This document shows, piece after piece, positions 1-64,000 of a DNA stretch of 64,000 nt; positions within the stretch are counted from its first letter, which is position 1, and every line of letters starts with the position of its first letter. Origin of the DNA: an uncultured Bacilli bacterium (GTDB lineage: Bacteria; Bacillota_I; Bacilli_A; RFN20; CAG-826); the NCBI GenBank assembly GCA_905235515.1, contig CAJOLV010000001.1:2170-66169 (forward strand), in the 5' to 3' direction. Under the pieces are notes generated by a model that worked only from the letters and a program-made list of their open reading frames with translations, was not told the origin of the DNA and ran no database searches. The position numbers were made by a program, and so were the translations under genes.

Positions 1-919
1 CGTATTCGTTCACCACATTACTAATTTCATTGAACGGCTTGCTATATTGAGTGGTGTAACTTAAGAAGGATGATAATTTACCAATAGACATTACTGCTAG
101 AACTAGAGCCAACTTAGGTTCATATGCGAGCATGATGATACCAGCAATACCGATTAATGCATAAATAGTGTTATTCACTAATCTTGTTGATGGATTGATC
201 CAAGACGCACTAAATAGAGCAACCTTGCCTTCTTTTCTTAATTCCTCGTTAACATCTTTAAATCGATTTAAAGCTTTTTGTTGATAATTTAAAGATTGTA
301 CAACATCAATATTTTGAATCGTTTCTAGAGAAATAGAATTTATAGATGCTTGTAGACCAGCTTGTTTTTTGAAGTGTTTATGATTGAACCTAGCGACAAA
401 TGAGGCCATTAAGATTGATAGTGGAGTTAAGACAATAACACCTATCGCTAAAATCCAGTTCACCATAAACATCATGACTATAGTGATGGCGACTGTAAAT
501 ACGCCTTGAATTAGAGTTTTAAAGACTGCAAATATACCAGTAGCGGTACTTTCCATATCTCTAATTTCTAGTTGTAATAAATCACCATGATATTTTTTAT
601 CAAAGTCTTTAATTGAGATGGAATTAATCTTATTAAAAATATCATTTCTCATCTTTTTAATCGAGTTTTGCGCGATTTTTCCTACAAGATATTCAAAAAA
701 GTAATCAAATACCGTTCCTAAAATTGCTAGTACAAGAGAGATAATTAAACAAGTATAAAACGCCTTGTTATCGTTATTTCTAGCGTAGTCTAAGGTGCGA
801 CCCAAAAGGAATGGTTGCCCCATTTGAGATATGACAAAAAGTAGACCAAAGATGGTGCTTATGATTAAGCGCATTTTTTGCTCTTTTAAATAGTGAAGAA
901 TTCTTTTCTTACTAGTCAT
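1..919 (-). CDS. ABC exporter permease/ATP-binding half (N-terminal part; runs off the window start)
   Basis: Not in the ORF track. ATG at 919, 2 nt after the upstream stop, reads MTSKKRILHYLKEQKMRLIISTIFGLLFVISQMGQPFLLG...WINPSTRLVNN...YSKPFNEIS and stays open to position 1. Typical ABC transmembrane type-1 domain, paired with 922-2748 as a heterodimeric exporter. Confidence 0.9.
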   Translation of the reverse strand, partial: MTSKKRILHYLKEQKMRLIISTIFGLLFVISQMGQPFLLGRTLDYARNNDNKAFYTCLIISLVLAILGTVFDYFFEYLVGKIAQNSIKKMRNDIFNKINSISIKDFDKKYHGDLLQLEIRDMESTATGIFAVFKTLIQGVFTVAITIVMMFMVNWILAIGVIVLTPLSILMASFVARFNHKHFKKQAGLQASINSISLETIQNIDVVQSLNYQQKALNRFKDVNEELRKEGKVALFSASWINPSTRLVNNTIYALIGIAGIIMLAYEPKLALVLAVMSIGKLSSFLSYTTQYSKPFNEISNVVNEY

Positions 920-921
920 AT

Positions 922-2748
922 CTATCCTTTCTTTATTTGTGATTCATATATCTCTTTATAGATTTGACAACTATTTAATAATTGTTGATGATTGCCCACT
1001 CCAACGATTTGTCCTCTATCTAAAAGGATGATTAAATCAGCGTCCGCGATAGTGGCCACTCTTTGGGAAACAATAATCTTTGTCATATCTTTTAATGAAG
1101 ATAATGTTGTTCTAATCTTCTTATCGGTTAATAAATCTAATGCAGATGTAGAATCATCTAATATTAAAACTTCTGGGTTTTTAATTAATCCTCTAGCAAT
1201 ACATAATCTTTGTTTTTGTCCACCAGAGAAGTTATTGCCACCCTCATTCACAATATAATTCTCATATTTACTGACAAACTCATATGCTTCCGCCTTTTTA
1301 AGAGCGTCGGTAATATCCTCATCACTAGCATTTGGATTGGCCATTAAGAAATTAGATTTAATTGTGCCTTTAAATAATGATGACTTTTGATTAACTAGTC
1401 CTATCTCATCTCTAAGTATTGTTAAATCATAATTCTTAATATTAATGCCTTTATAAATGACATCGCCTTGAGTGGTGTCATAGAATCTTTCAATTAAATT
1501 AATAACTGTTGATTTACCAGAACCGGTTCCACCAATAATACCTAATGTCTGTCCTTTTTCTACTTTAAAGTTAATATCTTTTAAAGCGTAATGATTGTTA
1601 TTCCCATTAAATGAGAAATAAACGTTTTTAAATTCTAAAATAGTGTTGCTATCTCCAATTTGATCACCACTTATTACAGATGTTTGATAATCGAGAACCT
1701 CATTAATTCTCTTACGAGAGACACCAGCTTTGATAATGTCTAAAAGAACTGGTGGTAATTGGCACACTGCAAAGAAGATTTGAGCGAGATACGCCATCTC
1801 GGCAATAATAGTGGAAGAGATAATTACCTTTTCTCCCTCATCACCATTTAATAATGTTTCTCGACATAAGAATATGATTGCAATAGTGATAACCGCAGTA
1901 ATCGCAAACACGACAGGATTAATTAATGAATTGAGCTTATGGACTTTAATAGATTTGGTTTCATATGTGGTCGTTAATTGTTCAAAAGATTTGTTTTCGT
2001 TTTCTTGATTGTTAAACGCTCTTATGACTCTCGCACCATTAATATCGTCTGTGCTCTTGGTCGATATGTCATCTAATGACGATTGTATTGAAACATATTG
2101 TCTTCCAGACTTTCTTAAAACAATAAAGAACACTAACCATATGATTGGAACAATAATAGTGAACGCAATACCAATTTTCCAATCGAGGATAAAAGAAAAC
2201 ACTAAAGCACCCAAAATAACAAATGGGGCTCTAGCAACTAATCTAACAAAGAATAAAACACCTTGCTGAACTTGATATGTATCACTATTTAATGTTGTTT
2301 GAAGTCTTCCAGAACCAAAATGGGAGCGGTCTTTCTTAGAAAGATTAATAATTTTATTAAATAGAGCCTCTCTAATTTCGCTTCCGACATTAGTCGCAGT
2401 TCTGGCAGCGATATATTGGGCGACCATTGTAATTACATAACCAACTATACCCATTACCAAGATAATGACCGCTCCAACAATCGCGTCACTTAATGATTGT
2501 TTAGAAGGAAACCAAGTATCAAATAATCTAATGAATTCCGCTAAGCGTTTTGAAAAGATGTTAGGAATAGACTCTGGATCTGAGTATTGGTTCAAATCAA
2601 TAATAGCCTTCATGAATAATGGGATGAGTAAATCAAAAAAAGCCTCAATCAACTTAAGTAGTGGACCGAGAGTCATCGCTATTAAATGCTTTTTATATGA
2701 ATCACCAACTCTTTTTATCACAATACGCATTGTACCATATGTGCACAT
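922..2748 (-). CDS. ABC exporter, fused TM + ATP-binding subunit
   Basis: Walker A GGTGSGKS, signature FSGGQKQR, Walker B LILDD, N-terminal TM helices. True start may be the ATG at 2730. Confidence 0.95.
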   Translation of the reverse strand: MCTYGTMRIVIKRVGDSYKKHLIAMTLGPLLKLIEAFFDLLIPLFMKAIIDLNQYSDPESIPNIFSKRLAEFIRLFDTWFPSKQSLSDAIVGAVIILVMGIVGYVITMVAQYIAARTATNVGSEIREALFNKIINLSKKDRSHFGSGRLQTTLNSDTYQVQQGVLFFVRLVARAPFVILGALVFSFILDWKIGIAFTIIVPIIWLVFFIVLRKSGRQYVSIQSSLDDISTKSTDDINGARVIRAFNNQENENKSFEQLTTTYETKSIKVHKLNSLINPVVFAITAVITIAIIFLCRETLLNGDEGEKVIISSTIIAEMAYLAQIFFAVCQLPPVLLDIIKAGVSRKRINEVLDYQTSVISGDQIGDSNTILEFKNVYFSFNGNNNHYALKDINFKVEKGQTLGIIGGTGSGKSTVINLIERFYDTTQGDVIYKGINIKNYDLTILRDEIGLVNQKSSLFKGTIKSNFLMANPNASDEDITDALKKAEAYEFVSKYENYIVNEGGNNFSGGQKQRLCIARGLIKNPEVLILDDSTSALDLLTDKKIRTTLSSLKDMTKIIVSQRVATIADADLIILLDRGQIVGVGNHQQLLNSCQIYKEIYESQIKKG

Positions 2749-2975
2749 TTTTGGCTAATCAAAATGTTTAGCCAAATAGAATGTGATATAATAATAAAAG
2801 AGTTGTTTGCTATCTGTAATATGGCTTTTTTAGAAATACTTAAGGAAGGGGTTAGAATACTTCAATTGAGAAAACCGATTTAAGAATAATTGTTTAAAAC
2901 ATTATATTTTCTAATCAAAAAAAACATTTGTATCATTTGGCAACATTTAAAAATAAACAGTAAAATAAGTTGGAT

Positions 2976-3869
2976 ATGAGTAACGCAATTAAATTAAAAC
3001 CAGCGATTAAAGATTATATTTGGGGTGGTACCTATTTTAAGCAATTTGGAAAAGGTAACACCGATATTGTCGCTGAATGTTGGGAACTTTCAGTGAGAGA
3101 TGATTTTAATTGTGTTCTCGCTGATAATGGAAAGCCTTTAAAAGAAATCTTAACCAAAGATATGATTGGCCCTAATAGCGATAGATTCCCATATTTTCCG
3201 TTATTAATAAAATTAATCGACGCAAAAGATAATCTATCTGTGCAAGTACATCCAAGTGATGATTATGCTTTAAAAAACGAACACTCATTTGGTAAAAGTG
3301 AGATGTGGCATATTATCAACGCTGATAAAGGCGCTGGATTATATGTTGGTTTCAAAAAAGACATTTGTCAAAGAGAAGTTAATCATAGATTAAAGGATGG
3401 CACAATATTAGAAGTGTTAAATTTTATGGAAGTTAAACCTGGAGATACGTATTTAATTAACCCTGGAACTATTCATGCGATTGGTAAAGGCGTTAGATTA
3501 ATTGAAATCCAACAAAATAGTGATTTAACTTATCGTTTATATGATTACAATCGTGTAGGCAAAGATGGACAACCGAGACCTCTCCACATTGAAAAAGCTT
3601 TAAAAGTTATTGACTACAAAAAATATCAATTATCTAAACCAAGTGGTGATATTTTAGCGGACAATCAATATTTCAAAGTATCAAGAAAAGAATTTGATGG
3701 TGAATTAGAGATTAAAGCTGACCAAGGTTCATTTGTTTCATTTACATTTATTGATGGTAGTGGACTAGTTGATAATATATCTTATCAAGTTTATGACACA
3801 TTCTTTTTACCTAATGGCAAATCATGTGTTGTTAAAGGCAAGGGAATTGTAATATTATCCAGAGTTTAA
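2976..3869 (+). CDS. manA: Mannose-6-phosphate isomerase, class I
   Basis: KDYIWGG, LLIKLIDAKDNLSVQVHP, GKSEMW, GTIHAIG, EIQQNSDLTYRLYDY motifs. Confidence 0.93.
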   Translation: MSNAIKLKPAIKDYIWGGTYFKQFGKGNTDIVAECWELSVRDDFNCVLADNGKPLKEILTKDMIGPNSDRFPYFPLLIKLIDAKDNLSVQVHPSDDYALKNEHSFGKSEMWHIINADKGAGLYVGFKKDICQREVNHRLKDGTILEVLNFMEVKPGDTYLINPGTIHAIGKGVRLIEIQQNSDLTYRLYDYNRVGKDGQPRPLHIEKALKVIDYKKYQLSKPSGDILADNQYFKVSRKEFDGELEIKADQGSFVSFTFIDGSGLVDNISYQVYDTFFLPNGKSCVVKGKGIVILSRV

Positions 3870-3870
3870 T

Positions 3871-4326
3871 ATGGGTGATTATTTAAAAGAACTTAGAGAA
3901 AAGACTAATCATATGACATTAGTGCTACCACATTCGGCAGTGCTTCTTTTTAACAATAAAGGTGAAGTACTTTTAGAAGAAAGAGCGGATGATGGATATT
4001 TTGATTTTCCAGGTGGCGGAATTGATTTAAAAGAAACTGCTGAAGAAGCCGCTGCGAGAGAATTAAAAGAAGAAACCGGACTAATAGCGTTAGAACTAGA
4101 ATTCTTTAAACTATATTCAGGCGAGATTACCTATTATAGATATTTCAATGGTGATGAAATCTATGGAGTGGATGCAGTTTATATTTGTCGTAAATATGAA
4201 GGAAAATTAAATCCTCAACTAGAAGAAGTTAGAGGACTAAAATTCTATAGATTGGATCTTATGCCAGACAAAATGTCACCACGTAACAAGCAAATCATAA
4301 AAGATTTAAAAAACATTCAAAAATAA
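3871..4326 (+). CDS. NUDIX hydrolase
   Basis: Nudix box GGGIDLKETAEEAAARELKEETGL. Confidence 0.92.
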   Translation: MGDYLKELREKTNHMTLVLPHSAVLLFNNKGEVLLEERADDGYFDFPGGGIDLKETAEEAAARELKEETGLIALELEFFKLYSGEITYYRYFNGDEIYGVDAVYICRKYEGKLNPQLEEVRGLKFYRLDLMPDKMSPRNKQIIKDLKNIQK

Positions 4327-4328
4327 TG

Positions 4329-4357
4329 AAAAACGCCGCAAAAACGGCGCGTTTTTT
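4329..4357. terminator. Intrinsic terminator, probably bidirectional
   Basis: A-tract, CGCCG/CGGCG stem and T-tract between convergent genes. Confidence 0.7.
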
Positions 4358-4491
4358 ATGAATTTGGTATTTCTATAGGTTGCTAATGCTTGTATTTAAT
4401 GCTTTTGGCATTTTATGTCCTTACAAATTATTCATTTTTATACTTTTGTAGTAGTAGCAAATCAAATAATACCTATGCTTAATTTTGTAAA

Positions 4492-5513
4492 TTACCAGCG
4501 ATTGTAGACTTTTTCAGCAAATCCTAAAATGTTTTCAAATTTGATTTCTTTTCCGTTAACTTTAAAGGTGCCACTAAAGAGGCCAAACACTTGATTTTGT
4601 TTGGATCTAATAATCAACACATTTGTGTCATCGTGTCTATTTAATATTGGCTTAAATGTTAAATCTATATCGCCTTTTTCAGATGTAAATTTCCATTCTC
4701 CTAAGAAGTCATCTTCTCCATTTTTATATGTTGGAATTTCAAATTTAACATCATCTAACTTATAAGCTTTGTCATCATAATAGAATATATTTTCAGTTCC
4801 ATTTAAATTATCGCCAAAGCCATAGCCTAGATTGAAACCAATGCGTTTACCTTTCACATAACCATTCATATTTGACCATAACCATGTGTTTTTATAGGTC
4901 CAAACGCCTCTACCCCAGTCTAATGTCGCTAATGAGTCTTCACCAAACTCATATTTATCATCGCCGATTTTGACATAACCAGTAGCTTTCATACCGTTAA
5001 TCTTTTGGTTGTAATAGAAATGTCTCTCTTTATCAAATGGGATAGCGACAACTATTGAATCTTTTTGTGTTTCTTCTAATACCACATCAGCGTACAAATA
5101 CTTTTTGCCTAGGAAATCTTTAATGTTTGCAATTAAATGTCTTTACCATTTTCATGTTTAAAAGATAATGAGAACTTCCTATTTTCAAACTCTACATTTC
5201 CTGAAGAGGAAGATGATGGAAGTCCTACTTTACCAAAGGTAAATGGTTTGATAACTGTCTTTGCTGGTTGCTTTTTATTTTCAAAATCTAAAAAAGTAAC
5301 ACTGCATAAAGCTAGAAATGATACATCGGAAATAGTTAAACAAAGACCATATTTAGAATTACCAATATAATAGTAATCCCATTCTTTGATTCTCCATTTC
5401 ATTCCTTTAATTTGTTTTCTTTCATATGTTTTAACTGGACATAGTGAAAAACCAGCTTCGTTTAAATCGCCTTGTTCATTTAATAATAGGCCGGGTGTTA
5501 ATTCATGTTTCAT
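4492..5513 (-). pseudogene. DUF2804 family protein split by a single-base frameshift
   Basis: ORFs 5133-5513 and 4492-5097 join into ~340 aa if one A is restored at 5142-5144 (GGT AAA [A]GA CAT TTA ATT...). Motifs IKEWDYY, FYYNQK, LDWGRGVW, GFAEKV. Confidence 0.8.
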
Positions 5514-5771
5514 ATAATCAGTTTATCACTTTTAATCACCGAAAATATTTGAGAATTGTTTTTAATAAAAAAAGTTAGTTTCGAGCTCCCGCCATTTTAG
5601 GCCGGCATATCCACTGACTATTATTTAAAAATAATAGAGTTGCCTTTTAAACATTTTTAAAAAAAGAAGCAACCATACAGATGCACAATTAAGTCCACTG
5701 GTTTACTTTTATAAATAAGACACTTAATTGCTATTTGCTATCAATTTGTTTTTGTGGATAATATATTTGCT

Positions 5772-7079
5772 ATGGGCAAATCTTTAGATATTCGAAAAGA
5801 TGTCGCAACAAGGAAATATAAAAAGCCTTTCTGGTTGTGGTATCTCATATATTATGTGATAGGAAGAACACACCTATTAGGTTCTAAATATCATCCTCAT
5901 TTAGAAATTATTGATAAGTTGCCAAAGAAAGGTCCTGCTTTTATTGTGTGGAATCATCAATCTAGAAGAGATCATACTTTCTTATGCACAGCAGCGTGGC
6001 CAAGAAAAATGAGTATTTTATGTGAATATAATGAATTCTTCCGCTCTCATTTACACTGGGCTTTTGCGAGAAATAAAATCTTACCTAAAAAGCCATTTGA
6101 TAATAGTGACTTTGTAGGTATGAAAGCCCTTAATAGTGTGATTATGCAAGGCGGAGTAGTGGCCATTTCTCCAGAAGGAAATTCCTCTAATTTTGGTAAC
6201 AATCAACCAGTCGCTTTAGGCACCGGAAAATTATTAAAACACTACAAAATCCCTGTCTTTATGATGAAATTGAAAGGAAGTTACCTCACTAACAATAAAA
6301 ATTTTGACGAGGATAGAATTGGTGAAGTATATGGTAAATTCTATAAGCTTTGGGATAAAGAAGATTTAGAACAATTGTCTGATTTAGAAATTGAAGACAA
6401 ACTCAATCAAGAATTCAAAATGGATGACTATGAGTGGAATAAAACCGCTCGTATCAAATATAAAGGTAAATCCGGTATGGCGGTTCATCTCGCTGACATG
6501 TGTTACAAATGTCCAAAGTGTGGTGAAGAATTCACAATGGTGTCAGAAAAAGATGATATTAAATGCACTAAATGTGGCAATGGGGCGACTTTAGATGAAT
6601 ATTATGATTTCCATCCATATGAAGGCTCAATTATTCCAGAATCACCATGTAAGTGGGTTTTAAACGAAAGAGCGGATATCATTAAAGAAATCAGAGAGAA
6701 TAATAATTATCGTTTTGAAACAGAAGTTGATTTAGGAATGTTGCCAAACGATCATTATCTAACCGACTATAAAACTAGTGAAAAAGTGGGTGAAGGTAAA
6801 TTAATCATTGACCATTCTGGTGTCCATTACGAAGGAACTAAAAATGGGGGACAATTTAGAATTGATTTGGACTATAAACAAATTTATACATTTAATGTTC
6901 CAGTCGATTTGAGTAAAATAGCAGTATATATCAAAAGCGAATACCATGAATTCGCTCCAAAGAATCGTTCTGCCGCCACTAAGGCTTTGCTCCTAGTGGA
7001 AGAAATGCATAGACTACATGTCAATGCATGGAAGAACTTCCCTTGGTTTGATTACCTATACGAACCATATAATAAATAA
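5772..7079 (+). CDS. Lysophospholipid acyltransferase family protein (PlsC-like) with a CxxC-x17-CxxC Zn-ribbon
   Basis: NHQSRRD (HxxxxD), ISPEGN, YKCPKC...KCTKC. ATG at 5772 is preferred over the GTG at 5754. Confidence 0.82.
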   Translation: MGKSLDIRKDVATRKYKKPFWLWYLIYYVIGRTHLLGSKYHPHLEIIDKLPKKGPAFIVWNHQSRRDHTFLCTAAWPRKMSILCEYNEFFRSHLHWAFARNKILPKKPFDNSDFVGMKALNSVIMQGGVVAISPEGNSSNFGNNQPVALGTGKLLKHYKIPVFMMKLKGSYLTNNKNFDEDRIGEVYGKFYKLWDKEDLEQLSDLEIEDKLNQEFKMDDYEWNKTARIKYKGKSGMAVHLADMCYKCPKCGEEFTMVSEKDDIKCTKCGNGATLDEYYDFHPYEGSIIPESPCKWVLNERADIIKEIRENNNYRFETEVDLGMLPNDHYLTDYKTSEKVGEGKLIIDHSGVHYEGTKNGGQFRIDLDYKQIYTFNVPVDLSKIAVYIKSEYHEFAPKNRSAATKALLLVEEMHRLHVNAWKNFPWFDYLYEPYNK

Positions 7080-7099
7080 GATTTGAAAGGATTATTAAA

Positions 7100-7336
7100 A
7101 TGGAAGACAAAGAAATTTTTGAAAAGTTAAAGAAACTTATTAGCCAATCAATGCCAGACGTTAATGTTAAAGATGTCACTTTAGAAACACGTTTATTAGA
7201 AGATTTAAAGTTTGATTCATTAGGCATGATGATGCTTGCGATGTCAATGGAAGACGAATTTGGCATTTCCTTTGATGAACCAGTCAACTTCTCAACCGTT
7301 AAAGATGTTTTAGATTTCATTAAAGCAAGACAATAA
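7100..7336 (+). CDS. acpP: Acyl carrier protein
   Basis: 78 aa, acidic, with the DLKFDSLGMM phosphopantetheine-Ser motif and SMEDEFGI. Confidence 0.9.
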   Translation: MEDKEIFEKLKKLISQSMPDVNVKDVTLETRLLEDLKFDSLGMMMLAMSMEDEFGISFDEPVNFSTVKDVLDFIKARQ

Positions 7337-7354
7337 TTTAAATTAAGCATTTTC

Positions 7355-7387
7355 ATAAATCGATCCTTCAAGGGTCGATTTATTTTT
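7355..7387 (+). terminator. Intrinsic terminator
   Basis: ATAAATCGATCC/GGGTCGATTTAT stem followed by a T-tract. Confidence 0.8.
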
Positions 7388-7510
7388 ACAAAAAAACTTG
7401 ATATATTCTTAAATGTAAATTAATAATTTAACGAATATCGTAGGTTATATATAAACAGCAGATGTAATAATCACTGTTGTTAAATATTAATCGTTATTTA
7501 TTTTACCGTT

Positions 7511-7987
7511 TTATTTAATTAAATCTTCTAATCTAACTTCACGTTTTCTAAACATGAGAATGTATAAATAGTAAATCAAACAATTGACAACTAGATAAAC
7601 TGCGACAGACAAAATAATGAGCATACTGGTTCTAATTGTGACATCATCATATCTCACAAAATATACGGAAATTCCCAGCGAAACTAGCCCAAATCCAATA
7701 AAATTGCCAACAATTACTGCAATTAAAGGCACGCTATTTAGCTTGCCATTATCATTAAAACCTATCTTATACAAATAGGATTCTTTTTTTCCACCTTTTA
7801 AGATAAATATCTCTTCAAATAGGAGGAAGAAAGTAGTGATGCCAAGAGTTAAAACATCCAAAAATAATTGTTTTCTCTCCACTTTAAGAACAACAACAAA
7901 AGCATATGCAATCATCCCTGCACTAATAAGTAAGATTAAACCCGCTAATAATCTATAGGTTAAATTCTTTCTGTCTTGAATGTTCAT
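7511..7987 (-). CDS. Four-TM hypothetical membrane protein
   Basis: 158 aa ORF with four hydrophobic segments; no family recognised. Confidence 0.7.
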   Translation of the reverse strand: MNIQDRKNLTYRLLAGLILLISAGMIAYAFVVVLKVERKQLFLDVLTLGITTFFLLFEEIFILKGGKKESYLYKIGFNDNGKLNSVPLIAVIVGNFIGFGLVSLGISVYFVRYDDVTIRTSMLIILSVAVYLVVNCLIYYLYILMFRKREVRLEDLIK

Positions 7988-8025
7988 GTTGATATTTTAC
8001 TACTAGTAAGATTAAAAATCACTCG

Positions 8026-8054
8026 TTGCATTAAAAAATTTATAGAAATATAAT
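8026..8054 (+). promoter_or_regulatory. SigmaA-type promoter of the maltodextrin ABC operon
   Basis: TTGCAT (8026-8031), 17 bp, TATAAT (8049-8054). Inverted repeat TGTTCT-N7-AGAACA at 8067-8085 just downstream. Confidence 0.75.
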
Positions 8055-8115
8055 TTTTATACAGAATGTTCTCGTCGGTAGAACACGAAATATTTTAGTA
8101 AAGTAGGGAAAGCTT

Positions 8116-9906
8116 ATGAAAAGAAAAGTTTTTAGTGCCTCCTTATTGTTGAGCATTGGCTTACTCGCTTTTGGTGTGACTGGTTTATCAGCCTGTTCAT
8201 CAATGCCTTCTGATATTCCAGATATCATGTTGGAAGCTTCAGAAATCAATATGAACATTGGTGAAACAAAGAAAATCAGTCTCAGTGTCCAAAAGGGATA
8301 TGCTGATTACCCAGTAAGATGGTTCTCTTCCAATGAAAACGTTGCTTATTTCAGAAACAAAAACGCTGGCTATGTGACCGCTGTTGGTGAAGGTAATGCT
8401 ACAATCACTGCCTCTATTGCTGGTGCTTTTGTTGATTGCAATGTTAATGTTTCTGATGATGGCGGTGACCCAAATGTTGCAAGATTTATTCTCAGTCCAT
8501 CAAGTGCGACATTAGGTGTTGGTGAAACCAAACAATTGAGCTACACAATAACTCCAGAAGGAACAACGATTGAATTCACATCTGATAATACAAACGTTGC
8601 AACAGTTTCATCTACAGGTTTAGTGACAGCTGTGGCAGCCGGAACATCAATCATTACTGGTTTTGCTTCTAATGGTATTACAAAATACTGCACGATTACC
8701 GTTACTGAAGAAGGTGGCGGCCAAGGTGGAGATTTAGATATTGGCGTCAGTGATAACTTGAAATACACTGGAACATTAACTGTTGGCGCTCCAGAAAAAC
8801 AAATGAGCTTTATGCAAGATCTCTTAAGAGATTTCAATAGATTAACCAATAGTAGTATTTCCTTCCAAGTCACACAAGTTGAAGAAGGTAAAGGTGCTGC
8901 TCAATTTGCTAGTGCAAAAGCTGCTCCAGCAATCTTCCCATACGCTTCTGACCAAATCGTTGACTTCCAAAACTTAGGTGCTTTAACACCTCTTCGCACT
9001 GAAAACGTGAAATGGATTGCTCAAAATATGCTTGCAGATGCCTCTACTGCTGCAAGAGTTGGCTCTTCAGTCTTAGGCTATCCATTCACATCCGACAATG
9101 GTGTTGTTATGTTCTATGACAACAGTGTAGTCAATGCCTCTGATATTGATACATTCTCAAAATTATGGGCAAAAGCTTCTGAATTAGATCTCGAAGTTGA
9201 CTTCAAGTTAACCGAAGGTTTCTACGCTGCTGGTGCGTTACATACCTATGCTGAAGGAAAATCACTTTACAAATTAACCGCTACAAATACTGGCTATAAA
9301 TCAAGTTCCACATTCAACGGAACCGAAGGTTTACAAGCCATTAAGACCGCTCATACATTATTAAAGAACAATGAAGAAACATTAAGATTTGGTGATGGTG
9401 CTCCATCTACCTCTGGTATCTTAGCAACAATCGTTGATACATCTTATGTCCAATCCTTCAAGACTTTAATGGGTAGCAAATATGCCGTTGCTCCACTCCC
9501 ATATGTTGATGACGCAAAGACAACAAGATTGGGATCCTATTTAGGCTATAAATTCTATGGCGTTAATGCCACACTTGATACAAATGCTAAGACCATGGCC
9601 CACGATGTTGCTAAATTCTTAGTTAGCTCTTATTCCCAAAGCAAGAGATACGAGACATTCCGCAGCAAACCAACCATGACAGCCTTACAATCTATTTGCG
9701 CTAATGAACCACACATCGCTGCATTGAACACACAAATCGCTGATAACTCCACAGTGTTATTAACCGCTGCTGGTAGTGAATTATGGTCAGCAACATCATC
9801 TGCTTTGCAGAAAGTTAATGAAAATACTTTCCCAGTTAGTCCAACAGATGATCAACTCAAAGCAGTTCTAGCCGAACTCGATGCTGTTTTGTCAGTTACA
9901 AAATAG
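8116..9906 (+). CDS. Maltose/maltodextrin-binding lipoprotein with two N-terminal Ig-like (Big_2) domains
   Basis: Lipobox GLSAC; two Big_2-like repeats (W/FxSSNxxVA...GxVTAVxxGxxxIT); C-terminal SBP with YPFTSDNGVVMFYD and GSYLGYKFYGVN; first gene of a MalEFGK-like operon. Confidence 0.85.
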   Translation: MKRKVFSASLLLSIGLLAFGVTGLSACSSMPSDIPDIMLEASEINMNIGETKKISLSVQKGYADYPVRWFSSNENVAYFRNKNAGYVTAVGEGNATITASIAGAFVDCNVNVSDDGGDPNVARFILSPSSATLGVGETKQLSYTITPEGTTIEFTSDNTNVATVSSTGLVTAVAAGTSIITGFASNGITKYCTITVTEEGGGQGGDLDIGVSDNLKYTGTLTVGAPEKQMSFMQDLLRDFNRLTNSSISFQVTQVEEGKGAAQFASAKAAPAIFPYASDQIVDFQNLGALTPLRTENVKWIAQNMLADASTAARVGSSVLGYPFTSDNGVVMFYDNSVVNASDIDTFSKLWAKASELDLEVDFKLTEGFYAAGALHTYAEGKSLYKLTATNTGYKSSSTFNGTEGLQAIKTAHTLLKNNEETLRFGDGAPSTSGILATIVDTSYVQSFKTLMGSKYAVAPLPYVDDAKTTRLGSYLGYKFYGVNATLDTNAKTMAHDVAKFLVSSYSQSKRYETFRSKPTMTALQSICANEPHIAALNTQIADNSTVLLTAAGSELWSATSSALQKVNENTFPVSPTDDQLKAVLAELDAVLSVTK

Positions 9907-9918
9907 ACGGAGAAAGAT

Positions 9919-11448
9919 ATGACGACAATTCAATATTTGTCTTTAACAAAATCTCAAAGATTTGTAGTCAATGTCGGGAACTTCTTTAAGAATCTCGGCA
10001 AAGGTTTTGTAAACTTCTTTAGAGGATTACCTCTTAAATTTATGAAACTAGGCTACAAGATTGCCGCACCTTTTGTGACCCTTATTGATGCATGGAAAAA
10101 GGGTTCATGGATGGTGAGAATGAATTTTGGTATCTTCGGCTTTTATCAAATCACTCATAAAGAGATAGCGCGTGGGGTGCTTTATCTCCTTTATGAAATC
10201 GTATTTATCTGGTTCTTAGCTAAATTAGGTGTTCCATACCTCGCTAAACTTGGAACATTAGGTACATTCTCTACATCAAGTATGTATTTAGTTGATCCGA
10301 CCTATGGCGTCGCTGATGGTGCCTTTAAATCTGGTGATACATCATTCACCATCTTACTCTACTCCTTAGTGACATTATTCCTTTTAGGAATCTTTGTCGT
10401 CTTATGGTTCTTCTCTATTAGAGATGCAAAATCATTACAAGACAACATCGCTGTTGGTAGAATAAGTAAAAATTCTCAATTCTTTAAAGACTTAATGGAT
10501 AGCAAATATCACACAGTCTTATTAGCTGTCCCATTAGTAGGTCTTGTTACTTTTACAGTTATTCCAATCGTTTTCATGGTCATTACTGGATTCACTAACT
10601 ACAATGGTAGTTCTCGTAACATCCTTTATGATTGGGTTGGTTTTGATAACTATCGTATCCTCTTCTCAGGCTTTGGCTCTGGCGGTGGAATTGTCTCAAT
10701 CTTCTTTAGAATTTTGGGCTGGACACTTTTGTGGGCTATGATTGCGACATTTACAAACTACTTCTTAGGTATGGTTATTGCCTTATTAATTAATAAGAAA
10801 GGCATCAAACTTAAGAAATTATGGAGAACTGTTTTAATCTTCACAATTGCGGTTCCTCAATTCGTTTCCTTAATGTTAATTAACCGTATGTTATCTAACA
10901 CCGGTTTCTTATCCCGTATCTTTGAAACATTTGGTTGGATTGCGGCAAACCACAGTCCATTCGAATATAAGACGCTTTCAAGAATTATCATTATTATCGT
11001 TAACATGTGGGTAGGTGTTCCTTACACAATGCTCATCTGTTCTGGTTTATTAATGAATATTCCTGAAGACTTATATGAATCAGCGAGAATCGATGGTGCT
11101 TCTCCATTTAAGATGTACACTGCGATTACTCTTCCTTATATGTTATTTATCACTGGTCCATATTTGTTATCACAATTCGTTGGTAATATTAATAACTTTA
11201 ATATTATCTACCTCTTATCAGCTGGTCGTCCAAGCTATGGATTATCATCCACACTCGGTTATGGCGATCCTGGCCAAACAGACTTGTTGATTACATGGAT
11301 TTATAAGATGTCTATGGAAAGTGGCGCTGAAAAGAACTACGCGATGGCGTGTGTTCTCGGTGTCTTAGTCTTCTTAGTCATCGCTATATTATCCTTAATC
11401 TTCTATGGACGTAGTAATGCTGTCAAGAATGAGGAGGACTTCCAATAA
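9919..11448 (+). CDS. Maltodextrin ABC permease (MalF/MalC-like)
   Basis: EAA loop LYESARIDGAS, VFMVITGFTNY, NINNFNIIYLL, QTDLLITWIYK. Confidence 0.92.
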   Translation: MTTIQYLSLTKSQRFVVNVGNFFKNLGKGFVNFFRGLPLKFMKLGYKIAAPFVTLIDAWKKGSWMVRMNFGIFGFYQITHKEIARGVLYLLYEIVFIWFLAKLGVPYLAKLGTLGTFSTSSMYLVDPTYGVADGAFKSGDTSFTILLYSLVTLFLLGIFVVLWFFSIRDAKSLQDNIAVGRISKNSQFFKDLMDSKYHTVLLAVPLVGLVTFTVIPIVFMVITGFTNYNGSSRNILYDWVGFDNYRILFSGFGSGGGIVSIFFRILGWTLLWAMIATFTNYFLGMVIALLINKKGIKLKKLWRTVLIFTIAVPQFVSLMLINRMLSNTGFLSRIFETFGWIAANHSPFEYKTLSRIIIIIVNMWVGVPYTMLICSGLLMNIPEDLYESARIDGASPFKMYTAITLPYMLFITGPYLLSQFVGNINNFNIIYLLSAGRPSYGLSSTLGYGDPGQTDLLITWIYKMSMESGAEKNYAMACVLGVLVFLVIAILSLIFYGRSNAVKNEEDFQ

Positions 11449-12305
11449 TGGCTGAAAAGAATTATGCAAGTAAGAGATTCGCAGAAAAATCTCAAAGAGT
11501 CCTTATCTATATCATCCTTACTGTTATAAGTTTGATTTGGATTTTCCCATTCATTTATTTGATTTTCCAATCCTTTGCGGAAGTCGCTAATCCAAAGAGT
11601 ATCTTCCCTGAGAAATGGACATTACAAAACTACGCAACATTATTTTCCTCAACCTCTAAACCATTCTTTAGTTGGTGGATTAATACATTTGTGATTGCTT
11701 TAGCAACAGCAGTCTTACAAACCGTCTTAGTCTTAATGACAGCATATGCTTTATCAAGATTAAGATTTGGTGGTCGTAAAGCTTTAATGAAATTAATCCT
11801 CGTCTTAGGTATGTTCCCAGGTTTCTTAGGCATGTTAGTTAACTACTACATATTGACCTTGCTAGGACTTAATACCTCAATCTTCTCATTGATTGTCGTT
11901 TATGTCGCTAGCAGTGCGATGAGTTATTACATCGCGAAAGGTTTCTTTGATACCGTTCCTAAATCACTTGATGAAGCGGTCATGATTGATGGTGGTTCGA
12001 AGAATACAGTTTTCTGGAAAATCATTTTACCGCTTTCAAAACCAATCATTATTTATACAATCTTGGTCTCATTTACCGCGCCATGGGGCGACTTCATGTT
12101 TGGTAGCTTCATCGCTAGTTCCAGTGACAAGATTACTCCATATAACTATACGGTCGCTGTTGGTTTATCAAGAATCACAGAGGCTAGTGAATATGGCATA
12201 TTTTGCGCTGGTGCGGTAATGGTATCAATTCCAATTGCAGCGTTATTCTTCTGGCTACAACGTTATTACGTTGAAGGTATCGCCGGTGGCGCTGTTAAAG
12301 GATAA
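11448..12305 (+). CDS. Maltodextrin ABC permease (MalG/MalD-like)
   Basis: KGFFDTVPKSLDEAVMIDG, FWKIILPLSKP, YYVEGIAGGAVKG. Confidence 0.93.
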   Translation: MAEKNYASKRFAEKSQRVLIYIILTVISLIWIFPFIYLIFQSFAEVANPKSIFPEKWTLQNYATLFSSTSKPFFSWWINTFVIALATAVLQTVLVLMTAYALSRLRFGGRKALMKLILVLGMFPGFLGMLVNYYILTLLGLNTSIFSLIVVYVASSAMSYYIAKGFFDTVPKSLDEAVMIDGGSKNTVFWKIILPLSKPIIIYTILVSFTAPWGDFMFGSFIASSSDKITPYNYTVAVGLSRITEASEYGIFCAGAVMVSIPIAALFFWLQRYYVEGIAGGAVKG

Positions 12306-12319
12306 TAGGAGGAAGAATT

Positions 12320-14878
12320 ATGGCTTCACTAAAATTAGAACACATTTACAAGGTCTATCCTAACGGACACAAAGCGGTCACTGACTTTAATATGAACATT
12401 AAAGATGGTGAATTTATCGTTTTCGTCGGTCCTTCTGGCTGTGGCAAATCCACAACCTTAAGAATGATCGCAGGTCTTGAAGATATTTCTTCTGGTGAAC
12501 TTTACATTGGTGACACCCTTTGTAATGACTTACAACCAAAGGATAGAGATATCGCAATGGTCTTCCAAAACTATGCCTTGTATCCACATATGACTGTTTA
12601 TGAAAACATGGCCTTTGGCTTAACTTTAAGAAAAGTGCCAAGAACAGAAATCCATGAAAAAGTGATGTGGGCTGCTGATGTCTTAGGCTTAAAAGATTAC
12701 TTAGATAGAAAACCAAAAGCGATGTCTGGTGGTCAAAGACAACGTGTCTCTTTAGGTAGAGCGATTCTTCGTAATCCTAAAGTTATGCTTCTTGATGAAC
12801 CATTATCTAACTTAGATGCTAAGTTAAGAGGTCAAATGAGAAGTATGATCTCTAAACTTCACCAAAACTTAAAGACAACATTTATCTATGTTACCCACGA
12901 CCAAGTCGAGGCTATGACATTAGGTACAAGAGTTGTCGTTATGAAATTAGGTCGTATTCAACAAGTTGACACTCCACAAAACTTATACGATCACCCAATT
13001 AATAAATTCGTTGCTGGATTTATCGGCACTCCACAAATGAACTTCTTTAACGTGACTTTAAAAGAAGAAAAAGATCATGTTGATATCTTGTGGAAAGATT
13101 GTGAACAACCTGCTCTTAAGATTAGTCATGATTCAGTCTTAAAAGCAGAAAGAAAATATCTTAAAGGTGATGTTGATATCACATTAGGTTTTAGATGTGA
13201 AGCCGTCAGCGCAGAAGATATTAATCCAAAAGATGATAACGTTGTTGATGTCATCATCTCTCACTTTGAAGAATTAGGCAATGAAACACTTATCTATGGT
13301 GACTTAAAAGAAGTTGAAGGCTTAGGTGGTGAATCTTCGACAAGTATCATTATCAAAGCTCCATCTAAGATGGGTCATGTTCCAGGCGATGTCATTAAAG
13401 CAAAGATTGATGTTGAAAAAATCCACTTATTCGATAGTCAAACAGAGATGACAATCGTGCCACCTATCCCAGATGAAAATGTGATGCCAATCAACATTTT
13501 AGATGGTCAAATGGATTTATTTGGTAAAGGCAAAAAACCAGAATCTATCCCAGTGGAATTTATTAAAGATGGATTTATTGCTTTACCATTAAGTGCTTTA
13601 AAACAAGATGGCAATGGCTCTGCTGAAGGCAAAGTCTTATTACTTGAGGACCATGGCGAAGCTGGCTTATTAGCAATGCTACAAATCGCTGATAAGAAAC
13701 TCTTTGCGTTTGTCAAAGAAGGCACAAAAGTGGGCGATAAAGTGAAATTCTTAGTCGACTACTCAAAAGCCACATTCCGCGATGCGGAAAATAAGACTAT
13801 CGCTTTACCATTACCAGAAAGAGATAATCTTAAAGCAACATTTGTCAACTTAAAGACCGCTCACGAAGTCACTCAAGATGATAACTTCTTAAAGATTCAA
13901 GAAGAAAGAGTGCAAAAAGTTGAAGAAGAATATCAACAAAAATTCGAAGATTTCAATAAAGAAAAAGAATCTGCTTTAGCGGAAGCCAAAGCTAAACAAG
14001 ATGCTGCTCAAGCTGGTTTAAGACAAAAACAAGCGGAAATGAATAAGAAAAACGCTGAATTAAATGAAGAATTGAAACAAGCTTCTGCACAATATAGAAC
14101 TGACTTAAAAGAAATTAAAGCTAGACACGCTCAAATTGCTAAAGAAGAAATGGCAAAGATTGATGCAATGTATAAGAAGATGTGGGAAGATGAAGGCTCT
14201 GACTACAAACGCGCGATGGCGAATAATAAGGATTATGAATCGCGCAAGGCGAGAAAGATGTCCTTCCAAGTCTTTAAAGAAAGCTTCCCACAAATGAAAG
14301 CTAATGACATTGAAAGAAAGACAAATTCATTAGAATTTGATAAAGAAACTGAAGTCAATGGCGTGAAAGCAAGATTCTCTCAAAAGAAAAACTTATTGAA
14401 AGAAACCATTAAAGAAAATAAAGTCAACTTTGAAAAAGAGAATTATCCATTAAAAGTTGCACAAATAGAATTTGATGCTAAAGAAAAAGAATTACTTGCT
14501 AAGAAAGATCATGATATCTTACACGCTAAACTTATCTTCTTCTTTAAATCCGGTGATTTCTATCAAATCATTCCAGATGACATTACTGCAAAAATTATTC
14601 AAGGTTTAGGAAACCGTGTCTTCACTAAAGTCTTTAGAGTGGAAGTTCCACATAATGGCTTTGTGGAAGAAGAAGGTGCTCTTGAATTCCAAGTCGTCTC
14701 TAATGTCAACTATGGTGACGCCAAGATGTATAAATGCATAGGCGAATTATATGGTGAAAAAGTGACCGTCTTTATTAATAAAGAAAGAGAAATTGAAGTC
14801 GGTGCGAAGATTTACCTCAAACCAAAACTTGAAGAGACCCAAATCTACGAGGATGAACTTAACATTAGGTTATACTAA
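12320..14878 (+). CDS. Sugar ABC ATPase (MalK/MsmX family) with a ~480 aa C-terminal extension
   Basis: GPSGCGKS, MSGGQRQR, LLDEPLSNLDAKLR, YVTHDQVEAMT, FVAGFIGTPQMN; then further TOBE-like segments and a ~210 aa charged coiled coil. Confidence 0.92.
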   Translation: MASLKLEHIYKVYPNGHKAVTDFNMNIKDGEFIVFVGPSGCGKSTTLRMIAGLEDISSGELYIGDTLCNDLQPKDRDIAMVFQNYALYPHMTVYENMAFGLTLRKVPRTEIHEKVMWAADVLGLKDYLDRKPKAMSGGQRQRVSLGRAILRNPKVMLLDEPLSNLDAKLRGQMRSMISKLHQNLKTTFIYVTHDQVEAMTLGTRVVVMKLGRIQQVDTPQNLYDHPINKFVAGFIGTPQMNFFNVTLKEEKDHVDILWKDCEQPALKISHDSVLKAERKYLKGDVDITLGFRCEAVSAEDINPKDDNVVDVIISHFEELGNETLIYGDLKEVEGLGGESSTSIIIKAPSKMGHVPGDVIKAKIDVEKIHLFDSQTEMTIVPPIPDENVMPINILDGQMDLFGKGKKPESIPVEFIKDGFIALPLSALKQDGNGSAEGKVLLLEDHGEAGLLAMLQIADKKLFAFVKEGTKVGDKVKFLVDYSKATFRDAENKTIALPLPERDNLKATFVNLKTAHEVTQDDNFLKIQEERVQKVEEEYQQKFEDFNKEKESALAEAKAKQDAAQAGLRQKQAEMNKKNAELNEELKQASAQYRTDLKEIKARHAQIAKEEMAKIDAMYKKMWEDEGSDYKRAMANNKDYESRKARKMSFQVFKESFPQMKANDIERKTNSLEFDKETEVNGVKARFSQKKNLLKETIKENKVNFEKENYPLKVAQIEFDAKEKELLAKKDHDILHAKLIFFFKSGDFYQIIPDDITAKIIQGLGNRVFTKVFRVEVPHNGFVEEEGALEFQVVSNVNYGDAKMYKCIGELYGEKVTVFINKEREIEVGAKIYLKPKLEETQIYEDELNIRLY

Positions 14879-14879
14879 T

Positions 14880-15695
14880 ATGAAAAAGAAACTAGTTTTA
14901 TTATTATTGACTCCTCTTCTCTTGACGAGCTGTTCAAAAAACTCGGTCTCTTTTGAGCAACTCAAAGCCCATATTGATAACATCGCTGATAGTGGAGAGC
15001 ATCCATATTATCGAGTTAATGGCTCATTAGATTTTAATGGCAGGGTGACTGAGATAGGCGAAGAAGATGGATTGTTTGATCGAAATCCTAACGGCATTAG
15101 TTACGTCGCTAATTCGCGTTATTATGAGGGTTTTTATAATGCTTTTACAACCGATAGTGATGTTGAAGATGAATCACAAGTCGTCATCTTTGCAATGGCC
15201 TCACGTTCTTATTGGTTAAGAGCCCCGTTACGCATCCATAAAGATAACTTCTCAGTGATGTTAAAAGATGAAAATGGTAATGATACCGACGTAGAAAATC
15301 CAACATGCGCTCATCATTATTTAGATTATTTAATTTGTGCGTGGTTAGACGCTAGTGGGTCAGTTAATCCATCAAAGAATAAACCATATTATGAAGTTTT
15401 ACCTGATGGTGGATTCGCCATCGGTGGCAAAGGTGTCCGCACCAAAGTCACTATTGATAATTACCCATATTATCTCAATTATGCAAAGCATCCAGAACTT
15501 GGAGAATGGGATGAATATGAACCATTACCATGCTATAAAAGCGTAGTAGATGGTAGATTTGACATCCGCTTTGAGTATGACGCTCAAGGCTGGCTGAAGT
15601 CCGAAACACTTCAAACTGTTGACTATAATTATCGTGATGAAATTGATAGTCAAGTGGCCTTAAAATCCGTTTATACCTATAAATTCTCAGACTAA
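14880..15695 (+). CDS. Hypothetical lipoprotein
   Basis: ATG at 14880 gives MKKKLVLLLLTPLLLTSC (lipobox). The track start at 14793 lies inside the ATPase gene. Confidence 0.75.
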   Translation: MKKKLVLLLLTPLLLTSCSKNSVSFEQLKAHIDNIADSGEHPYYRVNGSLDFNGRVTEIGEEDGLFDRNPNGISYVANSRYYEGFYNAFTTDSDVEDESQVVIFAMASRSYWLRAPLRIHKDNFSVMLKDENGNDTDVENPTCAHHYLDYLICAWLDASGSVNPSKNKPYYEVLPDGGFAIGGKGVRTKVTIDNYPYYLNYAKHPELGEWDEYEPLPCYKSVVDGRFDIRFEYDAQGWLKSETLQTVDYNYRDEIDSQVALKSVYTYKFSD

Positions 15696-16363
15696 TGAAA
15701 CGAAGATTTATTACAATTCTTATTCCTGTAATATCTCTTCTTACATCGTGTGTGAGAAACAATTTGAGAAGCGATATTATAGATTTCATCGCTTCTTTTT
15801 CTATTGATTTAGCGGTGGAGAACTACCCTGCAGCGAGCTATTCTCGTGAGGATATTTCCATTGAAAATAATGTCACTTCCAAGGTGTTAACGACCATGAC
15901 AATTAATCGGAAAAATGAGGACAATTTAGTCTATGATTTTTCCAAAATTACCTTAGAAGGAGATGAGCAAAAAAGTAATCTTCATCGCTATATTGAAAAA
16001 AGTGAAGAAAAATATTTTTTCATCAGTGAAGATGGAAAATTAGAAAAAACCAAAGAACAAGTTAATGCCTTACTTAACGACTTTTTCTACACCTCTTCTA
16101 CCGAAGGAATTTACACAGGTGGGATGTTTATGGGGGATGCTTTTAGAGAAATTCTTCCAGACATTCAAGACCTAGTAACGATTGATTCTGAGAATAAACT
16201 ATTAGTTTATTCTTACGTTAATCTGATGAATGATGAAAATAAAGAGGTAAGAATTGAACAAACTGTCACTCTTGATCAGTATGGAATGCTCGTTAAAGAG
16301 GATATGAAAAAGACCTCTGATTTAGGGGTATTTGAGACCCATATTGAGGTCAAAAAACTTTGA
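15695..16363 (+). CDS. Hypothetical lipoprotein
   Basis: MKRRFITILIPVISLLTSC lipobox; TAATG coupling to the upstream gene. Confidence 0.75.
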   Translation: MKRRFITILIPVISLLTSCVRNNLRSDIIDFIASFSIDLAVENYPAASYSREDISIENNVTSKVLTTMTINRKNEDNLVYDFSKITLEGDEQKSNLHRYIEKSEEKYFFISEDGKLEKTKEQVNALLNDFFYTSSTEGIYTGGMFMGDAFREILPDIQDLVTIDSENKLLVYSYVNLMNDENKEVRIEQTVTLDQYGMLVKEDMKKTSDLGVFETHIEVKKL

Positions 16364-16389
16364 TTTTTTGCCCTCATTTTTTTCTTACG

Positions 16390-16424
16390 CACGCGTTGAC
16401 CTACGCGTGAAATGTGTTTATACT
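16390..16424 (+). promoter_or_regulatory. SigmaA promoter with a palindromic operator candidate over the -35
   Basis: TTGACC (16396-16401), 17 bp, TATACT (16419-16424). CACGCGT-N6-ACGCGTG spans 16390-16409. Confidence 0.75.
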
Positions 16425-16464
16425 AATAGTAAATATACTATTCGTCCAAAAAAGGAGAATTCTT

Positions 16465-19400
16465 ATGGCAAAGAAATTTTTAGTTCCTTTTGTTCTTGCG
16501 TGCATGATGCTTTCTGCGTGCTCGGGCGTTATGGTGCCAGTCGATGTTGAAGAAGTTCAAGATCAATTTCAGATTGATTTAATTTCCTCAATGAATCTCT
16601 ATGTTGGATCAAGCGAGAAATTAATTCTCGATATTCAACCACTTTCTGGTAGTGATGTGAATGTTGGTGAACTCGAAGTTAAATGGGTAAACAGCAATTC
16701 ACAAGTTATCACTGTCAGCGACTCAAAGTCGACAGAAGTCACTGTTACTGGTTTAAGTAGTGGTGACGCCACCGTGACCGCATTAGTTGGTACTCAAGCT
16801 GCAGCAACCTGCCGCATTAATGTTTCCGGAAGTAGAAAAGCGACAGTGGAAATTACTGGTCTTTCTATTACCGAAGAAAGCAAAGATTTTATTTATGATG
16901 AAGGCGGAAGCAATAACTCCTTTGGTTTAATCGCGACTGTCAGCACCAATCCTGCTAACGCCAATGTAGCAGTAAACTGGAGCAGCACTGTCACAAGTGT
17001 TGCTACTGTGACCCCAAGAGGCAATAACGTCACAGTTAATGTTCTTGGTCCAGGTGAAACTGATATCGTGGCAACCTTAGGTCAATATTCCGCAAGATGC
17101 AAATTAAGTGTTACTTCCTCTAGTGACCCAGTTACCATTTCTGTCAGTTTAAATAAACAATCTTTATCAATGGAAGTTGGTGATACTGAAACCTTAGTGG
17201 AAACTCATAAAGGCCAAGTTGAATATGTCAGATGGCAATCTAGCAACCAAGCTGTTGCTAAGGTTGAACAAAATGGTCAAGTAACCGCTATGGCAGAAGG
17301 ACAAGCAACAATCTCAGTTTCTGTCTCTGATGGTGTTGATACAAAAACTGCAGCATGTTTAGTTAATGTTGCACCTGCTGGCAGCAGTGGTGAATATGAC
17401 GATAACTTACCAGCAAGCTTAAAACAAGCTGGACACATCTATTTCCATTACTTGAGAACAAGTAGCCCAGCCGAATATGACAATTGGGCTTTATGGATTT
17501 GGCAGTCATTCCCACAAAGCTTAGAAGGTAGCTTATGGGGCGCTAATGCAAGCCATTTCAATTCTACAACTCCAATTAAACCTGAAAACCTCCAATCCTT
17601 AGGCTATATGACCAATGCCCAAGTCAATGGTGGTGATAATAATCCTTACGCGGACGAATACGGAAGAATTATTGATGTCGACTTAAAAGCGACAAATATT
17701 AAAGGTGGTAAGACTGGTAAAGAGGCCCCACTTATCAGTGATTGGGATCAAACCATTCTTAATAAAACAGACTTAGGTTTCTTAGTGGTTGACCAAACCA
17801 AGATGACTGGTGAATCAATGTGGACATCTGATGGTTCTGGTGAAACATTCATTAAGAAGTTAGGTAAAAAATATGAATACACTGCTGATAAATACTTACA
17901 CGTTTATCTCGTGGAAGGTAATGTCAGTAACTTTACAACTGCTTCTGGTAAACAAGTCGTTAATAATCCAACATTAACTGACCAAACTGGTATGTATAGA
18001 AGCACAGATGATCAATCCTTGTTAACTAGAGACGATTACACAAAGGGTGTCTCCACATCCACAACGTTCAAACAAGATCGTCCAGGTGTTGGTTATCAAA
18101 TCTTTGTTCCATCTTATGCTGATAGTGATGGCGATGGATTTGGTGATTTAAGAGGTATCATCAATAAACTTGATTACATTAAAAACGATGTTGGAGCGGA
18201 AGTCTTATGGCTCACTCCTATTCAAGAATCTAATAGTTATCACGGCTATGATGTTACAGACTACTACAAGATTGATAGTAGATTTGGTACTTTAGAAGAT
18301 TATCAAGAACTCCTCTACAGAGCCCACAAACTCGGTATGAAGGTTTTAATGGATATGGTTATTAACCATACTTCTAAGAGTAACGTTTTATTCAAGAAAT
18401 CAGAAGCTGCAGTAACAGAAGTGGTTAACGGTAAAGAAATTAATTACCGTGATATGTACTTATGGAAATATAAGACTGATAAAGTAATGGTCTGGGATCA
18501 AACAAGTACAAGCACCACAACAACCCTTGCCAACTACAAAGAAGTAGCAGTGTCCTCTAAAGATTGTGAAAATCAATGGTTCAAAGATGGCACATCTGAT
18601 TATTATTACTTCGGTAAATTTGGTAGTGGCATGGCGGAACTTAACTATAACTGTCAAGCAACTAGAGACTATATGACTGATATGTGCAAATATTGGTTAT
18701 CATTTGGTCTTGATGGTTTCAGACTTGACGCGATTAAACATATTTACCTATTAGGTGAATTAGATCCAAACCTCAAGAGTGTCATTGGTCAACACCATGT
18801 CACATATGACGTTGGTCAAAAACATTATTGGAATGAAGAAATGGGTAAATATGATGATATGCCAAACGACTATTCATACGATTTAGAAATGAATGTCATG
18901 TTCTGGAAACAATTCTCCGGATGCTTAAAAGCATCTTATCCAAACTGTTTCTTAGTTGGTGAAAACTTTGATGGTTGGGATGCCCGTATGGCGCCATTCT
19001 ATGAAGCAATTGATTCTCAATTCGACTTCTCCACCTTCTATCACTTAAATGAAAGAAAAGAAGATTCGATGGGTAGTTCTATTGAAGTCTCCTTAGGAGA
19101 ATATAAAGCATATAGAAGTGACCTCATTAATGGTGCTTATACATCTAACCATGACGTTGCTAGAATGCTCAACCACGCAGCAGCACATGACGCAGATGTA
19201 GCACAAGCATACGCTGGTAACCCAGGTAATGTTACACATCACGCTGAAGTGAATAATAGCAATAAAGACCGCGCTAATAATGTCGCAAGATATTACGCCG
19301 CAATGACAATCTTAGCGCCAGGTGTCAGCTGGATTTATTATGGCGATGAAATCGGTTTAGCTGGTAATACAAAAGATGCTGTCCAAGATAGCCGTGGTGA

Positions 19401-19848
19401 TATCTATAATGACCATGGCAATAACATTGATAGATGGTATCGTCAACCAATGAGATGGGGCACTACTAAAGGCTCTGATGGTGTTGTTGATTACACCTTT
19501 GGTGGTATTGAAGTTCTCTGGGACTTCTATAACCAAAACTTAGCGACAGTGCCCGAACAAAAAGCTGACGATAATTCAATGCTCAATTATTTCAAAGCAT
19601 TATGCTCAGTGAAGAATAACGATGCTTATCCAACATATGGATTTGTCTCTGGTACAGGTTCTATCAATGGACAAGAAGCCACTGCTAAATTCGATGTCAG
19701 TGATGGCACTCGTACAGTCTCTGTCTTTGTAAACAATAGAGATGAAGCTGTCTCCTTCTCAATGTTGGGATATAGCTTATTAGGCTGCTCTATCGGAGGT
19801 AGCGCAACCACCGTACCGGCTCATGGCTTTGTGGTAATGAAGAAGTAA
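16465..19848 (+). CDS. Cell-surface GH13 alpha-amylase lipoprotein (3 Big_2, CBM41/PUD-like module, GH13)
   Basis: RBS AGGAGA and ATG at 16465; lipobox MLSAC; YQIFVPSYADSDGDGFGDL, YHGYDVTDY, GFRLDAIKH, LVGENF, SNHDVAR; HIYFHYLR...YDNWALWIW resembles CBM41. Confidence 0.9.
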   Translation: MAKKFLVPFVLACMMLSACSGVMVPVDVEEVQDQFQIDLISSMNLYVGSSEKLILDIQPLSGSDVNVGELEVKWVNSNSQVITVSDSKSTEVTVTGLSSGDATVTALVGTQAAATCRINVSGSRKATVEITGLSITEESKDFIYDEGGSNNSFGLIATVSTNPANANVAVNWSSTVTSVATVTPRGNNVTVNVLGPGETDIVATLGQYSARCKLSVTSSSDPVTISVSLNKQSLSMEVGDTETLVETHKGQVEYVRWQSSNQAVAKVEQNGQVTAMAEGQATISVSVSDGVDTKTAACLVNVAPAGSSGEYDDNLPASLKQAGHIYFHYLRTSSPAEYDNWALWIWQSFPQSLEGSLWGANASHFNSTTPIKPENLQSLGYMTNAQVNGGDNNPYADEYGRIIDVDLKATNIKGGKTGKEAPLISDWDQTILNKTDLGFLVVDQTKMTGESMWTSDGSGETFIKKLGKKYEYTADKYLHVYLVEGNVSNFTTASGKQVVNNPTLTDQTGMYRSTDDQSLLTRDDYTKGVSTSTTFKQDRPGVGYQIFVPSYADSDGDGFGDLRGIINKLDYIKNDVGAEVLWLTPIQESNSYHGYDVTDYYKIDSRFGTLEDYQELLYRAHKLGMKVLMDMVINHTSKSNVLFKKSEAAVTEVVNGKEINYRDMYLWKYKTDKVMVWDQTSTSTTTTLANYKEVAVSSKDCENQWFKDGTSDYYYFGKFGSGMAELNYNCQATRDYMTDMCKYWLSFGLDGFRLDAIKHIYLLGELDPNLKSVIGQHHVTYDVGQKHYWNEEMGKYDDMPNDYSYDLEMNVMFWKQFSGCLKASYPNCFLVGENFDGWDARMAPFYEAIDSQFDFSTFYHLNERKEDSMGSSIEVSLGEYKAYRSDLINGAYTSNHDVARMLNHAAAHDADVAQAYAGNPGNVTHHAEVNNSNKDRANNVARYYAAMTILAPGVSWIYYGDEIGLAGNTKDAVQDSRGDIYNDHGNNIDRWYRQPMRWGTTKGSDGVVDYTFGGIEVLWDFYNQNLATVPEQKADDNSMLNYFKALCSVKNNDAYPTYGFVSGTGSINGQEATAKFDVSDGTRTVSVFVNNRDEAVSFSMLGYSLLGCSIGGSATTVPAHGFVVMKK

Positions 19849-19862
19849 GGAGGTAACTAACG

Positions 19863-20705
19863 ATGAAAAAGAAACTATTAGCATTAATTCCTCTCCTCTT
19901 CTTAGCGGGATGTGGTACAAAACAAGTCTCTGAAGGACAAAAACAAGATATGGGAAATGAAGAACATTTCTCAGTTACCTATGCATTTAAAACAAACTTA
20001 CCAACCGTTCATACACGTGCTGGTAGTGGCTCCCATATCACCTACTTAATGATGTCACCATATGGTCAAATCGATATCGATGGCGTCAAAGTCAAAGGTG
20101 GCGATTATGAACCAAAATTCTATGAAAACTGCATTATTTGGGAAAGTGAACCAGGTGGCGCTCTTCCAGCTAGTAGCGCAGTCAGTAGTGAATTATATGG
20201 AGTAACATTTAGAGGTTGGTTCCAATATAACGACAATATTTACCCAGATAAATTAGAAACAGTTCCTGCTACTAATGGTAGCCAAGTATTCGCTATCTTT
20301 GATGGCCCAACTGGTGGTGGAGGTTCCTCTGGCTCTGGTGGTGGCTCTCAAGGTGGAGGCGGTAGCGCTGTAGTGACAACTGGCTATGGTTTCCATTGGG
20401 AAAGCGGCAAAACCGTGCAAGCCGAATATAAAGGCAAAAATATGGACGGCAAAGATGAATATGTCGCTTACTCAGTCAGCTTTGCTACTGGTGATGTCTT
20501 CTCCTTATATGACTTCTCTAACGGGGCAACTTGGGTTGTCACACCAAACCCATATTCATTCGGAGATACAACTGGTTCTGGTTTAGCTTCTGGCCAATAT
20601 CTCACAATTGGTACTGGTGTTTATACAGCCTTAAGAGACTTTACCGCTGATGTCTATATTCAATTACAAATGGGTAATGACACAGTTTACTTCGAACTCA
20701 AATAA
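19863..20705 (+). CDS. Lipoprotein with a Gly/Ser linker and an aromatic-rich C-terminal domain (putative glucan binding)
   Basis: Lipobox LFLAGC; GGGGSSGSGGGSQGGGG linker; TFRGWF segment resembling an InlB B-repeat. Binding role inferred from context. Confidence 0.65.
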   Translation: MKKKLLALIPLLFLAGCGTKQVSEGQKQDMGNEEHFSVTYAFKTNLPTVHTRAGSGSHITYLMMSPYGQIDIDGVKVKGGDYEPKFYENCIIWESEPGGALPASSAVSSELYGVTFRGWFQYNDNIYPDKLETVPATNGSQVFAIFDGPTGGGGSSGSGGGSQGGGGSAVVTTGYGFHWESGKTVQAEYKGKNMDGKDEYVAYSVSFATGDVFSLYDFSNGATWVVTPNPYSFGDTTGSGLASGQYLTIGTGVYTALRDFTADVYIQLQMGNDTVYFELK

Positions 20706-20743
20706 TTAAAATTATCAATCGCTTATAAATGGAGGTATAGTCC

Positions 20744-23700
20744 ATGAAAAAACAATTAACTTTAGGTCTATGTTTGCTCGGTGCTGCCGCAATGGTTTTA
20801 CCAGTAGCGTTCAATAGATCTAATCCTGTGGTGGTCAAAGAAGATGCCGTCGTAGAAGATGACCCAATAACTTATGCTAAAGCAGAAGATGCGGTCGTGG
20901 ATTTTTCTCAAATGAAAAAGATTATTCACCGCGCTGATCCTGCTGAATTAAAGTTACCAGGAAAAGTCATCCTTCACTATTTCAACGATGACCAAGAATG
21001 TGAATCTAGAAGATTCTATACTTGGGTAACAGGATATGATGGAGTGGAAAGAAAACCAGATGTATCTACTCCTACTGCTATTTCTATTACTTTAGATTTC
21101 AGTGTCATTACTGAATACAAAGATATGCCAAGTCTATTCTTCATCATTAAGAAAGCTGGTACTTGGTCAGGTCAATCTGAAGACGTGGAATTGAAATATG
21201 AGAATTATCAAGATTCCATCAAAGATGATGGCGGAGTTCTCACATTAGAACTATGGACCATTCCTGGTGAAGGTAGTTCTATTGAATTCTGCACTTCGGA
21301 AGAAGAAACAAGAATTCCAAAGATCGCTACTGCTAAATTCACCGATTGGAAGACAATTCACTGTGTTTCTAGTGACCCAGCCACAAAACCTCTTTGGTAC
21401 AAAGTTTATGCTTTTGATAGAACATATTTAAATTCTTCACAAACTGCACAAATCAATAACAAAGATTTCTATTTATTCAAAGAAGGCACACCTGCCACGA
21501 GTGAATTTGATATTACCTTTAACTATACCGCAAAGATTAATATCCAATACTTGATTGAATCCGTATATCCAGGCTATGAAGATAAACCAGTAAGAAAAAT
21601 CTTTGCTAGCTTTGAATATTTATATAAGACTGCAAGATTCGCCCAGCACTATACCTACAATGGCGATGATCTTGGCATGACTTATTCTGCCACTCAAACC
21701 ACATTCAAAGTGTGGTCTCCAATCTCCGCTAACGTGTTATTAAAAATTTATGATGTTGGCGCACCAGCTAGTTTAGGTGGACAAGATAGTGGTAGAACTA
21801 ACGCTATGTATTACACCGGTGGTGGTATTTGGGAATTAACTGTTAAAGGTGATTTAGCGGGAAAATTCTATACTTACTCTGTCACTAACCCAGGTGGTAC
21901 AAATATTGAAGCAATGGATCCATACGCTAAAGCATGTGGTATCAATGGCTTACGTGCTTATATCTATGATAAAGCCGCTGATAATGCTAACCCAGAAGGT
22001 TGGGATACTGTTCCTGCTAAATGGGATGGCATCGCGGGTTATGATATTAAGACTCCAAACGAATTATCGATTTATGAAGCGCATATCCGTGATTTAACAA
22101 TGGATGAATCATGGGTTGGTTCCGCACAGCGTGGTACATACGCTGCTTTTGCGGAAAAAGGTACTAAATATACCGAAAACTTTGCTGGTAAAAATTACAC
22201 AGTAAAAACTGGTTTTGACCATATTGAAGAATTAGGTGTTTCTGCTGTTCAATTATTACCAGTCTTTGACCACGATGATGATGAAAGACCGGAAAAGATG
22301 AAATTTAACTGGGGCTATAACCCTCTCAACTACAACTGTGTTGAAGGTGGTTACTCCACTCATCCAGAAGATCCACTCAATCGTATTGTGGAATTCAAAC
22401 AATTAATTAAAAACTTCTCAGAAAATAGTTCACATACACGTGTCATTATGGATGTTGTCTATAACCACGTTTCTAGTGCTTCCTCTTCTTGCTTTACTAA
22501 ATTAATGCCGAAATATTATTTCAGATATGACGCAAACTGGAACTACACAGATGGTTCTGGTTGTTCTAATGAAGTAAAAACTGAAGCACCAATGATGTCT
22601 AAATATATCGTTGACTCCCTCAAATGGTGGGCCACTGAATATAAGATTAAAGGTTTCCGTTTTGACTTAATGGGATTAATCGATACTGGCACAATGGCGG
22701 CAGCTAGAAAAGCCTTGAATAACATTGACCCAGATATTTATATCTATGGTGAAGGTTGGACTTCTATCGCTGGTTATAATGGTGACCCAGGAACTGGTGG
22801 TAGTGATTCCGCGGCTGTTTATAGTGTCTTATATCCAGAAGCTGCTGGCGGATATGTCGGTGCCTTCAATGATAGTGGTAGAGACGCTATCCGTGGTGGT
22901 AATGACCATGGTTATGGCACTAATAATTCTTATCCAAGTTGGGGTTATGTCGCTCAAGGTAAAAATGATGGCGCTGGTAAGATTGGTGCTATCTATGATT
23001 TATTCAAAGGTGTCCATAGTGGTAAAGGTGGTAATCCAAATCAATGTATCAACTATGTGAGTTGTCACGATAACTACACAGTATGGGATCAATTTAGATA
23101 CACAATGGCCACTGCTGGCTATGCTGATAGAACAAGTACAAAATATGATAACAGTGGTCGTCCACGTAGTGGCGGTGAACCTGCTATTGAAGATTTAATG
23201 GCAGCTTCTATTGCTGCACATGGTTTAGTAATGGCCTCTAATGGTGTCGCCTTCATCCAAGGTGGTGAAGAAATTTATCGTACTAAGACTATCTCTGATG
23301 TTGATAATTACGCTCAAGGTATTAAAGCAACACCAGAATATGAAGATTTAATGTCAGGTGGCGATGAAGCTTATGTTAGACCATTCCCAGATTTTGAAAA
23401 TTATGATCCAACATTTACCGCGACCGCTTTAGCGACTGGTGAAGTGAGAATGTATGGCACTAATGAAATGGTTTCCCATAACTCCTATAAACTTCCAGAT
23501 AGTGTTAACTCATTTAAATGGGATCGTAAGATTCATATTGGTAATACCTTAACATACGATAAGATTTCCACTTGGTCCACAATGGTGAACAAGAGAAAAG
23601 AAATCACAAAATACGATTATAGTTCCTATGGAACAGCAGGATTTAGTATTTGGAATAATGATGGCCAAACCGATTATTATCAAGGTGCTTTTGCAATGTG

Positions 23701-23866
23701 GAATCCAGGTGGAATCCATGTAGCTATTTCTTGTAGAGGACAAACCTCTTATATCAAGATTGGCAACATCACTCCATTTTATTATTCCAACTATAAGAGT
23801 TCAGACTTTAACATCAGCGCGGATGGCTGGCTAGGAACCGGTTCATTCACTCTGATTGCTTGGTAA
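20744..23866 (+). CDS. pulA: Type I pullulanase (GH13) with CBM41-like and CBM48 modules
   Basis: TTFKVWSP, MDPYAKA, IYEAHIRD, FNWGYNPLNY, MDVVYNH, GFRFDLMG, YIYGEGW, NYVSCHDN. Confidence 0.93.
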   Translation: MKKQLTLGLCLLGAAAMVLPVAFNRSNPVVVKEDAVVEDDPITYAKAEDAVVDFSQMKKIIHRADPAELKLPGKVILHYFNDDQECESRRFYTWVTGYDGVERKPDVSTPTAISITLDFSVITEYKDMPSLFFIIKKAGTWSGQSEDVELKYENYQDSIKDDGGVLTLELWTIPGEGSSIEFCTSEEETRIPKIATAKFTDWKTIHCVSSDPATKPLWYKVYAFDRTYLNSSQTAQINNKDFYLFKEGTPATSEFDITFNYTAKINIQYLIESVYPGYEDKPVRKIFASFEYLYKTARFAQHYTYNGDDLGMTYSATQTTFKVWSPISANVLLKIYDVGAPASLGGQDSGRTNAMYYTGGGIWELTVKGDLAGKFYTYSVTNPGGTNIEAMDPYAKACGINGLRAYIYDKAADNANPEGWDTVPAKWDGIAGYDIKTPNELSIYEAHIRDLTMDESWVGSAQRGTYAAFAEKGTKYTENFAGKNYTVKTGFDHIEELGVSAVQLLPVFDHDDDERPEKMKFNWGYNPLNYNCVEGGYSTHPEDPLNRIVEFKQLIKNFSENSSHTRVIMDVVYNHVSSASSSCFTKLMPKYYFRYDANWNYTDGSGCSNEVKTEAPMMSKYIVDSLKWWATEYKIKGFRFDLMGLIDTGTMAAARKALNNIDPDIYIYGEGWTSIAGYNGDPGTGGSDSAAVYSVLYPEAAGGYVGAFNDSGRDAIRGGNDHGYGTNNSYPSWGYVAQGKNDGAGKIGAIYDLFKGVHSGKGGNPNQCINYVSCHDNYTVWDQFRYTMATAGYADRTSTKYDNSGRPRSGGEPAIEDLMAASIAAHGLVMASNGVAFIQGGEEIYRTKTISDVDNYAQGIKATPEYEDLMSGGDEAYVRPFPDFENYDPTFTATALATGEVRMYGTNEMVSHNSYKLPDSVNSFKWDRKIHIGNTLTYDKISTWSTMVNKRKEITKYDYSSYGTAGFSIWNNDGQTDYYQGAFAMWNPGGIHVAISCRGQTSYIKIGNITPFYYSNYKSSDFNISADGWLGTGSFTLIAW

Positions 23867-23884
23867 GGGAAGGAGGATAGAAAC

Positions 23885-24868
23885 ATGAAAAAGAATAGAT
23901 TAGTTTTCTTAGCTTCAATCCTCGCCTTAGCAGGATTAACAGGCTGTAGTCAAAGTGATATCAATGGCGTTAGTGAAAATGACTTAAAAGTCACAGGCGT
24001 CACTCTTGATATCACATATCAAAAATTAGAAGTTGGTGAATCGTTAACACTAGCTCCAACAATTTCTTATAAAAATGATCAAGAAGTTGAATGCTATACC
24101 GAATGGAAAACTAGCAACAACAAAGTCGCTACTGTTAGTGATACTGGTATGGTCTTAGCTCTTAAGACTGGCCGCGCTGCTATTACATTTATTGCGGGCT
24201 ATAAATCAGCATCTTGTTCCATTGAAGTTCCATCCACCGATATTTATGTCGGCCCAACAGAAGGTGAAGATGGTGAAGGAACTCAACCTGGTGAATTCAC
24301 AATTAAAATTAATGCACAAAATATCACTTTACAAACTGGCTCAACCTATCAATTAAGCGCTACAACAAGTGAACCTGCTAGTGTTAGTTGGTCTTCATCT
24401 AATGAAACTGTTGCGACTGTCAGTCAAACTGGTTTAGTCACCGCTAATAGTGAAGGCGTAGCCACCATTCACGCGACAAGTAATGGCAAATCCGTCAGTT
24501 GTGAAGTAACAGTCAGTGATGAACAACAAGAAGTTCTTCCAGAAGATGAAGATATGACCGTTCATATTTACTTCTTTATCGATTACAACAACGTTGATGA
24601 AGAAGACACAACTGGTAAGAAGTTACTTACACACTTCTGGTGGTATGAAGATAGACCAATTGCTGAAAGTGGCAAAGTTCCAGCTAATCCAACCACCGCT
24701 CCAACACCAGACTTCCCATATTTTGCTGGTTGGAGCAATCATCCAATTATTGATTCAAAAGATGGACTACTTGATTTAGCAACTTACAAAGTTAGCGATG
24801 ATGGTAGTAGACAATTCTTATATATTTACGGTATTTGGACTGATGTTCAAGGGGGTATGACAAAATGA
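23885..24868 (+). CDS. Non-catalytic lipoprotein, two Big_2 domains plus an InlB-B-repeat-like C-terminus
   Basis: Lipobox GLTGC; WKTSNNKVATVSDTG and WSSSNETVATVSQTG repeats; PYFAGWS...YIYGIW. Confidence 0.8.
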   Translation: MKKNRLVFLASILALAGLTGCSQSDINGVSENDLKVTGVTLDITYQKLEVGESLTLAPTISYKNDQEVECYTEWKTSNNKVATVSDTGMVLALKTGRAAITFIAGYKSASCSIEVPSTDIYVGPTEGEDGEGTQPGEFTIKINAQNITLQTGSTYQLSATTSEPASVSWSSSNETVATVSQTGLVTANSEGVATIHATSNGKSVSCEVTVSDEQQEVLPEDEDMTVHIYFFIDYNNVDEEDTTGKKLLTHFWWYEDRPIAESGKVPANPTTAPTPDFPYFAGWSNHPIIDSKDGLLDLATYKVSDDGSRQFLYIYGIWTDVQGGMTK

Positions 24869-27800
24869 GAAAAAAATTATTATTCCTTCCTCTCGCCTTA
24901 TTAGGTTTAGTTGTTTCCGGATGTAGTGCATCCGAATTACCAAATAACTTCTCTGAAGAAGATCAAGTCGTAGAAACTCCTTGGGAAGACTATGTCTTAC
25001 CAGCGACCGGCATTGAATTTGTAGATGGAGAAGATGCTTTGACTTTGAAAAAAGGTGAATCCCATACATATTCTTATTCAATTCTTCCTCGTGGAGCGAC
25101 ATCTAATAGCCTTAATTGGTTCAGTAATGACACTAATGTGGCGACTGTGGAAAATGGTGTAGTGACCGCTGTTGGTGGTGGTGATGCCATAGTTACAGTC
25201 AGTAGTCCAGAAAATGCTTTTGATCCAGTGGAATTAAGTGTTGATGTTATTGTTCCATTAACAAATTTCACATTAACCATTCCAGAAAGATTAGATTGGT
25301 CTGATCAATATCAATTTGATGTGAGTTATGAACCAACTGACACTACTGAACGTGATTTAACATATGAAATCATTGAGGAATCTGTTGCTGACCTTGTTTC
25401 AGTTAATGAACAAGGTGTTGTGACAACCGCAAATAAAGATGGCACCGCAACATTAAAAGTCAGTGGTGGTGAAAATAATAGCATTTCCCACATATATACA
25501 TTAAATATCAGCACAATCGCTGTCACAGGTGTCTCCTTAGCGGATGCTGGACATGAATTAGAAGTTAATCATTCCTTACAATTAAGCGCGACTGTTTCAC
25601 CAAGTGACGCCACTGAATTAGCTAGACGTGGTGTGAGATATTATTCAAGAAATACCGATATCGCCTCAGTGGATGAATTAACAGGTGTTGTACTTGGTGT
25701 GGCACCAGGTACTGCCAATATTTACGCGGAATGTGGTGGAGTAGAATCTACTAATTACGAAATAGAAGTATATAAAGTGAGCGCGACAAGCGTTAACATT
25801 ACAACCGCTGATTTTACATTATCTAATAACACTGATAATGGTTTAACTAAACAATTAGAATATGAAATTACAGTTGACCGTGCTGGTCACACTGAGCCAT
25901 CTGAAGCGACAATTAGTTTTGTTTCAAGTGATGAAAGTGTTGCAACAGTTAATAATTCTGGTTTAGTGACCGCTACTGGTCCAGGTAACGCTATTATTAG
26001 CATTCAAATCGCTCAAGAAGGTCAAGGTTTAGTGAAAGACTCTGTTAATGTCACAGTTGATATTGTCTCTAAATCATTAACCATTAATGGTGGTAATTCC
26101 TTCTATAACGATTCCACATTAACTTTAACGGCATCAATTGTTCCTGGTAATGTCACTAATAATGAAATTATTTGGACAGTTGAACCTGATAATATTGTCT
26201 CATTAGATACCACAACTGGTGGTAGTGTTACATTAACTCCAGTTGATAATGAAGTTGCTGGTACAGTAACAGTAACCGCCACAAATACTGGTGGTGCTTC
26301 TAATAGCATCCAAGTCACAGTAGCGGATAGACCATCTGAATTTACAGTCGGTCATCACTATATTGTTGGCAGTGCTCTCTATAATACTGGTGAATCTGTA
26401 AGAGTTGATGGCAAATCCTCTTGGACAACCGCTAAATATGCTTATCATTTCACATATAGTGTTTCTGACCCAACTGTCTATGAACAATATAAAGGCACAA
26501 TTAAGTTCCAAGCTGGTGATCAATTCAAATACTTCATTGGTGCAGATTATTGGGTCCCAGCGTGGGAACAAGAAGAAGGCTGGACTGAAAAAGGTTGGCA
26601 TATTGATCAAGGTGGCGATAAGAACGCTTTTGCTCTTGGACAAATGAGATTTGTCAAAGAAAATGACGAACATGTTATTGAACCATCTGATGCTGCTGAC
26701 GCTAATATTGAAGTAGTCGAAGCTGGTTACTATGATTTATACGCAAAACTTTATAAGAATGCCGATGAATCATTATGGTATTCCTTATATATCCAAAAAG
26801 TCCCAGATTTAAGTGTTGAACACGATGAGATTACAATGGGATTAGATGAATCCTATCAAATTAAAGCTCATGACTGGATTGGTTCTGTTTCTTATGAAAT
26901 TAAATCTGGTAGTGAATTAATTACATTAAGCCCAACTGGTTTAGTCACTGGTAAAGGCGCGACTGGTGATGCGGTTGTCACAGTTAGTGACGAACGTGGT
27001 CAAGAAGTTGATGTAACATTCCACTTACAAGATGGTGCGCACGCCGCTCAAGTAATTTATTTGAACGCTAATGGCAAATTTGATACTGACAATGTCGTTC
27101 CATTTGTCCACTCTTGGGGTGGTGAAGGTAGTAGTGCTGCCACTGATGTGAAGATGACCTTAGTAGAAGGCCAAACGATTGTTTATTCTGCAATTATTCC
27201 ACTAGATCACAACATGATTGACTTTGTCAGATGTCCAGAAGGTTCTACTTCAATCAATTGGGAATTAGTCTATAACCAATCTAAAGATCAAAACATTCCA
27301 AACGATGGAAAAGATATGTTCACGATGACTGGTTGGACAGACGAATATGATAGTAGAAACAACAATTATTTAGATGGTAGTTGGTCAGTCTTTGATTCTA
27401 GCCACACATATGTAGTTGATGATGGTGGAGAAGATCCATTGCCACCTAATAACATTACATTATATTTCTGTGACGCTCTCGAATGGGATGATGGCGCAAG
27501 CGAAAAGACAATGTCTGCTTATGTTTGGAATACAAACAAATCCGATAGTCAAAAAGCCGCATGGCCAGGTGAACCTGCAACATATGTTGGTTTAGACACG
27601 GATGACAACAAAGTTTATAGCTATGTTGTTGATATTAATGCTTATAACAGCATTATCTTTGTGGCTGGCACTAACCAAACAGAAGATATTGATATCACTA
27701 GCGCGGTAGATGAATCTGGTTATAAAGCCACAACACTTAAAACTGGCTCTACATATAATGTAGAAGCTTACACATATGTGCCAAAAGCACCTGTAGCAAC

Positions 27801-28932
27801 TTACACAGTTAGCTTTAACCCTAATGGTGGTATCGGCACAATTGCTCCAGTAGAAGATGCAACTAGCCCATATACATTACCAGGCTATACTGGTTTCACC
27901 GCTCCAGAAAACCATCACTTTGTTGGCTGGAAAGTGAATAATGAGGGTGAAACAAAAGCCATTGGCGCATCAATTGAATTGACAGATGATGTTACTTTAT
28001 ACGCTCAATGGGAAGAAAACGCTGCTGTTCAACACACCGTTTCATTTAATGGTAATGGGGCAACAGGTGAAAAAGCCTCTGTAAATATTGATGATGGAGC
28101 TTCATATACTCTCCCAGATTCCACAGGCTTTACTGCTCCAACTGGTAAAGTATTTGCTGGTTGGGCACTTGCCGCTAATGGTGCAGTTATTGCCACCGCC
28201 ACAATTGATGTGACGGATGATATAGAATTATTTGCTATTTGGGAAGATGAAACACCCGCTCCTGAAAACATTACTATTTACTTTACTAGTAATAAAGGCT
28301 GGTCGCCTGTATATTGTTATGCGTTCAAAGGAACTGCCCAAAAGGCTGAATGGCCTGGCGAAGCGATGACATATGTTGGTGTTAATGATAATAACGAAGA
28401 TTATTTTAGCTTCACATTTGATAAAAATTCATTTGACACAGTTATTTTTTCAAATGGTAATTCTGGTAACAATAATCAAACTGTCAATATCGATGTCAGT
28501 TCAGCCGTTACTGGCAGTGCATATTACTTAGAAAATCAAATTACAGAAGCTGGTGATGATTACGATAAATGGACTGTTGGCTCCTGGACTTACACAGAAG
28601 GTATGTTTGATGATCTTAAAGTTTATTACTTTACTAGACCATCTGAATGGGGTGAAGTCGAAGTATATGCTCATATGTATAAAAATGAGACCGGTGGCGC
28701 TACAACTATATGGCCAGGTATGAAATGTGTATGGATTAAAAACAACGAATATGGACAAGGGGTGTTTAGATTCGTGTTTGATTCAACAAAATATGATACT
28801 GTCATTTTTAATAATAATAACGGCACCCAACTAGATTCTATTAAACCTTCAGAAGTATTAGGAGCAGGACAAAATGCATTCGCTTACTACGATAGTGCAA
28901 TGCATGGTTGGACTTTTAATCCAGCAGCTTAA
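24865..28932 (+). CDS. 1355 aa non-catalytic surface lipoprotein: multiple Big_2, SusE/F-like module, about four CBM26-like modules, two InlB B-repeats
   Basis: Lipobox VVSGC; repeated SSD/NxxVAxVxxxGxVT; starch-binding-module-like repeats such as ITIYFT...W..VY.YA...WPG..M...FD.VIF.N; FNPNGG...FVGWK and FNGNGA...FAGWA repeats; no GH catalytic motifs seen. Confidence 0.8.
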   Translation: MRKKLLFLPLALLGLVVSGCSASELPNNFSEEDQVVETPWEDYVLPATGIEFVDGEDALTLKKGESHTYSYSILPRGATSNSLNWFSNDTNVATVENGVVTAVGGGDAIVTVSSPENAFDPVELSVDVIVPLTNFTLTIPERLDWSDQYQFDVSYEPTDTTERDLTYEIIEESVADLVSVNEQGVVTTANKDGTATLKVSGGENNSISHIYTLNISTIAVTGVSLADAGHELEVNHSLQLSATVSPSDATELARRGVRYYSRNTDIASVDELTGVVLGVAPGTANIYAECGGVESTNYEIEVYKVSATSVNITTADFTLSNNTDNGLTKQLEYEITVDRAGHTEPSEATISFVSSDESVATVNNSGLVTATGPGNAIISIQIAQEGQGLVKDSVNVTVDIVSKSLTINGGNSFYNDSTLTLTASIVPGNVTNNEIIWTVEPDNIVSLDTTTGGSVTLTPVDNEVAGTVTVTATNTGGASNSIQVTVADRPSEFTVGHHYIVGSALYNTGESVRVDGKSSWTTAKYAYHFTYSVSDPTVYEQYKGTIKFQAGDQFKYFIGADYWVPAWEQEEGWTEKGWHIDQGGDKNAFALGQMRFVKENDEHVIEPSDAADANIEVVEAGYYDLYAKLYKNADESLWYSLYIQKVPDLSVEHDEITMGLDESYQIKAHDWIGSVSYEIKSGSELITLSPTGLVTGKGATGDAVVTVSDERGQEVDVTFHLQDGAHAAQVIYLNANGKFDTDNVVPFVHSWGGEGSSAATDVKMTLVEGQTIVYSAIIPLDHNMIDFVRCPEGSTSINWELVYNQSKDQNIPNDGKDMFTMTGWTDEYDSRNNNYLDGSWSVFDSSHTYVVDDGGEDPLPPNNITLYFCDALEWDDGASEKTMSAYVWNTNKSDSQKAAWPGEPATYVGLDTDDNKVYSYVVDINAYNSIIFVAGTNQTEDIDITSAVDESGYKATTLKTGSTYNVEAYTYVPKAPVATYTVSFNPNGGIGTIAPVEDATSPYTLPGYTGFTAPENHHFVGWKVNNEGETKAIGASIELTDDVTLYAQWEENAAVQHTVSFNGNGATGEKASVNIDDGASYTLPDSTGFTAPTGKVFAGWALAANGAVIATATIDVTDDIELFAIWEDETPAPENITIYFTSNKGWSPVYCYAFKGTAQKAEWPGEAMTYVGVNDNNEDYFSFTFDKNSFDTVIFSNGNSGNNNQTVNIDVSSAVTGSAYYLENQITEAGDDYDKWTVGSWTYTEGMFDDLKVYYFTRPSEWGEVEVYAHMYKNETGGATTIWPGMKCVWIKNNEYGQGVFRFVFDSTKYDTVIFNNNNGTQLDSIKPSEVLGAGQNAFAYYDSAMHGWTFNPAA

Positions 28933-28948
28933 TAAAAATAAGCCAACA

Positions 28949-29172
28949 GTGACATACTCCCACCACTTAAAGAAGTAGGGGCTTCTTGCTCGAGGAGTCT
29001 AACGATTCCAGCGTAAACAAGCTATCCGGATGTGTCCTATCCTTTGTAAGCATTTCAATTCCCTTACTTAGAATGCTTTTTGTGGCGTTTATATCTCCAT
29101 CATGAGTAGTGCCATATTCTGGACAAGTCCACTTGCGAATGTTGAGGCTCGTAGTGATAGATTTTATAACAT
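28949..29172 (-). mobile_element. IS200/IS605-family relic: degenerate tnpB 3' end plus right end (omegaRNA region)
   Basis: Minus strand translates LNIRKWTCPEYGTTHDGDINATKSILSKG...KKPLLL* (TnpB Zn-ribbon/RuvC-III consensus WxCPxCGxxHDRDxNAAxNI, with decayed C, R and N). Followed by the hairpin CCCCTACTT-CTTT-AAGTGGTGGG and a ...GTATGTCAC end. Confidence 0.85.
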
Positions 29173-29175
29173 AAT

Positions 29176-29214
29176 AAAAAAGCCTCTTAGCGTGAAATAT
29201 GGCTAGAGGTTTTT
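29176..29214. terminator. Hairpin: terminator of the amylolytic operon and/or IS left-end palindrome
   Basis: AAAAAGCCTCT-TAGC / GCTA-GAGGTTTTT imperfect stem with A- and T-tracts. Confidence 0.55.
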
Positions 29215-29236
29215 AATAATCCTAGAAATGGGAAAA

Positions 29237-29383
29237 TTATAAATCAATAATATCTAATTCTTTGATAACCTCATCGATGGTATAGGTTTTAGGGTTTTTA
29301 AAAAACTCTAGATATGCACAATCAAATAGTTCAATATCCACTTCGTCTTCTATTCTTTTAAGTTCAATAGATGAAGTTTTCAT
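29237..29383 (-). pseudogene. Truncated DUF6290-like (RelB-type) antitoxin remnant
   Basis: 48 aa MKTSSIELKRIEDEVDIELFDCAYLEFFKNPKTYTIDEVIKELDIIDL resembles the antitoxin C-terminus (IEDEYD...Y.EY.KNP.TY...EV.KEL). No RHH N-terminus and no toxin gene. Confidence 0.6.
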
Positions 29384-29467
29384 AAAATGTCTCTTTTATT
29401 ATTAATGTTGTTCAACGCAAAACAATTGCCAATACATAAACTTAAATATGGTATTATTTAACTAGTT

Positions 29468-31888
29468 ATGATGTTTGATTACGAAAAAGAACACCTAGAA
29501 GCGTTATATCAATACTTACCAGAATGCACATTATTTCTTAAAAGAGATGATTCTTTTCCTTTAGAAAAACCTTGTTCTATTGCAGCTTATGGTTGTGGAG
29601 TGAGAAATACTGTAAAAGGTGGTTCTGGATCTGGAGAAGTCAATTCAAGATTCTTTGTTAATGTTGAAGACGGTTTATTAAACCGTGGTTTTACTATTAC
29701 TTCTAATGAATGGCTAGATAGTTATCAAGAAATTAGGCCAACGGGGCAAAAAAAGTGGCTTAAATTATTAAGAAAAGAAGCAAAAAAGGCTCACCGATTA
29801 GCGCCTGTTTATGGTATGGGCACAGTGAAACCTGAACCAGAATATGACTTACCTCTTAACTTTGATAGTGATGCTTGTATTTATGTTATTTCACGCATGA
29901 GTGGTGAAGGTGCGGATAGAAGATTAATCAAAGGTGATATGTTACTTACTGATTCAGAAGTGAGAGATATTTTATTACTCAATGAGAAATATCAAAAGTT
30001 TATGCTAATTATTAACGCTGGTGGATATATGGATTTGGCACCAGTATTAGAAGTAAGAAATATTCTCATCTTATCTCAATTAGGTGTTGAAACTGGTAAC
30101 GCTCTTGCGGATATCCTATTAGGAAAGATTAATCCAAGCGGTAAATTAACTGCCACATGGGCTAAATTAGAAGATTATCCATATCCATTAGATATTAATC
30201 CAGATGATACAGAATATTGTGATGGTAGTTATGTTGGCTATCGTTATTTTGATACATTTAATAAGGAACCATTATTCCCATTTGGTTTTGGCTTATCTTA
30301 TTCCGAATTTAAATTAGGTAATTATCTAGTCAGCAACAATAAAGAATCAATTAACATCAAGGTTGATGTAAAAAACATATCTAATTTCCCAGGCAAAGAA
30401 GTTGTTCAAGCTTATGTATCTATCCTTAGTGAAGACGATCAATTCATCAAACAAGAATTAATCGCTTTTAATAAAACTAGAGTTTTAGGCAAAAATGAAG
30501 TTCAAACATTAGAACTCAGCTTTAAGCTATCCACTTTAGCGAGATATGACACTATTAGAGGGGTCTATTTCCTTCCTAAAGGAAAATATCTTGTAAAGGT
30601 GGGTAATTGTTCTAGAAGCACAGAAAACGTCGCTCAAATTGTCTTAAATGAAGAAGCAGTGGTTAAATTAGGAAAGAATATTTTCTCTGATGTCAAAATT
30701 AATGAATTACATCAAGATATTCCTCAAGAGGAATTAGATACAGAATATGATGTTCCTACTATTAATTTAACTAAAGATGATTTCTCCTTATATATCCCAA
30801 CACCTCGTGTTGTAAAAATTCCTAAAGAATTAGAAGATTTAAATAATCATCAATTAGCATCATTAAATGTTGGATATCACAAAGAAAAAGTAGGCTTAAT
30901 GTCTTTTATAGGCGAAGCCAGTGATATCGCTCCTGGAGCGGCTGGACAAGCACCTCGTATTTATCAAGAATTGTTTAAAGATTCTATTGTCATGTCAGAT
31001 GGTCCTGCTGGATTAAGATTATGCCCACAATTTGTTTATGATAAGAAGGGTCATCCTCAAGAAGTAGTAGCGAACAAAATCTTAGTGCAAGCCCTCTCAT
31101 TTTTGCCTACTCCTTTATTTAAAATTGCGAAACTATTTGTCAAAGACAAAAAGATACCTAAAGGCACAGAAATACATTATCAATATTGCACCGCAATTCC
31201 GATTGGCACAGCGATTGCCCAAAGTTTTAATTTAGACTTTGCAAAATTCTGTGGAAATATTGTCGGAGATGAAATGGAGAGATTTAATATTGATCTATGG
31301 TTAGCCCCTGCTTTAAACATCCATAGACACATTAGATGTGGAAGGAATTTTGAATATTTTTCAGAAGACCCACTTTTAAGTGGTTTATTCGCTAGCGCTC
31401 TTACTAAAGGAGTACAAGCTCATAAAGGTAAAGGCGTTACTATTAAACATTATGCATGTAATAATCAAGAAACAAATAGAACAGTGAACAATTCTATTGT
31501 TAGTGAGAAAGCCTTAAGAGAAATATATTTGAGAGGATTTGAAATCTGCATTAATGAATCTAATCCGATGGCGGTCATGTCATCTTATAACATTATTAAT
31601 GGAATTCACTCATCTGATAATAGAAGACTTATCAGTGGTTTCTTATTCAAAGAGAATGGTTATCAAGGCTTTGTTATGACTGACTGGGTCATCAGTGGAA
31701 TGTATAATAAGAAGGATAAATATCACGCTCCAATTCCACATCTTGTTGCTAACTCTGGAACCTCTTTAATGATGCCTGGCAGAAATAGTGATGTGAAAAA
31801 TATTGAAAAAGAACTATCTCGTAACAAGGAACTTAAAGAAACAATCAAAAACAATATCGCAAGAATGTTTGAAGCTAGGAATCAATAA
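29468..31888 (+). CDS. GH3 beta-glucosidase, inverted domain order, cytoplasmic
   Basis: N-terminal VKGGSGSG/SGEGADR, YVGYRYFD, Fn3 domain; C-terminal DGPAGLR, GRNFEYFSEDP, KHYACN, VMTDW (nucleophile); no signal peptide. Confidence 0.92.
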   Translation: MMFDYEKEHLEALYQYLPECTLFLKRDDSFPLEKPCSIAAYGCGVRNTVKGGSGSGEVNSRFFVNVEDGLLNRGFTITSNEWLDSYQEIRPTGQKKWLKLLRKEAKKAHRLAPVYGMGTVKPEPEYDLPLNFDSDACIYVISRMSGEGADRRLIKGDMLLTDSEVRDILLLNEKYQKFMLIINAGGYMDLAPVLEVRNILILSQLGVETGNALADILLGKINPSGKLTATWAKLEDYPYPLDINPDDTEYCDGSYVGYRYFDTFNKEPLFPFGFGLSYSEFKLGNYLVSNNKESINIKVDVKNISNFPGKEVVQAYVSILSEDDQFIKQELIAFNKTRVLGKNEVQTLELSFKLSTLARYDTIRGVYFLPKGKYLVKVGNCSRSTENVAQIVLNEEAVVKLGKNIFSDVKINELHQDIPQEELDTEYDVPTINLTKDDFSLYIPTPRVVKIPKELEDLNNHQLASLNVGYHKEKVGLMSFIGEASDIAPGAAGQAPRIYQELFKDSIVMSDGPAGLRLCPQFVYDKKGHPQEVVANKILVQALSFLPTPLFKIAKLFVKDKKIPKGTEIHYQYCTAIPIGTAIAQSFNLDFAKFCGNIVGDEMERFNIDLWLAPALNIHRHIRCGRNFEYFSEDPLLSGLFASALTKGVQAHKGKGVTIKHYACNNQETNRTVNNSIVSEKALREIYLRGFEICINESNPMAVMSSYNIINGIHSSDNRRLISGFLFKENGYQGFVMTDWVISGMYNKKDKYHAPIPHLVANSGTSLMMPGRNSDVKNIEKELSRNKELKETIKNNIARMFEARNQ

Positions 31889-32023
31889 GACTTTTAAAAA
31901 AGTAAATTAAATAAAGATACTATGTTGTATTTTATTTATATTTACGTGATTAGGTATTAAGAAAACCACTTAATACACCCTCGAGAGATTTATAATTATT
32001 TTATATAGTAGAGGTGTGATTTT

Positions 32024-32152
32024 ATGCCAAATGATGTCCGTGATTCAAACATGAAAAGAATTAATAATAGAGAGCCTGCTGATTGTTACACAATTAAAAG
32101 TGATAAAAAAGTAGAAGAACATGCAGCAGAATTAGAAAACAAGGGGGAATAG
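32024..32152 (+). CDS. Putative 42 aa small protein
   Basis: GAGGTG RBS, then MPNDVRDSNMKRINNREPADCYTIKSDKKVEEHAAELENKGE*; stop 2 nt before the upp ATG. Not in the track. Confidence 0.45.
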   Translation: MPNDVRDSNMKRINNREPADCYTIKSDKKVEEHAAELENKGE

Positions 32153-32154
32153 TT

Positions 32155-32811
32155 ATGGGAGAAATTGATATTACCAAATATAAGAATGCAATTCTTTTAA
32201 AGCATCCTTTAATTACACACAAAATTACTCAATTAAGAGATAAACAAACTAAAACAAACCAATTCCGTCTCATGGTCAAAGAAGTTGCTATCCTAGAAGG
32301 ATATGAAGCTTTAAGAAATCTTCCAATGTATAATGTGGAGATTGAAACACCTATTGAAAAAACAGTGCAGCCAGTTGTTAACCGTAAAAGACTATGCTTT
32401 GTTCCTATTTTAAGAGCGGGCTTAGGTATGGCTGATGGTATGGCAGAATTAGTGCCAGGCGCAAGTTTTGGTCATATTGGTTTATATCGTGATGAAGTCA
32501 CACATTTACCAATTGAATATTATTGTAAGTTGCCAGGTAACATTGATGAAAAAGAAGTCTATGTTATTGACCCAATGCTCGCGACAGGTGGCTCCGCGAT
32601 TGGTGCGGTTGAAATACTTAAAAAGCATGGCGCTAGACAAATATCCTTTATTTGTATCATTGCCGCTCCAGAAGGTGTTAAAGCATTCTGTGAAAAATAT
32701 CCAGAGATTCCGCTTTATATCGGTGCTCTAGATAGAGGCTTAAATGATAGAGCCTATATCTGCCCAGGCCTTGGTGATTGTGGTGACCGTGTCTTTGGCA
32801 CAAATAAATAA
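32155..32811 (+). CDS. upp: Uracil phosphoribosyltransferase
   Basis: HPLITHK, VPILRAG, GHIGLYRDE, DPMLATGGS, YICPGLGDCGDRVFGT. Confidence 0.97.
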   Translation: MGEIDITKYKNAILLKHPLITHKITQLRDKQTKTNQFRLMVKEVAILEGYEALRNLPMYNVEIETPIEKTVQPVVNRKRLCFVPILRAGLGMADGMAELVPGASFGHIGLYRDEVTHLPIEYYCKLPGNIDEKEVYVIDPMLATGGSAIGAVEILKKHGARQISFICIIAAPEGVKAFCEKYPEIPLYIGALDRGLNDRAYICPGLGDCGDRVFGTNK

Positions 32812-32833
32812 TTAATTGATAATAAAAATAAAT

Positions 32834-32874
32834 GGGGCTATTAAGTAACCTATATGGTGACTCTGCCCCTTTTT
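32834..32874 (+). terminator. Terminator after upp
   Basis: GGGGC/GCCCC outer stem, GTAACC/GGTGAC inner stem, TTTTT. Confidence 0.6.
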
Positions 32875-32876
32875 AA

Positions 32877-33130
32877 GTAGATGTCGGAGTTGTGACTATA
32901 AAAGTCAATAGCGGTAGAAAAGATAATATATATGTTGATAAAGATACTGAATGTGACTTTGTTGCTAATAAAGGAAACGAACATATTATGTTCAAGTTTC
33001 ACTAAAAATTGATTCTCAAGAAAAAAAGACCAAGAATATGAATCCATTAGAAATATTCCTGATTCATTCAAAAAAGTAATTGTAGTAAAAGAAAAAAACA
33101 CTCCTTTCCTGATAATTAGGTTTGGAGTGT
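32877..33130 (+). pseudogene. Frameshifted C-terminal remnant of an AAA_14/DUF4143 ATP-binding protein
   Basis: VDVGVV...ECDFVANKGNE, then after a shift YVQVSLKIDSQEKKDQEYESIRNIPDSFKKVIVVKE; no start or N-terminal part. Confidence 0.7.
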
Positions 33131-33142
33131 TTTTAGATATTT

Positions 33143-34336
33143 TTAGTCTTGAGAATAGTTAGTGAAGTAACCTTGAACTAACACAACAGGAGTGCCTTTA
33201 TCACCAGAGCCAGAAGTGAGGTCACAAAGGGAACCGATGAGATCTGTTAATTGACGAGGAGTTGTGCCTTCTGACGCCATTTTCCCCACTAAATCCCCTT
33301 CCTTTTCTTTAATTTTCTCTTTAATGGCTTGTTTTAATTCTTCACCTTTGAGGTCTTTAAATTCATTATCAGCGAGGAATTTTAATTTTAATTCATTAGG
33401 TGTTCCCTTGAGCCCAGAAGTATAGAATGGAGAGACGACTGGATCGGCTAATTCCCAGATCTTGCCTTGTGGATCTTTAAACGCTCCATCACCATAAACC
33501 ATAACTTCAAGTTTCTTACCCGTTCTCTTTAATATCTCAGCTTGAATTTGTTCTACTAAATCTTGTCCCGCTCTTGGGAATAGTTTAACGGTTTCTTCAG
33601 TGGCTTTGTTACTGCCTAATAATCCATATTTTTCATTGCAGCCAGAACCATCAACTGGGGCGTTAAGAATATCATCTAAACCTAAGACAATTTTCGCGCC
33701 TTTTTCTTTTAAGACTCTCTTTGTTCTTGCTCTTGTGTGAATATCACAAGTTAAGACTTTATCTGTGTAATCCAAAATAGCTTTTGATTGATTGGCAAAG
33801 ATGACTTCAACATCACAATTCTCTGATTTGATTAAATCAACATAGTAGTCGATGTAATCAACGCCGGTGAATTCATGAACTTTTTTACCAAATAATTTTC
33901 TATATTTTTTTAAAGAAAGAACGTCAGAATATGGATTAACACCTTTTTCATCTAATTCATCGTATGTTAATAAAGCATTGCCAACTTCATCAGATGGATA
34001 AGAGAGCATTAAGACAATTTTGTCTGCTCCTCTTGCAAAACCTTTTAACAAAATAGCAAATCTATTTCTTGATAGGATTGGAAAGATAACACCAATGGTG
34101 CCTCCACCAAATTTGTTTCTAATATCTTTGGCAATATTATCAACACTAGCGTAGTTGCCTTGAGTTCTGGCAACAACCGATTCTGTGATAGCAATTACAT
34201 CTCTATCATGTAATGGAAATGGCTCACCCTTACTGGCCTCAAGAACGCTATCTACGACGATTTTAGCAAGGTCGTCACCTTGTTTGACAATTGGTAATCT
34301 AATACCACGACTTGTTGTACCAACAAATTTTGACAT
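33143..34336 (-). CDS. Coenzyme F420-0:L-glutamate ligase (CofE/DUF129)-like protein
   Basis: RGIRLPIVKQGDDL, DVIAITESVVARTQG, DLTSGSGDKGTPVVLVQGY. Confidence 0.85.
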   Translation of the reverse strand: MSKFVGTTSRGIRLPIVKQGDDLAKIVVDSVLEASKGEPFPLHDRDVIAITESVVARTQGNYASVDNIAKDIRNKFGGGTIGVIFPILSRNRFAILLKGFARGADKIVLMLSYPSDEVGNALLTYDELDEKGVNPYSDVLSLKKYRKLFGKKVHEFTGVDYIDYYVDLIKSENCDVEVIFANQSKAILDYTDKVLTCDIHTRARTKRVLKEKGAKIVLGLDDILNAPVDGSGCNEKYGLLGSNKATEETVKLFPRAGQDLVEQIQAEILKRTGKKLEVMVYGDGAFKDPQGKIWELADPVVSPFYTSGLKGTPNELKLKFLADNEFKDLKGEELKQAIKEKIKEKEGDLVGKMASEGTTPRQLTDLIGSLCDLTSGSGDKGTPVVLVQGYFTNYSQD

Positions 34337-34339
34337 AAC

Positions 34340-35755
34340 TTATTGCTCCTTTTTAATAATGTTACGTGCAATATAGACACCACAAGCAGATGCTTGTGCT
34401 AGTCCCCTGGTTAATCCTGCGCCATCACCGGCGACAAATAAATGTTCAATACCATCAACTTCTAGTTCATTAGACATTTTTGGATGGGCACTATAATATT
34501 TGGCTTCAACGCCATATAACAATGTATGTTCAGTAGCGATACCAGGAGTGATTTTGTCTAATACTTCAATCATTTCGATAATTGATCTCATAGTTTTAAG
34601 TGGTAACGCTAATGCTAAATCACCAGGAACAGCCTCTTTTAAGGTAGGTCTTACAAAACCTTCTTCAATTCTCTTTGGTGTTGATCTTCTACTTAATTTA
34701 ATGTCACCAAATTTTTGAACAATAACAGAACCACAAGCTAATTGATTAGCTAAAGATGAAACTTTTAAAGCATATTCATTTGGTTTATTAAATGGTTCAT
34801 CAAAGTGGTGGGACACTAATAAAGCAAAGTTTGTATTTGGTGAAGATAATTTTGAATCATTATAAGAGTGGCCATTAACATTCATCACACCTTCATAATT
34901 CTCCACGACAACATGGCCGCCTGGGTTATTACAGAATGTTCTTACTGTAGAACCAATGCTGGTTTTATAAATAAACTTACCTTCATATAGATTTTCATTA
35001 ATTTCTTCCATTACGATATTTGGACATTCAACACGAACACCAATATCGACTTGTGTTTGGTTCATTGGAATCTTATGTTTTTCAAATAGTTCATTTAACC
35101 ATTTGCTGCCTTCTCTACCAACACCTAACACAACATAGTCACCTTCAATTTGTTCATCGTTATCTAAAACAACACCACAAACTTTATTATTTTTGACAAC
35201 AATGTCTTTTACTAATGTGCCAAATTTAAAATCAACATTATCTTTCATTGATTCATAAATCTTGGTGAGAATTTTAATATTCTCTTCTGTGCCTAAATGT
35301 CTAACTTTACTACGTAATAGTTTGACACCAACACTCATCGCGCGACGTTCAATCTCTCTCACCTTTGGAGTGGTTGGGTCAGTTAAAACTGGAGTAGCCC
35401 CAAAAGATAAATTAATATCATCAACATATTTAATTAATTCCATTAAGGAATCTGGATCCATATAGTCAGTTAACCAACCACCAAATTCAGTGGTGATGTT
35501 AAATTTACCATCAGAATAAGCGCCCGCACCTCCAAAGCCACTAGTAATGGAACAAGCTGGGTAACATTCTCTATATCCTTTTTGATTAATAGGACATTTA
35601 TCTAATTTATGTTCTAATACTGGGCACTTTCTATCGTAGATGCTTCTACCTCTATCGAGCAAAAGAATTTTAAAATCTGGTTTTTTGCTAGCGAGCTCAT
35701 ATGCACACATGTATCCACTAGGACCAGCGCCAACAATGATTACATTATATTTCAT
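34340..35755 (-). CDS. FAD-dependent oxidoreductase (uncharacterised FAD dehydrogenase family)
   Basis: VGAGPSG, GFGGAGAYSDGK, RHLGTE, VDIGVRVE, RTFCNNP, VNGHS, AGDGAGLTRGL. Confidence 0.9.
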   Translation of the reverse strand: MKYNVIIVGAGPSGYMCAYELASKKPDFKILLLDRGRSIYDRKCPVLEHKLDKCPINQKGYRECYPACSITSGFGGAGAYSDGKFNITTEFGGWLTDYMDPDSLMELIKYVDDINLSFGATPVLTDPTTPKVREIERRAMSVGVKLLRSKVRHLGTEENIKILTKIYESMKDNVDFKFGTLVKDIVVKNNKVCGVVLDNDEQIEGDYVVLGVGREGSKWLNELFEKHKIPMNQTQVDIGVRVECPNIVMEEINENLYEGKFIYKTSIGSTVRTFCNNPGGHVVVENYEGVMNVNGHSYNDSKLSSPNTNFALLVSHHFDEPFNKPNEYALKVSSLANQLACGSVIVQKFGDIKLSRRSTPKRIEEGFVRPTLKEAVPGDLALALPLKTMRSIIEMIEVLDKITPGIATEHTLLYGVEAKYYSAHPKMSNELEVDGIEHLFVAGDGAGLTRGLAQASACGVYIARNIIKKEQ

Positions 35756-35937
35756 AGAATTCCCTCCGAAAAACCACTAAAAAATTATATCATTTTGCCC
35801 CCTCTTAATCAGTATTTTTTTAATAAAAATTAATAGTAGGATATATAATTTATATATCATTTAAAATAATGCTAGTTTTTCGCACATTACACACGTAAAA
35901 TAGATTTAATAGGCGAGCGTATTTAAAGAAATACATT

Positions 35938-38604
35938 ATGGCAAAAGAAGAATTACAAAGATTTAACCCATCTATTGAAACAGGACTAGACGCATCCCAA
36001 ATCCAATATATGCAGGAGAACGGATGCACCAATAAAGCAAAAAATCCAACAAATAAATCTTATTTTGCCATAGTTTTTGGCAATATTTTCTCCCCTTTTA
36101 ATATTTTGATGTTCGTTATTGCGGGTCTATTGATTTTGATTGTTGGCCCTAAAGTTTTAACCAACTTAATGTTCTTAGGAATTATTGTTTCTAACATCTT
36201 AATTGGCACTATTCAAGAGTGTAAATCCAAACATACAATTGAAAAATTAAAATTATTATCAAACGATAAAACAACGGTTAGAAGAGCGGGAAAACAATTT
36301 GGTGTTTTTGCTCCTGAGGTTGTTTTAGATGATATTTTAGTTCTCTCTCCTGGCGATCAAATTCCTGCCGACTGTATTGCTATGGTCGATGATCAAATTG
36401 AAGTTAATGAAGCTTTATTAACTGGTGAGTCTTTACCTGTGAAAAAAACTAAAGGTGATGTTTTATTTGCTGGTTCGTTTATTGTATCTGGTGTTGCAAT
36501 CGCTAGAGCCGATAAAGTCGGTAACGATACATATATATCCTCTATTGAAAATAAAGCTAAATTAGCAAAGCGTCCTAAATCTAGATTGATGATTGCTATA
36601 TATAAATCTATTAATTTAATGGCAATTATCGCTATACCATTAGCGTTTATTGTTTTTATTAACGAATTTTTACAACTTGTTTTAAAAAATACAACTCTTC
36701 CTATTGCCCCATCTTATTGGGGAGAAGAGTCTGTTGTTACTAACGCAGTGTTCTTTGGTGGAACAACTATTACTTATATGATTCCTTGTGGTATGGCCTT
36801 ATTAGCATCTGTGGCAATGGCTACTGGTGTTGTTAAACTAGCTCAAAATAAGACTCTAGCTCAAGACTTATACTCTGTAGAATCGTTATCTAGAGTAAAC
36901 ACTCTTTGTTTAGATAAAACTGGTACATTAACCGATGGCACAATGGTGATGGAAGATTTCACTGTTTTAGATAATAGTGTTTCTGAAAAAGAAGTAGCCA
37001 CAATCATGTCATCCTATCTCTCTGCTTTTAAGAGTGTTAACCAAACTTCAACTGCGTTGATTAACAAGTTTGGTGCGTTAATTGATAAGGGTGAACTTAA
37101 TCCTCAAACCCAAACATCATATGCTTTATTAGGACAATTTAAAGACCATCCTCAATTAAAGATTATCGACACTATCGAGTTCTCTAGCTCGAGAAAGTTC
37201 TCTGGTGTGGAATTTAAAGAATTGGGTTGGTATGTATTAGGCGCACCTGAATTCTTAACTACTGATAAAGATGTTTTAGATAAAGTTGGAGAACTCGCTA
37301 AAAATGGTTTACGCGTTTTACTATTAGCGAAAGTTAATGGTGAATACAACAACAGAGAATTACCACCTGAAAACAAAAAGAATATCGCGATGTTTATCAT
37401 TAGAGACAACATTAGACCGGAAGTTAAAGACACAATGTCTTGGTTTAAAAATAACGACGTTGATATTAAAGTTATCTCTGGTGATAATATTGGAACAGTT
37501 TCATATATTGCTAAACAATGTGGTATTGAAAACTGGGATAAGACATTTGATATGTCCACTTTAAAACCAGAAGATGACCTTGATGAAATCGTTTTAAATA
37601 ACTCAATTTTTGGCAGAGTTACTCCAGATCAAAAAGCTGACATCATTGCGTGTTTAAAAAGACACGAACGTATTGTTGCAGTTACTGGCGATGGTTTAAA
37701 TGACCTACTAGCTTTCAAACAAGCTGACTGCTCAATTGCTCTTGCAAATGGTGCTGCTGCCACCAAAAACGTTGCAAATCTCATACTTTTAGATAGTAAT
37801 TTTGCAAATATGAAGGAAGCTGTCTTCCAAGGTAGACGTGTTGTTAATAACATTCAAAGATCTTCTTCCTTGTTTGTTATGAAAGACTTCTTATGGTTGT
37901 TTATCACCATCTTACCAATCTTATTAGGTATTCCTCATATGGCTCAACCAACAGTTATGACAATGGTTAATGTCTTCATTACCGGTATCGCCGCTCTATT
38001 TGTCTCATTAGAGCCAGATAAGACAAGAGTAAAAGGTAACTTCTATAGAAACGTTGTAGAAAAAGCAATTGTTAATGGTTTCTATATGTTTATACCTGTA
38101 TTCTTTATTACTCTATATGTCATCATCTCTCAATTAATTAAAACAGGAACATACAATGTCGATGGCATGGAAACCGTCTTTGAAAATGGTGAAATAGTGG
38201 GATTTGGCTGGTTACCAGTTATGGCGTTATGTATCACTATCGGAGGATTTGTTATCTTCTTTAATAACTGTAAGCCATTTACTAAATATAGAAAGATGTT
38301 ATATGCGATTACATTAGCAGTAGTATTACTCATTCTTTATCTCATTCCAGAATTCTTTATTATCAGTGGTTTAGAGATGCTAGAAGCAGTGGGAAACAGT
38401 TTAGTCAATATTCCAGTCTATATGATTAATCATATGGGCGCTAACGCGACATTTGCGCTATATCGCACGATGAACTTAGAACAAATTTTATTTGTTGTTG
38501 TATTCTTTATCGTTTCGATTCCACTTTATAAATTGAATAATAAATATTTCACTAAAGTAGTGGAAAAACTCCTCTTCTCAAAGAGAGAATTCTTAGACGA
38601 ATAA
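35938..38604 (+). CDS. P-type ATPase (CtpE-like), TM4 motif PCGM instead of PEGL
   Basis: LTGES, CLDKTGTLT, FSSSRK, VISGD, TGDGLND. Confidence 0.92.
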   Translation: MAKEELQRFNPSIETGLDASQIQYMQENGCTNKAKNPTNKSYFAIVFGNIFSPFNILMFVIAGLLILIVGPKVLTNLMFLGIIVSNILIGTIQECKSKHTIEKLKLLSNDKTTVRRAGKQFGVFAPEVVLDDILVLSPGDQIPADCIAMVDDQIEVNEALLTGESLPVKKTKGDVLFAGSFIVSGVAIARADKVGNDTYISSIENKAKLAKRPKSRLMIAIYKSINLMAIIAIPLAFIVFINEFLQLVLKNTTLPIAPSYWGEESVVTNAVFFGGTTITYMIPCGMALLASVAMATGVVKLAQNKTLAQDLYSVESLSRVNTLCLDKTGTLTDGTMVMEDFTVLDNSVSEKEVATIMSSYLSAFKSVNQTSTALINKFGALIDKGELNPQTQTSYALLGQFKDHPQLKIIDTIEFSSSRKFSGVEFKELGWYVLGAPEFLTTDKDVLDKVGELAKNGLRVLLLAKVNGEYNNRELPPENKKNIAMFIIRDNIRPEVKDTMSWFKNNDVDIKVISGDNIGTVSYIAKQCGIENWDKTFDMSTLKPEDDLDEIVLNNSIFGRVTPDQKADIIACLKRHERIVAVTGDGLNDLLAFKQADCSIALANGAAATKNVANLILLDSNFANMKEAVFQGRRVVNNIQRSSSLFVMKDFLWLFITILPILLGIPHMAQPTVMTMVNVFITGIAALFVSLEPDKTRVKGNFYRNVVEKAIVNGFYMFIPVFFITLYVIISQLIKTGTYNVDGMETVFENGEIVGFGWLPVMALCITIGGFVIFFNNCKPFTKYRKMLYAITLAVVLLILYLIPEFFIISGLEMLEAVGNSLVNIPVYMINHMGANATFALYRTMNLEQILFVVVFFIVSIPLYKLNNKYFTKVVEKLLFSKREFLDE

Positions 38605-38634
38605 AAAAGAACCACGGCGAATCGTGGTTCTTTA
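38603..38634. terminator. Bidirectional terminator
   Basis: AAAGAACCACGG/TCGTGGTTCTTT stem between convergent genes. Confidence 0.8.
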
Positions 38635-38647
38635 ACTTTATTACAAT

Positions 38648-39973
38648 TTATTTGCCGGAAACAGCAATGTTTTTAATTAATAATGATGGAGCGGCAACGC
38701 CATTTGGAGATGATTCTAAATCGCTACCAACTTCTAATACATCATTGAATAGTTGTAATAAATTGCCACCAACAGTGATGATATCTAATGGTCTATCGCG
38801 CTTACCGTTTTTAATTAAATAACCAGTTGATTGTAATGAGAAGTTACCACTTTGTGGATTCATACCAGCGTGTAAGCCAGAAACATCAGTGATATAGACA
38901 CCTTCACCAACTTCTTTAAATAATTCTTCTTGAGACTTCTTTCCTGGTTTTAAAACGCAATATGTGGATGATGTTCCCATCTTACCACCAGCACGATAAC
39001 CATTACCTGTTGACTTAACACCATCTTTAGCAGCGGTGGTTAAGTTATATAAGTATGTTTGTAAAACACCATTTTTGAAGATGGCTTTATTATAGGTAGC
39101 AACACCCTCATCATCAAACCATCTCGCAAAGACGTTTCTTTCAAGTGGTCTATCTTCGATAGTAATCTTTTTAGATAAGACTTTTTGACCTAATTTACCA
39201 ATAAATAAACTGGATTGTTTTTGCACTTCTTCAGCATCACAGTGACCGACTAAAAAGGAGAGCAATGATTTGACCACAGATGGTGCTAAAACGGCCTTAT
39301 AATTAGCGGTATTACATGGTTCACCACCTAATTGATCAACAGTGTCTTTACCAATTTTAGCGGCTAATTTATCGATATCTAATTTAGAGAAATCGTTATC
39401 GAAATAGTAATCATAACCAGATTTTGTTTGTTGACCTTCTCTAGCAACGACTTGGCCGATATAGGCATAGAAGTTACTTCTTTGAGCAAGTTTTAATCCC
39501 TTGGTGTTAATTAAAGTAATCTTACTTTCAGATTCTTCATATTCAACAGAGGCGACTTCCACAATTCTCTTATCAAAGGCTCTTAATTTAGTTTCTAATT
39601 CGTGGAGTTTTTCAATTTTAGTTTCAATGCTGACTTTGCCTAATTCAGGATTATAAGTATTAACTTTCTTATATTTTTCTGAACCTTCAAAGATAAACAT
39701 TGGATCTTCATTTTCAATGACCCCAGCGTTATTAACAATTTCTTTAACTAAGTATTGAGCTTTTTCTTTGTTCCAAACATCACATGATGCGGCACCAAAT
39801 TTGCCATTAATCATACCTCTAGCTAGAATGGTATAACCATTGTTATCACTATAATTATCAATTTCACCATGGAATAAGGAAATGCTTAAAGAACGGCTTT
39901 CTGCTAAATATAATTCAGCTTGTTCGATACCAGCTTCTTTAGCGAGTTTGAAAAATGAATCATATTTTCCCAT
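38648..39973 (-). CDS. pmbA: TldE/PmbA family protein
   Basis: FDDEGV, STGNG, GLHAGMNPQSGNFSL; lacks HExxxH, as expected for the non-catalytic subunit. Confidence 0.9.
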   Translation of the reverse strand: MGKYDSFFKLAKEAGIEQAELYLAESRSLSISLFHGEIDNYSDNNGYTILARGMINGKFGAASCDVWNKEKAQYLVKEIVNNAGVIENEDPMFIFEGSEKYKKVNTYNPELGKVSIETKIEKLHELETKLRAFDKRIVEVASVEYEESESKITLINTKGLKLAQRSNFYAYIGQVVAREGQQTKSGYDYYFDNDFSKLDIDKLAAKIGKDTVDQLGGEPCNTANYKAVLAPSVVKSLLSFLVGHCDAEEVQKQSSLFIGKLGQKVLSKKITIEDRPLERNVFARWFDDEGVATYNKAIFKNGVLQTYLYNLTTAAKDGVKSTGNGYRAGGKMGTSSTYCVLKPGKKSQEELFKEVGEGVYITDVSGLHAGMNPQSGNFSLQSTGYLIKNGKRDRPLDIITVGGNLLQLFNDVLEVGSDLESSPNGVAAPSLLIKNIAVSGK

Positions 39974-39974
39974 A

Positions 39975-41378
39975 TTATTTTAATTCTCCTCCTCTACCAC
40001 CAACGGTGATTTGGCTGACTCTTAAGGTTGGTTGACCAACATTGGTTCTAATAGAGCCAGATGCAGCACCACACATACCTTGCGCTAATTTAAGATCGTT
40101 ACCGACCATATCAATATTTTTAAGAATTTCAAATCCTTTACCAATTAATGTTGCACCTTTAACTGGTTCTGCAACCTTACCATCTCTAATGATATAAGCT
40201 TCTGAACAACCAAAGTTGAATTCACCTGTGGTTGGATCAACTGAACCACCGTTGAAACTAACTGCATATAAGCCTAATTTAGTAGCAGCAATAATTTCTT
40301 CAGGTGTGCTCTTGCCATTACAAATATATGTATTAGACATACGAGATGTTGGGCAATAGCGGTAGTTTTGTCTACGACAAGCACCGTTACCAGTTTTTCC
40401 CATTCTTCTACCATTTAAGTCATCAATCATATAGTCGTTTAATTTACCATTTTTGATTAATAAACGTTTGCTACCTGGGTTACCTTCATCATCGATATCA
40501 ATTGAACCCCATTCATTCGGCATAGTGGAGTCATCGACTGCACTGACAACTGGAGAAGCGATATAATCACCGATCTTATTATTAGAGAAACAAGATAATC
40601 CTTTAGCAACAGAACTACTCTCTAATGGATGACCACATGATTCATGGAATAAGACGCCACCCCAACCATTACCGATAACAACTGGCATCACGCCACTTGG
40701 GCATTCAGCAGCAGTTAACATCTTTAAGGCTGTTTCAGCGGCTTTTCTCGCTACCTCTCTAGCTTTAACTTTAGTTCTGAAATAATTGATATCATCTTGC
40801 GCGCCTGGACCTTCAAAACCAGTTTCAAAACCGTTTTGATCCGCAACGATAACCATATAGGCTAATCTACCAAATTCTGTATCACGTTTGAACCATTTAC
40901 CTTTGGAATTAAAAATAGCAACAAATCTATGATTTGCACCGAAAGAACCAACTGTTCTCACGATACGTGGATCTTTCATAGAATAGATTTCATCAATACC
41001 TTCTCTAACTAAAGCGATTTTTTCTTCAAGTGGAACTTCAAAATAAGATTGTCCAATAGGATTGTTGTTCTTCTTTTTAATCATGTCTAATTTGGTGACA
41101 GTGATTAATCTTTCACCATTAAATGATTTGTTTAAAGAATTGGCTAAATCAAGAAGACCTTTTTTAGATAGATTATTAGTGTAACCATAAACGCATTGAT
41201 TTTCTTTTAATAATCTTAAGCCCACACCACACATGGAATTAGATGATGCAGTTTCAACTTTACCGTTTTCAATAGAAAAACCAGAAGAGTAGGAATCTTC
41301 ATAGAATATTTCTGCGTAATCCGCACCTGTGGAAAGAGCCTCGTTTAATACTTCGATTGCTAATTTTTTGCTTAACAT
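39975..41378 (-). CDS. tldD: TldD family metalloprotease
   Basis: RBS AAGGAGGT before the ATG at 41378; FHESCGHPLE (HExxxH), DDEG, RMSNTY, GGSVD, GQPTLR. Confidence 0.93.
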   Translation of the reverse strand: MLSKKLAIEVLNEALSTGADYAEIFYEDSYSSGFSIENGKVETASSNSMCGVGLRLLKENQCVYGYTNNLSKKGLLDLANSLNKSFNGERLITVTKLDMIKKKNNNPIGQSYFEVPLEEKIALVREGIDEIYSMKDPRIVRTVGSFGANHRFVAIFNSKGKWFKRDTEFGRLAYMVIVADQNGFETGFEGPGAQDDINYFRTKVKAREVARKAAETALKMLTAAECPSGVMPVVIGNGWGGVLFHESCGHPLESSSVAKGLSCFSNNKIGDYIASPVVSAVDDSTMPNEWGSIDIDDEGNPGSKRLLIKNGKLNDYMIDDLNGRRMGKTGNGACRRQNYRYCPTSRMSNTYICNGKSTPEEIIAATKLGLYAVSFNGGSVDPTTGEFNFGCSEAYIIRDGKVAEPVKGATLIGKGFEILKNIDMVGNDLKLAQGMCGAASGSIRTNVGQPTLRVSQITVGGRGGELK

Positions 41379-41521
41379 CTCAATATTTACCTCCTTCAAT
41401 AATGAAAATACTGTAGCACAATACAAAGAAATATGAAATATTTTTACTTATTGAAATAACTATTAAGCACACCGAAAAATGTTTACCAAAGTATACAAAA
41501 TGGTGTTTAAAGGAAATAAAA

Positions 41522-42445
41522 TTAATATTCTTTAATAATAGTTCCAGCTTTTTCTTTCACGGCCAAAGAAGCATTTTCTAGTGAAGATATAATAGCGGTA
41601 GCTTGAGGATTGGTTTGCAAGAATTTTAAACAAGCTTCTACCTTGGGTAACATGCTACCTTTAGCAAAGTGCCCTTCCTTAACATATTCTTTTAATTTGG
41701 AAGCACTGATTTCACCTAATTCTTTTTGATCTAGTTTGTTAAAATTGATGCAAACATTATTGACAGAGGTGAGAATAACTAAATAATCAGAGTGGGTTAA
41801 CTCTGCCACTTTTGCACTGGCAAAATCTTTATCGATAACTGCGGCGACACCAATTAATGAACCTTCTTCATTTTTGATAACTGGAACGCCACCTCCACCA
41901 GCGCATATAACAACGTGTTTATTCTCTACTAATTTAGCAATAGATTCTTTTTCAACAATATCAATTGGTAGTGGTGATGGGACTACCCTTCTATACCCTC
42001 TACCAGCATCTTCTTTGAAAATGTAACCAGTTTTTGCGGCAATTTCTTCACTTTTTTCTTTGGAATAGAATTTTCCAATAGGTTTAGTGGGGTTTAAAAA
42101 CATTGGATCATTTTTATCCACAACAACTTGTGTGACAATGGTGGATACTGGTCTATGTATACCTAATTCATTTAATCTATTATCAATCGCGTTTTGAATA
42201 TGATATCCGATATATCCTTCGGACATCGCTCCACATTCTGGGAATGGCATATCTGGAACATTATCATTATTAAAAGCGAGGTTAATCATTCCTACTTGTG
42301 GACCATTTCCGTGAACAATAATTACCTCATGCCAATTAGCGATTAAATCAACAATTGGTTTGGCTACTTGTTTTAATAATTCTTTTTGTTCTTCAGCGTT
42401 ATTTCCTAACGCATTACCACCTAATGAAATAACATATCTACTCAT
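41522..42445 (-). CDS. arcC: Carbamate kinase
   Basis: ISLGGNAL, HGNGPQVG, NPTKPIG, GYRRVVPSP, AVIDKD, GSMLPKV. Confidence 0.95.
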   Translation of the reverse strand: MSRYVISLGGNALGNNAEEQKELLKQVAKPIVDLIANWHEVIIVHGNGPQVGMINLAFNNDNVPDMPFPECGAMSEGYIGYHIQNAIDNRLNELGIHRPVSTIVTQVVVDKNDPMFLNPTKPIGKFYSKEKSEEIAAKTGYIFKEDAGRGYRRVVPSPLPIDIVEKESIAKLVENKHVVICAGGGGVPVIKNEEGSLIGVAAVIDKDFASAKVAELTHSDYLVILTSVNNVCINFNKLDQKELGEISASKLKEYVKEGHFAKGSMLPKVEACLKFLQTNPQATAIISSLENASLAVKEKAGTIIKEY

Positions 42446-42456
42446 ATATAACACCC

Positions 42457-42966
42457 CTAAAATTTAAACTCTGTATTTTGTGTTGCTTTAATAATTTCAA
42501 AGAATTTCTTCTTTCTTTTAAGAATCATAAAAATGATATAGCCAACAATTAAGACAGCTAGTTCTCCTGCTGCGACAGTTAAACTTGATAACCAAAAAGG
42601 GTCTCCTAACAAATATAGTTCAAAACCAACAATCAAACCATTAAAGACAACGGGATATGATATTGCAACAATAAGATATTTACTAAATATAATTCCTAAA
42701 CAAGCGAGGAAAGTTGCAAGAGTGCCAAAACCAACATCCATTAAACCTAGAGGAGACACTAAATTGGCAATCGCACAGCCTAGAGTTAAACCAAATATCT
42801 TTTTCTTATCAAAGAAACACATTAAAACAAGTATTTCTGAGAAACGGAATTGAATCGCTCCAAAAGATATAGGAGTGAGTAAATAAGTAAAAACAACATA
42901 AAAAGCCGCTAATAAACCATTTTGCACTATGTCCCGTTCATCAAAATGGAACTTCTTTTTATCCAT
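42457..42966 (-). CDS. queT: QueT family transporter (ECF S-component-like)
   Basis: GAIQFRFSE, GLTLGCAIANL, DVGFGTLAT. Confidence 0.88.
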   Translation of the reverse strand: MDKKKFHFDERDIVQNGLLAAFYVVFTYLLTPISFGAIQFRFSEILVLMCFFDKKKIFGLTLGCAIANLVSPLGLMDVGFGTLATFLACLGIIFSKYLIVAISYPVVFNGLIVGFELYLLGDPFWLSSLTVAAGELAVLIVGYIIFMILKRKKKFFEIIKATQNTEFKF

Positions 42967-43056
42967 ACGCCAACAATTATATAGTTTTTTACATATTTTA
43001 TAAAAAATATTTGATTATTAACCTCATACTTTGATAATATCTATATCGCAAACTTT

Positions 43057-43090
43057 CTTGGACGAAGTTAATGTTCCAGGCGGAAGGAGA
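43057..43090 (+). promoter_or_regulatory. Possible L31 leader hairpin next to the rpmE RBS
   Basis: CTTGGAC/GTTCCAGG stem just before GGAAGGAGA; promoter TTGATT (43011), 18 bp, TG-A-TAATAT (43035). Confidence 0.4.
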
Positions 43091-43097
43091 GATTTAA

Positions 43098-43301
43098 ATG
43101 AAAAAAGGTATTCACCCAAATTACAATCGTTGCACAGTTACATGCATTTCTTGCGGAGCAACATTTGAAACAGGTTCTGTTTTAAAAGAAATCAAAGTTG
43201 ATACATGCTCCAATTGCCACCCATTCTATACCGGCAAACAAAGATTCGTACAAAGCGATGGTCGTGTTGATCGTTTCAATCGTAAATACGGACTTAAATA
43301 A
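43098..43301 (+). CDS. rpmE: 50S ribosomal protein L31 (Zn-binding type)
   Basis: [14 protein letters not shown]...[19 protein letters not shown]. Confidence 0.97.
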
Positions 43302-43321
43302 TTATTATCAAAAAAAGAATT

Positions 43322-43341
43322 ACCGGAGAAATCCGGTTTTC
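43322..43341 (+). terminator. Short hairpin/terminator after rpmE
   Basis: ACCGGA-GAAA-TCCGGT followed by TTT. Confidence 0.55.
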
Positions 43342-43367
43342 TAATCTAAAAAGGAGGCTCATTCGCC

Positions 43368-44963
43368 ATGGAAAAGAAAAGATTTTACATCACAACCCCA
43401 ATTTATTACCCAAGCGCTAAGTTACATATTGGTCATGCTTATTGCACAACATTGACTGATATTTTTGCACGCTATAAACGAATGAGAGGTTTTGAATGTT
43501 ACTTCTTAACTGGTGCGGATGAACACGGACAAAAGATTGAAGAGAACGCTAAAAAAGCCGGTGTTACTCCTCAAGAATTCGTTGATAACATCGTTGAGGG
43601 ATTCCATAAATTATGGGAACTCTTATATATTTCTAATGATGATTTCATCAGAACTACACAAGAAAGACACATTAAAACAGTTCAACAAATCTTCTCACAA
43701 ATGTTAAAACAAGAAGATATCTACTTAGGCAAATATAAAGGTTGGTATTGCACTCCATGTGAATCATTTTGGACTGATACACAAGTTGGTCCTGACCATC
43801 TCTGCCCGGATTGTGGTAGACCAGTTCATGAAGCGGAAGAAGAAGCTTACTTCTTCAAAACCAGCAAATATGTTGATAGATTATTAAAATTCTATGATGA
43901 AAATCCTAAATTCCTACTTCCTGAATCTCGTAAGAATGAAATGATTAATACATTCATTAAACCAGGATTAGAAGATTTATGTGTTTCTAGAACTAGCTTC
44001 TCTTGGGGAATCCCAATTAAAGAGAATCCAAAACACGTTGTCTATGTTTGGCTAGATGCATTAACCAATTATATTTCTGCTTTAGGCTATGGTAGTGATA
44101 ATCCAGAATTATTTAATAAGTTCTGGCAAGACCCAGAATGTGAAACTATTCACATCTTAGGCGCAGATATCACTAGATTCCACGCGATTTATTGGCCAAT
44201 GTTCTTAGAATCATTAGGTTTAAGAAAACCCGATAGAGAATTAATCCATGGTTTATTAATGATGAGAGATTCTAAGATGTCTAAATCTAAGGGTAACGTT
44301 GTCGATCCATATCCACTTGTGGAACGTTATGGTGTCGATGCAGTAAGATATTACTTAGTGAGAGAAGTAACCTTTGGTCAAGATGGCTCATTTACTCCGG
44401 AACAATTCGTGGAAAGAAGCAATACTGACTTAGCAAACTCCTTAGGTAATTTATTAAATAGAACCGTTTCCATGATTAATAAATATTTCCAAGGCATTGT
44501 TCCTTCATATCAAGGCAAAGTCACTCCATTTGATGGTGAACTTGAAAGTGTTATTAATGTTTCAGTAAAGCAATATGAAAACTTATTAGATGATCTCAAG
44601 ATTACAGAAGCGATTACTGCTGCAATGGATATCGTGGGTCGCGCTAATAAATATATTGATGAAACTACTCCTTGGGCGTTAGCCAAAGATGAATCTAAGC
44701 AAAAAGATCTTGCTAGCGTGATGAATCATTTAGCAACAGCATTATTTGTTGCTGGCATCTTATTAAAACCAGTATTAGTTACCGCTAGTGATAAGTTATT
44801 TGCACAGCTTGGATTGAACCCAGAAGAGGTCAAATACGAACAAATTTATAACCTCTCATATCTCGGTGGTCAAACCGTTAATAAAGGTGATCAATTATTC
44901 CCAAGATTAGATGTAACAATTGAAGTTCCATTTATCCAAGAATTGATGGGTGTTAACAAATAG
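43368..44963 (+). CDS. metG: Methionyl-tRNA synthetase (short form, no C-terminal tRNA-binding domain)
   Basis: YITTPIYY, LHIGH, YVWLDAL, KMSKS. Confidence 0.97.
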   Translation: MEKKRFYITTPIYYPSAKLHIGHAYCTTLTDIFARYKRMRGFECYFLTGADEHGQKIEENAKKAGVTPQEFVDNIVEGFHKLWELLYISNDDFIRTTQERHIKTVQQIFSQMLKQEDIYLGKYKGWYCTPCESFWTDTQVGPDHLCPDCGRPVHEAEEEAYFFKTSKYVDRLLKFYDENPKFLLPESRKNEMINTFIKPGLEDLCVSRTSFSWGIPIKENPKHVVYVWLDALTNYISALGYGSDNPELFNKFWQDPECETIHILGADITRFHAIYWPMFLESLGLRKPDRELIHGLLMMRDSKMSKSKGNVVDPYPLVERYGVDAVRYYLVREVTFGQDGSFTPEQFVERSNTDLANSLGNLLNRTVSMINKYFQGIVPSYQGKVTPFDGELESVINVSVKQYENLLDDLKITEAITAAMDIVGRANKYIDETTPWALAKDESKQKDLASVMNHLATALFVAGILLKPVLVTASDKLFAQLGLNPEEVKYEQIYNLSYLGGQTVNKGDQLFPRLDVTIEVPFIQELMGVNK

Positions 44964-44992
44964 AGGGTTGGTAATTCCAATCCTTTCTTTTT
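44963..44992 (+). terminator. Terminator after metG
   Basis: AGGGTTGG/CCAATCCT stem followed by TTCTTTTT. Confidence 0.75.
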
Positions 44993-45116
44993 ATCAATAT
45001 TTTTGTAAAATAATGGCTTTTTGCAACAAAATAATTGATTTTTGCGCGTTTTTTCACTTTAATAGTCACTCCATTATTTGTCATTTTTTACTAATGAGAT
45101 TATAATTGTCCTGTCT

Positions 45117-45710
45117 ATGAAAACATTCATAAAATTACTTCCAAATTTTGTTAGCACAATCCGTATATTAGGAGCATTTACAATTCTATTTATTGAACCG
45201 TTGTCACTAGGATTTTTTATTGTTTATAGTGTGTGTGGTATTAGTGATGTTCTCGATGGCTTTTTAGCAAGAATCTTTCAAGCGCAAAGTAAGGTCGGTT
45301 CTGCTTTAGACAGTATCAGTGATTTAGTGTTTTATTCAGTGATGGCGATTGTTATCTTCCCAACATTGTTTGAATTATTATCAATTGGTAATTGGATTGT
45401 TATTGGTATCCCTGTTCTTTTCCAAATAGTGGGCTATATCTTATGCGCTATTAAATTTAAAAAGTTTTCTAGCGTACACACATATGCGAACAAATTCCTT
45501 AGTTTTTTAGTTTTTGCATTTCCGTTCACATTTATCGGCAGAATTGAACTTTTATATAATCTCTATATCTACATTGGTAGTGTTTTTGCGATATACGCTG
45601 GTATTGAGATAATTCTCATTCATTCCATTGCTCATAGATATGACGAAAGAAACAAAATGGTCTATTTAATAAAAAGAAATGAAATAGATTTAAGAGAAGA
45701 TATACAATAA
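45117..45710 (+). CDS. CDP-alcohol phosphatidyltransferase family protein
   Basis: LPNFVSTIRI, DVLDGFLAR...GSALDSISD motif. Confidence 0.88.
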   Translation: MKTFIKLLPNFVSTIRILGAFTILFIEPLSLGFFIVYSVCGISDVLDGFLARIFQAQSKVGSALDSISDLVFYSVMAIVIFPTLFELLSIGNWIVIGIPVLFQIVGYILCAIKFKKFSSVHTYANKFLSFLVFAFPFTFIGRIELLYNLYIYIGSVFAIYAGIEIILIHSIAHRYDERNKMVYLIKRNEIDLREDIQ

Positions 45711-45717
45711 GGACGAT

Positions 45718-46383
45718 ATGAAAAAAGATTTGCTCTTCTCTTTCTTAAAAGGTATTTGTGCTGGCCTTGCGATTGGATTTGGTGGATTTTTATATATTTT
45801 AATGACATATCTCAACCAAGGTGAGTTAGGAAAAGTATTAGGATCCTTATTATTTGCAGTGGGTCTATTTACTGTTTGTTCATTATCTCTTTGCCTCTAT
45901 ACAGGTAAGATTGGTCTTATCTATGAAGGTAAACAAACTAAAACTTTTTATATTTCTTTACCAATTATGTTAATCGGTAACGCGATTGGCGCATTTGGTT
46001 TAGGGATGTTATGCTATTTAGCTTTTAAAAATACCGATTTATTTAATAGTGCATCAGCCACGGCGGGAGTAAGACTAGGATTTAATAGTTTTAATGACTT
46101 TTTAAGTTGTGCGATTAAATCTACACTTTGTGGTTTATGTGTTTACCTCGCTGTTAAATGCTTTGCATATAAGAGGATTTCCTTTTTAGGAACTGGAATG
46201 TTAGTGTTCTTTGTTTTTGTCTTTGTCTATGCTGGATTCCAACACTGTATTGCTAATATGTTCTACTTTGGATTTGCCTGGTCGTGGAGCTGGCAACTAG
46301 CGGTTAATCTGGTTCTCTGCATATTATTTAATTCAGTCGGACCACTCTTTGGAGTTTTGTTAATTAAAACGATTAAGGGTTAG
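45718..46383 (+). CDS. Formate/nitrite transporter (FNT) family protein
   Basis: LFAVGL...LCLYTG, LIGNAIG, GFQHCIANMF. Confidence 0.88.
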   Translation: MKKDLLFSFLKGICAGLAIGFGGFLYILMTYLNQGELGKVLGSLLFAVGLFTVCSLSLCLYTGKIGLIYEGKQTKTFYISLPIMLIGNAIGAFGLGMLCYLAFKNTDLFNSASATAGVRLGFNSFNDFLSCAIKSTLCGLCVYLAVKCFAYKRISFLGTGMLVFFVFVFVYAGFQHCIANMFYFGFAWSWSWQLAVNLVLCILFNSVGPLFGVLLIKTIKG

Positions 46384-46509
46384 TGGATTCTAGCCCTTTA
46401 TTTTATAAAATTGTCTTAAAAATAATACAAAATAACGATTTTTGAATATTTTAGAGACTAAAAAAATAGTTTCTACTTTTTATTATGCGTGATATATAAT
46501 ACACACGAT

Positions 46510-47598
46510 ATGGAAAAAGTATCTATTAAAGAAACGTGGAACAATATGAAGGACCAAATAGTTAAACCTCATATTAGACAAGAGGCCTTCTTGTTTTTTG
46601 CTGTTTTGATTTATGCTTTTTCAGTGTTGGTGGCGACAATTATTAATTTTATTAATGACATCGCACCTCTTAAATGGATTACATTAGCTCACCTCATTGC
46701 TTTATTTGCTATGGAAGTGGTGGAATTTATCGTTTTCTCTAAATGTAAAAAGCCTACTCTTTGGCCATTTATTGTTTTAACATTGGTTTTCGGCTTTTCA
46801 ATACCTTTGTGCTATCTTTTCTTAGCCCCTTTTGATAGTTTGTATTTATTCTGGATTTATTTAATTCCGATTGTATATTTTGCTTGTTTTGGTAATAAAC
46901 GCGGTTTGATACCTAGCGCTATATTGTTCGCTATATTCTGTTTATTCCTCTTTATTCCAGGTTTGAATAAATTGACTGTCGGAGGGAAAGAACCTCAAGA
47001 TGGATATGATCTAGAAAAAGTTTTCTTTGTTTTATATTATGTCGTTTGTTGTTTTACAGGAGTCATCCTCTCGTTAGCCTATAACACAATTGTTAAAAAA
47101 CTCGATGTAGTTAAAGATATTTATTATCAAGAAGCCAACACTGATGTTGTCACAGGTTTAAGAAATCAAGCTTTCTTCTTATCATATGTGAATAAGATTA
47201 GACAAAAGAGTAAAATTGGTGACACAATCGGTTTAATGTTTATCGATATTGATGATTTCAAAGTCTATAACGATAAATATGGTCATATTGTTGGTAACCA
47301 AGTTTTAGTGGAAGTGGCAAATAGATTAAATCAAGTGCCACACGATCTCATTGTCAGATGGGGCGGTGACGAATTTGCTATCATCGAAAAGAATCTTGGC
47401 AGAGATGAATTCATCGCTAAAGCAAACTTCCTTCTCAAGTCAGTTGAAGGCATCCATAACGGAGTGACAATCTCTATCGGTCTTTCCTACTACACAATTG
47501 ATGAAAATTTCGACTTTGATAAAGTCTTTAATGAAGCGGATATGCAAGCCATCCGCGCTAAAGGAAAAGGGAAGAATTGTATCGTTATAAGTAAATAG
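46510..47598 (+). CDS. Membrane-bound GGDEF dinucleotide cyclase with variant base-specificity residues
   Basis: About six TM segments; DVVTGLRNQ, FIDIDDFKVYNDKYGHIVGNQVL, RWGGDEF; no RxxD I-site (VPHD). Confidence 0.9.
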   Translation: MEKVSIKETWNNMKDQIVKPHIRQEAFLFFAVLIYAFSVLVATIINFINDIAPLKWITLAHLIALFAMEVVEFIVFSKCKKPTLWPFIVLTLVFGFSIPLCYLFLAPFDSLYLFWIYLIPIVYFACFGNKRGLIPSAILFAIFCLFLFIPGLNKLTVGGKEPQDGYDLEKVFFVLYYVVCCFTGVILSLAYNTIVKKLDVVKDIYYQEANTDVVTGLRNQAFFLSYVNKIRQKSKIGDTIGLMFIDIDDFKVYNDKYGHIVGNQVLVEVANRLNQVPHDLIVRWGGDEFAIIEKNLGRDEFIAKANFLLKSVEGIHNGVTISIGLSYYTIDENFDFDKVFNEADMQAIRAKGKGKNCIVISK

Positions 47599-47620
47599 AA
47601 GCGGGGAACCGTTTCTTTTT
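47597..47620 (+). terminator. Terminator after the GGDEF gene
   Basis: AGAAGCGG-GGAA-CCGTTTCT-TTTT. Confidence 0.75.
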
Positions 47621-47646
47621 ATATCTTTGATATACTAAAAAAGTTT

Positions 47647-47676
47647 TTGACAAAATAATAAAAATAAATTTAATAT
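47647..47676 (+). promoter_or_regulatory. SigmaA promoter of the first TasA-like gene
   Basis: TTGACA (47647-47652), 18 bp, TAATAT (47671-47676), followed by a ~140 nt structured leader. Confidence 0.7.
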
Positions 47677-47819
47677 ATTCGTGCAAAGCAAAAGCGACTG
47701 AGACGTCCCTTCTTAGTTGGCGACACGTGATGCAAAAGTATCTATCATCCATCCAGTTAAATAAAAGATAGAATAATTGGATGATTTTTGTCGTTTATAC
47801 TAAGGAGAACAAAAATATT

Positions 47820-48734
47820 ATGAAAAAATCAAAAATTATCGTTCCTGCCCTCGGTATCCTTTTACTCTCAACAGCTGCCTCTATTTCTGGCACAGTTGCA
47901 TGGTTCACCGCAAGCAGAACATTCTCAACATCAGTCTCTGAATTTGGCGTCGGATCAATCGATGGTCAATTAAAAGCTACAGTCGCCGCTGGTGTTGGCA
48001 CAAAAGTCGGTACTAATGATAGCACAATCGAATTTGCAGTTGATGATACACCATCTGTTTTAACAGATGCTTCCTACTATTCTACTGGTCGAGTAGTTTA
48101 TACAGATGATGCTGTTGTTACAGAAGCCGGTGGAGGCACTAATACCACTGCATTCTATTTAGTTGGTACAGATGGCACACGTACCGCGGCTAACCTCAAA
48201 GCTGGTTCAAAAGATAGTAAAGATTATTATTATGCTGTTACATGGACAATCACATTAAAATATGAAGGCTCTGCTACATCTAATAATGTGCATATGTTAT
48301 TTGACAGTACAGAATCTAGTATTACAGTCACTAGCTCTTCCGAAGGTACTGATAAACATTTAGATATTGGTAATGGTATTAGATTCAACTTTGAAGTTAA
48401 TTCTGCTAGTAAAGTCAACTATGCTCCATTAAGAGAAACTTCTGGTGTTAATAATGTTGCTTCCGCTACTACTACACAAGCTACACAACAACTTATCGCT
48501 AGCGATACCACAATCACAAAATTACCAGACAATAAAACAGCCACTGTTGCAGCAACCCACAAAGAATATTTAGGTACTACTGCTCCAGATGAAAATTTTG
48601 TTGTTACAGTTACTGCTTGGTTAGAAGGTACAGATGCTGACGTGTTATCCTCACTTCTTGATCCAAATATGACAATCTCTGGCAACTTAAACTTCTATTG
48701 CAGAACCGAAGGTACAGACAGCACAGCTCTCTAA
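47820..48734 (+). CDS. SipW-signal (TasA/camelysin-like) secreted subunit A, 304 aa
   Basis: RBS AAGGAG; MKKSKIIVPALGILLLSTAASISGTVA|WFT resembles the TasA GGTWA|AFND signal; C-terminal TAWLEGTD...ISGNLNF. Confidence 0.78.
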   Translation: MKKSKIIVPALGILLLSTAASISGTVAWFTASRTFSTSVSEFGVGSIDGQLKATVAAGVGTKVGTNDSTIEFAVDDTPSVLTDASYYSTGRVVYTDDAVVTEAGGGTNTTAFYLVGTDGTRTAANLKAGSKDSKDYYYAVTWTITLKYEGSATSNNVHMLFDSTESSITVTSSSEGTDKHLDIGNGIRFNFEVNSASKVNYAPLRETSGVNNVASATTTQATQQLIASDTTITKLPDNKTATVAATHKEYLGTTAPDENFVVTVTAWLEGTDADVLSSLLDPNMTISGNLNFYCRTEGTDSTAL

Positions 48735-48753
48735 TCTAAACCATTTATAAACT

Positions 48754-48783
48754 ACACCTCGATTAATTCGGGGTGTTTTTTTA
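48754..48783 (+). terminator. Terminator after subunit A
   Basis: ACACCTCGA/TCGGGGTGT stem followed by 7 T. Confidence 0.85.
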
Positions 48784-48880
48784 TGTTATTAAGATATTGT
48801 AAGACTATGTCTTTAAAAAAAGTATTTCAAAAAATAAGTGGATGCTATAATATATACTACAAGGTGAACTTGCCTAATTT

Positions 48881-49240
48881 ATGAAAAATAAAAAACCATT
48901 ATTTATCGCCTTGATAGCTGTAGATGTCGCCATTACAGTGTTTTTATTCGTTATAAGCATTATAATGCTTGCTAAGACAGCCGGTAAGACTGCTAACGAG
49001 ATTCAAAATGCTACTGGATTAATTGGATATCTACAAAATCACCCACTCGTATATGGGTTAGCGTTTGTGGTTCCTTTATTCTTATTGTTAGCAGGCAATA
49101 TTATTGGACTAGTCATTTATGTGAAAAAAACCACTGAAAGAAAGCCAATGCAAGTTAATGATCTTAGTGAAGAGCAAAAAGAAGCTCTCAGACAAGAACT
49201 CCTTAAGGAATTACAAGAAAATAGTGAGAAAAAAGAATAG
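48881..49240 (+). CDS. Two-TM small protein resembling SipW without its catalytic domain
   Basis: TM-loop-TM-tail topology; tail DLSEEQKEALRQELLKEL matches the SipW tail ELSDKDKERLKQQLLEEM (9/18 identical); own extended -10 TGCTATAAT at 48843. Confidence 0.7.
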   Translation: MKNKKPLFIALIAVDVAITVFLFVISIIMLAKTAGKTANEIQNATGLIGYLQNHPLVYGLAFVVPLFLLLAGNIIGLVIYVKKTTERKPMQVNDLSEEQKEALRQELLKELQENSEKKE

Positions 49241-49260
49241 CGAGATATCGTTATTTTTTT
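49236..49260 (+). terminator. Terminator
   Basis: AATAGCGA-GATA-TCGTTATT-TTTTT. Confidence 0.75.
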
Positions 49261-49274
49261 ATAAAAATTAGATA

Positions 49275-49303
49275 TTGCAAGTTTAAATATATTGTGATAA
49301 TAT
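49275..49303 (+). promoter_or_regulatory. SigmaA promoter driving the riboswitch leader
   Basis: TTGCAA (49275-49280), 17 bp, extended -10 TG-A-TAATAT (49295-49303); the aptamer starts a few nt downstream. Confidence 0.8.
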
Positions 49304-49306
49304 TCA

Positions 49307-49390
49307 CTCGAGTAAAAAGCAAAACCGTAGAAATACGGCGACGCAAAACTACAGGGTCTTATTTATATAAGATAGCCAGCTGCCTTCGGG
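49307..49390 (+). ncRNA. GEMM-I (c-di-GMP-I class) riboswitch aptamer, A20 variant
   Basis: AGCAAAA-CCGTA-GAAA-TACGG-CGACGCAAAAC-TACAGGG-TCTTA/TAAGA-TAGCCAGCTGCC matches the GEMM-I layout (GNRA loop, GACGCAAA junction, 3' CCAGCTGCC). P1 CTCGAG/CTTCGGG. Position 49318 (Vc2 G20 equivalent) is A. Confidence 0.92.
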
Positions 49391-49439
49391 ATGAAACATC
49401 CTGCCAATGTATTGGATGATAGGCGCTGGCTTTTTGTTT
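49374..49439 (+). terminator. Riboswitch expression platform: terminator overlapping the aptamer (ON switch)
   Basis: AGCCAGC-T-GCCT (49374-49385, aptamer 3' strand) pairs with AGGC-GCTGGCT (49421-49431), followed by TTTTGTTT. Confidence 0.8.
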
Positions 49440-49490
49440 CAACCCATGGGACAAATTACGCTCAATTATTTTTTGAGCACACTTCATCTT

Positions 49491-50324
49491 ATGGTCGAAT
49501 TAGCTTATGTAAAAAAACGGAAGAGAAGAAAATTAGTAGCAATTCTAAGTGGTATTGCTTCTTTAGCTATAGCGGTATTTATTATCGTGGCATTTCTCGG
49601 AAGATTCGTTGGAACTTTTACAGTCGCTCTGGACTCAGGAGATGTAAAGCTATCACTAGCGGAAAAGTCTTCATTTGAAGAAGCTACTTCGTACATTAAG
49701 TTCGATCAACTTCCTTCCTTCGATTTGACAACATTTACAAATCTACCGGAAGCAAGCACAATCGATAACGAACAAAGCGATTACCTCTATGGTGCTGTAC
49801 CAGATGGTAAAGGCAATTCAGTATTGAGATACTTCAAAAGTACGTTCTATGTAAAGAACACTGGTGAAATCACAGCGGATTATGATCTTAAAATCAATAT
49901 CACTAAGAATGAACCAGGCACCACAGCAAAAGGTGGATTGATTTATCTAGATACCATCTTACGCGTTATGGTGTATGAGAACAACGCAGATACAGACGAA
50001 CACAATTACAGTGTGTATGCTCACAAGAGAAGAACACCAAATACTTCGACTGTTGAAGCCGACATATTCAAAGAATATACATCATATAGCGATGAATCAG
50101 AACTTAGAGAATACGGAGAAGACTTACCGTTCCTTGCGGAAATGTTTGAAACAGATAACACTGTTGTCACATTATCCAATATAGGGTTTACCAAAGGTGA
50201 AACAAAAAGATACACAATTGTTACTTGGCTCGAAGGTGAAGACATCGATGCCCAAGGAAATCCCCCGAAAGGTGGAAATTTAAAGTTAGGAGTTACAATT
50301 AACGCTTATGAAAACACAAAATAA
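49491..50324 (+). CDS. TasA-like paralog B with a non-canonical (basic + TM) N-terminus
   Basis: KKRKRRK plus a TM helix; shares YFKSTFYVKN, LDTILRVMV and TIVTWLEGED...LKLGV motifs with the other four paralogs. Start uncertain (49446 or 49491); 49407 lies upstream of the attenuator. Confidence 0.7.
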   Translation: MVELAYVKKRKRRKLVAILSGIASLAIAVFIIVAFLGRFVGTFTVALDSGDVKLSLAEKSSFEEATSYIKFDQLPSFDLTTFTNLPEASTIDNEQSDYLYGAVPDGKGNSVLRYFKSTFYVKNTGEITADYDLKINITKNEPGTTAKGGLIYLDTILRVMVYENNADTDEHNYSVYAHKRRTPNTSTVEADIFKEYTSYSDESELREYGEDLPFLAEMFETDNTVVTLSNIGFTKGETKRYTIVTWLEGEDIDAQGNPPKGGNLKLGVTINAYENTK

Positions 50325-51258
50325 AAAGAAAATCATTGTTTCTACGCTAGCTCTTGCAATGGGTGCTGCTTTAGCAGGTTCCATTTCAGGATCTGTCGCG
50401 TGGTATCAATATTCCACACGTGCCGCTGCACAAATTGCAGGTACTTCTGCTGGAACAGTTGGTGAATTGCAAATTAGAGGTGCTAAACATGGCCAAGAAT
50501 TAGACGAAGGCAACGATAGCAACTATTTAGAATTAGGTACAGAAAATTACAAACCAATGTCTATGTATATAGTAGATAGTGAAACTGGTGCTAAGAAGTA
50601 TGTCCACAACCCAGTTTATCAAGTTCAAGAATCCAAAGCTTATAGTGAAAGTGAAACCCCACACTATATTGACTACGATTTACAATTCAAATTTGAACAT
50701 AGAGAAACAGACGCTGCTTTATTAGCGAAAAATGTTTATTTATCCAGATTAGAAATCGTCGCTGCCAGTGATGCTACAGCTGATATCTCCAAAGCAGTCA
50801 GAGTCGAATTCCTTAATGGCGATACATGCAAAGCTTTCTTAGCAAAAGAAAGTGCACAAGTTACAGACACACAAGGTCAATTAGATTTAAATGGTAATGG
50901 TGTTAAAGACGCTATGGATTTTGATTGCCAAGACACAAACACAACCAAAATCAACTATATGAACAAAGCCGAAACTGGTTTAACTTATACAACCGATGCT
51001 TTCGCTGACAAGATTGTTGACACAACCGCTACTAATTTTGATCCATATGACATCGAAACGCTCCAAGCTGGTAAATCATTAATTACAACCAAAGATTCTG
51101 ATGGTGGTTGGTCTGATACATTAACAGTTAGAATTTGGCTCGAAGGTTGGGCATTATTAGGTGCTTCCGGTTCTGAAAGTGCCGATTGGCCAACTGATTA
51201 CATTGGACAAAACTTCAATGTTAATATGCAATTCGTCTGCTCTGCAGTCGCACAATAA
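50308..51258 (+). CDS. SipW-signal TasA-like subunit C, 316 aa
   Basis: LAGSISGSVA|WYQY signal; DISKAVRVEF; RIWLEGW...FNVNMQF. Confidence 0.78.
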   Translation: MKTQNKKKIIVSTLALAMGAALAGSISGSVAWYQYSTRAAAQIAGTSAGTVGELQIRGAKHGQELDEGNDSNYLELGTENYKPMSMYIVDSETGAKKYVHNPVYQVQESKAYSESETPHYIDYDLQFKFEHRETDAALLAKNVYLSRLEIVAASDATADISKAVRVEFLNGDTCKAFLAKESAQVTDTQGQLDLNGNGVKDAMDFDCQDTNTTKINYMNKAETGLTYTTDAFADKIVDTTATNFDPYDIETLQAGKSLITTKDSDGGWSDTLTVRIWLEGWALLGASGSESADWPTDYIGQNFNVNMQFVCSAVAQ

Positions 51259-51292
51259 TCTTAGTAAACACAAAAATAAATAGATACAAGAA

Positions 51293-51334
51293 TTCAAGGG
51301 TAAAGTTACGTACTTACGCGACTTTGCCCTTGAA
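51293..51334 (+). other. 19 bp intergenic stem-loop without a plus-strand U-tract (candidate mRNA stabiliser/processing site)
   Basis: TTCAAGGGTAAAGTTACGT-ACTT-ACGCGACTTTGCCCTTGAA followed by AAAA. Confidence 0.6.
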
Positions 51335-51374
51335 AAAACTCTATTAAATAAAATTTAAAAGAAAGGATACACGC

Positions 51375-52514
51375 ATGAAGACCAAAATGAGATGGCATTT
51401 ATTACCAATCATCGGCGGCTTAATTACGTTCGCAGCTTTTGTGGGCTCAATTAGCGGCTCTCTTGCTTGGTGGGCATACTCAACCAGAGTCTCAGTTCAA
51501 TACCAAGGTACTTCTGTCGCAACATCTGTCCAATTACAAATTGGATTAAAAACTGAAGATTTCAGTGATAGTGATGTAGCACAATTGACCGCTCTTGGCA
51601 TGACTGAAGACACTGACTTAGCGTCTGGTAATACGAGATATTTATTCTCTAAAGCTGGTGCTGGTTTGCCTGAACGCACAATTGCCACTTATTTGCAAAT
51701 TCAAGGCGATTACTCGATCAATACATTGTATCCTGTCACCACTAGACAACATAAAATTGGTGACGAATTAAAACTATATCGTCCTTTAATTAAAGGAACC
51801 CCAGACAATTTACAACTTACAACTACAAATAGATACGTAAAAATTCCATTTGTTTTCCGTGTTGTTACATTAAATGAAAACGAACCAGTCAAGAACCAAT
51901 ATATTTGGTTAACTCATGTTGGCGTTGAGGCTAATAGCCCGAATTCCCATATTAGAGAAGCTGTTAGAATGTATATGGATAATGGTTTGACCAAATACAT
52001 TATTAATCCTACAGACGAAAGTGTTGAATCTGTTGGCGCTACTAAAGTATTTGGATTATTAGACTTAGATACAAATGGATATTATGACCAAGATGTAAAT
52101 GGTAAAGAAATCGTTTATGGACAATATACAGGTAATCCTAACGATACCTTTGTTCCTACAAGCGACACTCTTGACAATATTAATGGTGTTAGTGACACCA
52201 CTAATCAAACATCTTTCTATGCAAAGCATAAAGCTGGCAACACTTGTTATAATTCATTATCTGGTATTGATACCAGTGATGGCTTAAATGGTTTAGCCCA
52301 ATATAGACCTATGGGCTATATGATTCCGGAAGACAAGCCAGGAGGCTTTGATGAATATGAAAAAGCAATCTGTCAAACTGGTAATGACGCTAATGCATTA
52401 GCAGAACTAGATATGACAGTGTATCTCGAAGGATGGGATCATTCAGTTGTTGATGAAGAATTAGGATATGGTTTTAATTTAGGACTACAATTCCAGATTA
52501 ATTTCGTAAACTAA
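51375..52514 (+). CDS. SipW-signal TasA-like subunit D, 379 aa
   Basis: FVGSISGSLA|WWAY signal; HIREAVRMYM; TVYLEGWD...FNLGLQF. Confidence 0.78.
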   Translation: MKTKMRWHLLPIIGGLITFAAFVGSISGSLAWWAYSTRVSVQYQGTSVATSVQLQIGLKTEDFSDSDVAQLTALGMTEDTDLASGNTRYLFSKAGAGLPERTIATYLQIQGDYSINTLYPVTTRQHKIGDELKLYRPLIKGTPDNLQLTTTNRYVKIPFVFRVVTLNENEPVKNQYIWLTHVGVEANSPNSHIREAVRMYMDNGLTKYIINPTDESVESVGATKVFGLLDLDTNGYYDQDVNGKEIVYGQYTGNPNDTFVPTSDTLDNINGVSDTTNQTSFYAKHKAGNTCYNSLSGIDTSDGLNGLAQYRPMGYMIPEDKPGGFDEYEKAICQTGNDANALAELDMTVYLEGWDHSVVDEELGYGFNLGLQFQINFVN

Positions 52515-52515
52515 T

Positions 52516-53655
52516 ATGAACAGAAAAAGAATCATAACTACGAGTTTAATAGGCTCAATCGGGTTGACCGTATTGAGCTTATCTTTGTCTTTTGCGTGGT
52601 ATAATTCTTCGGAAAATTTATATCTCGATACATTAACTATTAATATATCATCTTCTCGTGATTTAAGGATTGCGACAACCCCTGATGAAACTAAATTAGT
52701 TACATCACTTCAATATAAGATGGACGCTCTTGATTCTGAAAATTCCTTAGAGAACAAGAATCCATTCAAACCAGTCTCGACAATGTTTAAATCGAACTGG
52801 ATTAATGAAAAAAAACAAGACCCGGTATTTTATGAATATACCAGTGCGATTATGGATGAAAATGATGAGCCAATACCAACAGTGGTTGATGATAGTTGGG
52901 GATATTATTCACAACACCTCTGGCTATACTGTGACCGCGATACAAAAGTAACCATTGACTCAACAACATTCAATCTCAACCCAGTGTTTAGGAGCAATGA
53001 AGTTCGCGCTGAACAATTACTCAATTCTGTCTATATCCGTGATCAATATGAACTTGAACACCCAGATTGGACAGATGAACAAATTCTAGAAGACATCATC
53101 GAAAACTTGAACAACCTAGTCAAATGTATGAGAATGAGTATTCTAGATCCAGACTTAGATAATTATAGCTACACAATTTTAGATCCTTTGAAGGATGGAG
53201 AAACTGAATTAGGTGGTAGAGAAGACTTGTTCCTCTCTGGCTACTATGATTCATATTCCAAACTCAATGCATCTAATGAATTTGAGTGGTATGAAATATT
53301 ATATGGAGAGATTAAAAACCGTGATAAAGCTGTTTATAACGAAGCTCTCCCAGATGAAATCCCAGCAGTGGGAACTAAAACATCATTCAATGCATCGACA
53401 AAAGAAAATGTTCATGCATTCAATAAAGAAGCCAGCATTGCTAATGGATTAGAAATCGTAAAAGAAGATTCCATTTCATTAGATGAATTGGAAGAAAAAT
53501 TCCAAGTTAAATTAAAAGCTGGGCAATTAAAAGAAATTGTCCTATCCATATATATGGAAGGATGGGACCTTGATTGTGTAAATAGCCATATGGGAGGAAG
53601 CTTCGGTATGGATCTCCAATTCAAGGTCGCAGAAATGAACGATCAAGACGATTAA
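52516..53655 (+). CDS. SipW-signal TasA-like subunit E, 379 aa
   Basis: LSLSLSFA|WYNS signal; NLVKCMRMSI; SIYMEGWD...FGMDLQF. Confidence 0.75.
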   Translation: MNRKRIITTSLIGSIGLTVLSLSLSFAWYNSSENLYLDTLTINISSSRDLRIATTPDETKLVTSLQYKMDALDSENSLENKNPFKPVSTMFKSNWINEKKQDPVFYEYTSAIMDENDEPIPTVVDDSWGYYSQHLWLYCDRDTKVTIDSTTFNLNPVFRSNEVRAEQLLNSVYIRDQYELEHPDWTDEQILEDIIENLNNLVKCMRMSILDPDLDNYSYTILDPLKDGETELGGREDLFLSGYYDSYSKLNASNEFEWYEILYGEIKNRDKAVYNEALPDEIPAVGTKTSFNASTKENVHAFNKEASIANGLEIVKEDSISLDELEEKFQVKLKAGQLKEIVLSIYMEGWDLDCVNSHMGGSFGMDLQFKVAEMNDQDD

Positions 53656-53669
53656 AGGAGAAATGCTAT

Positions 53670-55187
53670 ATGACTGCTTATTTCGAATATTTACGAGAAT
53701 TAGTAACTAGATTCTTCTCAGACTTAGGAAGATTTTTTGCTAAAGCATTTGGTTCACCATGGGCGGATGTTCCAGGTAACTTCGAAGCATATAATTCTTT
53801 CTTAGCATCTCATAAAGATCAATTTGGTTTTGGTGGCTGGCTATTATTTGTGGTTTTCCTTCTCCTTGTTATCGCACTTATTGGTGGGGCCCTTTTTGGT
53901 CTATTCATTTTAATAAGAAAGTATGTTCGTTTCGTTAGAAAAGAACTCGATAAAGATGAATTAAGAGCACAAGTTGAAAGACTTAATTATGAACTCTATC
54001 AAGCTATCACTGAAAAAGATAAAATCTTGAACTTAAAAACAACATATATGGGTGTTAAACCTGAAGATATGAAAAAAGAAGACAAAGAAACCCTCGATGA
54101 AATCTCTTCACGTTTCCCAAAACTTGTTCGTGTTGACAATCAATACAAAGGTGTTGACCTCACAATTCCTAATAAAGATGGCTTATCTTTAGAAGAATTA
54201 TGTAATGCTTTTAGAAACTTCGCTGCTAGTCAATTTGGTCTCTACTACCGTATTGATACAATCAGACAAATGTTTGCGGGTATTGCTACCTCTAAGTTAA
54301 TCATCTTAGAAGGTATCTCTGGTACAGGTAAAACATCCTTATCTTATGCATTAGGTAAATTCTTCGCCTTTGATTCTGCAATCATTCCAGTTCAACCATC
54401 TTGGAAAGACCGTTCGGAATTATTAGGTTACTATAATGAATTCACAAAGAAGTTTAATGAATCTGAATTCTTAAAAGCCTTATATGTTACAACATATCGT
54501 AAAGAATTAGATGTCATCGTTCTCGATGAAATGAACTTAGCTCGTATTGAATATTACTTTGCAGAATTCTTATCTGTTATGGAAATGAGAGATACCTCCG
54601 ATTGGTTAATCGACTTAATTCCAGCTGTGCAAGAAGGCGATCCACAACACTTAAGAGATGGTAAATTATTAATTCCACAAAACGTCATCTTCTTTGGCAC
54701 CGCCAATAACGATGACTCTACATTTACTATTTCTGATAAGGTTTACGACAGAGCAATCTCCCTCTTCTTTGACGATAAAGGTCGTCCATTTGAAGCTGAA
54801 CGTCAAGATGCTATATCTATTCCATATCAACAACTTAAAACATTATTCGATGAAGCGATTAACCAATATCCAATCTCTGAATCTATGTTAGACAAGTTCT
54901 CTCAATTAGATAACTTTGTCATTAAGAAATTCAAGTTAGCCTTTGGTAACCGTATTTTGAAACAATTAGATTCCTTTATCCCAGTTTATATTTCCTGTGG
55001 TGGTAAAGAAGTTGATGGTTTTGACTTCATCTTTACAAATAAAATTTTGAAGAAATTTGAATCCTTAAATATCGCTTTCTTCAAAGACGAATTAAAAGAA
55101 TTAAGTGGTCAATTAGACAAATTATACGGAAAGAACACTTTCCCAATGGCGCATCGTTATATCGATGATTTAATCAAGAACAACTAG
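53670..55187 (+). CDS. McrB-like AAA+ NTPase with an N-terminal TM helix and coiled coil
   Basis: Walker A GISGTGKT, VQPSWKDRSELLGYYN, Walker B LDEMNLARIEYYF, McrB-type GTANNDD...KVYDRA; TM at aa ~56-82. Confidence 0.85.
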   Translation: MTAYFEYLRELVTRFFSDLGRFFAKAFGSPWADVPGNFEAYNSFLASHKDQFGFGGWLLFVVFLLLVIALIGGALFGLFILIRKYVRFVRKELDKDELRAQVERLNYELYQAITEKDKILNLKTTYMGVKPEDMKKEDKETLDEISSRFPKLVRVDNQYKGVDLTIPNKDGLSLEELCNAFRNFAASQFGLYYRIDTIRQMFAGIATSKLIILEGISGTGKTSLSYALGKFFAFDSAIIPVQPSWKDRSELLGYYNEFTKKFNESEFLKALYVTTYRKELDVIVLDEMNLARIEYYFAEFLSVMEMRDTSDWLIDLIPAVQEGDPQHLRDGKLLIPQNVIFFGTANNDDSTFTISDKVYDRAISLFFDDKGRPFEAERQDAISIPYQQLKTLFDEAINQYPISESMLDKFSQLDNFVIKKFKLAFGNRILKQLDSFIPVYISCGGKEVDGFDFIFTNKILKKFESLNIAFFKDELKELSGQLDKLYGKNTFPMAHRYIDDLIKNN

Positions 55188-55205
55188 AAATAATTAGCAA
55201 ATCCC

Positions 55206-57245
55206 ATGCAAAAAAACAGAAATCGCACATTATTTAAGAAATTAGTGAGTAAGATTAACACTCTTAACGGAGAAAAGGATGTCTCCGATATTTCGCGTGA
55301 TTTAAAGCATGGTAAAAACACCTACATGAGATTAGACCGACTAGAGTCTAGCAGCTTTGATATGGTGTGGATTAAACGTATCGAAGATTGTATTTATGAT
55401 TTAGGTGCGATTGTTGGTAATCCAAGACAAGTGACTAAAACAGTCGGCAACATTGTTCCAGTTGAATTAGCGAAAAAAATCAACTCGGAAAGTGTTATGC
55501 ACTTAGCAAGCCACACCCAATATATTAAAGACATCACTGAAAATGGCGATGTTGTTCCAAATAAAATTCTCAATATGGGCGCTGAAGAAGACATCCATAC
55601 TTATGAGAATAGATTCATTGCTACCCTTATTAGAAGATTAGTACTCTTTGTTGAAAAGAGATATGAGTTCGTCAAAAAGTTTGCTCCTCTCCATGATGAG
55701 GAGATTTTGTATTTTAAAAACAAATCCATCGTCGATGGGGCAGAAGTAGAAATTGAAACTAAGATTAAGGTCAAGAGCGAATCTCAAACCACTATGGCGG
55801 AGACTTCCAATAAATACATTGACCGTATTATGAAGATTAGAGAATACATCTTATACTTCTATGGTTCTAATTTTATGAGAGAACTAAAGACTGAAAGAGA
55901 TGTGCGTAATCCAATCGTCATGACTAACATCTTAAGAAAGAATCCAAAATATCATAAATGTTATGAATTATATCGTTTCATTGAAAAATATGAAGGTTTA
56001 GGTGTGTCTTATAAAGTTGATGAAAATATCGCTAATTTTGATGAGCAAGATTTGAAAGAAATGAACGCAGTGATGCTCGCTAACTATTTAGCCTTGAAAT
56101 CAAAGGATAAGAAGCCTCCTCTTAAACATAACACCAAACAATATAAACCACGTATTCTCACCTCTCTTGATGACGAAGAATTTGTTTATGGTGATCTTTA
56201 TAAAGGCCCAATCGAATTCATGCGTATCGATAAGGGCTATATCGAATATCTTGAATCTTTAGTGAAGAAAGATTTACCAGTCCACCCAACTAAGATTGAA
56301 AAAGAATATTACAAAGAAGAATATCAACAAAAGACTGAAGTTAAAACTATTAAAAACGCAATCGAAAAGACTCTTAAAAGAAAACAAAAAGAACAAAATG
56401 AGTTCGATAAGAAGGCCAAAACCATTATCGCTCTTAGAGAGAAAGAAGAAAGAGAGCGTATTGCTGCTGAACAAGAAGCCGCACGTCTTAAAGAAGAAGA
56501 AAGAATTGAAGCGATTCGTCGTCAACTCATTGAATCCGCAAAAGCGGAACAACCAGTGGAAGAAGAACCAGTTGTTAGTGAAGAGGAAGAACTCGTTATT
56601 AGAGATATTCCTGTTTATGAAGAACCAGTTCAAGAAGAAACCCCTGTTGAACCTGAATCAATAAAAGAATCTGTTATTGAAGAACCTCAAGAGGAAGTTT
56701 TACCTGTGGAAGAAACAGATGAAACTCCTGTTAAAATAGTGGAAGAACAACCTCAAGAACAACCATTGGAAGAGATTGTTGAACAAGAAGAACCACAACC
56801 TGAAGTTATTGAAGAAACTCCAGCGGAAGAACCTGCTCCAGAACAAGAACCAGTTAAGAAACCACATAAGCCAAGAAAACCAAGAGCAAAACCTGCTCCA
56901 GTTGTCGAAGAGGTGCCAGTGGAGGAACCTGCGCCAGTTGAACCAGAACCAACTCCAGAACCAGAACCAGAAATAATTGAAGAAAAACCAGTTTCTGCGG
57001 CGGTTTTAAATAAACCAAAGAAAAAACCTGCTCCAAAGAAAAAGCGCAAACCAGCGCCTAAGAAGGTCAAAGAAGAACCAAAATTAGAACCAATTCCGGG
57101 TCGCTTTATCGTCAAGACTGGCCAAGGTTATTATGTGAAAAAGAATAAATATTCTATTTATAAACATGAAGCATGGGTCTTTGATGATTTCAATGAAGCC
57201 AATCAATTAAAGAACACCTTAGGTGGTAAGGTGGTTAAATTATGA
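55206..57245 (+). CDS. DUF2357 (McrC N-terminal-like) protein with a coiled coil and an acidic Glu/Pro-rich tail; no nuclease domain seen
   Basis: TYENRFIATLIRRL and LRKNPKYHKCYELYRF are DUF2357-type motifs; directly follows the McrB-like gene; C-terminal half is low complexity. Confidence 0.75.
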   Translation: MQKNRNRTLFKKLVSKINTLNGEKDVSDISRDLKHGKNTYMRLDRLESSSFDMVWIKRIEDCIYDLGAIVGNPRQVTKTVGNIVPVELAKKINSESVMHLASHTQYIKDITENGDVVPNKILNMGAEEDIHTYENRFIATLIRRLVLFVEKRYEFVKKFAPLHDEEILYFKNKSIVDGAEVEIETKIKVKSESQTTMAETSNKYIDRIMKIREYILYFYGSNFMRELKTERDVRNPIVMTNILRKNPKYHKCYELYRFIEKYEGLGVSYKVDENIANFDEQDLKEMNAVMLANYLALKSKDKKPPLKHNTKQYKPRILTSLDDEEFVYGDLYKGPIEFMRIDKGYIEYLESLVKKDLPVHPTKIEKEYYKEEYQQKTEVKTIKNAIEKTLKRKQKEQNEFDKKAKTIIALREKEERERIAAEQEAARLKEEERIEAIRRQLIESAKAEQPVEEEPVVSEEEELVIRDIPVYEEPVQEETPVEPESIKESVIEEPQEEVLPVEETDETPVKIVEEQPQEQPLEEIVEQEEPQPEVIEETPAEEPAPEQEPVKKPHKPRKPRAKPAPVVEEVPVEEPAPVEPEPTPEPEPEIIEEKPVSAAVLNKPKKKPAPKKKRKPAPKKVKEEPKLEPIPGRFIVKTGQGYYVKKNKYSIYKHEAWVFDDFNEANQLKNTLGGKVVKL

Positions 57246-58087
57246 GCAAGGCCAAAGAGAAAAAGCCAAAGAGTAAAGTCAGAGTAATTTTTGAATGGGT
57301 GATCACCATCTTATTTGGTGGTCTATTCATCTTTTTCGCCATCGGCCAAATCACTGGCATGGTTCATAAAAAAGAGAATTATGGAGAAACCCTCTCCTTT
57401 GGTTATGGTAGCTTTATTATCAAAACCGATTCCATGGAGCCTGAATATAAAATCGGGACAGCAATTGTCACTTATAAAGCTGAACCAGAAGTTATTTTTG
57501 AAAAATACACAAACGGAGAAACCGTTGATATCACATTCTATGATTGCTTTGATCATAATCGTAGCCAATATAATTATGATTTAGTCACACCTACCGACAC
57601 TGAATTAACGGAAAGAACTTATTCCCTTAATCAAGTGATGACCCATAGATTAAGAGAGATTGTCGTTCGTGATGATGTGGAATTAGGCCAAGGTAAATAC
57701 ACATTTGTCGTTTCTGGCACTAATATTTCTGAACACCAAGCACAGAAAGGTCAATATCAGTTATTAACTGAAAACGAACTTCTTGGTATAGTAAAAGTGA
57801 ACTCAAAAGTTTTAGGTGGATTTTTTAGATTCGTTTCTTCACCTTGGGGACTACTTGTATTCTTACTCGTTCCAGCCTTCTATCTTGTTATCACTAGTGT
57901 TCTAGATATCTTTAAAGCAATTAAAGAACCAGAAGAAGGAGAAACTCCAAAAGAAGTAGTGGACGCTCAACCAAAACAAGCTAATGCTTCCTTAGAAGAA
58001 TTATCTGATAAAGATAAAGAGAGATTAAAGCAACAATTACTTGAAGAAATGATCAACAAGAAGAGAGGAGATAACAATGGGAAATAA
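57242..58087 (+). CDS. sipW: SipW-type (ER/archaeal-type, S26B) signal peptidase I
   Basis: N-terminal TM; GYGSFIIKTDSMEP (catalytic Ser); VMTHRL (His); ELLGIV; C-terminal FVSSPWGLLVFLLVP TM; ATGA overlap with the upstream stop. Confidence 0.85.
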   Translation: MSKAKEKKPKSKVRVIFEWVITILFGGLFIFFAIGQITGMVHKKENYGETLSFGYGSFIIKTDSMEPEYKIGTAIVTYKAEPEVIFEKYTNGETVDITFYDCFDHNRSQYNYDLVTPTDTELTERTYSLNQVMTHRLREIVVRDDVELGQGKYTFVVSGTNISEHQAQKGQYQLLTENELLGIVKVNSKVLGGFFRFVSSPWGLLVFLLVPAFYLVITSVLDIFKAIKEPEEGETPKEVVDAQPKQANASLEELSDKDKERLKQQLLEEMINKKRGDNNGK

Positions 58088-59630
58088 AAAACTACATTTA
58101 GCATTCGCAATATTGTTCTCTGGTCTTTTTATTGGAACAGCTATAGCTTTGCTCGTTTTCGTTTTTAAGGGAACATATAACGATTATCCAATTATTTCTG
58201 TTTTGTTCATCTTTGTCGCCTTATTAACCGCATTGACTGCGATGTATTTCTTAATTAAATACAATACCATTCGCGCCGAATTAAAAACGGTGATTAATGA
58301 TAACATATATAACTTAGGTGAAAAGACCGCCTTTTTTGGTGTGACAGCCTTTGCTAAACGTGTTAACCGTTTAAATAGAAATCGTCGTTTAGCACAAAAG
58401 AAACAATATGTAATAGCTTTTACAGCAGCGAACTTATCAACAACTCAAAATCCTAATAGAGATGACTCTGTCACTTTATTAAATGCTCGTATTGCTTCTT
58501 TCTTATCTAGTTTTGTTCACATCACCAAATCTAATAATAGTCGTAAGAGAAGAAAAGATAGAGTGGTTTGTTTTAATCGTGGTTCCTTCTTAGTCTATTT
58601 ATTCTTAGATAACGAACACGATGTGAGACATATTGTTGATGAGATTTCTAATAATATTTTTGAAATTGCCGAACAATACCAAATCCATATTTATGTTCAA
58701 CCCTTCTTTGGTGTCGCAGAAATTGAAGAAAATAAACCATTATTAGAATCTATTGAAGACGCAAATATCGCAAGAAACGTCTCTGAACGTAACTTTGAAA
58801 CTTTAACTTATTACCATGACTCCTTTAGAAGAAGATCATCCAAAGAAGAAGTAAAAGAAATTGCAGAAGCTTTGGCGAATAATGAATTCGTTGTTTACTA
58901 TCAACCAAAATTTAATCTCAGCACAAGAAGATTTATCTCCTCTGAAGCTTTAGTGAGATGGAATAGTAAAAAACATGGTTTGTTATCTCCTAATAAATTT
59001 ATCCCAGTTGTTGAAGCAGCAGGTTTAATTCATGAAATTGATACCTTCGTTTTTAAACGCGTTTGTGAAGATTTAAACGAAGCAAAAAGAAAGGGAAGAA
59101 GAATGTTACCAGTCTCTATTAACTTCTCCTTATATGAGTTCTATTCCTCTGAATTTTTAAATCACATCATTGATTTGCTGGATAAATATCAAATTAATTC
59201 ATCTTATATTGAAATTGAAATTACCGAAGCAACATCTCGTGCGAATACTTTTACTGCTATCTCGATTATCAAGAAATTAAGAGATAAAGGTATCCGTGTT
59301 TTAATGGATGACTTTGGTGTTGGCTTCTCTAATATTAACAACTTAAAAAAGATACCTTTTGATGCGGTCAAAATTGATAAATCATTTATCGATGATATTG
59401 CGACAGATTTAAAAAGTAGAGCGATTGTGAAATTCTTAATCGAATTATGTTTAGCAAACGATTTAGAAGTTATCGCTGAAGGTGTTGACAATAAAGAACA
59501 AGTTGAAATATTAAAGAAACTCAAATGTAACACAATTCAAGGATTTTATTATTCCAAAGCTTTACCACAAAAAGAATATGAACAATTCCTTCTTAATAAC
59601 CCGTTTGAAAGAAAGGAGAGTAGTAACTAA
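58077..59630 (+). CDS. Membrane-anchored EAL phosphodiesterase with a degenerate GGDEF domain
   Basis: YYQPK, SEALVRW, EIEITE, MDDFGVGFS, KIDKSF and AEGVD all intact; the GGDEF position reads NRGSF. Confidence 0.9.
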   Translation: MGNKKLHLAFAILFSGLFIGTAIALLVFVFKGTYNDYPIISVLFIFVALLTALTAMYFLIKYNTIRAELKTVINDNIYNLGEKTAFFGVTAFAKRVNRLNRNRRLAQKKQYVIAFTAANLSTTQNPNRDDSVTLLNARIASFLSSFVHITKSNNSRKRRKDRVVCFNRGSFLVYLFLDNEHDVRHIVDEISNNIFEIAEQYQIHIYVQPFFGVAEIEENKPLLESIEDANIARNVSERNFETLTYYHDSFRRRSSKEEVKEIAEALANNEFVVYYQPKFNLSTRRFISSEALVRWNSKKHGLLSPNKFIPVVEAAGLIHEIDTFVFKRVCEDLNEAKRKGRRMLPVSINFSLYEFYSSEFLNHIIDLLDKYQINSSYIEIEITEATSRANTFTAISIIKKLRDKGIRVLMDDFGVGFSNINNLKKIPFDAVKIDKSFIDDIATDLKSRAIVKFLIELCLANDLEVIAEGVDNKEQVEILKKLKCNTIQGFYYSKALPQKEYEQFLLNNPFERKESSN

Positions 59631-60364
59631 TGATTATCATTTTAGGTTCCACACACGATGACATTCTCTATTTTGAAAGTGTCATGACTAACCGCCGTGA
59701 AGAAACACTATTTGAAAAATATCCATTAGAATATGGTACTATTTTTAACCAAGAAGTCGTTTTAGCGTATGATATTTACACCTCCTATGAATCAGGCATT
59801 ATTGCTAATTACTTATTACAAAAACATTTTGTTATTTTATGTATCGTCGTTGGCAAATGCGTGAGCTACTCCTCCGATATGAAACCGGGAGATATCGCTA
59901 TTGCGACAAATGTCATCTTTGGGGATGTCAATCAAATTAAAGAGAGCAACTCTCAATTAGGGCAAATTCCTCATTTACCAAGAGAATTACCAGCTTCTGA
60001 TGAAGTTATTGTCTATCTCGAACAAGCGCTTGAGAAAAGAAGTTTCTCCCGTCACGATAGAACATTATTTGTGACAAGCAGCAGTATTTATGAAACCGTT
60101 GAAAGAATTAAACACTTAGTGATGAACGATTATATCTTTGGTCAAAAAGAAAAAGTCGTCTTTGATTGCACTAGTGGTGGAGTCTTCTTATCCGCAAACT
60201 TATATAACATCCCAGTCGTGGGTATTAAAGTTGTTGAAAAATTGCTTAATGAGAAATCGACAGTTGATAATTATATCAATGTCTTAAAACAATATTCTGG
60301 TGTTGGTAGAGCCGTTGTCACTTGCATTGGTGATATTGGTCGTAATGATATTATGAGAGACTAG
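59630..60364 (+). CDS. MTA/SAH nucleosidase (PNP_UDP_1 fold)-like protein, catalytic motifs degenerate
   Basis: IIILGS...E, MKPGDIAIA, DVNQ...GQIP, FVTSS layout of MtnN; the EME and RxxSD equivalents read DCT and KVVEK. Confidence 0.7.
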   Translation: MIIILGSTHDDILYFESVMTNRREETLFEKYPLEYGTIFNQEVVLAYDIYTSYESGIIANYLLQKHFVILCIVVGKCVSYSSDMKPGDIAIATNVIFGDVNQIKESNSQLGQIPHLPRELPASDEVIVYLEQALEKRSFSRHDRTLFVTSSSIYETVERIKHLVMNDYIFGQKEKVVFDCTSGGVFLSANLYNIPVVGIKVVEKLLNEKSTVDNYINVLKQYSGVGRAVVTCIGDIGRNDIMRD

Positions 60365-60369
60365 TAGTT

Positions 60370-63300
60370 ATGAAAAAGAAACAAAGAGAAATTACCATAG
60401 CCCGTTCATTCGCCTTATCATTTATCATTCCAGGCGCTATTTTAGTTGCTACGCTATTCATCAGCATAGTTTTATTTATCCTTGCATCTAGATTAGATAA
60501 CAATATCTTTTTAATCGTTGGTCTTGTTGTCGTAGGAGTTTTTACTATTGCCTACGCTGCAACAAGCACTGTTTTCTTCCATAGATTAATTAAGGTCTAT
60601 CAAAATGGTTTATACAAAACCACAGCCTCTTTATTAAGAGGATTAAAACAAAATATCCCAACTGCGGATAATTATCCAAAAACCAACATTAAAGAAATGA
60701 ATGAATTACGTGATGAATTAAATGATGTGAACATAATTACATCTAATTCTACACTTATTTCGCATGACTTATCCGAAGCCTATATTCCTTTAAACTATAT
60801 TTCTGAAGAAGATAGCATCGTCACTTTAGAATCATTTAAAACAGAATTGCGCGCTTTAATTTATAGCTCGCAAAATTATCGTAACGCGATAGTGGAAGTC
60901 TTTTATGATTTAGAAGATGATATTATCACTGAAGAAGAAGGAAAGAGAATCATTGAGGTTTTAAAAGATAGTTTCCTTAATTATAGTCATCTTTTATTCA
61001 TTCCTAATGAAGATCAAACTGGTTTCTTTATGTTCTTACCAAAAGTTGACTCTATCTCTAATATTAGAGACCGCTTAGAATCCGCTTTAAAGAACATTTC
61101 CATCGCGAAAAAGACATTTGATGGTATTACCACTATTAATGCGAGATTCTCCGTTGTTTGTTATCCATATAGCAACATTAATGAACTATTCTCTGACTTA
61201 AGATACGCAAAACGTCAAGGACAAGCCCTTAATGTCTATTTACCAAGCAGATTAGCGGCCTTAAGTGAAAATAGAGTGTTGCAAAACTCCTTAAACCTTA
61301 ACCATATGTCACGAGTGATGGAAAAACTCTCTGACTTAAAGGTGACATTCAAAGAAAAAGACAAGAGTGTGAGAACTATTAAAAACACCTTGTCTGATTT
61401 AATTACCTATTTAGGTATTGATTGCGCTGGGATCATTTCATTTGATGATGTTAATAACACTTATAACGCTACTATTTCAGTAGAAAGAGATACTACACCA
61501 GTATTCCCTGAAGGAACATTAATTGAAAAGCGCTTTATTAACGCGATTGACTCCGCAAGAGATCCAGATGATTCCTATTATTTCTCAACAAGAAAGCACA
61601 CTCCATTTGAAGTGGGTAATTTCTTAGATAAGATTGGTGTCTTTAGTGGTTTCTATTATATTATTCACGACCAAACACATGTTATCTCTGTTATTTACTT
61701 CTTCAATAAAGCTAAAGATTTAATTATCGACTCCTATATTAGAGAGACAATCTTCTTGCTCTCTTATCGTATTGGTGATTTCTTCTTTATGTTAAATGAA
61801 GAACAAAAGATTGATGAAACATATAAAGAAATCAATGGTGTTTTGATGTCTAGTGACTACACCTTATATAGAATCGATAGAAATAATTACAACTTAGTTG
61901 GTTATTCTTCTCATTTCCCAACCATTTGTCCAAAAGCCAAAATTGGCGATAAATGTTATCACACCATCTATGGTTTAGATGAACCATGCCAAGGCTGTCC
62001 ATTACGTGCAAATAAGAAGATGCTATCAACCATTCGTAATAAGACATATGAAACATCTCTAACACTTAACGAATCTAATATTAGATTAGTGAGATTATTA
62101 ATGCACAATGTCAAAGATAGTGAAGACACCACTGATAGATTTGATAAGGACTTATTAATCAATTCCTACTCATCATTAAATATCTCCTTAGAAGATTTAT
62201 ATTCCATTAATGCGAGAGGTTATTTAATTGTTTTAAGAATGGATAATCATGATCAACTATTACATGACACTGGTAGTGAAGGTACCTTATATCTCACTAG
62301 ACAATTAATTAAAAATATCAAAGATATTAGACGCGCTAACGCAAATATTTATTACTTCTCACCAGAAAGTATCGCGGTTTTAATGCCAGAAGTTGGCCAA
62401 GTTGATGTTGTTAACTTTATTGAAGAGATTTATGAAGTCAGTAAAAATAAATATCAATATAATGGCTTAGATTATCAATTTAATATCACTTATTTGCCAT
62501 ACAACTTCCCACAAGCATATCCAACTGCAGATGGTTTCTTAAAATACGTGTTACGTCACTTCAACTCCTTACAATTTGAGATTAATGCCGATAAGATCTT
62601 CTTCCCAGATGGTGATTATAGTAGAAGTGCTTCCCGTAACGAATTCATTTTATCTGTTATTGATGAACAATTCGGCAACAAGACATTCTCGGTTGCCTTA
62701 CAACCAATGGTGAATTCAGAAACTAAGAACATCTATGGTGCTGAAATTCTTATCCGTCTTTCCGATAATTACCGTAACCAAGTCTTTAACGCTGATGAAT
62801 TAATTAAGGTCGCCGCGAGAAACGGTAAGATTTCGATGATTTCTAATGCGTTAATTCAATATATTGGTGAACTCTATAAGCAATATGGTTTAACTATCTT
62901 TAAACTCTATGGCTTCAAGAGATTAACAATGAACACAGACTTCTCATATTTTGATGATCCAGACTTCTTTACGACTATTTATAACTTATTCGAAGAATAT
63001 CACTTACCAAAAGAATTCTTAGGTTTTGAAATTACCGAAAGAGAAATCTATACTCACTTAGATCAATTTAGAAAAGTGGCAAGAGGTATTCTCAACCACC
63101 ATATCGTTCTCATTTGTGACCAATATAGTGGTGAATTCTTATCTATGGATACATTAAAAGAACTCGGCTTTATTGAGATTAAGATTGGTCGTTACTTAGT
63201 TGGCGATATTGAGGTCAATCCAAAGCACTTAAGCGAAATCTCCTCGATTGATAAACTTGCGACAGAACACGGCTTAAGAACGACATTCGTCGGTGTGGAA

Positions 63301-63420
63301 AATCCTGATCAATATATCTTAATTAGAGATATGGATAAGAAGTCTAACTGCCAAGGTTATCACTTCTATAAACCATTAGATGATTACCACTTAATCGAAG
63401 AGATTAGAAAGAATCGTTAA
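60370..63420 (+). CDS. 1016 aa membrane sensor: degenerate GGDEF, GAF, PAS(Cys), degenerate GGDEF, degenerate EAL
   Basis: Two TM; CPKAKIGDKCY...EPCQGCP; LQPMV...GAEILIRL, FEITE, but DDFGTG reads DQYSGE and AEGVE reads FVGVE; no intact GG(D/E)EF. Confidence 0.8.
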   Translation: MKKKQREITIARSFALSFIIPGAILVATLFISIVLFILASRLDNNIFLIVGLVVVGVFTIAYAATSTVFFHRLIKVYQNGLYKTTASLLRGLKQNIPTADNYPKTNIKEMNELRDELNDVNIITSNSTLISHDLSEAYIPLNYISEEDSIVTLESFKTELRALIYSSQNYRNAIVEVFYDLEDDIITEEEGKRIIEVLKDSFLNYSHLLFIPNEDQTGFFMFLPKVDSISNIRDRLESALKNISIAKKTFDGITTINARFSVVCYPYSNINELFSDLRYAKRQGQALNVYLPSRLAALSENRVLQNSLNLNHMSRVMEKLSDLKVTFKEKDKSVRTIKNTLSDLITYLGIDCAGIISFDDVNNTYNATISVERDTTPVFPEGTLIEKRFINAIDSARDPDDSYYFSTRKHTPFEVGNFLDKIGVFSGFYYIIHDQTHVISVIYFFNKAKDLIIDSYIRETIFLLSYRIGDFFFMLNEEQKIDETYKEINGVLMSSDYTLYRIDRNNYNLVGYSSHFPTICPKAKIGDKCYHTIYGLDEPCQGCPLRANKKMLSTIRNKTYETSLTLNESNIRLVRLLMHNVKDSEDTTDRFDKDLLINSYSSLNISLEDLYSINARGYLIVLRMDNHDQLLHDTGSEGTLYLTRQLIKNIKDIRRANANIYYFSPESIAVLMPEVGQVDVVNFIEEIYEVSKNKYQYNGLDYQFNITYLPYNFPQAYPTADGFLKYVLRHFNSLQFEINADKIFFPDGDYSRSASRNEFILSVIDEQFGNKTFSVALQPMVNSETKNIYGAEILIRLSDNYRNQVFNADELIKVAARNGKISMISNALIQYIGELYKQYGLTIFKLYGFKRLTMNTDFSYFDDPDFFTTIYNLFEEYHLPKEFLGFEITEREIYTHLDQFRKVARGILNHHIVLICDQYSGEFLSMDTLKELGFIEIKIGRYLVGDIEVNPKHLSEISSIDKLATEHGLRTTFVGVENPDQYILIRDMDKKSNCQGYHFYKPLDDYHLIEEIRKNR

Positions 63421-63423
63421 TAC

Positions 63424-63451
63424 AAAAATTGTGCAGAAATGCACTTTTTTT
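63424..63451 (+). terminator. Terminator ending the fibre/c-di-NMP operon
   Basis: GTGCA-GAAA-TGCAC stem flanked by A- and T-tracts. Confidence 0.75.
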
Positions 63452-63548
63452 GCGCAAAAGTCCATTTTTCCTTAAATTATAAAATGAAATTAGGAGTTTT
63501 TGTTTTTCCTAATTGATAAAATTATTATGTATATGCGGAGGCGATATT

Positions 63549-64000
63549 GTGAAAATGATTAAATTAAATAACGGAGTGGAAATACCGCAAATTGGTTATG
63601 GTGTTTATCAAATTCCACCAGAGATAACTAAGGAATGTGTCCTTAATGCTTTGCGTGCTGGCTATCGCCATATTGATACCGCATATGCTTATCGTAACGA
63701 AAAACAAGTTGGGGAAGCTTTAAAAGAAAGTGGGCTTAAAAGAGAAGAAGTATTTATTACCACAAAAATATATAATGGCCAAAGTTTTTTAGATGCATGT
63801 GAGAAGATTGAGCTAGCATTAAAAACACTTGCTGTTGATTATATTGACCTTATGCTTATCCATTGGCCAGAAGGAGATAACTTAGGCATGTATAGAGCTA
63901 TGGAAAAATATTATCGAGAAGGTAAATTAAGAGCTATTGGTTTATCAAATTTTTACGATGATGAATTAGATAACATCTTAAAACACGCCGAGATACCTCC
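63549..64000 (+). CDS. Aldo/keto reductase (2,5-DKG reductase-like), partial
   Basis: Not in the track. GTG at 63549/ATG at 63555; IKLNNGVEIPQIGYGVYQ, GYRHIDTAYAYRNE, VFITTK, YIDLMLIHWP, IGLSNF. Confidence 0.93.
   Translation, partial: MKMIKLNNGVEIPQIGYGVYQIPPEITKECVLNALRAGYRHIDTAYAYRNEKQVGEALKESGLKREEVFITTKIYNGQSFLDACEKIELALKTLAVDYIDLMLIHWPEGDNLGMYRAMEKYYREGKLRAIGLSNFYDDELDNILKHAEIP

Follow-up and report, generated by a model that had tools for sequence, protein, structure and literature searches.

The question raised by this locus is whether a membrane-bound GGDEF enzyme and a riboswitch encoded downstream of it communicate through cyclic GMP-AMP (cGAMP) instead of cyclic di-GMP (c-di-GMP). 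The locus lies in a 64,000-nt stretch of DNA from an uncultured gut bacterium, an Erysipelotrichaceae-like member of the Bacilli, hereafter called the window, and its features are collected in Table 1. An original prediction, made from the sequence alone, had proposed that enzyme and sensor shifted together in specificity, given an Asn at a base-reading position of the cyclase and an A at position 49318 of the riboswitch. As described below, the Asn-type GGDEF enzymes appear to be an undescribed subclass and the locus looks like a conserved cyclic-dinucleotide module. Since both cyclase and sensor are altered at guanine-reading positions, the module may use cGAMP in place of c-di-GMP, and signalling by cGAMP, or mixed signalling, is a reading to which we give slightly less than an even chance.

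Table 1. Features of the cyclase–riboswitch module, in coordinates of the window
Feature	Position	Strand	Remarks
Membrane GGDEF cyclase, 362 aa	46510..47598	+	MASE6-like multi-pass N-terminus, then GGDEF domain; Asn-type subclass
Gln220 codon, CAA	47167..47169	+	PleD Arg300 / GacA Tyr304, cross-dimer position
Asn263 codon, AAC	47296..47298	+	PleD Asp344 / GacA Ser348, reader of the Watson-Crick edge of the substrate base
GGDEF motif, residues 285-289	47362..47376	+	Central residue Asp; RW just before
Terminator-like hairpin and T-run	47597..47625	+	Directly after the cyclase gene
Conserved structured leader with its own terminator-like hairpin	47677..47795	+	Upstream of gene 47820-48734
Secreted protein	47820..48734	+	SipW-type-looking signal peptide (SISGTVAWF); no Pfam family; syntenic in related loci
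Small membrane / coiled-coil protein, 119 aa	48881..49240	+	Counterparts of 91-137 aa at the same place in related loci covering the position
GEMM-I aptamer, A20 / A47 / C92 type	49308..49387	+	RF01051, 61.7 bits (gathering score 35), E 1.2e-9
Expression platform, intrinsic terminator	49374..49439	+	Predicted fold; near-invariant across 9 loci
Four beta-rich secreted proteins	49491..53655	+	SipW-type-looking signal peptide
AAA_5 ATPase (505 aa) and 679-aa protein	53670..57245	+	ATPase syntenic in loci reaching that far
SipW-like signal peptidase I, 281 aa	57242..58087	+	NCBIfam NF046067, E 6.1e-10
Membrane EAL phosphodiesterase	58077..59630	+	Pfam EAL, E 5.5e-71; catalytic motifs intact
1016-aa protein with degenerate EAL domain	60370..63420	+	Candidate receptor; DDFG motif and general-base Glu lost
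Terminator-like site	63431..63444		After the 60370-63420 gene

Active site of the cyclase and its conservation

The membrane N-terminus of the cyclase matches MASE6 weakly (Pfam, E 4.8e-4) and is followed by a GGDEF domain at residues 209-356 (Pfam PF00990, E 8.9e-32); the sequence reads DIDDFKVYNDKYGHIVGNQVL. The top match among solved structures is GacA, the Hypr GGDEF enzyme of Geobacter (6d9m), and in this alignment GHIVGNQVL lies opposite GHLVGSQVL, and TGLRNQ opposite TGLFNY. The alignment thereby sets Asn263 against GacA Ser348 (PleD Asp344) and Gln220 against GacA Tyr304 (PleD Arg300), and so bears out both replacements named in the original prediction, that is, Asn for the specificity Asp and Gln for the Arg of the DxLTGLxNR motif. 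In our own register against PleD numbering, D246, D248, K251, N254, R283, GGDEF (285-289) and K351 are all kept, and the I-site position reads VPHD, with RxxD absent; intact metal ligands, an intact GGDEF motif and a missing I-site had likewise been foreseen. With its domain match, metal-binding Asp residues, Lys, GG[DE]EF motif containing the general-base Glu and C-terminal Lys, the protein has the appearance of a competent GGDEF enzyme.

The cross-dimer Arg stacks on guanine and is present in 94% of diguanylate cyclases (PMC6456294). The defining feature of Hypr enzymes is a Ser or Thr at the specificity position; such enzymes make up some 0.17% of GGDEF domains and come mainly from deltaproteobacteria and related groups (PMC9140294). 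They carry GGDE[F/Y], never GGEEF, and their cross-dimer residue is usually not Arg; where that residue is Tyr, Ser, Ala or Gln, cGAMP is the main product (PMC6456294). Judged from the aligned residues, the cyclase departs from the canonical diguanylate cyclase pattern (Asp at PleD-344, cross-dimer Arg) at both base-reading positions, through Asn263 and Gln220, which speaks for cGAMP, and Gln220 is more telling in this respect than the original prediction recognised. It has GGDEF, not GGEEF, and a non-Arg cross-dimer residue, as Hypr enzymes do, but it falls outside the published Hypr definition because its residue at PleD-344 (GacA-348) is Asn and not Ser or Thr. In publications on Hypr enzymes and on the active sites of GGDEF domains, we found no report of an Asn variant at the PleD-344 position or of its product, in agreement with the original caveat that the product of such variants is not known; the primary PNAS or Cell Reports structure papers may mention one.

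Both replacements are conserved. Asn263 and Gln220 are invariant in all 49 orthologues of the cyclase (46-100% identity), D246, D248, K251, N254, R283 and K351 are invariant across the family, and Asp287 of the GGDEF motif is nearly so, the exception being a sister protein of the same architecture (P0384), which has Asp, Arg and GGEEF. Relatives at only 26-34% identity keep the Asn, with Gln, His or Asn at the cross-dimer position. Beyond the family, Arg is absent from 7 of 8 unrelated Asn-type GGDEFs (from Thermoanaerobaculia and one Bacillota MAG), while the Asp-type domains in the same comparison comprise 71 with Arg and 9 without (Fisher p = 1.3e-5 versus Asn-type). One related locus (L088) contains a second GGDEF gene that runs off the end of the locus, and a search with the 100-aa N-terminal fragment of this gene product, meant to show whether the clade also has a canonical Asp-type cyclase, gave no match.

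The riboswitch and the genes downstream

The original prediction had placed a riboswitch 1.7 kb downstream of the cyclase, with A at 49318, and the RF01051 match agrees on both counts: the aptamer starts 1.7 kb past the cyclase stop, and model position 11, an unpaired consensus G that precedes a G-C pair, is here A49318, followed by G49319 and C49320. This A occupies the Vc2 G20 position (A20), and A47 (49345) and C92 (49383) are retained, which is the sequence pattern of GEMM-Ib. Over 12 orthologous aptamers, 99.1% of cells were paired and 7 pairs were altered on both sides, a covariation value reached in none of 500 shuffles, and the aptamer structure is thus supported by compensatory changes across the 12 copies. 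The P1b stem varies freely in this compensatory way while A20 stays fixed. In the predicted fold of the expression platform, the 3′ strand of the aptamer doubles as the 5′ arm of the terminator (49374-49386), whose 3′ arm (49421-49431) is followed by a U-run. Because the one strand serves both structures, an ON switch is predicted, and the riboswitch looks like the switch of an operon of about 14 kb. The cyclase gene itself looks monocistronic, as a terminator-like hairpin and T-run adjoin its end.

A20 was present in 12 of 12 distinct readable loci, every one alongside an Asn cyclase; the co-occurrence in related genomes that the original prediction had suggested checking holds at all of them. 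However, these loci share a single gene family and one syntenic module, so that the pairing is inherited and does not represent 12 independent events. At one locus (L212), the cyclase gene and the riboswitch operon sit together in different genomic surroundings. Of the GEMM-I matches in a metagenome sample, 5 of 110 (4.5%) had A20, as did 3 of 18 (17%) on contigs below 40% GC. None of the loci with an unrelated Asn-type GGDEF (L018, L028, L030, L031, L047, L049, L058, L081) had a GEMM-I nearby, and our own GEMM-I model, run over 1.4 Mb of loci, gave just one unrelated match, in a Thiobacillus locus (L038). The enzyme-sensor pairing thus has no independent replicate, nor a G20 control beside a canonical sister.

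The four secreted-protein genes behind the riboswitch span 49491 (or 49407)-50324, 50308-51258, 51375-52514 and 52516-53655, and the secreted protein encoded between cyclase and riboswitch shares with them, by eye, the signal peptide and a WLEG motif. No Pfam or NCBIfam family was found for the secreted proteins, and an AlphaFold model of the riboswitch-controlled secreted protein (pLDDT 84) had no PDB fold match at E <= 0.001; in Erysipelotrichaceae MAGs the post-riboswitch family is annotated only as 'hypothetical'. The region of the ATPase and the 679-aa protein matches PADLOC PDC-M26A (E 1.3e-39), and the SipW-like peptidase scores 39 bits with the SipW model, below the cut-off of 190. Aligned with DosP, the membrane EAL protein reads EALVR, N, EIEITE, DDFGVG, KIDKSF, AEGVD and QGF, that is, an apparently complete set of active-EAL motifs with conservative changes in DDFGVG and EGVD. 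The original prediction had taken this enzyme for a standard c-di-GMP phosphodiesterase, which suits its canonical motifs but is less secure for its substrate, at least one EAL enzyme having been reported to degrade cGAMP.

The leader that precedes the first secreted-protein gene was recovered with our own covariance model as one copy in each of 11 loci (73-143 bits) and shows some covariation; an Rfam search with it returned only noise. In a distant relative (L211), a GEMM-I aptamer lies at the corresponding place.

The signal and its alternatives

In the circuit that we propose, the membrane-anchored Asn-type cyclase would produce the signal, and with a relaxed, Hypr-like purine specificity this would be 3′,3′-cGAMP, probably plus some c-di-GMP. 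In the aptamer that senses it, A20 would face the adenine of this product and C92 its guanine; the retention of C92 points to a ligand that contains one guanine or more (PMC6140456). Ligand binding would then relieve the intrinsic terminator and switch on the roughly 14-kb operon, the output of which would be the SipW-type-looking secreted proteins and the SipW-like peptidase, with the active EAL phosphodiesterase providing negative feedback and the degenerate EAL protein as a possible receptor. Against cGAMP, an Asn can still accept a guanine hydrogen bond, and the EAL enzyme of the operon is ordinary, such enzymes usually being c-di-GMP-specific. Of the proposed co-shift of enzyme and sensor, what stands is the joint conservation of Asn and A20 (12 of 12 loci, with relatives down to 26-34% identity); cGAMP as the signal stays an inference, as the affinity of A20 aptamers for c-di-GMP can equal or exceed that for cGAMP.

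The strongest competitor is a conventional c-di-GMP circuit of reduced affinity, in which a GTP-only Asn/Gln cyclase would bind its substrate more weakly, for example so as to follow the GTP pool, the A20 aptamer would respond in the nanomolar instead of the picomolar range, and the EAL proteins would degrade and sense c-di-GMP. GGDEF, EAL and GEMM-I are after all the standard c-di-GMP toolkit, and the EAL protein has canonical catalytic motifs. The aptamer also leaves room for it, as A20 by itself leaves both Vc2 G20A and Cbe 1-2 of Clostridium beijerinckii bispecific, c-di-GMP being bound well via a protonated adenine: Vc2 G20A binds c-di-GMP at 53 nM and cGAMP at 120 nM, and Cbe 1-2 at 30 and 463 nM, a 15-fold preference for c-di-GMP (PMC6140456). 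The latter case bears out the original caveat that A20 aptamers of Firmicutes can still bind c-di-GMP. Moreover, A20 is not rare in low-GC DNA, as the 3 of 18 matches above indicate, and some Asn-type GGDEFs, in large multidomain proteins, retain Arg or have GGEEF. What a c-di-GMP circuit leaves unexplained is the joint loss of two guanine contacts, kept over deep divergence while the sister keeps both, together with the loss of Arg in independent Asn lineages; furthermore, Asp at PleD-344 is conserved in strict c-di-GMP producers (PMC9140294). We regard this circuit as a serious possibility, though one clearly below an even chance.

It is improbable, by contrast, that the GGDEF protein is a membrane scaffold or nucleotide sensor with no cyclase activity in vivo, the riboswitch ligand coming from another enzyme. 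The model would be Staphylococcus GdpS, a Bacilli membrane GGDEF protein that works without its catalytic motif, but the interface residues of GdpS are reportedly restricted to Staphylococcaceae (PMC11962490). The cyclase matches the GdpS model about equally to other GGDEF models, and the second GGDEF gene at L088 could be such another source; yet the metal, phosphate and catalytic residues are all invariant across the family, and the cyclase gene travels with the riboswitch operon, as at L212. Least probable of all is another product, either c-di-AMP or an inosine- or xanthosine-containing dinucleotide, which would parallel the shift of GTPases toward xanthine nucleotides: an Asp-to-Asn specificity switch is established for the NKxD motif of G proteins, but cells normally contain very little ITP and XTP. 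Hypr GGDEFs can use other purine NTPs as well, and some c-di-AMP is among their products (PMC6456294, PMC9140294), but the aptamer keeps C92, and c-di-AMP binding was obtained only with a G20A/C92U double mutant (PMC7288161).

Returning to cGAMP, a broader proposal is that Asn-type GGDEFs with a non-Arg cross-dimer residue could be a further path by which nature arrived at hybrid or cGAMP cyclases, in addition to the Ser/Thr Hypr enzymes. The present locus could then be a self-contained cGAMP module (cyclase, A20 riboswitch, EAL phosphodiesterase and degenerate EAL receptor, with the leader as a further sensor) for a new SipW-dependent surface fibre of gut Firmicutes. We put this forward tentatively, and on balance would sooner doubt it.

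Relation to known systems and implications

The closest parallel is the Hypr GGDEF enzyme GacA of Geobacter with the GEMM-Ib cGAMP riboswitches, reportedly the work of Hallberg (2016 and 2019), Kellenberger (2015) and Nelson (2015). As in GacA, the specificity Asp and the cross-dimer Arg are both replaced and the central motif residue is Asp; as in the Geobacter GEMM-Ib riboswitches, position 20 is A, C92 is kept, and the riboswitch would control extracellular-surface functions. The cyclase differs from GacA in having Asn rather than Ser/Thr, no I-site, and a MASE6-like membrane input instead of a receiver domain. Furthermore, the host is Firmicute-type and not a deltaproteobacterium, cyclase and riboswitch are adjacent in one module, and the operon has an EAL enzyme where the Geobacter system has an HD-GYP enzyme. 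With Cbe 1-2 (Clostridia) and Vc2 G20A the aptamer shares the A20/C92 combination, here too in low-GC Gram-positive DNA, but those aptamers have no known non-canonical cyclase partner, whereas this one is paired with an Asn cyclase. The grouping of a SipW-like peptidase with several SipW-type-looking secreted proteins recalls the tapA-sipW-tasA biofilm fibre operon of Bacillus subtilis, although the secreted proteins are without a Pfam family or PDB fold match, the peptidase lies below the family cut-off, and control is by a riboswitch and not by SinR. In Clostridioides difficile, c-di-GMP riboswitches control pili and adhesins, likewise a case of cyclic-dinucleotide ON switches for surface structures in a gut Firmicute, with a different riboswitch subtype and different cargo genes.

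So far, GGDEF-made cGAMP signalling is known from the Ser/Thr Hypr enzymes (PMC9140294). For the many A20 GEMM-I aptamers found in Firmicutes no cGAMP source is known, and an Asn-type cyclase beside an A20 aptamer would supply one. If cGAMP is indeed the signal, the sequence rule for predicting GGDEF products would be widened, and the locus would offer a compact module in which to study the co-evolution of enzyme and sensor specificity. If instead the cyclase makes only c-di-GMP, then guanine selectivity would be possible without the specificity Asp and without the cross-dimer Arg.

The cyclase and its specificity residues

In its N-terminal half the cyclase crosses the membrane several times and matches MASE6 weakly. 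Among solved structures the top match, by a small margin, was the Geobacter Hypr enzyme GacA (6d9m), an alignment that lays GHIVGNQVL of the cyclase over GHLVGSQVL and TGLRNQAFF over TGLFNYRYL. The sequence quoted in the original prediction is present, and the structure alignment places an Asn at the PleD Asp344 position, as had been proposed. The replacement of the DxLTGLxNR arginine by Gln and the lack of an I-site (VPHD, not RxxD) were likewise borne out, while the metal-binding Asp residues, Lys251, Asn254, Arg283, GGDEF (285-289) and Lys351 are all retained; the PleD-numbered register is our own reading of the structure and orthologue alignments.

According to the Hypr papers, Asp at the specificity position is conserved in strict c-di-GMP producers, Hypr enzymes (0.17% of GGDEF domains) are defined by Ser or Thr there, and a Ser-to-Asp change brings back GTP specificity (PMC9140294; PMC6456294). 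Of the predicted diguanylate cyclases, 94% have the cross-dimer Arg, which reaches into the active site of the partner subunit and stacks there on guanine; cGAMP is the main product of Hypr enzymes that have Tyr, Ser, Ala or Gln instead, whereas those with Arg make more c-di-GMP (PMC6456294). Our literature search found no description of Asn at the specificity position, although the primary Hypr paper may mention it.

A search of 5.8 billion proteins gave 49 aligned full- or near-full-length relatives (46-100% identity), all from metagenome or MAG assemblies, after which scores fell steeply to generic GGDEF proteins. Asn263, Gln220 and GGDEF are unchanged throughout this alignment, and the next 70 matches, which lie outside the family, have Asp at the specificity position in all but one, which has Asn. 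When 1.84 billion cluster representatives were scanned without a profile, seven more distant proteins were added that agree with the cyclase in length and architecture (P0245, P0246, P0249, P0256, P0259, P0277 and P0301; 26-34% full-length identity). All have Asn and GGDEF, and their cross-dimer residue is Gln, His or Asn. The sister protein P0384, of like architecture, has Asp, Arg and GGEEF.

Eight unrelated Asn-type GGDEF genes were present in the GTDB loci that the family profile retrieved: six from Thermoanaerobaculia MAGs (L018, L030, L031, L047, L049, L081), one from a Bacillota MAG (L028) and one from a member of the Solirubrobacterales (L058). Seven lack the cross-dimer Arg (H, H, A, A, E, G or D instead), and seven, L058 being the exception, retain the RxxD I-site. 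Of the Asp-type domains in the same loci, 71 have the Arg and 9 lack it (Fisher p = 1.3e-5 versus Asn-type). This comparison is tempered in that the six Thermoanaerobaculia genes probably belong to a single family and that the scan patterns were biased to RWGGDEFA. Since certain Asn-type domains within large multidomain proteins retain Arg or carry GGEEF, the pairing of Asn with a missing Arg is a tendency, not a rule. Asn at the PleD-344 position also occurs in P0101, a Paraburkholderia GGDEF-EAL protein. Separately, L088, a locus of a related genome, has a second GGDEF gene (1-302, minus strand; 406 aa, membrane N-terminus) adjoining pmbA/tldD, of whose product the locus covers the first 100 residues only.

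The riboswitch and its expression platform

c-di-GMP-I was the sole Rfam family above threshold across the whole 64-kb window. Model position 11, an unpaired consensus G immediately 5′ of a G-C pair, is the Vc2 G20 position, and the Rfam alignment upheld the predicted A there (49318); the equivalents of A47 (49345) and C92 (49383) are retained. Each locus that extends as far as the riboswitch contains exactly one GEMM-I, and all 12 distinct copies (window, L003, L083, L085-L090 and the distant L211, L212 and L213) have A in the G20 column. Covariation was pronounced, with 99.1% of cells paired, seven pairs changed on both sides and the observed values reached in 0 of 500 shuffles. Because the P1b stem varies by compensatory changes while A is found in all copies, the aptamer is under selection, with A20 kept as the other ligand-contact bases are. 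As a rough background rate, a pattern scan of JGI metagenomes allowing A or G returned A20 in 5 of 110 distinct matches (4.5%), and in 3 of 18 in contigs below 40% GC. The association between Asn-cyclase and A20 riboswitch is thus strong but unreplicated, since the 12 loci represent one inherited module rather than independent events and no GEMM-I was found within the eight loci of unrelated Asn-type genes.

Downstream, 49374-49386 (AGCCAGCUGCCUU) pairs with 49421-49431 (AGGCGCUGGCU) to form a terminator followed by a U-run, a platform nearly invariant in nine loci. Its 5′ arm is also the 3′ strand of the aptamer, so that ligand binding should block termination, predicting an ON switch. For the first operon gene the longest ORF begins at 49407, within this terminator, but the lengths of its orthologues (272-279 aa) point to the in-frame ATG at 49491 as the true start.

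The predicted operon and a second conserved leader

Gene order is conserved: metG, CDP-alcohol phosphatidyltransferase, formate/nitrite-type transporter, cyclase, one secreted protein, small membrane protein, riboswitch, four secreted proteins and AAA_5 ATPase. In L212 the cyclase-to-ATPase module has different neighbours and thus travels as a unit. In a simple scan, the first intergenic plus-strand terminator-like hairpin after the riboswitch lies behind the last gene, and the transcript may therefore be about 14 kb long; short plus-strand hairpins inside coding sequences were discounted as noise.

Features of the cyclase-riboswitch region (window coordinates) and leader copies in comparison loci
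Feature	Position	Strand	Remarks
GGDEF cyclase gene, 362 aa	46510-47598	+	Pfam GGDEF, residues 209-356, E 8.9e-32
Gln220 codon CAA	47167-47169	+	GacA Tyr304 / PleD Arg300 (cross-dimer), 6d9m alignment
Asn263 codon AAC	47296-47298	+	GacA Ser348 / PleD Asp344, 6d9m alignment
Terminator-like site of cyclase gene	47597-47616		then T-run
Structured leader	47677-47795	+	5′ of first secreted-protein gene; own terminator-like hairpin
c-di-GMP-I (GEMM-I) aptamer	49308-49387	+	Rfam 61.7 bits
Four secreted-protein genes	49491-53655	+	beta-rich; N-terminal SISGSVAW[YF]; no Pfam family
AAA_5 ATPase (505 aa) and 679-aa protein	53670-57245	+	
SipW-like signal peptidase I, 281-aa membrane protein	57242-58087		NCBIfam E 6.1e-10, weak, under family cut-off
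Membrane EAL phosphodiesterase	58077-59630	+	catalytic motifs intact
MTA/SAH-nucleosidase-like protein (PNP_UDP_1)	59630-60364		between two EAL genes
1016-aa membrane protein, degenerate EAL	60370-63420		EIL; CDQYSG for DDFGTG; Val for general-base Glu
Intergenic terminator-like hairpin	63431-63444	+	
Leader, L003	12435-12552		
Leader, L083	8046-8163		
Leader, L085	11226-11344		
Leader, L086	11189-11307		
Leader, L087	11162-11280		
Leader, L088	12836-12953		
Leader, L089	11217-11335		
Leader, L090	11238-11356		
Leader, L212	3424-3534		
Leader, L215	2400-2508		

By eye, the four secreted proteins and that of 47820-48734 share their N-terminal motif and a C-terminal WLEG[WE]D. The family of the 50308-51258 protein has no Pfam or NCBIfam assignment, and its members in Erysipelotrichaceae MAGs are labelled just 'hypothetical'. 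AlphaFold gives this protein a confident, beta-rich model (pLDDT 84, pTM 0.80), with no PDB fold match at E <= 0.001. The ATPase matches, over part of its length only, the PADLOC candidate-defence model PDC-M26A (E 1.3e-39), and the L083 counterpart of the 679-aa protein has a faint DUF2357 match. A defence role is doubtful, because the ATPase is syntenic in the riboswitch operon wherever the locus reaches that far. The peptidase hints at secretion and fibre formation of the SipW/TasA kind. The 1016-aa protein, in which a GGDEF domain was looked for and not detected, probably serves as a receptor for cyclic dinucleotides and not as an enzyme.

With our own covariance model the leader is matched in 11 loci, a single time per locus and at 73-143 bits, and an Rfam search with it gave no match. 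Its core is GCAAAGCRAAAGCGA, followed by a hairpin (loop GUCCC) and UUGGCGACAYGYGAUGCAAAA, after which comes a terminator-like hairpin, AUCAUCCAUYCAG...UUGGAUGAU, with a U-run. It is a candidate new riboswitch-like element. The distant L211 has an A20 GEMM-I aptamer where the leader would lie, downstream of the cyclase and ahead of the next gene, which makes the leader a candidate further sensor of the cyclase circuit.

The signalling nucleotide and the role of the module

We tentatively read the signal as cGAMP or a hybrid, at a little under an even chance. The enzyme has lost two contacts that read guanine, and both replacements persist over deep divergence in a Hypr-like pattern, Gln220 being a residue also seen in cGAMP-producing Hypr enzymes. 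The adjacent sensor carries the single base substitution that cGAMP binding requires and keeps C92, which pairs with guanine. The aptamer has the sequence features of GEMM-Ib, from which selectivity is not readable. The proposed joint shift of enzyme and sensor gains support from the co-conservation of the cyclase residues with A20; its cGAMP reading is tempered by A20 aptamers that bind c-di-GMP equally or more tightly.

Plain c-di-GMP signalling, in which both changes merely lower affinity, is a real and only slightly less likely alternative. The GGDEF/EAL/GEMM-I toolkit is the standard one, and A20 aptamers bind c-di-GMP through an adenine that is protonated, with 53 nM for c-di-GMP versus 120 nM for cGAMP in Vc2 G20A and 30 versus 463 nM in Clostridium beijerinckii Cbe 1-2 (PMC6140456). 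The operon's EAL enzyme is also ordinary, an argument weakened by VcEAL, which is reported to degrade both nucleotides. Against a non-catalytic, GdpS-like scaffold, which is unlikely, speak catalytic residues that do not vary and a gene linked to the riboswitch. Least likely of all are other cyclase products; c-di-AMP is an improbable riboswitch ligand, its binding having required a G20A/C92U double mutant (PMC7288161).

With cGAMP or a hybrid as signal, the system would work like the Geobacter pair of GacA and GEMM-Ib, but its specificity residue is Asn, not Ser or Thr, and the cyclase therefore lies outside the Hypr family as published. It stands for an Asn-type subclass of GGDEF domains, so far undescribed, in which the cross-dimer Arg tends to be lost along with the Asp. 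The cyclase signal would turn the A20 riboswitch ON and with it the genes for secreted proteins and a peptidase, for an EAL enzyme that would provide negative feedback and for a degenerate-EAL protein that may be a receptor. In this the operon resembles that of tapA-sipW-tasA fibres, with a riboswitch in control. In these uncultured gut Bacilli, an Asn-type cyclase physically coupled to an A20 riboswitch would control an uncharacterised family of secreted proteins.

Follow-up and report, generated by a model that had tools for sequence, protein, structure and literature searches.

The locus described here is, with a probability of about 0.6, a c-di-GMP-induced surface-fibre (pilus) operon of the CoCoPALM type. 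It lies in a window of 64,000 nucleotides, i.e. the whole stretch of DNA that was analysed, from a bacterium of the gut or rumen that resembles Erysipelotrichaceae, and its subunit genes, SipW-type signal peptidase gene and McrB-like/DUF2357 pair, the last of restriction-enzyme descent, constitute one conserved unit. Fibre formation and the role of the GTPase F are what we infer, and the secreted proteins are termed candidate fibre subunits. The name CoCoPALM was given to the McrB/McrC/signal-peptidase association in 2024, in a single paragraph without experiments (PMC11090510), so that the preliminary description of this DNA erred in presenting the system as undescribed; as far as the covered portions of that paper go, this kind of system has been named, never characterised.

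All genes were recovered, in an open reading frame check, at the coordinates of the preliminary description. The features are as follows:

46489-47598, + strand: membrane diguanylate cyclase with intact GGDEF motif (Pfam GGDEF, 9.2e-32), just outside the finding
47820-48734, + strand: A, secreted paralogue and candidate major subunit, SipW-type signal SISGTVA|WF, AAGGAG ribosome-binding site upstream
48754-48776, + strand: intrinsic terminator of gene A, 9-bp stem then T-run
48881-49240, + strand: X, small two-helix membrane protein with acidic C-terminal tail, just 5' of the riboswitch
49308-49387, + strand: c-di-GMP-I (GEMM-I) riboswitch aptamer, full-length match to RF01051 (61.7 bits, gathering score 35)
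49374-49439, + strand: predicted expression platform, a terminator competing with the aptamer (minimum-free-energy folds)
49491-63420, + strand: densely packed operon B to K, preceded by the riboswitch
49491-50324, + strand: B, membrane-anchored paralogue, most conserved of the subunits, candidate fibre base or anchor
50308-51258, + strand: C, secreted subunit, signal SISGSVA|WY
51375-52514, + strand: D, secreted subunit, signal SISGSLA|WW
52516-53655, + strand: E, secreted subunit, signal SLSFA|WY
53670-55187, + strand: F, AAA+ GTPase resembling McrB, NxD clade
55206-57245, + strand: G, McrC-like protein with N-terminal DUF2357, coiled coil and acidic/proline-rich low-complexity linker
57242-58087, + strand: H, signal peptidase of SipW/archaeal type (S26B), transmembrane helices at both termini, cytoplasmic tail charged
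58077-59630, + strand: I, membrane protein with EAL domain (5.5e-71)
59630-60364, + strand: J, nucleoside phosphorylase/nucleosidase fold (PNP_UDP_1, 8.6e-12)
60370-63420, + strand: K, 1016-aa membrane protein with C-terminal degenerate EAL domain (2.8e-29)
63431-63444, + strand: operon-end terminator, stem then TTTTTTT

From 49491 to 63420 the gene order is B, C, D, E, F, G, H, I, J, K, with junctions such as a 17-nt overlap, ATGA and TAATG. Strong terminators in and around the cluster occurred only 3' of A and 3' of K, in agreement with the earlier view of overlapping or nearly touching genes with no internal terminator; the diguanylate cyclase gene has a terminator of its own (47597-47616). 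Riboswitch gating, formerly ascribed to the entire locus, thus applies to B to K and not to A, which is a separate transcription unit outside riboswitch control. The chromosomal position is stable, with adjoining housekeeping genes, and a starch-utilisation cluster is found near the locus.

The c-di-GMP control that had been proposed was borne out by the RF01051 match and by its recurrence in 17 of 21 related loci. About 12 of the 21 loci scanned, including 7/7 of the closest group, had a c-di-GMP-I riboswitch directly 5' of B. In the leader, AGCCAGCTGCC (49374-49384), which is the 3' strand of the aptamer, base-pairs with GGCGCTGGCT (49422-49431), and TTTTTGTTT follows; minimum-free-energy folds gave z-scores of -2.8 to -3.2, and the same arrangement, with covarying bases, was seen in about 8-9 of 14 loci. 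Since this terminator competes with the aptamer, an ON switch is predicted: at low c-di-GMP the leader would form the terminator from the aptamer 3' strand, and ligand binding should let transcription proceed through B to K. A c-di-GMP ON riboswitch, as predicted here, leads surface-appendage operons of another Gram-positive anaerobe, Clostridioides difficile (type IV pilus pilA1; CD2831/CD3246). There, class II riboswitches go together with the machinery of type IV pili or with substrates of sortase; here, the riboswitch is of class I and the machinery consists of SipW and the McrBC-like pair. Gene X matched no family model. X-like ORFs were present in loci L001, L003, L005, L009, L011, L014, L017, L018, L020 and L022 (E 6e-12 to 4e-43, except 2e-08 in L020), and its position just upstream of the riboswitch is kept in close relatives.

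Other genes are also connected with c-di-GMP. The upstream cyclase is a likely local source of the messenger, and cyclase-like genes also lie at the flanks of the cluster in L007, L008 and L015. Protein I, already regarded as an EAL enzyme, retains the full set of catalytic motifs (EAL, N, EITE, DDFG, KIDK, EGVD, QG) and is probably a c-di-GMP phosphodiesterase giving feedback. In K the EAL catalytic residues are missing (DDFG to DQYS, KID to KIG, EGVE to VGVE), and the protein is a candidate c-di-GMP receptor; it had been described as a degenerate GGDEF/EAL protein, of which the EAL part stands, while neither K nor I yielded a detectable GGDEF domain. J-like ORFs occurred in L001-L022, and the place of J between I and K is kept in close relatives.

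Proteins A to E form one superfamily. Pairwise phmmer comparisons of the five were significant for D-E only (1e-5), yet iterated profiles built on the mature parts joined them all (D profile against E 1e-58, C 4e-42, A 1e-8 and B 2e-5; B profile against A 3e-6), and hhalign related the B family to the cleaved-subunit family with 97.4% probability (E 9e-12). The five paralogues of the preliminary description hold, and so do both motifs, throughout the superfamily: the internal Arg is invariant (R165 in the C family, R158 in the B family), and in the C-terminal W-x-E-G-x-D the G is invariant and the D nearly so among 75 diverse relatives. None of the 324 homologues of C is named, and E is the window subunit that most often matched the subunits of distant loci. 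The cytoplasmic N-terminus of B (M-x-E-L-x-Y-V-K-K-R-K-R-R-K) is nearly invariant.

Signals in A, C, D and E are of Sec type, with an n-region, an h-region and then S-x-S-G-(T/S)-x-A-W (SLSFA-W in E), ending in T/S-x-A|W; this is the layout of the TasA signal, with which they align in register (TsT-x-AWF here, GGT-W-AAF there). The four SipW-type signals previously reported were recovered, B displaying instead a transmembrane helix that looks uncleaved and has no T-x-A|W site. The motif was carried by ORFs in 64 of 84 loci, and very large proteins bearing the same signal are present in related loci. Model TIGR04088, which had been suggested as a check of these signals, matched just 4 of 75 relatives, at E of at least 0.01, which counts against the fibre reading. 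The peptidase H itself matched the NCBIfam SipW model weakly (6e-10, under cut-off); all 32 of its homologues matched that model and 29/32 archaeal-type signal peptidase I. Ser64 (DSMEP) and His135 (THR) are invariant in the family, in agreement with the SipW-type peptidase reported for the operon, and the cytoplasmic tail is also conserved. A profile search found an H-like gene in 72 of 80 loci.

A dedicated S26B peptidase encoded beside its substrates, together with one accessory or anchor paralogue beside the main subunits, is shared with TapA-SipW-TasA of B. subtilis, CalY/TasA of B. cereus and SipW-BsaA of C. perfringens. Those systems are not known to have an NTPase; they are regulated by SinR/Spo0A or two-component systems and are not known to be under c-di-GMP riboswitches. 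The likeness to TasA holds for the signal peptide and not for the mature domains, in which no sequence homology to TasA/Peptidase_M73 was detected. Evidence from the predicted folds was weak: with a significance threshold of E <= 0.001, Foldseek found no passing match for B and nothing at all for C. The match of highest probability for B was the TasA fibre 8aur_A (probability 0.94, E 7.9e-3, TM 0.30-0.35), suggesting a slight jelly-roll resemblance, and weak matches included the lectin/adhesin domains F17-G, SdrE and Cea1A. In the AF2 model of B (pLDDT 86.2), helix 2-35 runs straight into strand 40-48; in that of C (pLDDT 84.7), residues 10-45 are disordered (pLDDT <50). The segment of B equivalent to the one disordered in C is a strand in cis. 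Conservation within the C family is nevertheless highest at the mature N-terminus (W32, Q34, T37 and neighbours invariant).

The AAA+ protein F and the DUF2357 protein G were correctly recognised from the outset. F is predicted to have an amphipathic stretch at its N-terminus, a single transmembrane helix and a coiled-coil region, and displays Walker A GISGTGKTS, Walker B VLDEMN and an invariant N346-x-D348. It matched AAA_5 (2.2e-5), McrB (PDB 6hz4, E 0.003) and, as closest named model, the PADLOC defence candidate PDC-M26A (1.3e-39). DUF2357 was missed with full-length G but found above cut-off in residues 1-350 (1.1e-7) and in 40 of 42 homologues; Pfam revealed no other domain, and no nuclease domain. 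McrBC, the type IV restriction enzyme of E. coli, likewise contains an AAA+ GTPase in which Walker A, Walker B and an N-x-(x)-D signature are present, its hexamer being stimulated by the DUF2357 domain of the partner. F differs in having NxD rather than NxxD, and where McrB binds DNA it has a transmembrane helix and coiled coil; G lacks the PD-(D/E)xK nuclease, and nothing points to nucleic-acid targeting.

The 80 related genomes surveyed covered Bacilli, Acholeplasma-like Mollicutes and Clostridia. G followed F in 73 of 76 loci, and B-like genes, subunit-family ORFs and a SipW-type gene were each present in 38/38 fully covered loci (EAL genes in 30/38), so that F-G is not a stray defence island; the pair is a constant part of the cluster in three classes of Bacillota, and its proposed linkage to sipW clearly recurs in other genomes. 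In Clostridia, short degenerate EAL proteins are encoded beside B and the peptidase. F was 72-91% identical across its best 120 homologues, whereas the subunits diverge among genomes.

The CoCoPALM paper describes the same kind of McrB-like GTPase, with an NxD motif, a coiled coil and a transmembrane helix at the N-terminus, the adjacent coiled-coil DUF2357 McrC homologue and the linked signal-peptidase-family gene in Bacillota (PMC11090510). The FtsB homology given there for the N-terminus was not reproduced with Pfam on F (no FtsB/DivIC match). In the searched portions of its text and supplements, 'pilin', c-di-GMP and EAL do not appear and subunits are not described; here we define the subunit superfamily, the anchored paralogue B, the predicted c-di-GMP-I ON riboswitch and the genes for EAL and degenerate-EAL proteins. 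Our literature searches found no link of a c-di-GMP ON riboswitch or degenerate EAL to such systems, and no subunit superfamily combining TasA-type signals with undetectable TasA homology.

Other readings of the locus were considered. The secreted paralogues might be individually displayed adhesins, a surface layer or matrix, binding for instance starch, plant material or mucus, with H merely maturing them, B as a membrane-bound relative and F/G regulating export or turnover. The lack of a significant structural match to any pilin, the weak lectin/adhesin matches, the nearby starch-utilisation cluster and the very large proteins with the same signal speak for this, but we hold it rather unlikely, as pilus operons usually combine several co-transcribed paralogues with one that is membrane-anchored, the C family is best conserved in an N-terminal extension without a place in the monomer model, and the top-probability match of B is the TasA fibre. 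An inside-out switch like Pseudomonas Lap (LapD/LapG/LapA) appears improbable. There, too, the genes of a c-di-GMP-controlled surface protein, a protease and a degenerate EAL receptor occur together, and by analogy K, the short degenerate EAL proteins and F/G would time SipW-type cutting rather than assembly, anchored proteins being kept at high c-di-GMP and shed at low. The degenerate EAL proteins beside B and the peptidase in Clostridia, K itself, the conserved tail of H and the nearly invariant N-terminus of B would fit; however, B has no T-x-A|W site, the cleaved subunits bear ordinary signal peptides and would be cut co-translocationally, and neither a LapG-like nor a LapD-like domain was found, the architectures being non-homologous.

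We consider very improbable a conflict (anti-phage) system in which infection would cause a sensor derived from McrBC to remodel the cell surface or to trigger a response, with the secreted proteins masking receptors. PDC-M26A is the closest named model of F, and the NxD McrB clade otherwise consists of predicted defence systems in the covered portions of PMC11090510; yet nuclease, DNA- or RNA-binding and toxin domains were all not found, the position by housekeeping genes is stable, regulation is via c-di-GMP, and 72-91% identity of F in many genomes while subunits diverge is unlike fast-evolving defence genes. That F and G represent a common McrBC restriction module placed in a surface-protein operon by chance, as the AAA_5 and DUF2357 matches might suggest, was refuted by the neighbourhood survey (synteny kept in 73/76 loci over Bacilli, Mollicutes and Clostridia) and disagrees with the transmembrane helix of F and the nuclease-free G.

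For the preferred reading, a c-di-GMP-induced fibre operon, we infer polymerisation and an NTP-driven step. The SipW-dependent fibres known so far require no NTPase, and a role of F/G is therefore without precedent and speculative. After cleavage, the conserved N-terminal extension of a subunit would dock into its neighbour, at the place where the first strand of B sits in cis, and such donor-strand polymerisation would build the fibre on B. A hexamer of F with G in its pore, held beneath the membrane through its six helices and coiled coils, may use GTP to start, gate or release assembly, possibly by way of the cytoplasmic tails that are conserved in B and H. K would sense c-di-GMP at the protein level, and I would provide negative feedback.

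The genes of the cluster, among them every gene named in the preliminary description, were recovered as open reading frames (ORFs) on the + strand:

A, 47820-48734, + strand, secreted subunit paralogue
X, 48881-49240, + strand, small membrane protein
B, 49491-50324, + strand, membrane-anchored subunit paralogue
C, 50308-51258, + strand, secreted subunit paralogue
D, 51375-52514, + strand, secreted subunit paralogue
E, 52516-53655, + strand, secreted subunit paralogue
F, 53670-55187, + strand, McrB-like GTPase
G, 55206-57245, + strand, McrC-like (DUF2357) protein
H, 57242-58087, + strand, SipW-type signal peptidase
I, 58077-59630, + strand, EAL phosphodiesterase
J, 59630-60364, + strand, PNP_UDP_1-fold protein
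K, 60370-63420, + strand, large protein with a degenerate EAL domain

Their tight packing, also remarked on previously, was confirmed: B and C overlap by 17 nt, H and I by 11 nt, G and H share an ATGA (a 4-nt overlap in the ORF coordinates) and I and J a TAATG, the widest gap within the operon being the 116 nt between C and D. The + strand displayed convincing intrinsic terminators in three places only, behind the upstream cyclase gene (47597-47616), behind A (48754-48776) and behind K (63431-63444), in agreement with the earlier statement that none lies within 49491-63420. From the positions of these terminators, gene A is a transcription unit of its own, and genes B to K look like a single transcript. 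The proposal that the whole of 47820-63420 is riboswitch-gated thus holds for B to K, which are located downstream of the aptamer (see below), but not for A. A promoter-like site (TTGACA, 18 nt, TAATAT) was found ahead of A at 47647-47676, followed by a leader of about 140 nt (47677-47819 in the window) that displayed no second riboswitch and no Rfam match at E <= 5. Elsewhere in the window, positions 8116-28932 (+ strand) carry a starch or maltodextrin utilisation cluster, slightly richer in GC (0.36-0.40) than the surroundings. It encodes a Big_2-domain solute-binding protein along with two permeases and one ATPase of ABC type; its other products are a large alpha-amylase, a CBM48 enzyme and a protein of 1355 aa in which three CBM26 starch-binding modules were recognised.

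Protein F matched AAA_5, the McrB structure 6hz4 (E 0.003) and the PADLOC candidate PDC-M26A (1.3e-39). It displays a Walker A (GISGTGKTS), a Walker B (VLDEMN) and the NxD form of the McrB signature (G343-T-A-N346-N-D348-D), where N346 and D348 were invariant in 12 distant homologues. Its N-terminus comprises an amphipathic stretch, then one hydrophobic helix spanning about residues 56-80, and behind it a basic patch and a region of heptad-like character; the helix and the basic heptad-like stretch were conserved in the alignment. Residues 1-140 matched neither FtsB/DivIC in Pfam at E <= 1 nor any DNA-binding family. Full-length G did not match DUF2357, probably owing to a long acidic and proline-rich linker; its residues 1-350 did so at 1.1e-7 (31.8 bits, cut-off 23.3), and 40 of 42 G homologues matched this family as well. 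The remainder of G is coiled coil and low complexity, with an E/R/K-rich helical stretch recognised by inspection, and relatives of G count just 496 aa. No nuclease-like domain was found in G, DUF2357 being the sole domain matched.

This combination has a name. In a single paragraph, Bell et al. (eLife 2024, PMC11090510) mention McrB GTPases of the NxD type as a large clade, in which the GTPase is joined to a transmembrane and coiled-coil domain resembling FtsB, with McrC homologues that carry coiled coils and an associated gene of the signal peptidase family; the authors called these systems CoCoPALM and deferred their analysis to a later paper. Three of these four features were found outright in the window, namely the NxD McrB-like GTPase (F), the adjacent DUF2357 McrC homologue with a coiled coil (G) and the linked signal-peptidase-family gene (H). 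For the fourth, an FtsB-like transmembrane helix plus a coiled coil, the likeness of F would lie in architecture only, FtsB homology not being reproduced with Pfam. The system, previously put forward as undescribed, is thus of a kind named in 2024 (PMC11090510), although only named and never characterised. Searches of that article returned no mention of 'pilin', c-di-GMP or EAL in the main text and none of CoCoPALM, signal peptidase, pilus or FtsB in the supplements searched, and its CoCoPALM paragraph does not describe the subunits. In the literature searched, we found no description of CoCoPALM beyond this paragraph (the promised later paper included), and nothing joining SipW with a c-di-GMP riboswitch or McrB with pilus assembly.

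Relatives of C, about 320 unnamed proteins, came from metagenome-assembled genomes of Erysipelotrichaceae, and the gene order X, B, C, D, E, F, G, H, I, J, K was the same on four contigs carrying them. Conservation of protein F far exceeds that of the subunits (72-91% identity over its best 120 matches versus 31-59% for C), and its family has more than 8000 clusters. For a broader survey, distant full-length F homologues were aligned and species-representative genomes were then scanned by pattern, which yielded at least 594 F relatives (594 of the 600 pattern matches listed were confirmed). The 80 loci kept originated from Erysipelotrichaceae (rumen and gut), other Bacilli, Acholeplasmataceae, Izemoplasmatales, Anaeroplasma, Ruminococcus, Lachnospiraceae and Oscillospiraceae. 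Relatives of Faecalibacillus, Ruminococcus, Butyrivibrio and Acholeplasma, among which a cultivable carrier may be sought, are represented in these loci. A G-like ORF began at most 400 nt after F in 73 of the 76 loci with room for it. Among the 38 loci with at least 5 kb on either side, all displayed a B-like gene together with subunit-family ORFs, all displayed a SipW-type gene in profile searches (72/80 overall) and 30 displayed EAL genes. The preliminary description had named a lack of linkage between the AAA+/DUF2357 pair and sipW in other genomes as evidence against its proposal; these counts show the opposite. The outcome of the survey establishes F and G as integral to the system.

The SipW-type gene was often located directly before F, with a second copy directly after G; such pairs flanking F-G were seen in many loci from Clostridia and Bacilli (L070, 13760-14497; L030, L031, L071, L078 and L080). 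Loci of the Ruminococcus type were reduced to a minimal core of degenerate EAL, B, SipW, F, G and second SipW genes, with a major-subunit-like gene alongside. Five loci (L009, L014, L025, L028 and L069) were labelled Bacteroides uniformis, Hallerella, Bacteroidales or Muribaculaceae. Their F homologues were 42-69% identical to F of the window, L009 and L014 displayed a full Firmicutes-type operon, and the labels probably reflect mis-binning of metagenomic contigs, not real transfer. The system was also recorded in genomes labelled Acholeplasmataceae, Paracholeplasma, Izemoplasmatales, Anaeroplasma, Tenericutes or Mollicutes (L024, L032, L033, L035, L041-L043, L046-L051, L061 and L077). These lineages generally count as wall-less, and in a wall-less host a membrane-anchored base subunit would be necessary.

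The PDC-M26A match prompted a reading of the locus as part of a defence island. In the McrBC restriction system, however, McrB bears an N-terminal DNA-binding domain and McrC a PD-(D/E)xK nuclease domain, which are absent from F and G, respectively. Without them, the locus does not belong to the McrBC restriction family in a functional sense and, given the conserved synteny and the missing nuclease, the defence-island reading was rejected.

Proteins A to E did not match any Pfam or NCBIfam family. Pairwise comparison of their mature parts was significant for D and E only; a profile built on D and iterated over related loci joined all five (E 1e-58, C 4e-42, A 1e-8 and B 2e-5), and the B family aligned with the cleaved-subunit family by hhalign at a probability of 97.4% (E 9e-12). 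The two motifs noticed previously turned out to be the conserved core of this superfamily, i.e. an invariant Arg in A-x-R and W-x-E-G-x-D ahead of the last strand. Likewise, signals of SipW-type layout, as noted previously, were seen in A, C, D and E: a basic n-region opens the protein, and the hydrophobic core behind it leads into S-x-S-G-(T/S)-x-A-W (SLSFA-W in E), the consensus in 75 relatives being T-s-T-x-A-W-F. B displays a long N-terminal helix (residues 2-35 in its model) without the cleavage motif of the subunits. ORFs combining the signal motif with the W-x-E-G-x-D tail were present in 64 of 84 loci. Much larger proteins with a T-x-A-W-F signal motif (973, 1211 and 1442 aa) were observed beside CoCoPALM cores in L003 (3138-6059, - strand), L058 (17855-21488, + strand) and L060 (7407-11732, + strand), respectively, and might act as adhesins at the tip or as cargo handled by the same peptidase.

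AF2 models, computed for monomers of C and B only, were confident and beta-rich (pLDDT 84.7 and 86.2, respectively). Neither matched a PDB structure at E <= 0.001 with Foldseek, and PDB sequences searched with a C-family profile, or with one built from 75 diverse subunits, gave only chance-level matches. In the C model, the 20 residues past the predicted cleavage site were unplaced (pLDDT below 50); the same stretch is the best-conserved part of the family, W32, Q34 and T37 being invariant. In B, the membrane helix runs straight into the aligned segment, which packs in cis as a strand. Judging from these models, this is the pattern expected for cleaved subunits that donate their N-terminal strand to a neighbour, where B would act as the membrane-held base. 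The cytoplasmic residues 1-14 of B (49491-49535) read M-x-E-L-x-Y-V-K-K-R-K-R-R-K and were nearly invariant in 74 aligned sequences, despite overall identities of 41-91%, which suggests a cytoplasmic partner.

Peptidase H matched the SipW model at 6e-10, a low score explained by an insertion of about 75 residues. All 32 homologues of H matched this model (29 also matched that of archaeal-type signal peptidase I), and their alignment revealed invariant Ser64 (D-S-M-E-P) and His135 (T-H-R), with membrane helices at both termini. X (48881-49240) and the C-terminal part of H (57242-58087) both end in a membrane helix of the form G-L-x-x-x-x-V-P-x-F, with tails of the form LS-x-x-x-KE-x-L-x-x-x-LL-E-E. 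The latter may represent a shared docking motif for cytoplasmic machinery; in BLASTP, X and the H tail did not match significantly (E 0.18).

As to known fibres, a dedicated SipW-type (S26B, Ser/His) peptidase is present here as in the loci of TasA, CalY and BsaA. The subunit signal consensus aligned in register, though weakly, with GGT-W-A↓A-F of TasA (hhalign, E 1.2e-3, probability 19%; the reference sequence is identical to PDB 8aur_A). The SipW-cognate signal model TIGR04088 was matched by none of the window proteins and by 4 of 75 relatives, all at E >= 0.01. Sequence homology to the mature domain of TasA/Peptidase_M73 was not found: A to E had no match to Pfam Peptidase_M73, a single one of the 75 relatives did (E 0.0099), and hhalign of three family profiles against TasA aligned the signal peptide alone or nothing. 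TasA was absent among the 50 best Foldseek matches listed for the C model. For the B model, the TasA fibre (8aur_A) had the highest probability (0.94) at a sub-threshold E of 7.9e-3 (TM 0.30/0.35), a model-based likeness that is a hint and not a result. The subunits had been regarded as TasA-like, which is retained for the layout of the signal but not for the sequence of the mature domain, and the locus cannot be filed under TasA/Peptidase_M73. It would work in the manner of SipW-dependent fibre systems, supplemented by a GTPase module. Other pili were considered and rejected. Prepilin peptidase, G↓F-x-x-x-E pilins and the PilB/PilC motor families of type IV pili are absent among the operon proteins, and the operon has no pilin sortase family. 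By inspection, the subunits lack LPXTG and terminate directly after the last beta strand.

A c-di-GMP-I aptamer (RF01051, model positions 1-87) occupies positions 49308-49387 with 61.7 bits against a gathering score of 35, and was the sole element detected by an Rfam scan of the whole window. In the predicted fold, GGCGCTGGCT (49422-49431), behind which a T-run lies, is the pairing partner of the aptamer's 3' strand AGCCAGCTGCC (49374-49384). This competing terminator recurred in about 8-9 of 14 leaders, with bases changed on both arms. The layout is predicted to be that of an ON switch, where the ligand would keep the aptamer folded and the terminator blocked. The aptamer was present in all 7 loci of the closest group (each time directly before the B gene), in 7/7 of the Acholeplasma/Bacilli group and in 3/7 of the Clostridia group. 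Of 21 related loci, about 12 had it ahead of the B gene at a distance of no more than about 250 nt; the remaining aptamers preceded further subunit genes or the SipW-F-G block, some of them in tandem. Tandem copies were recorded in L028 (6150-6335 and 14119-14192), L042 (14086-14275), L035 (20883-21085) and L023 (2021-2241), the last with a c-di-GMP-I-GGC variant beside a standard aptamer; these loci, Acholeplasma-like or from other Bacilli, have them ahead of B or of additional subunit-like genes.

A GGDEF cyclase gene with an intact motif (46489-47598) is located directly upstream of the cluster. Alignment inspection showed that I retains the full set of EAL metal-binding and catalytic motifs. 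In K, DDFG, KID and EGVE are altered to DQYS, KIG and VGVE, respectively, and K is therefore not expected to be an enzyme. The short EAL-like proteins adjoining B in Clostridia are degenerate too, and they and K are candidate c-di-GMP receptors. K had been described as a degenerate GGDEF/EAL protein; its degenerate EAL domain was confirmed, but no GGDEF remnant was detected at E <= 1 in K or in the N-terminal half of I.

Taken together, the preliminary observation is confirmed and its interpretation partly supported. What this analysis contributes is a superfamily of subunits that includes a membrane-anchored paralogue, a conserved c-di-GMP riboswitch (predicted ON) accompanied by degenerate EAL proteins, and a view of how widely the linkage extends. 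We tentatively propose, with a probability of about 0.35, that CoCoPALM represents a pilus-biogenesis pathway in its own right, used by single-membrane bacteria and, among them, by wall-less Acholeplasma-like Mollicutes. A membrane-tethered McrB/McrC GTPase machine derived from a restriction enzyme would start, power or release a donor-strand fibre, made of a new family of SipW-processed subunits and built on the membrane-anchored B-type paralogue. Through the ON riboswitch, c-di-GMP would turn the whole system on, and the degenerate EAL receptors would read it. If true, a defence GTPase would have been re-used for assembly of a cell-surface structure, and this way of making pili would differ from those of the sortase, type IV, chaperone-usher, curli and TasA systems. 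The predicted ON riboswitch before the anchor gene and the degenerate EAL proteins in the core cluster would offer a direct experimental handle on it. The system is common, with at least 594 confirmed F relatives among the pattern matches listed, and probably shapes the adhesion and biofilm behaviour of major gut anaerobes.
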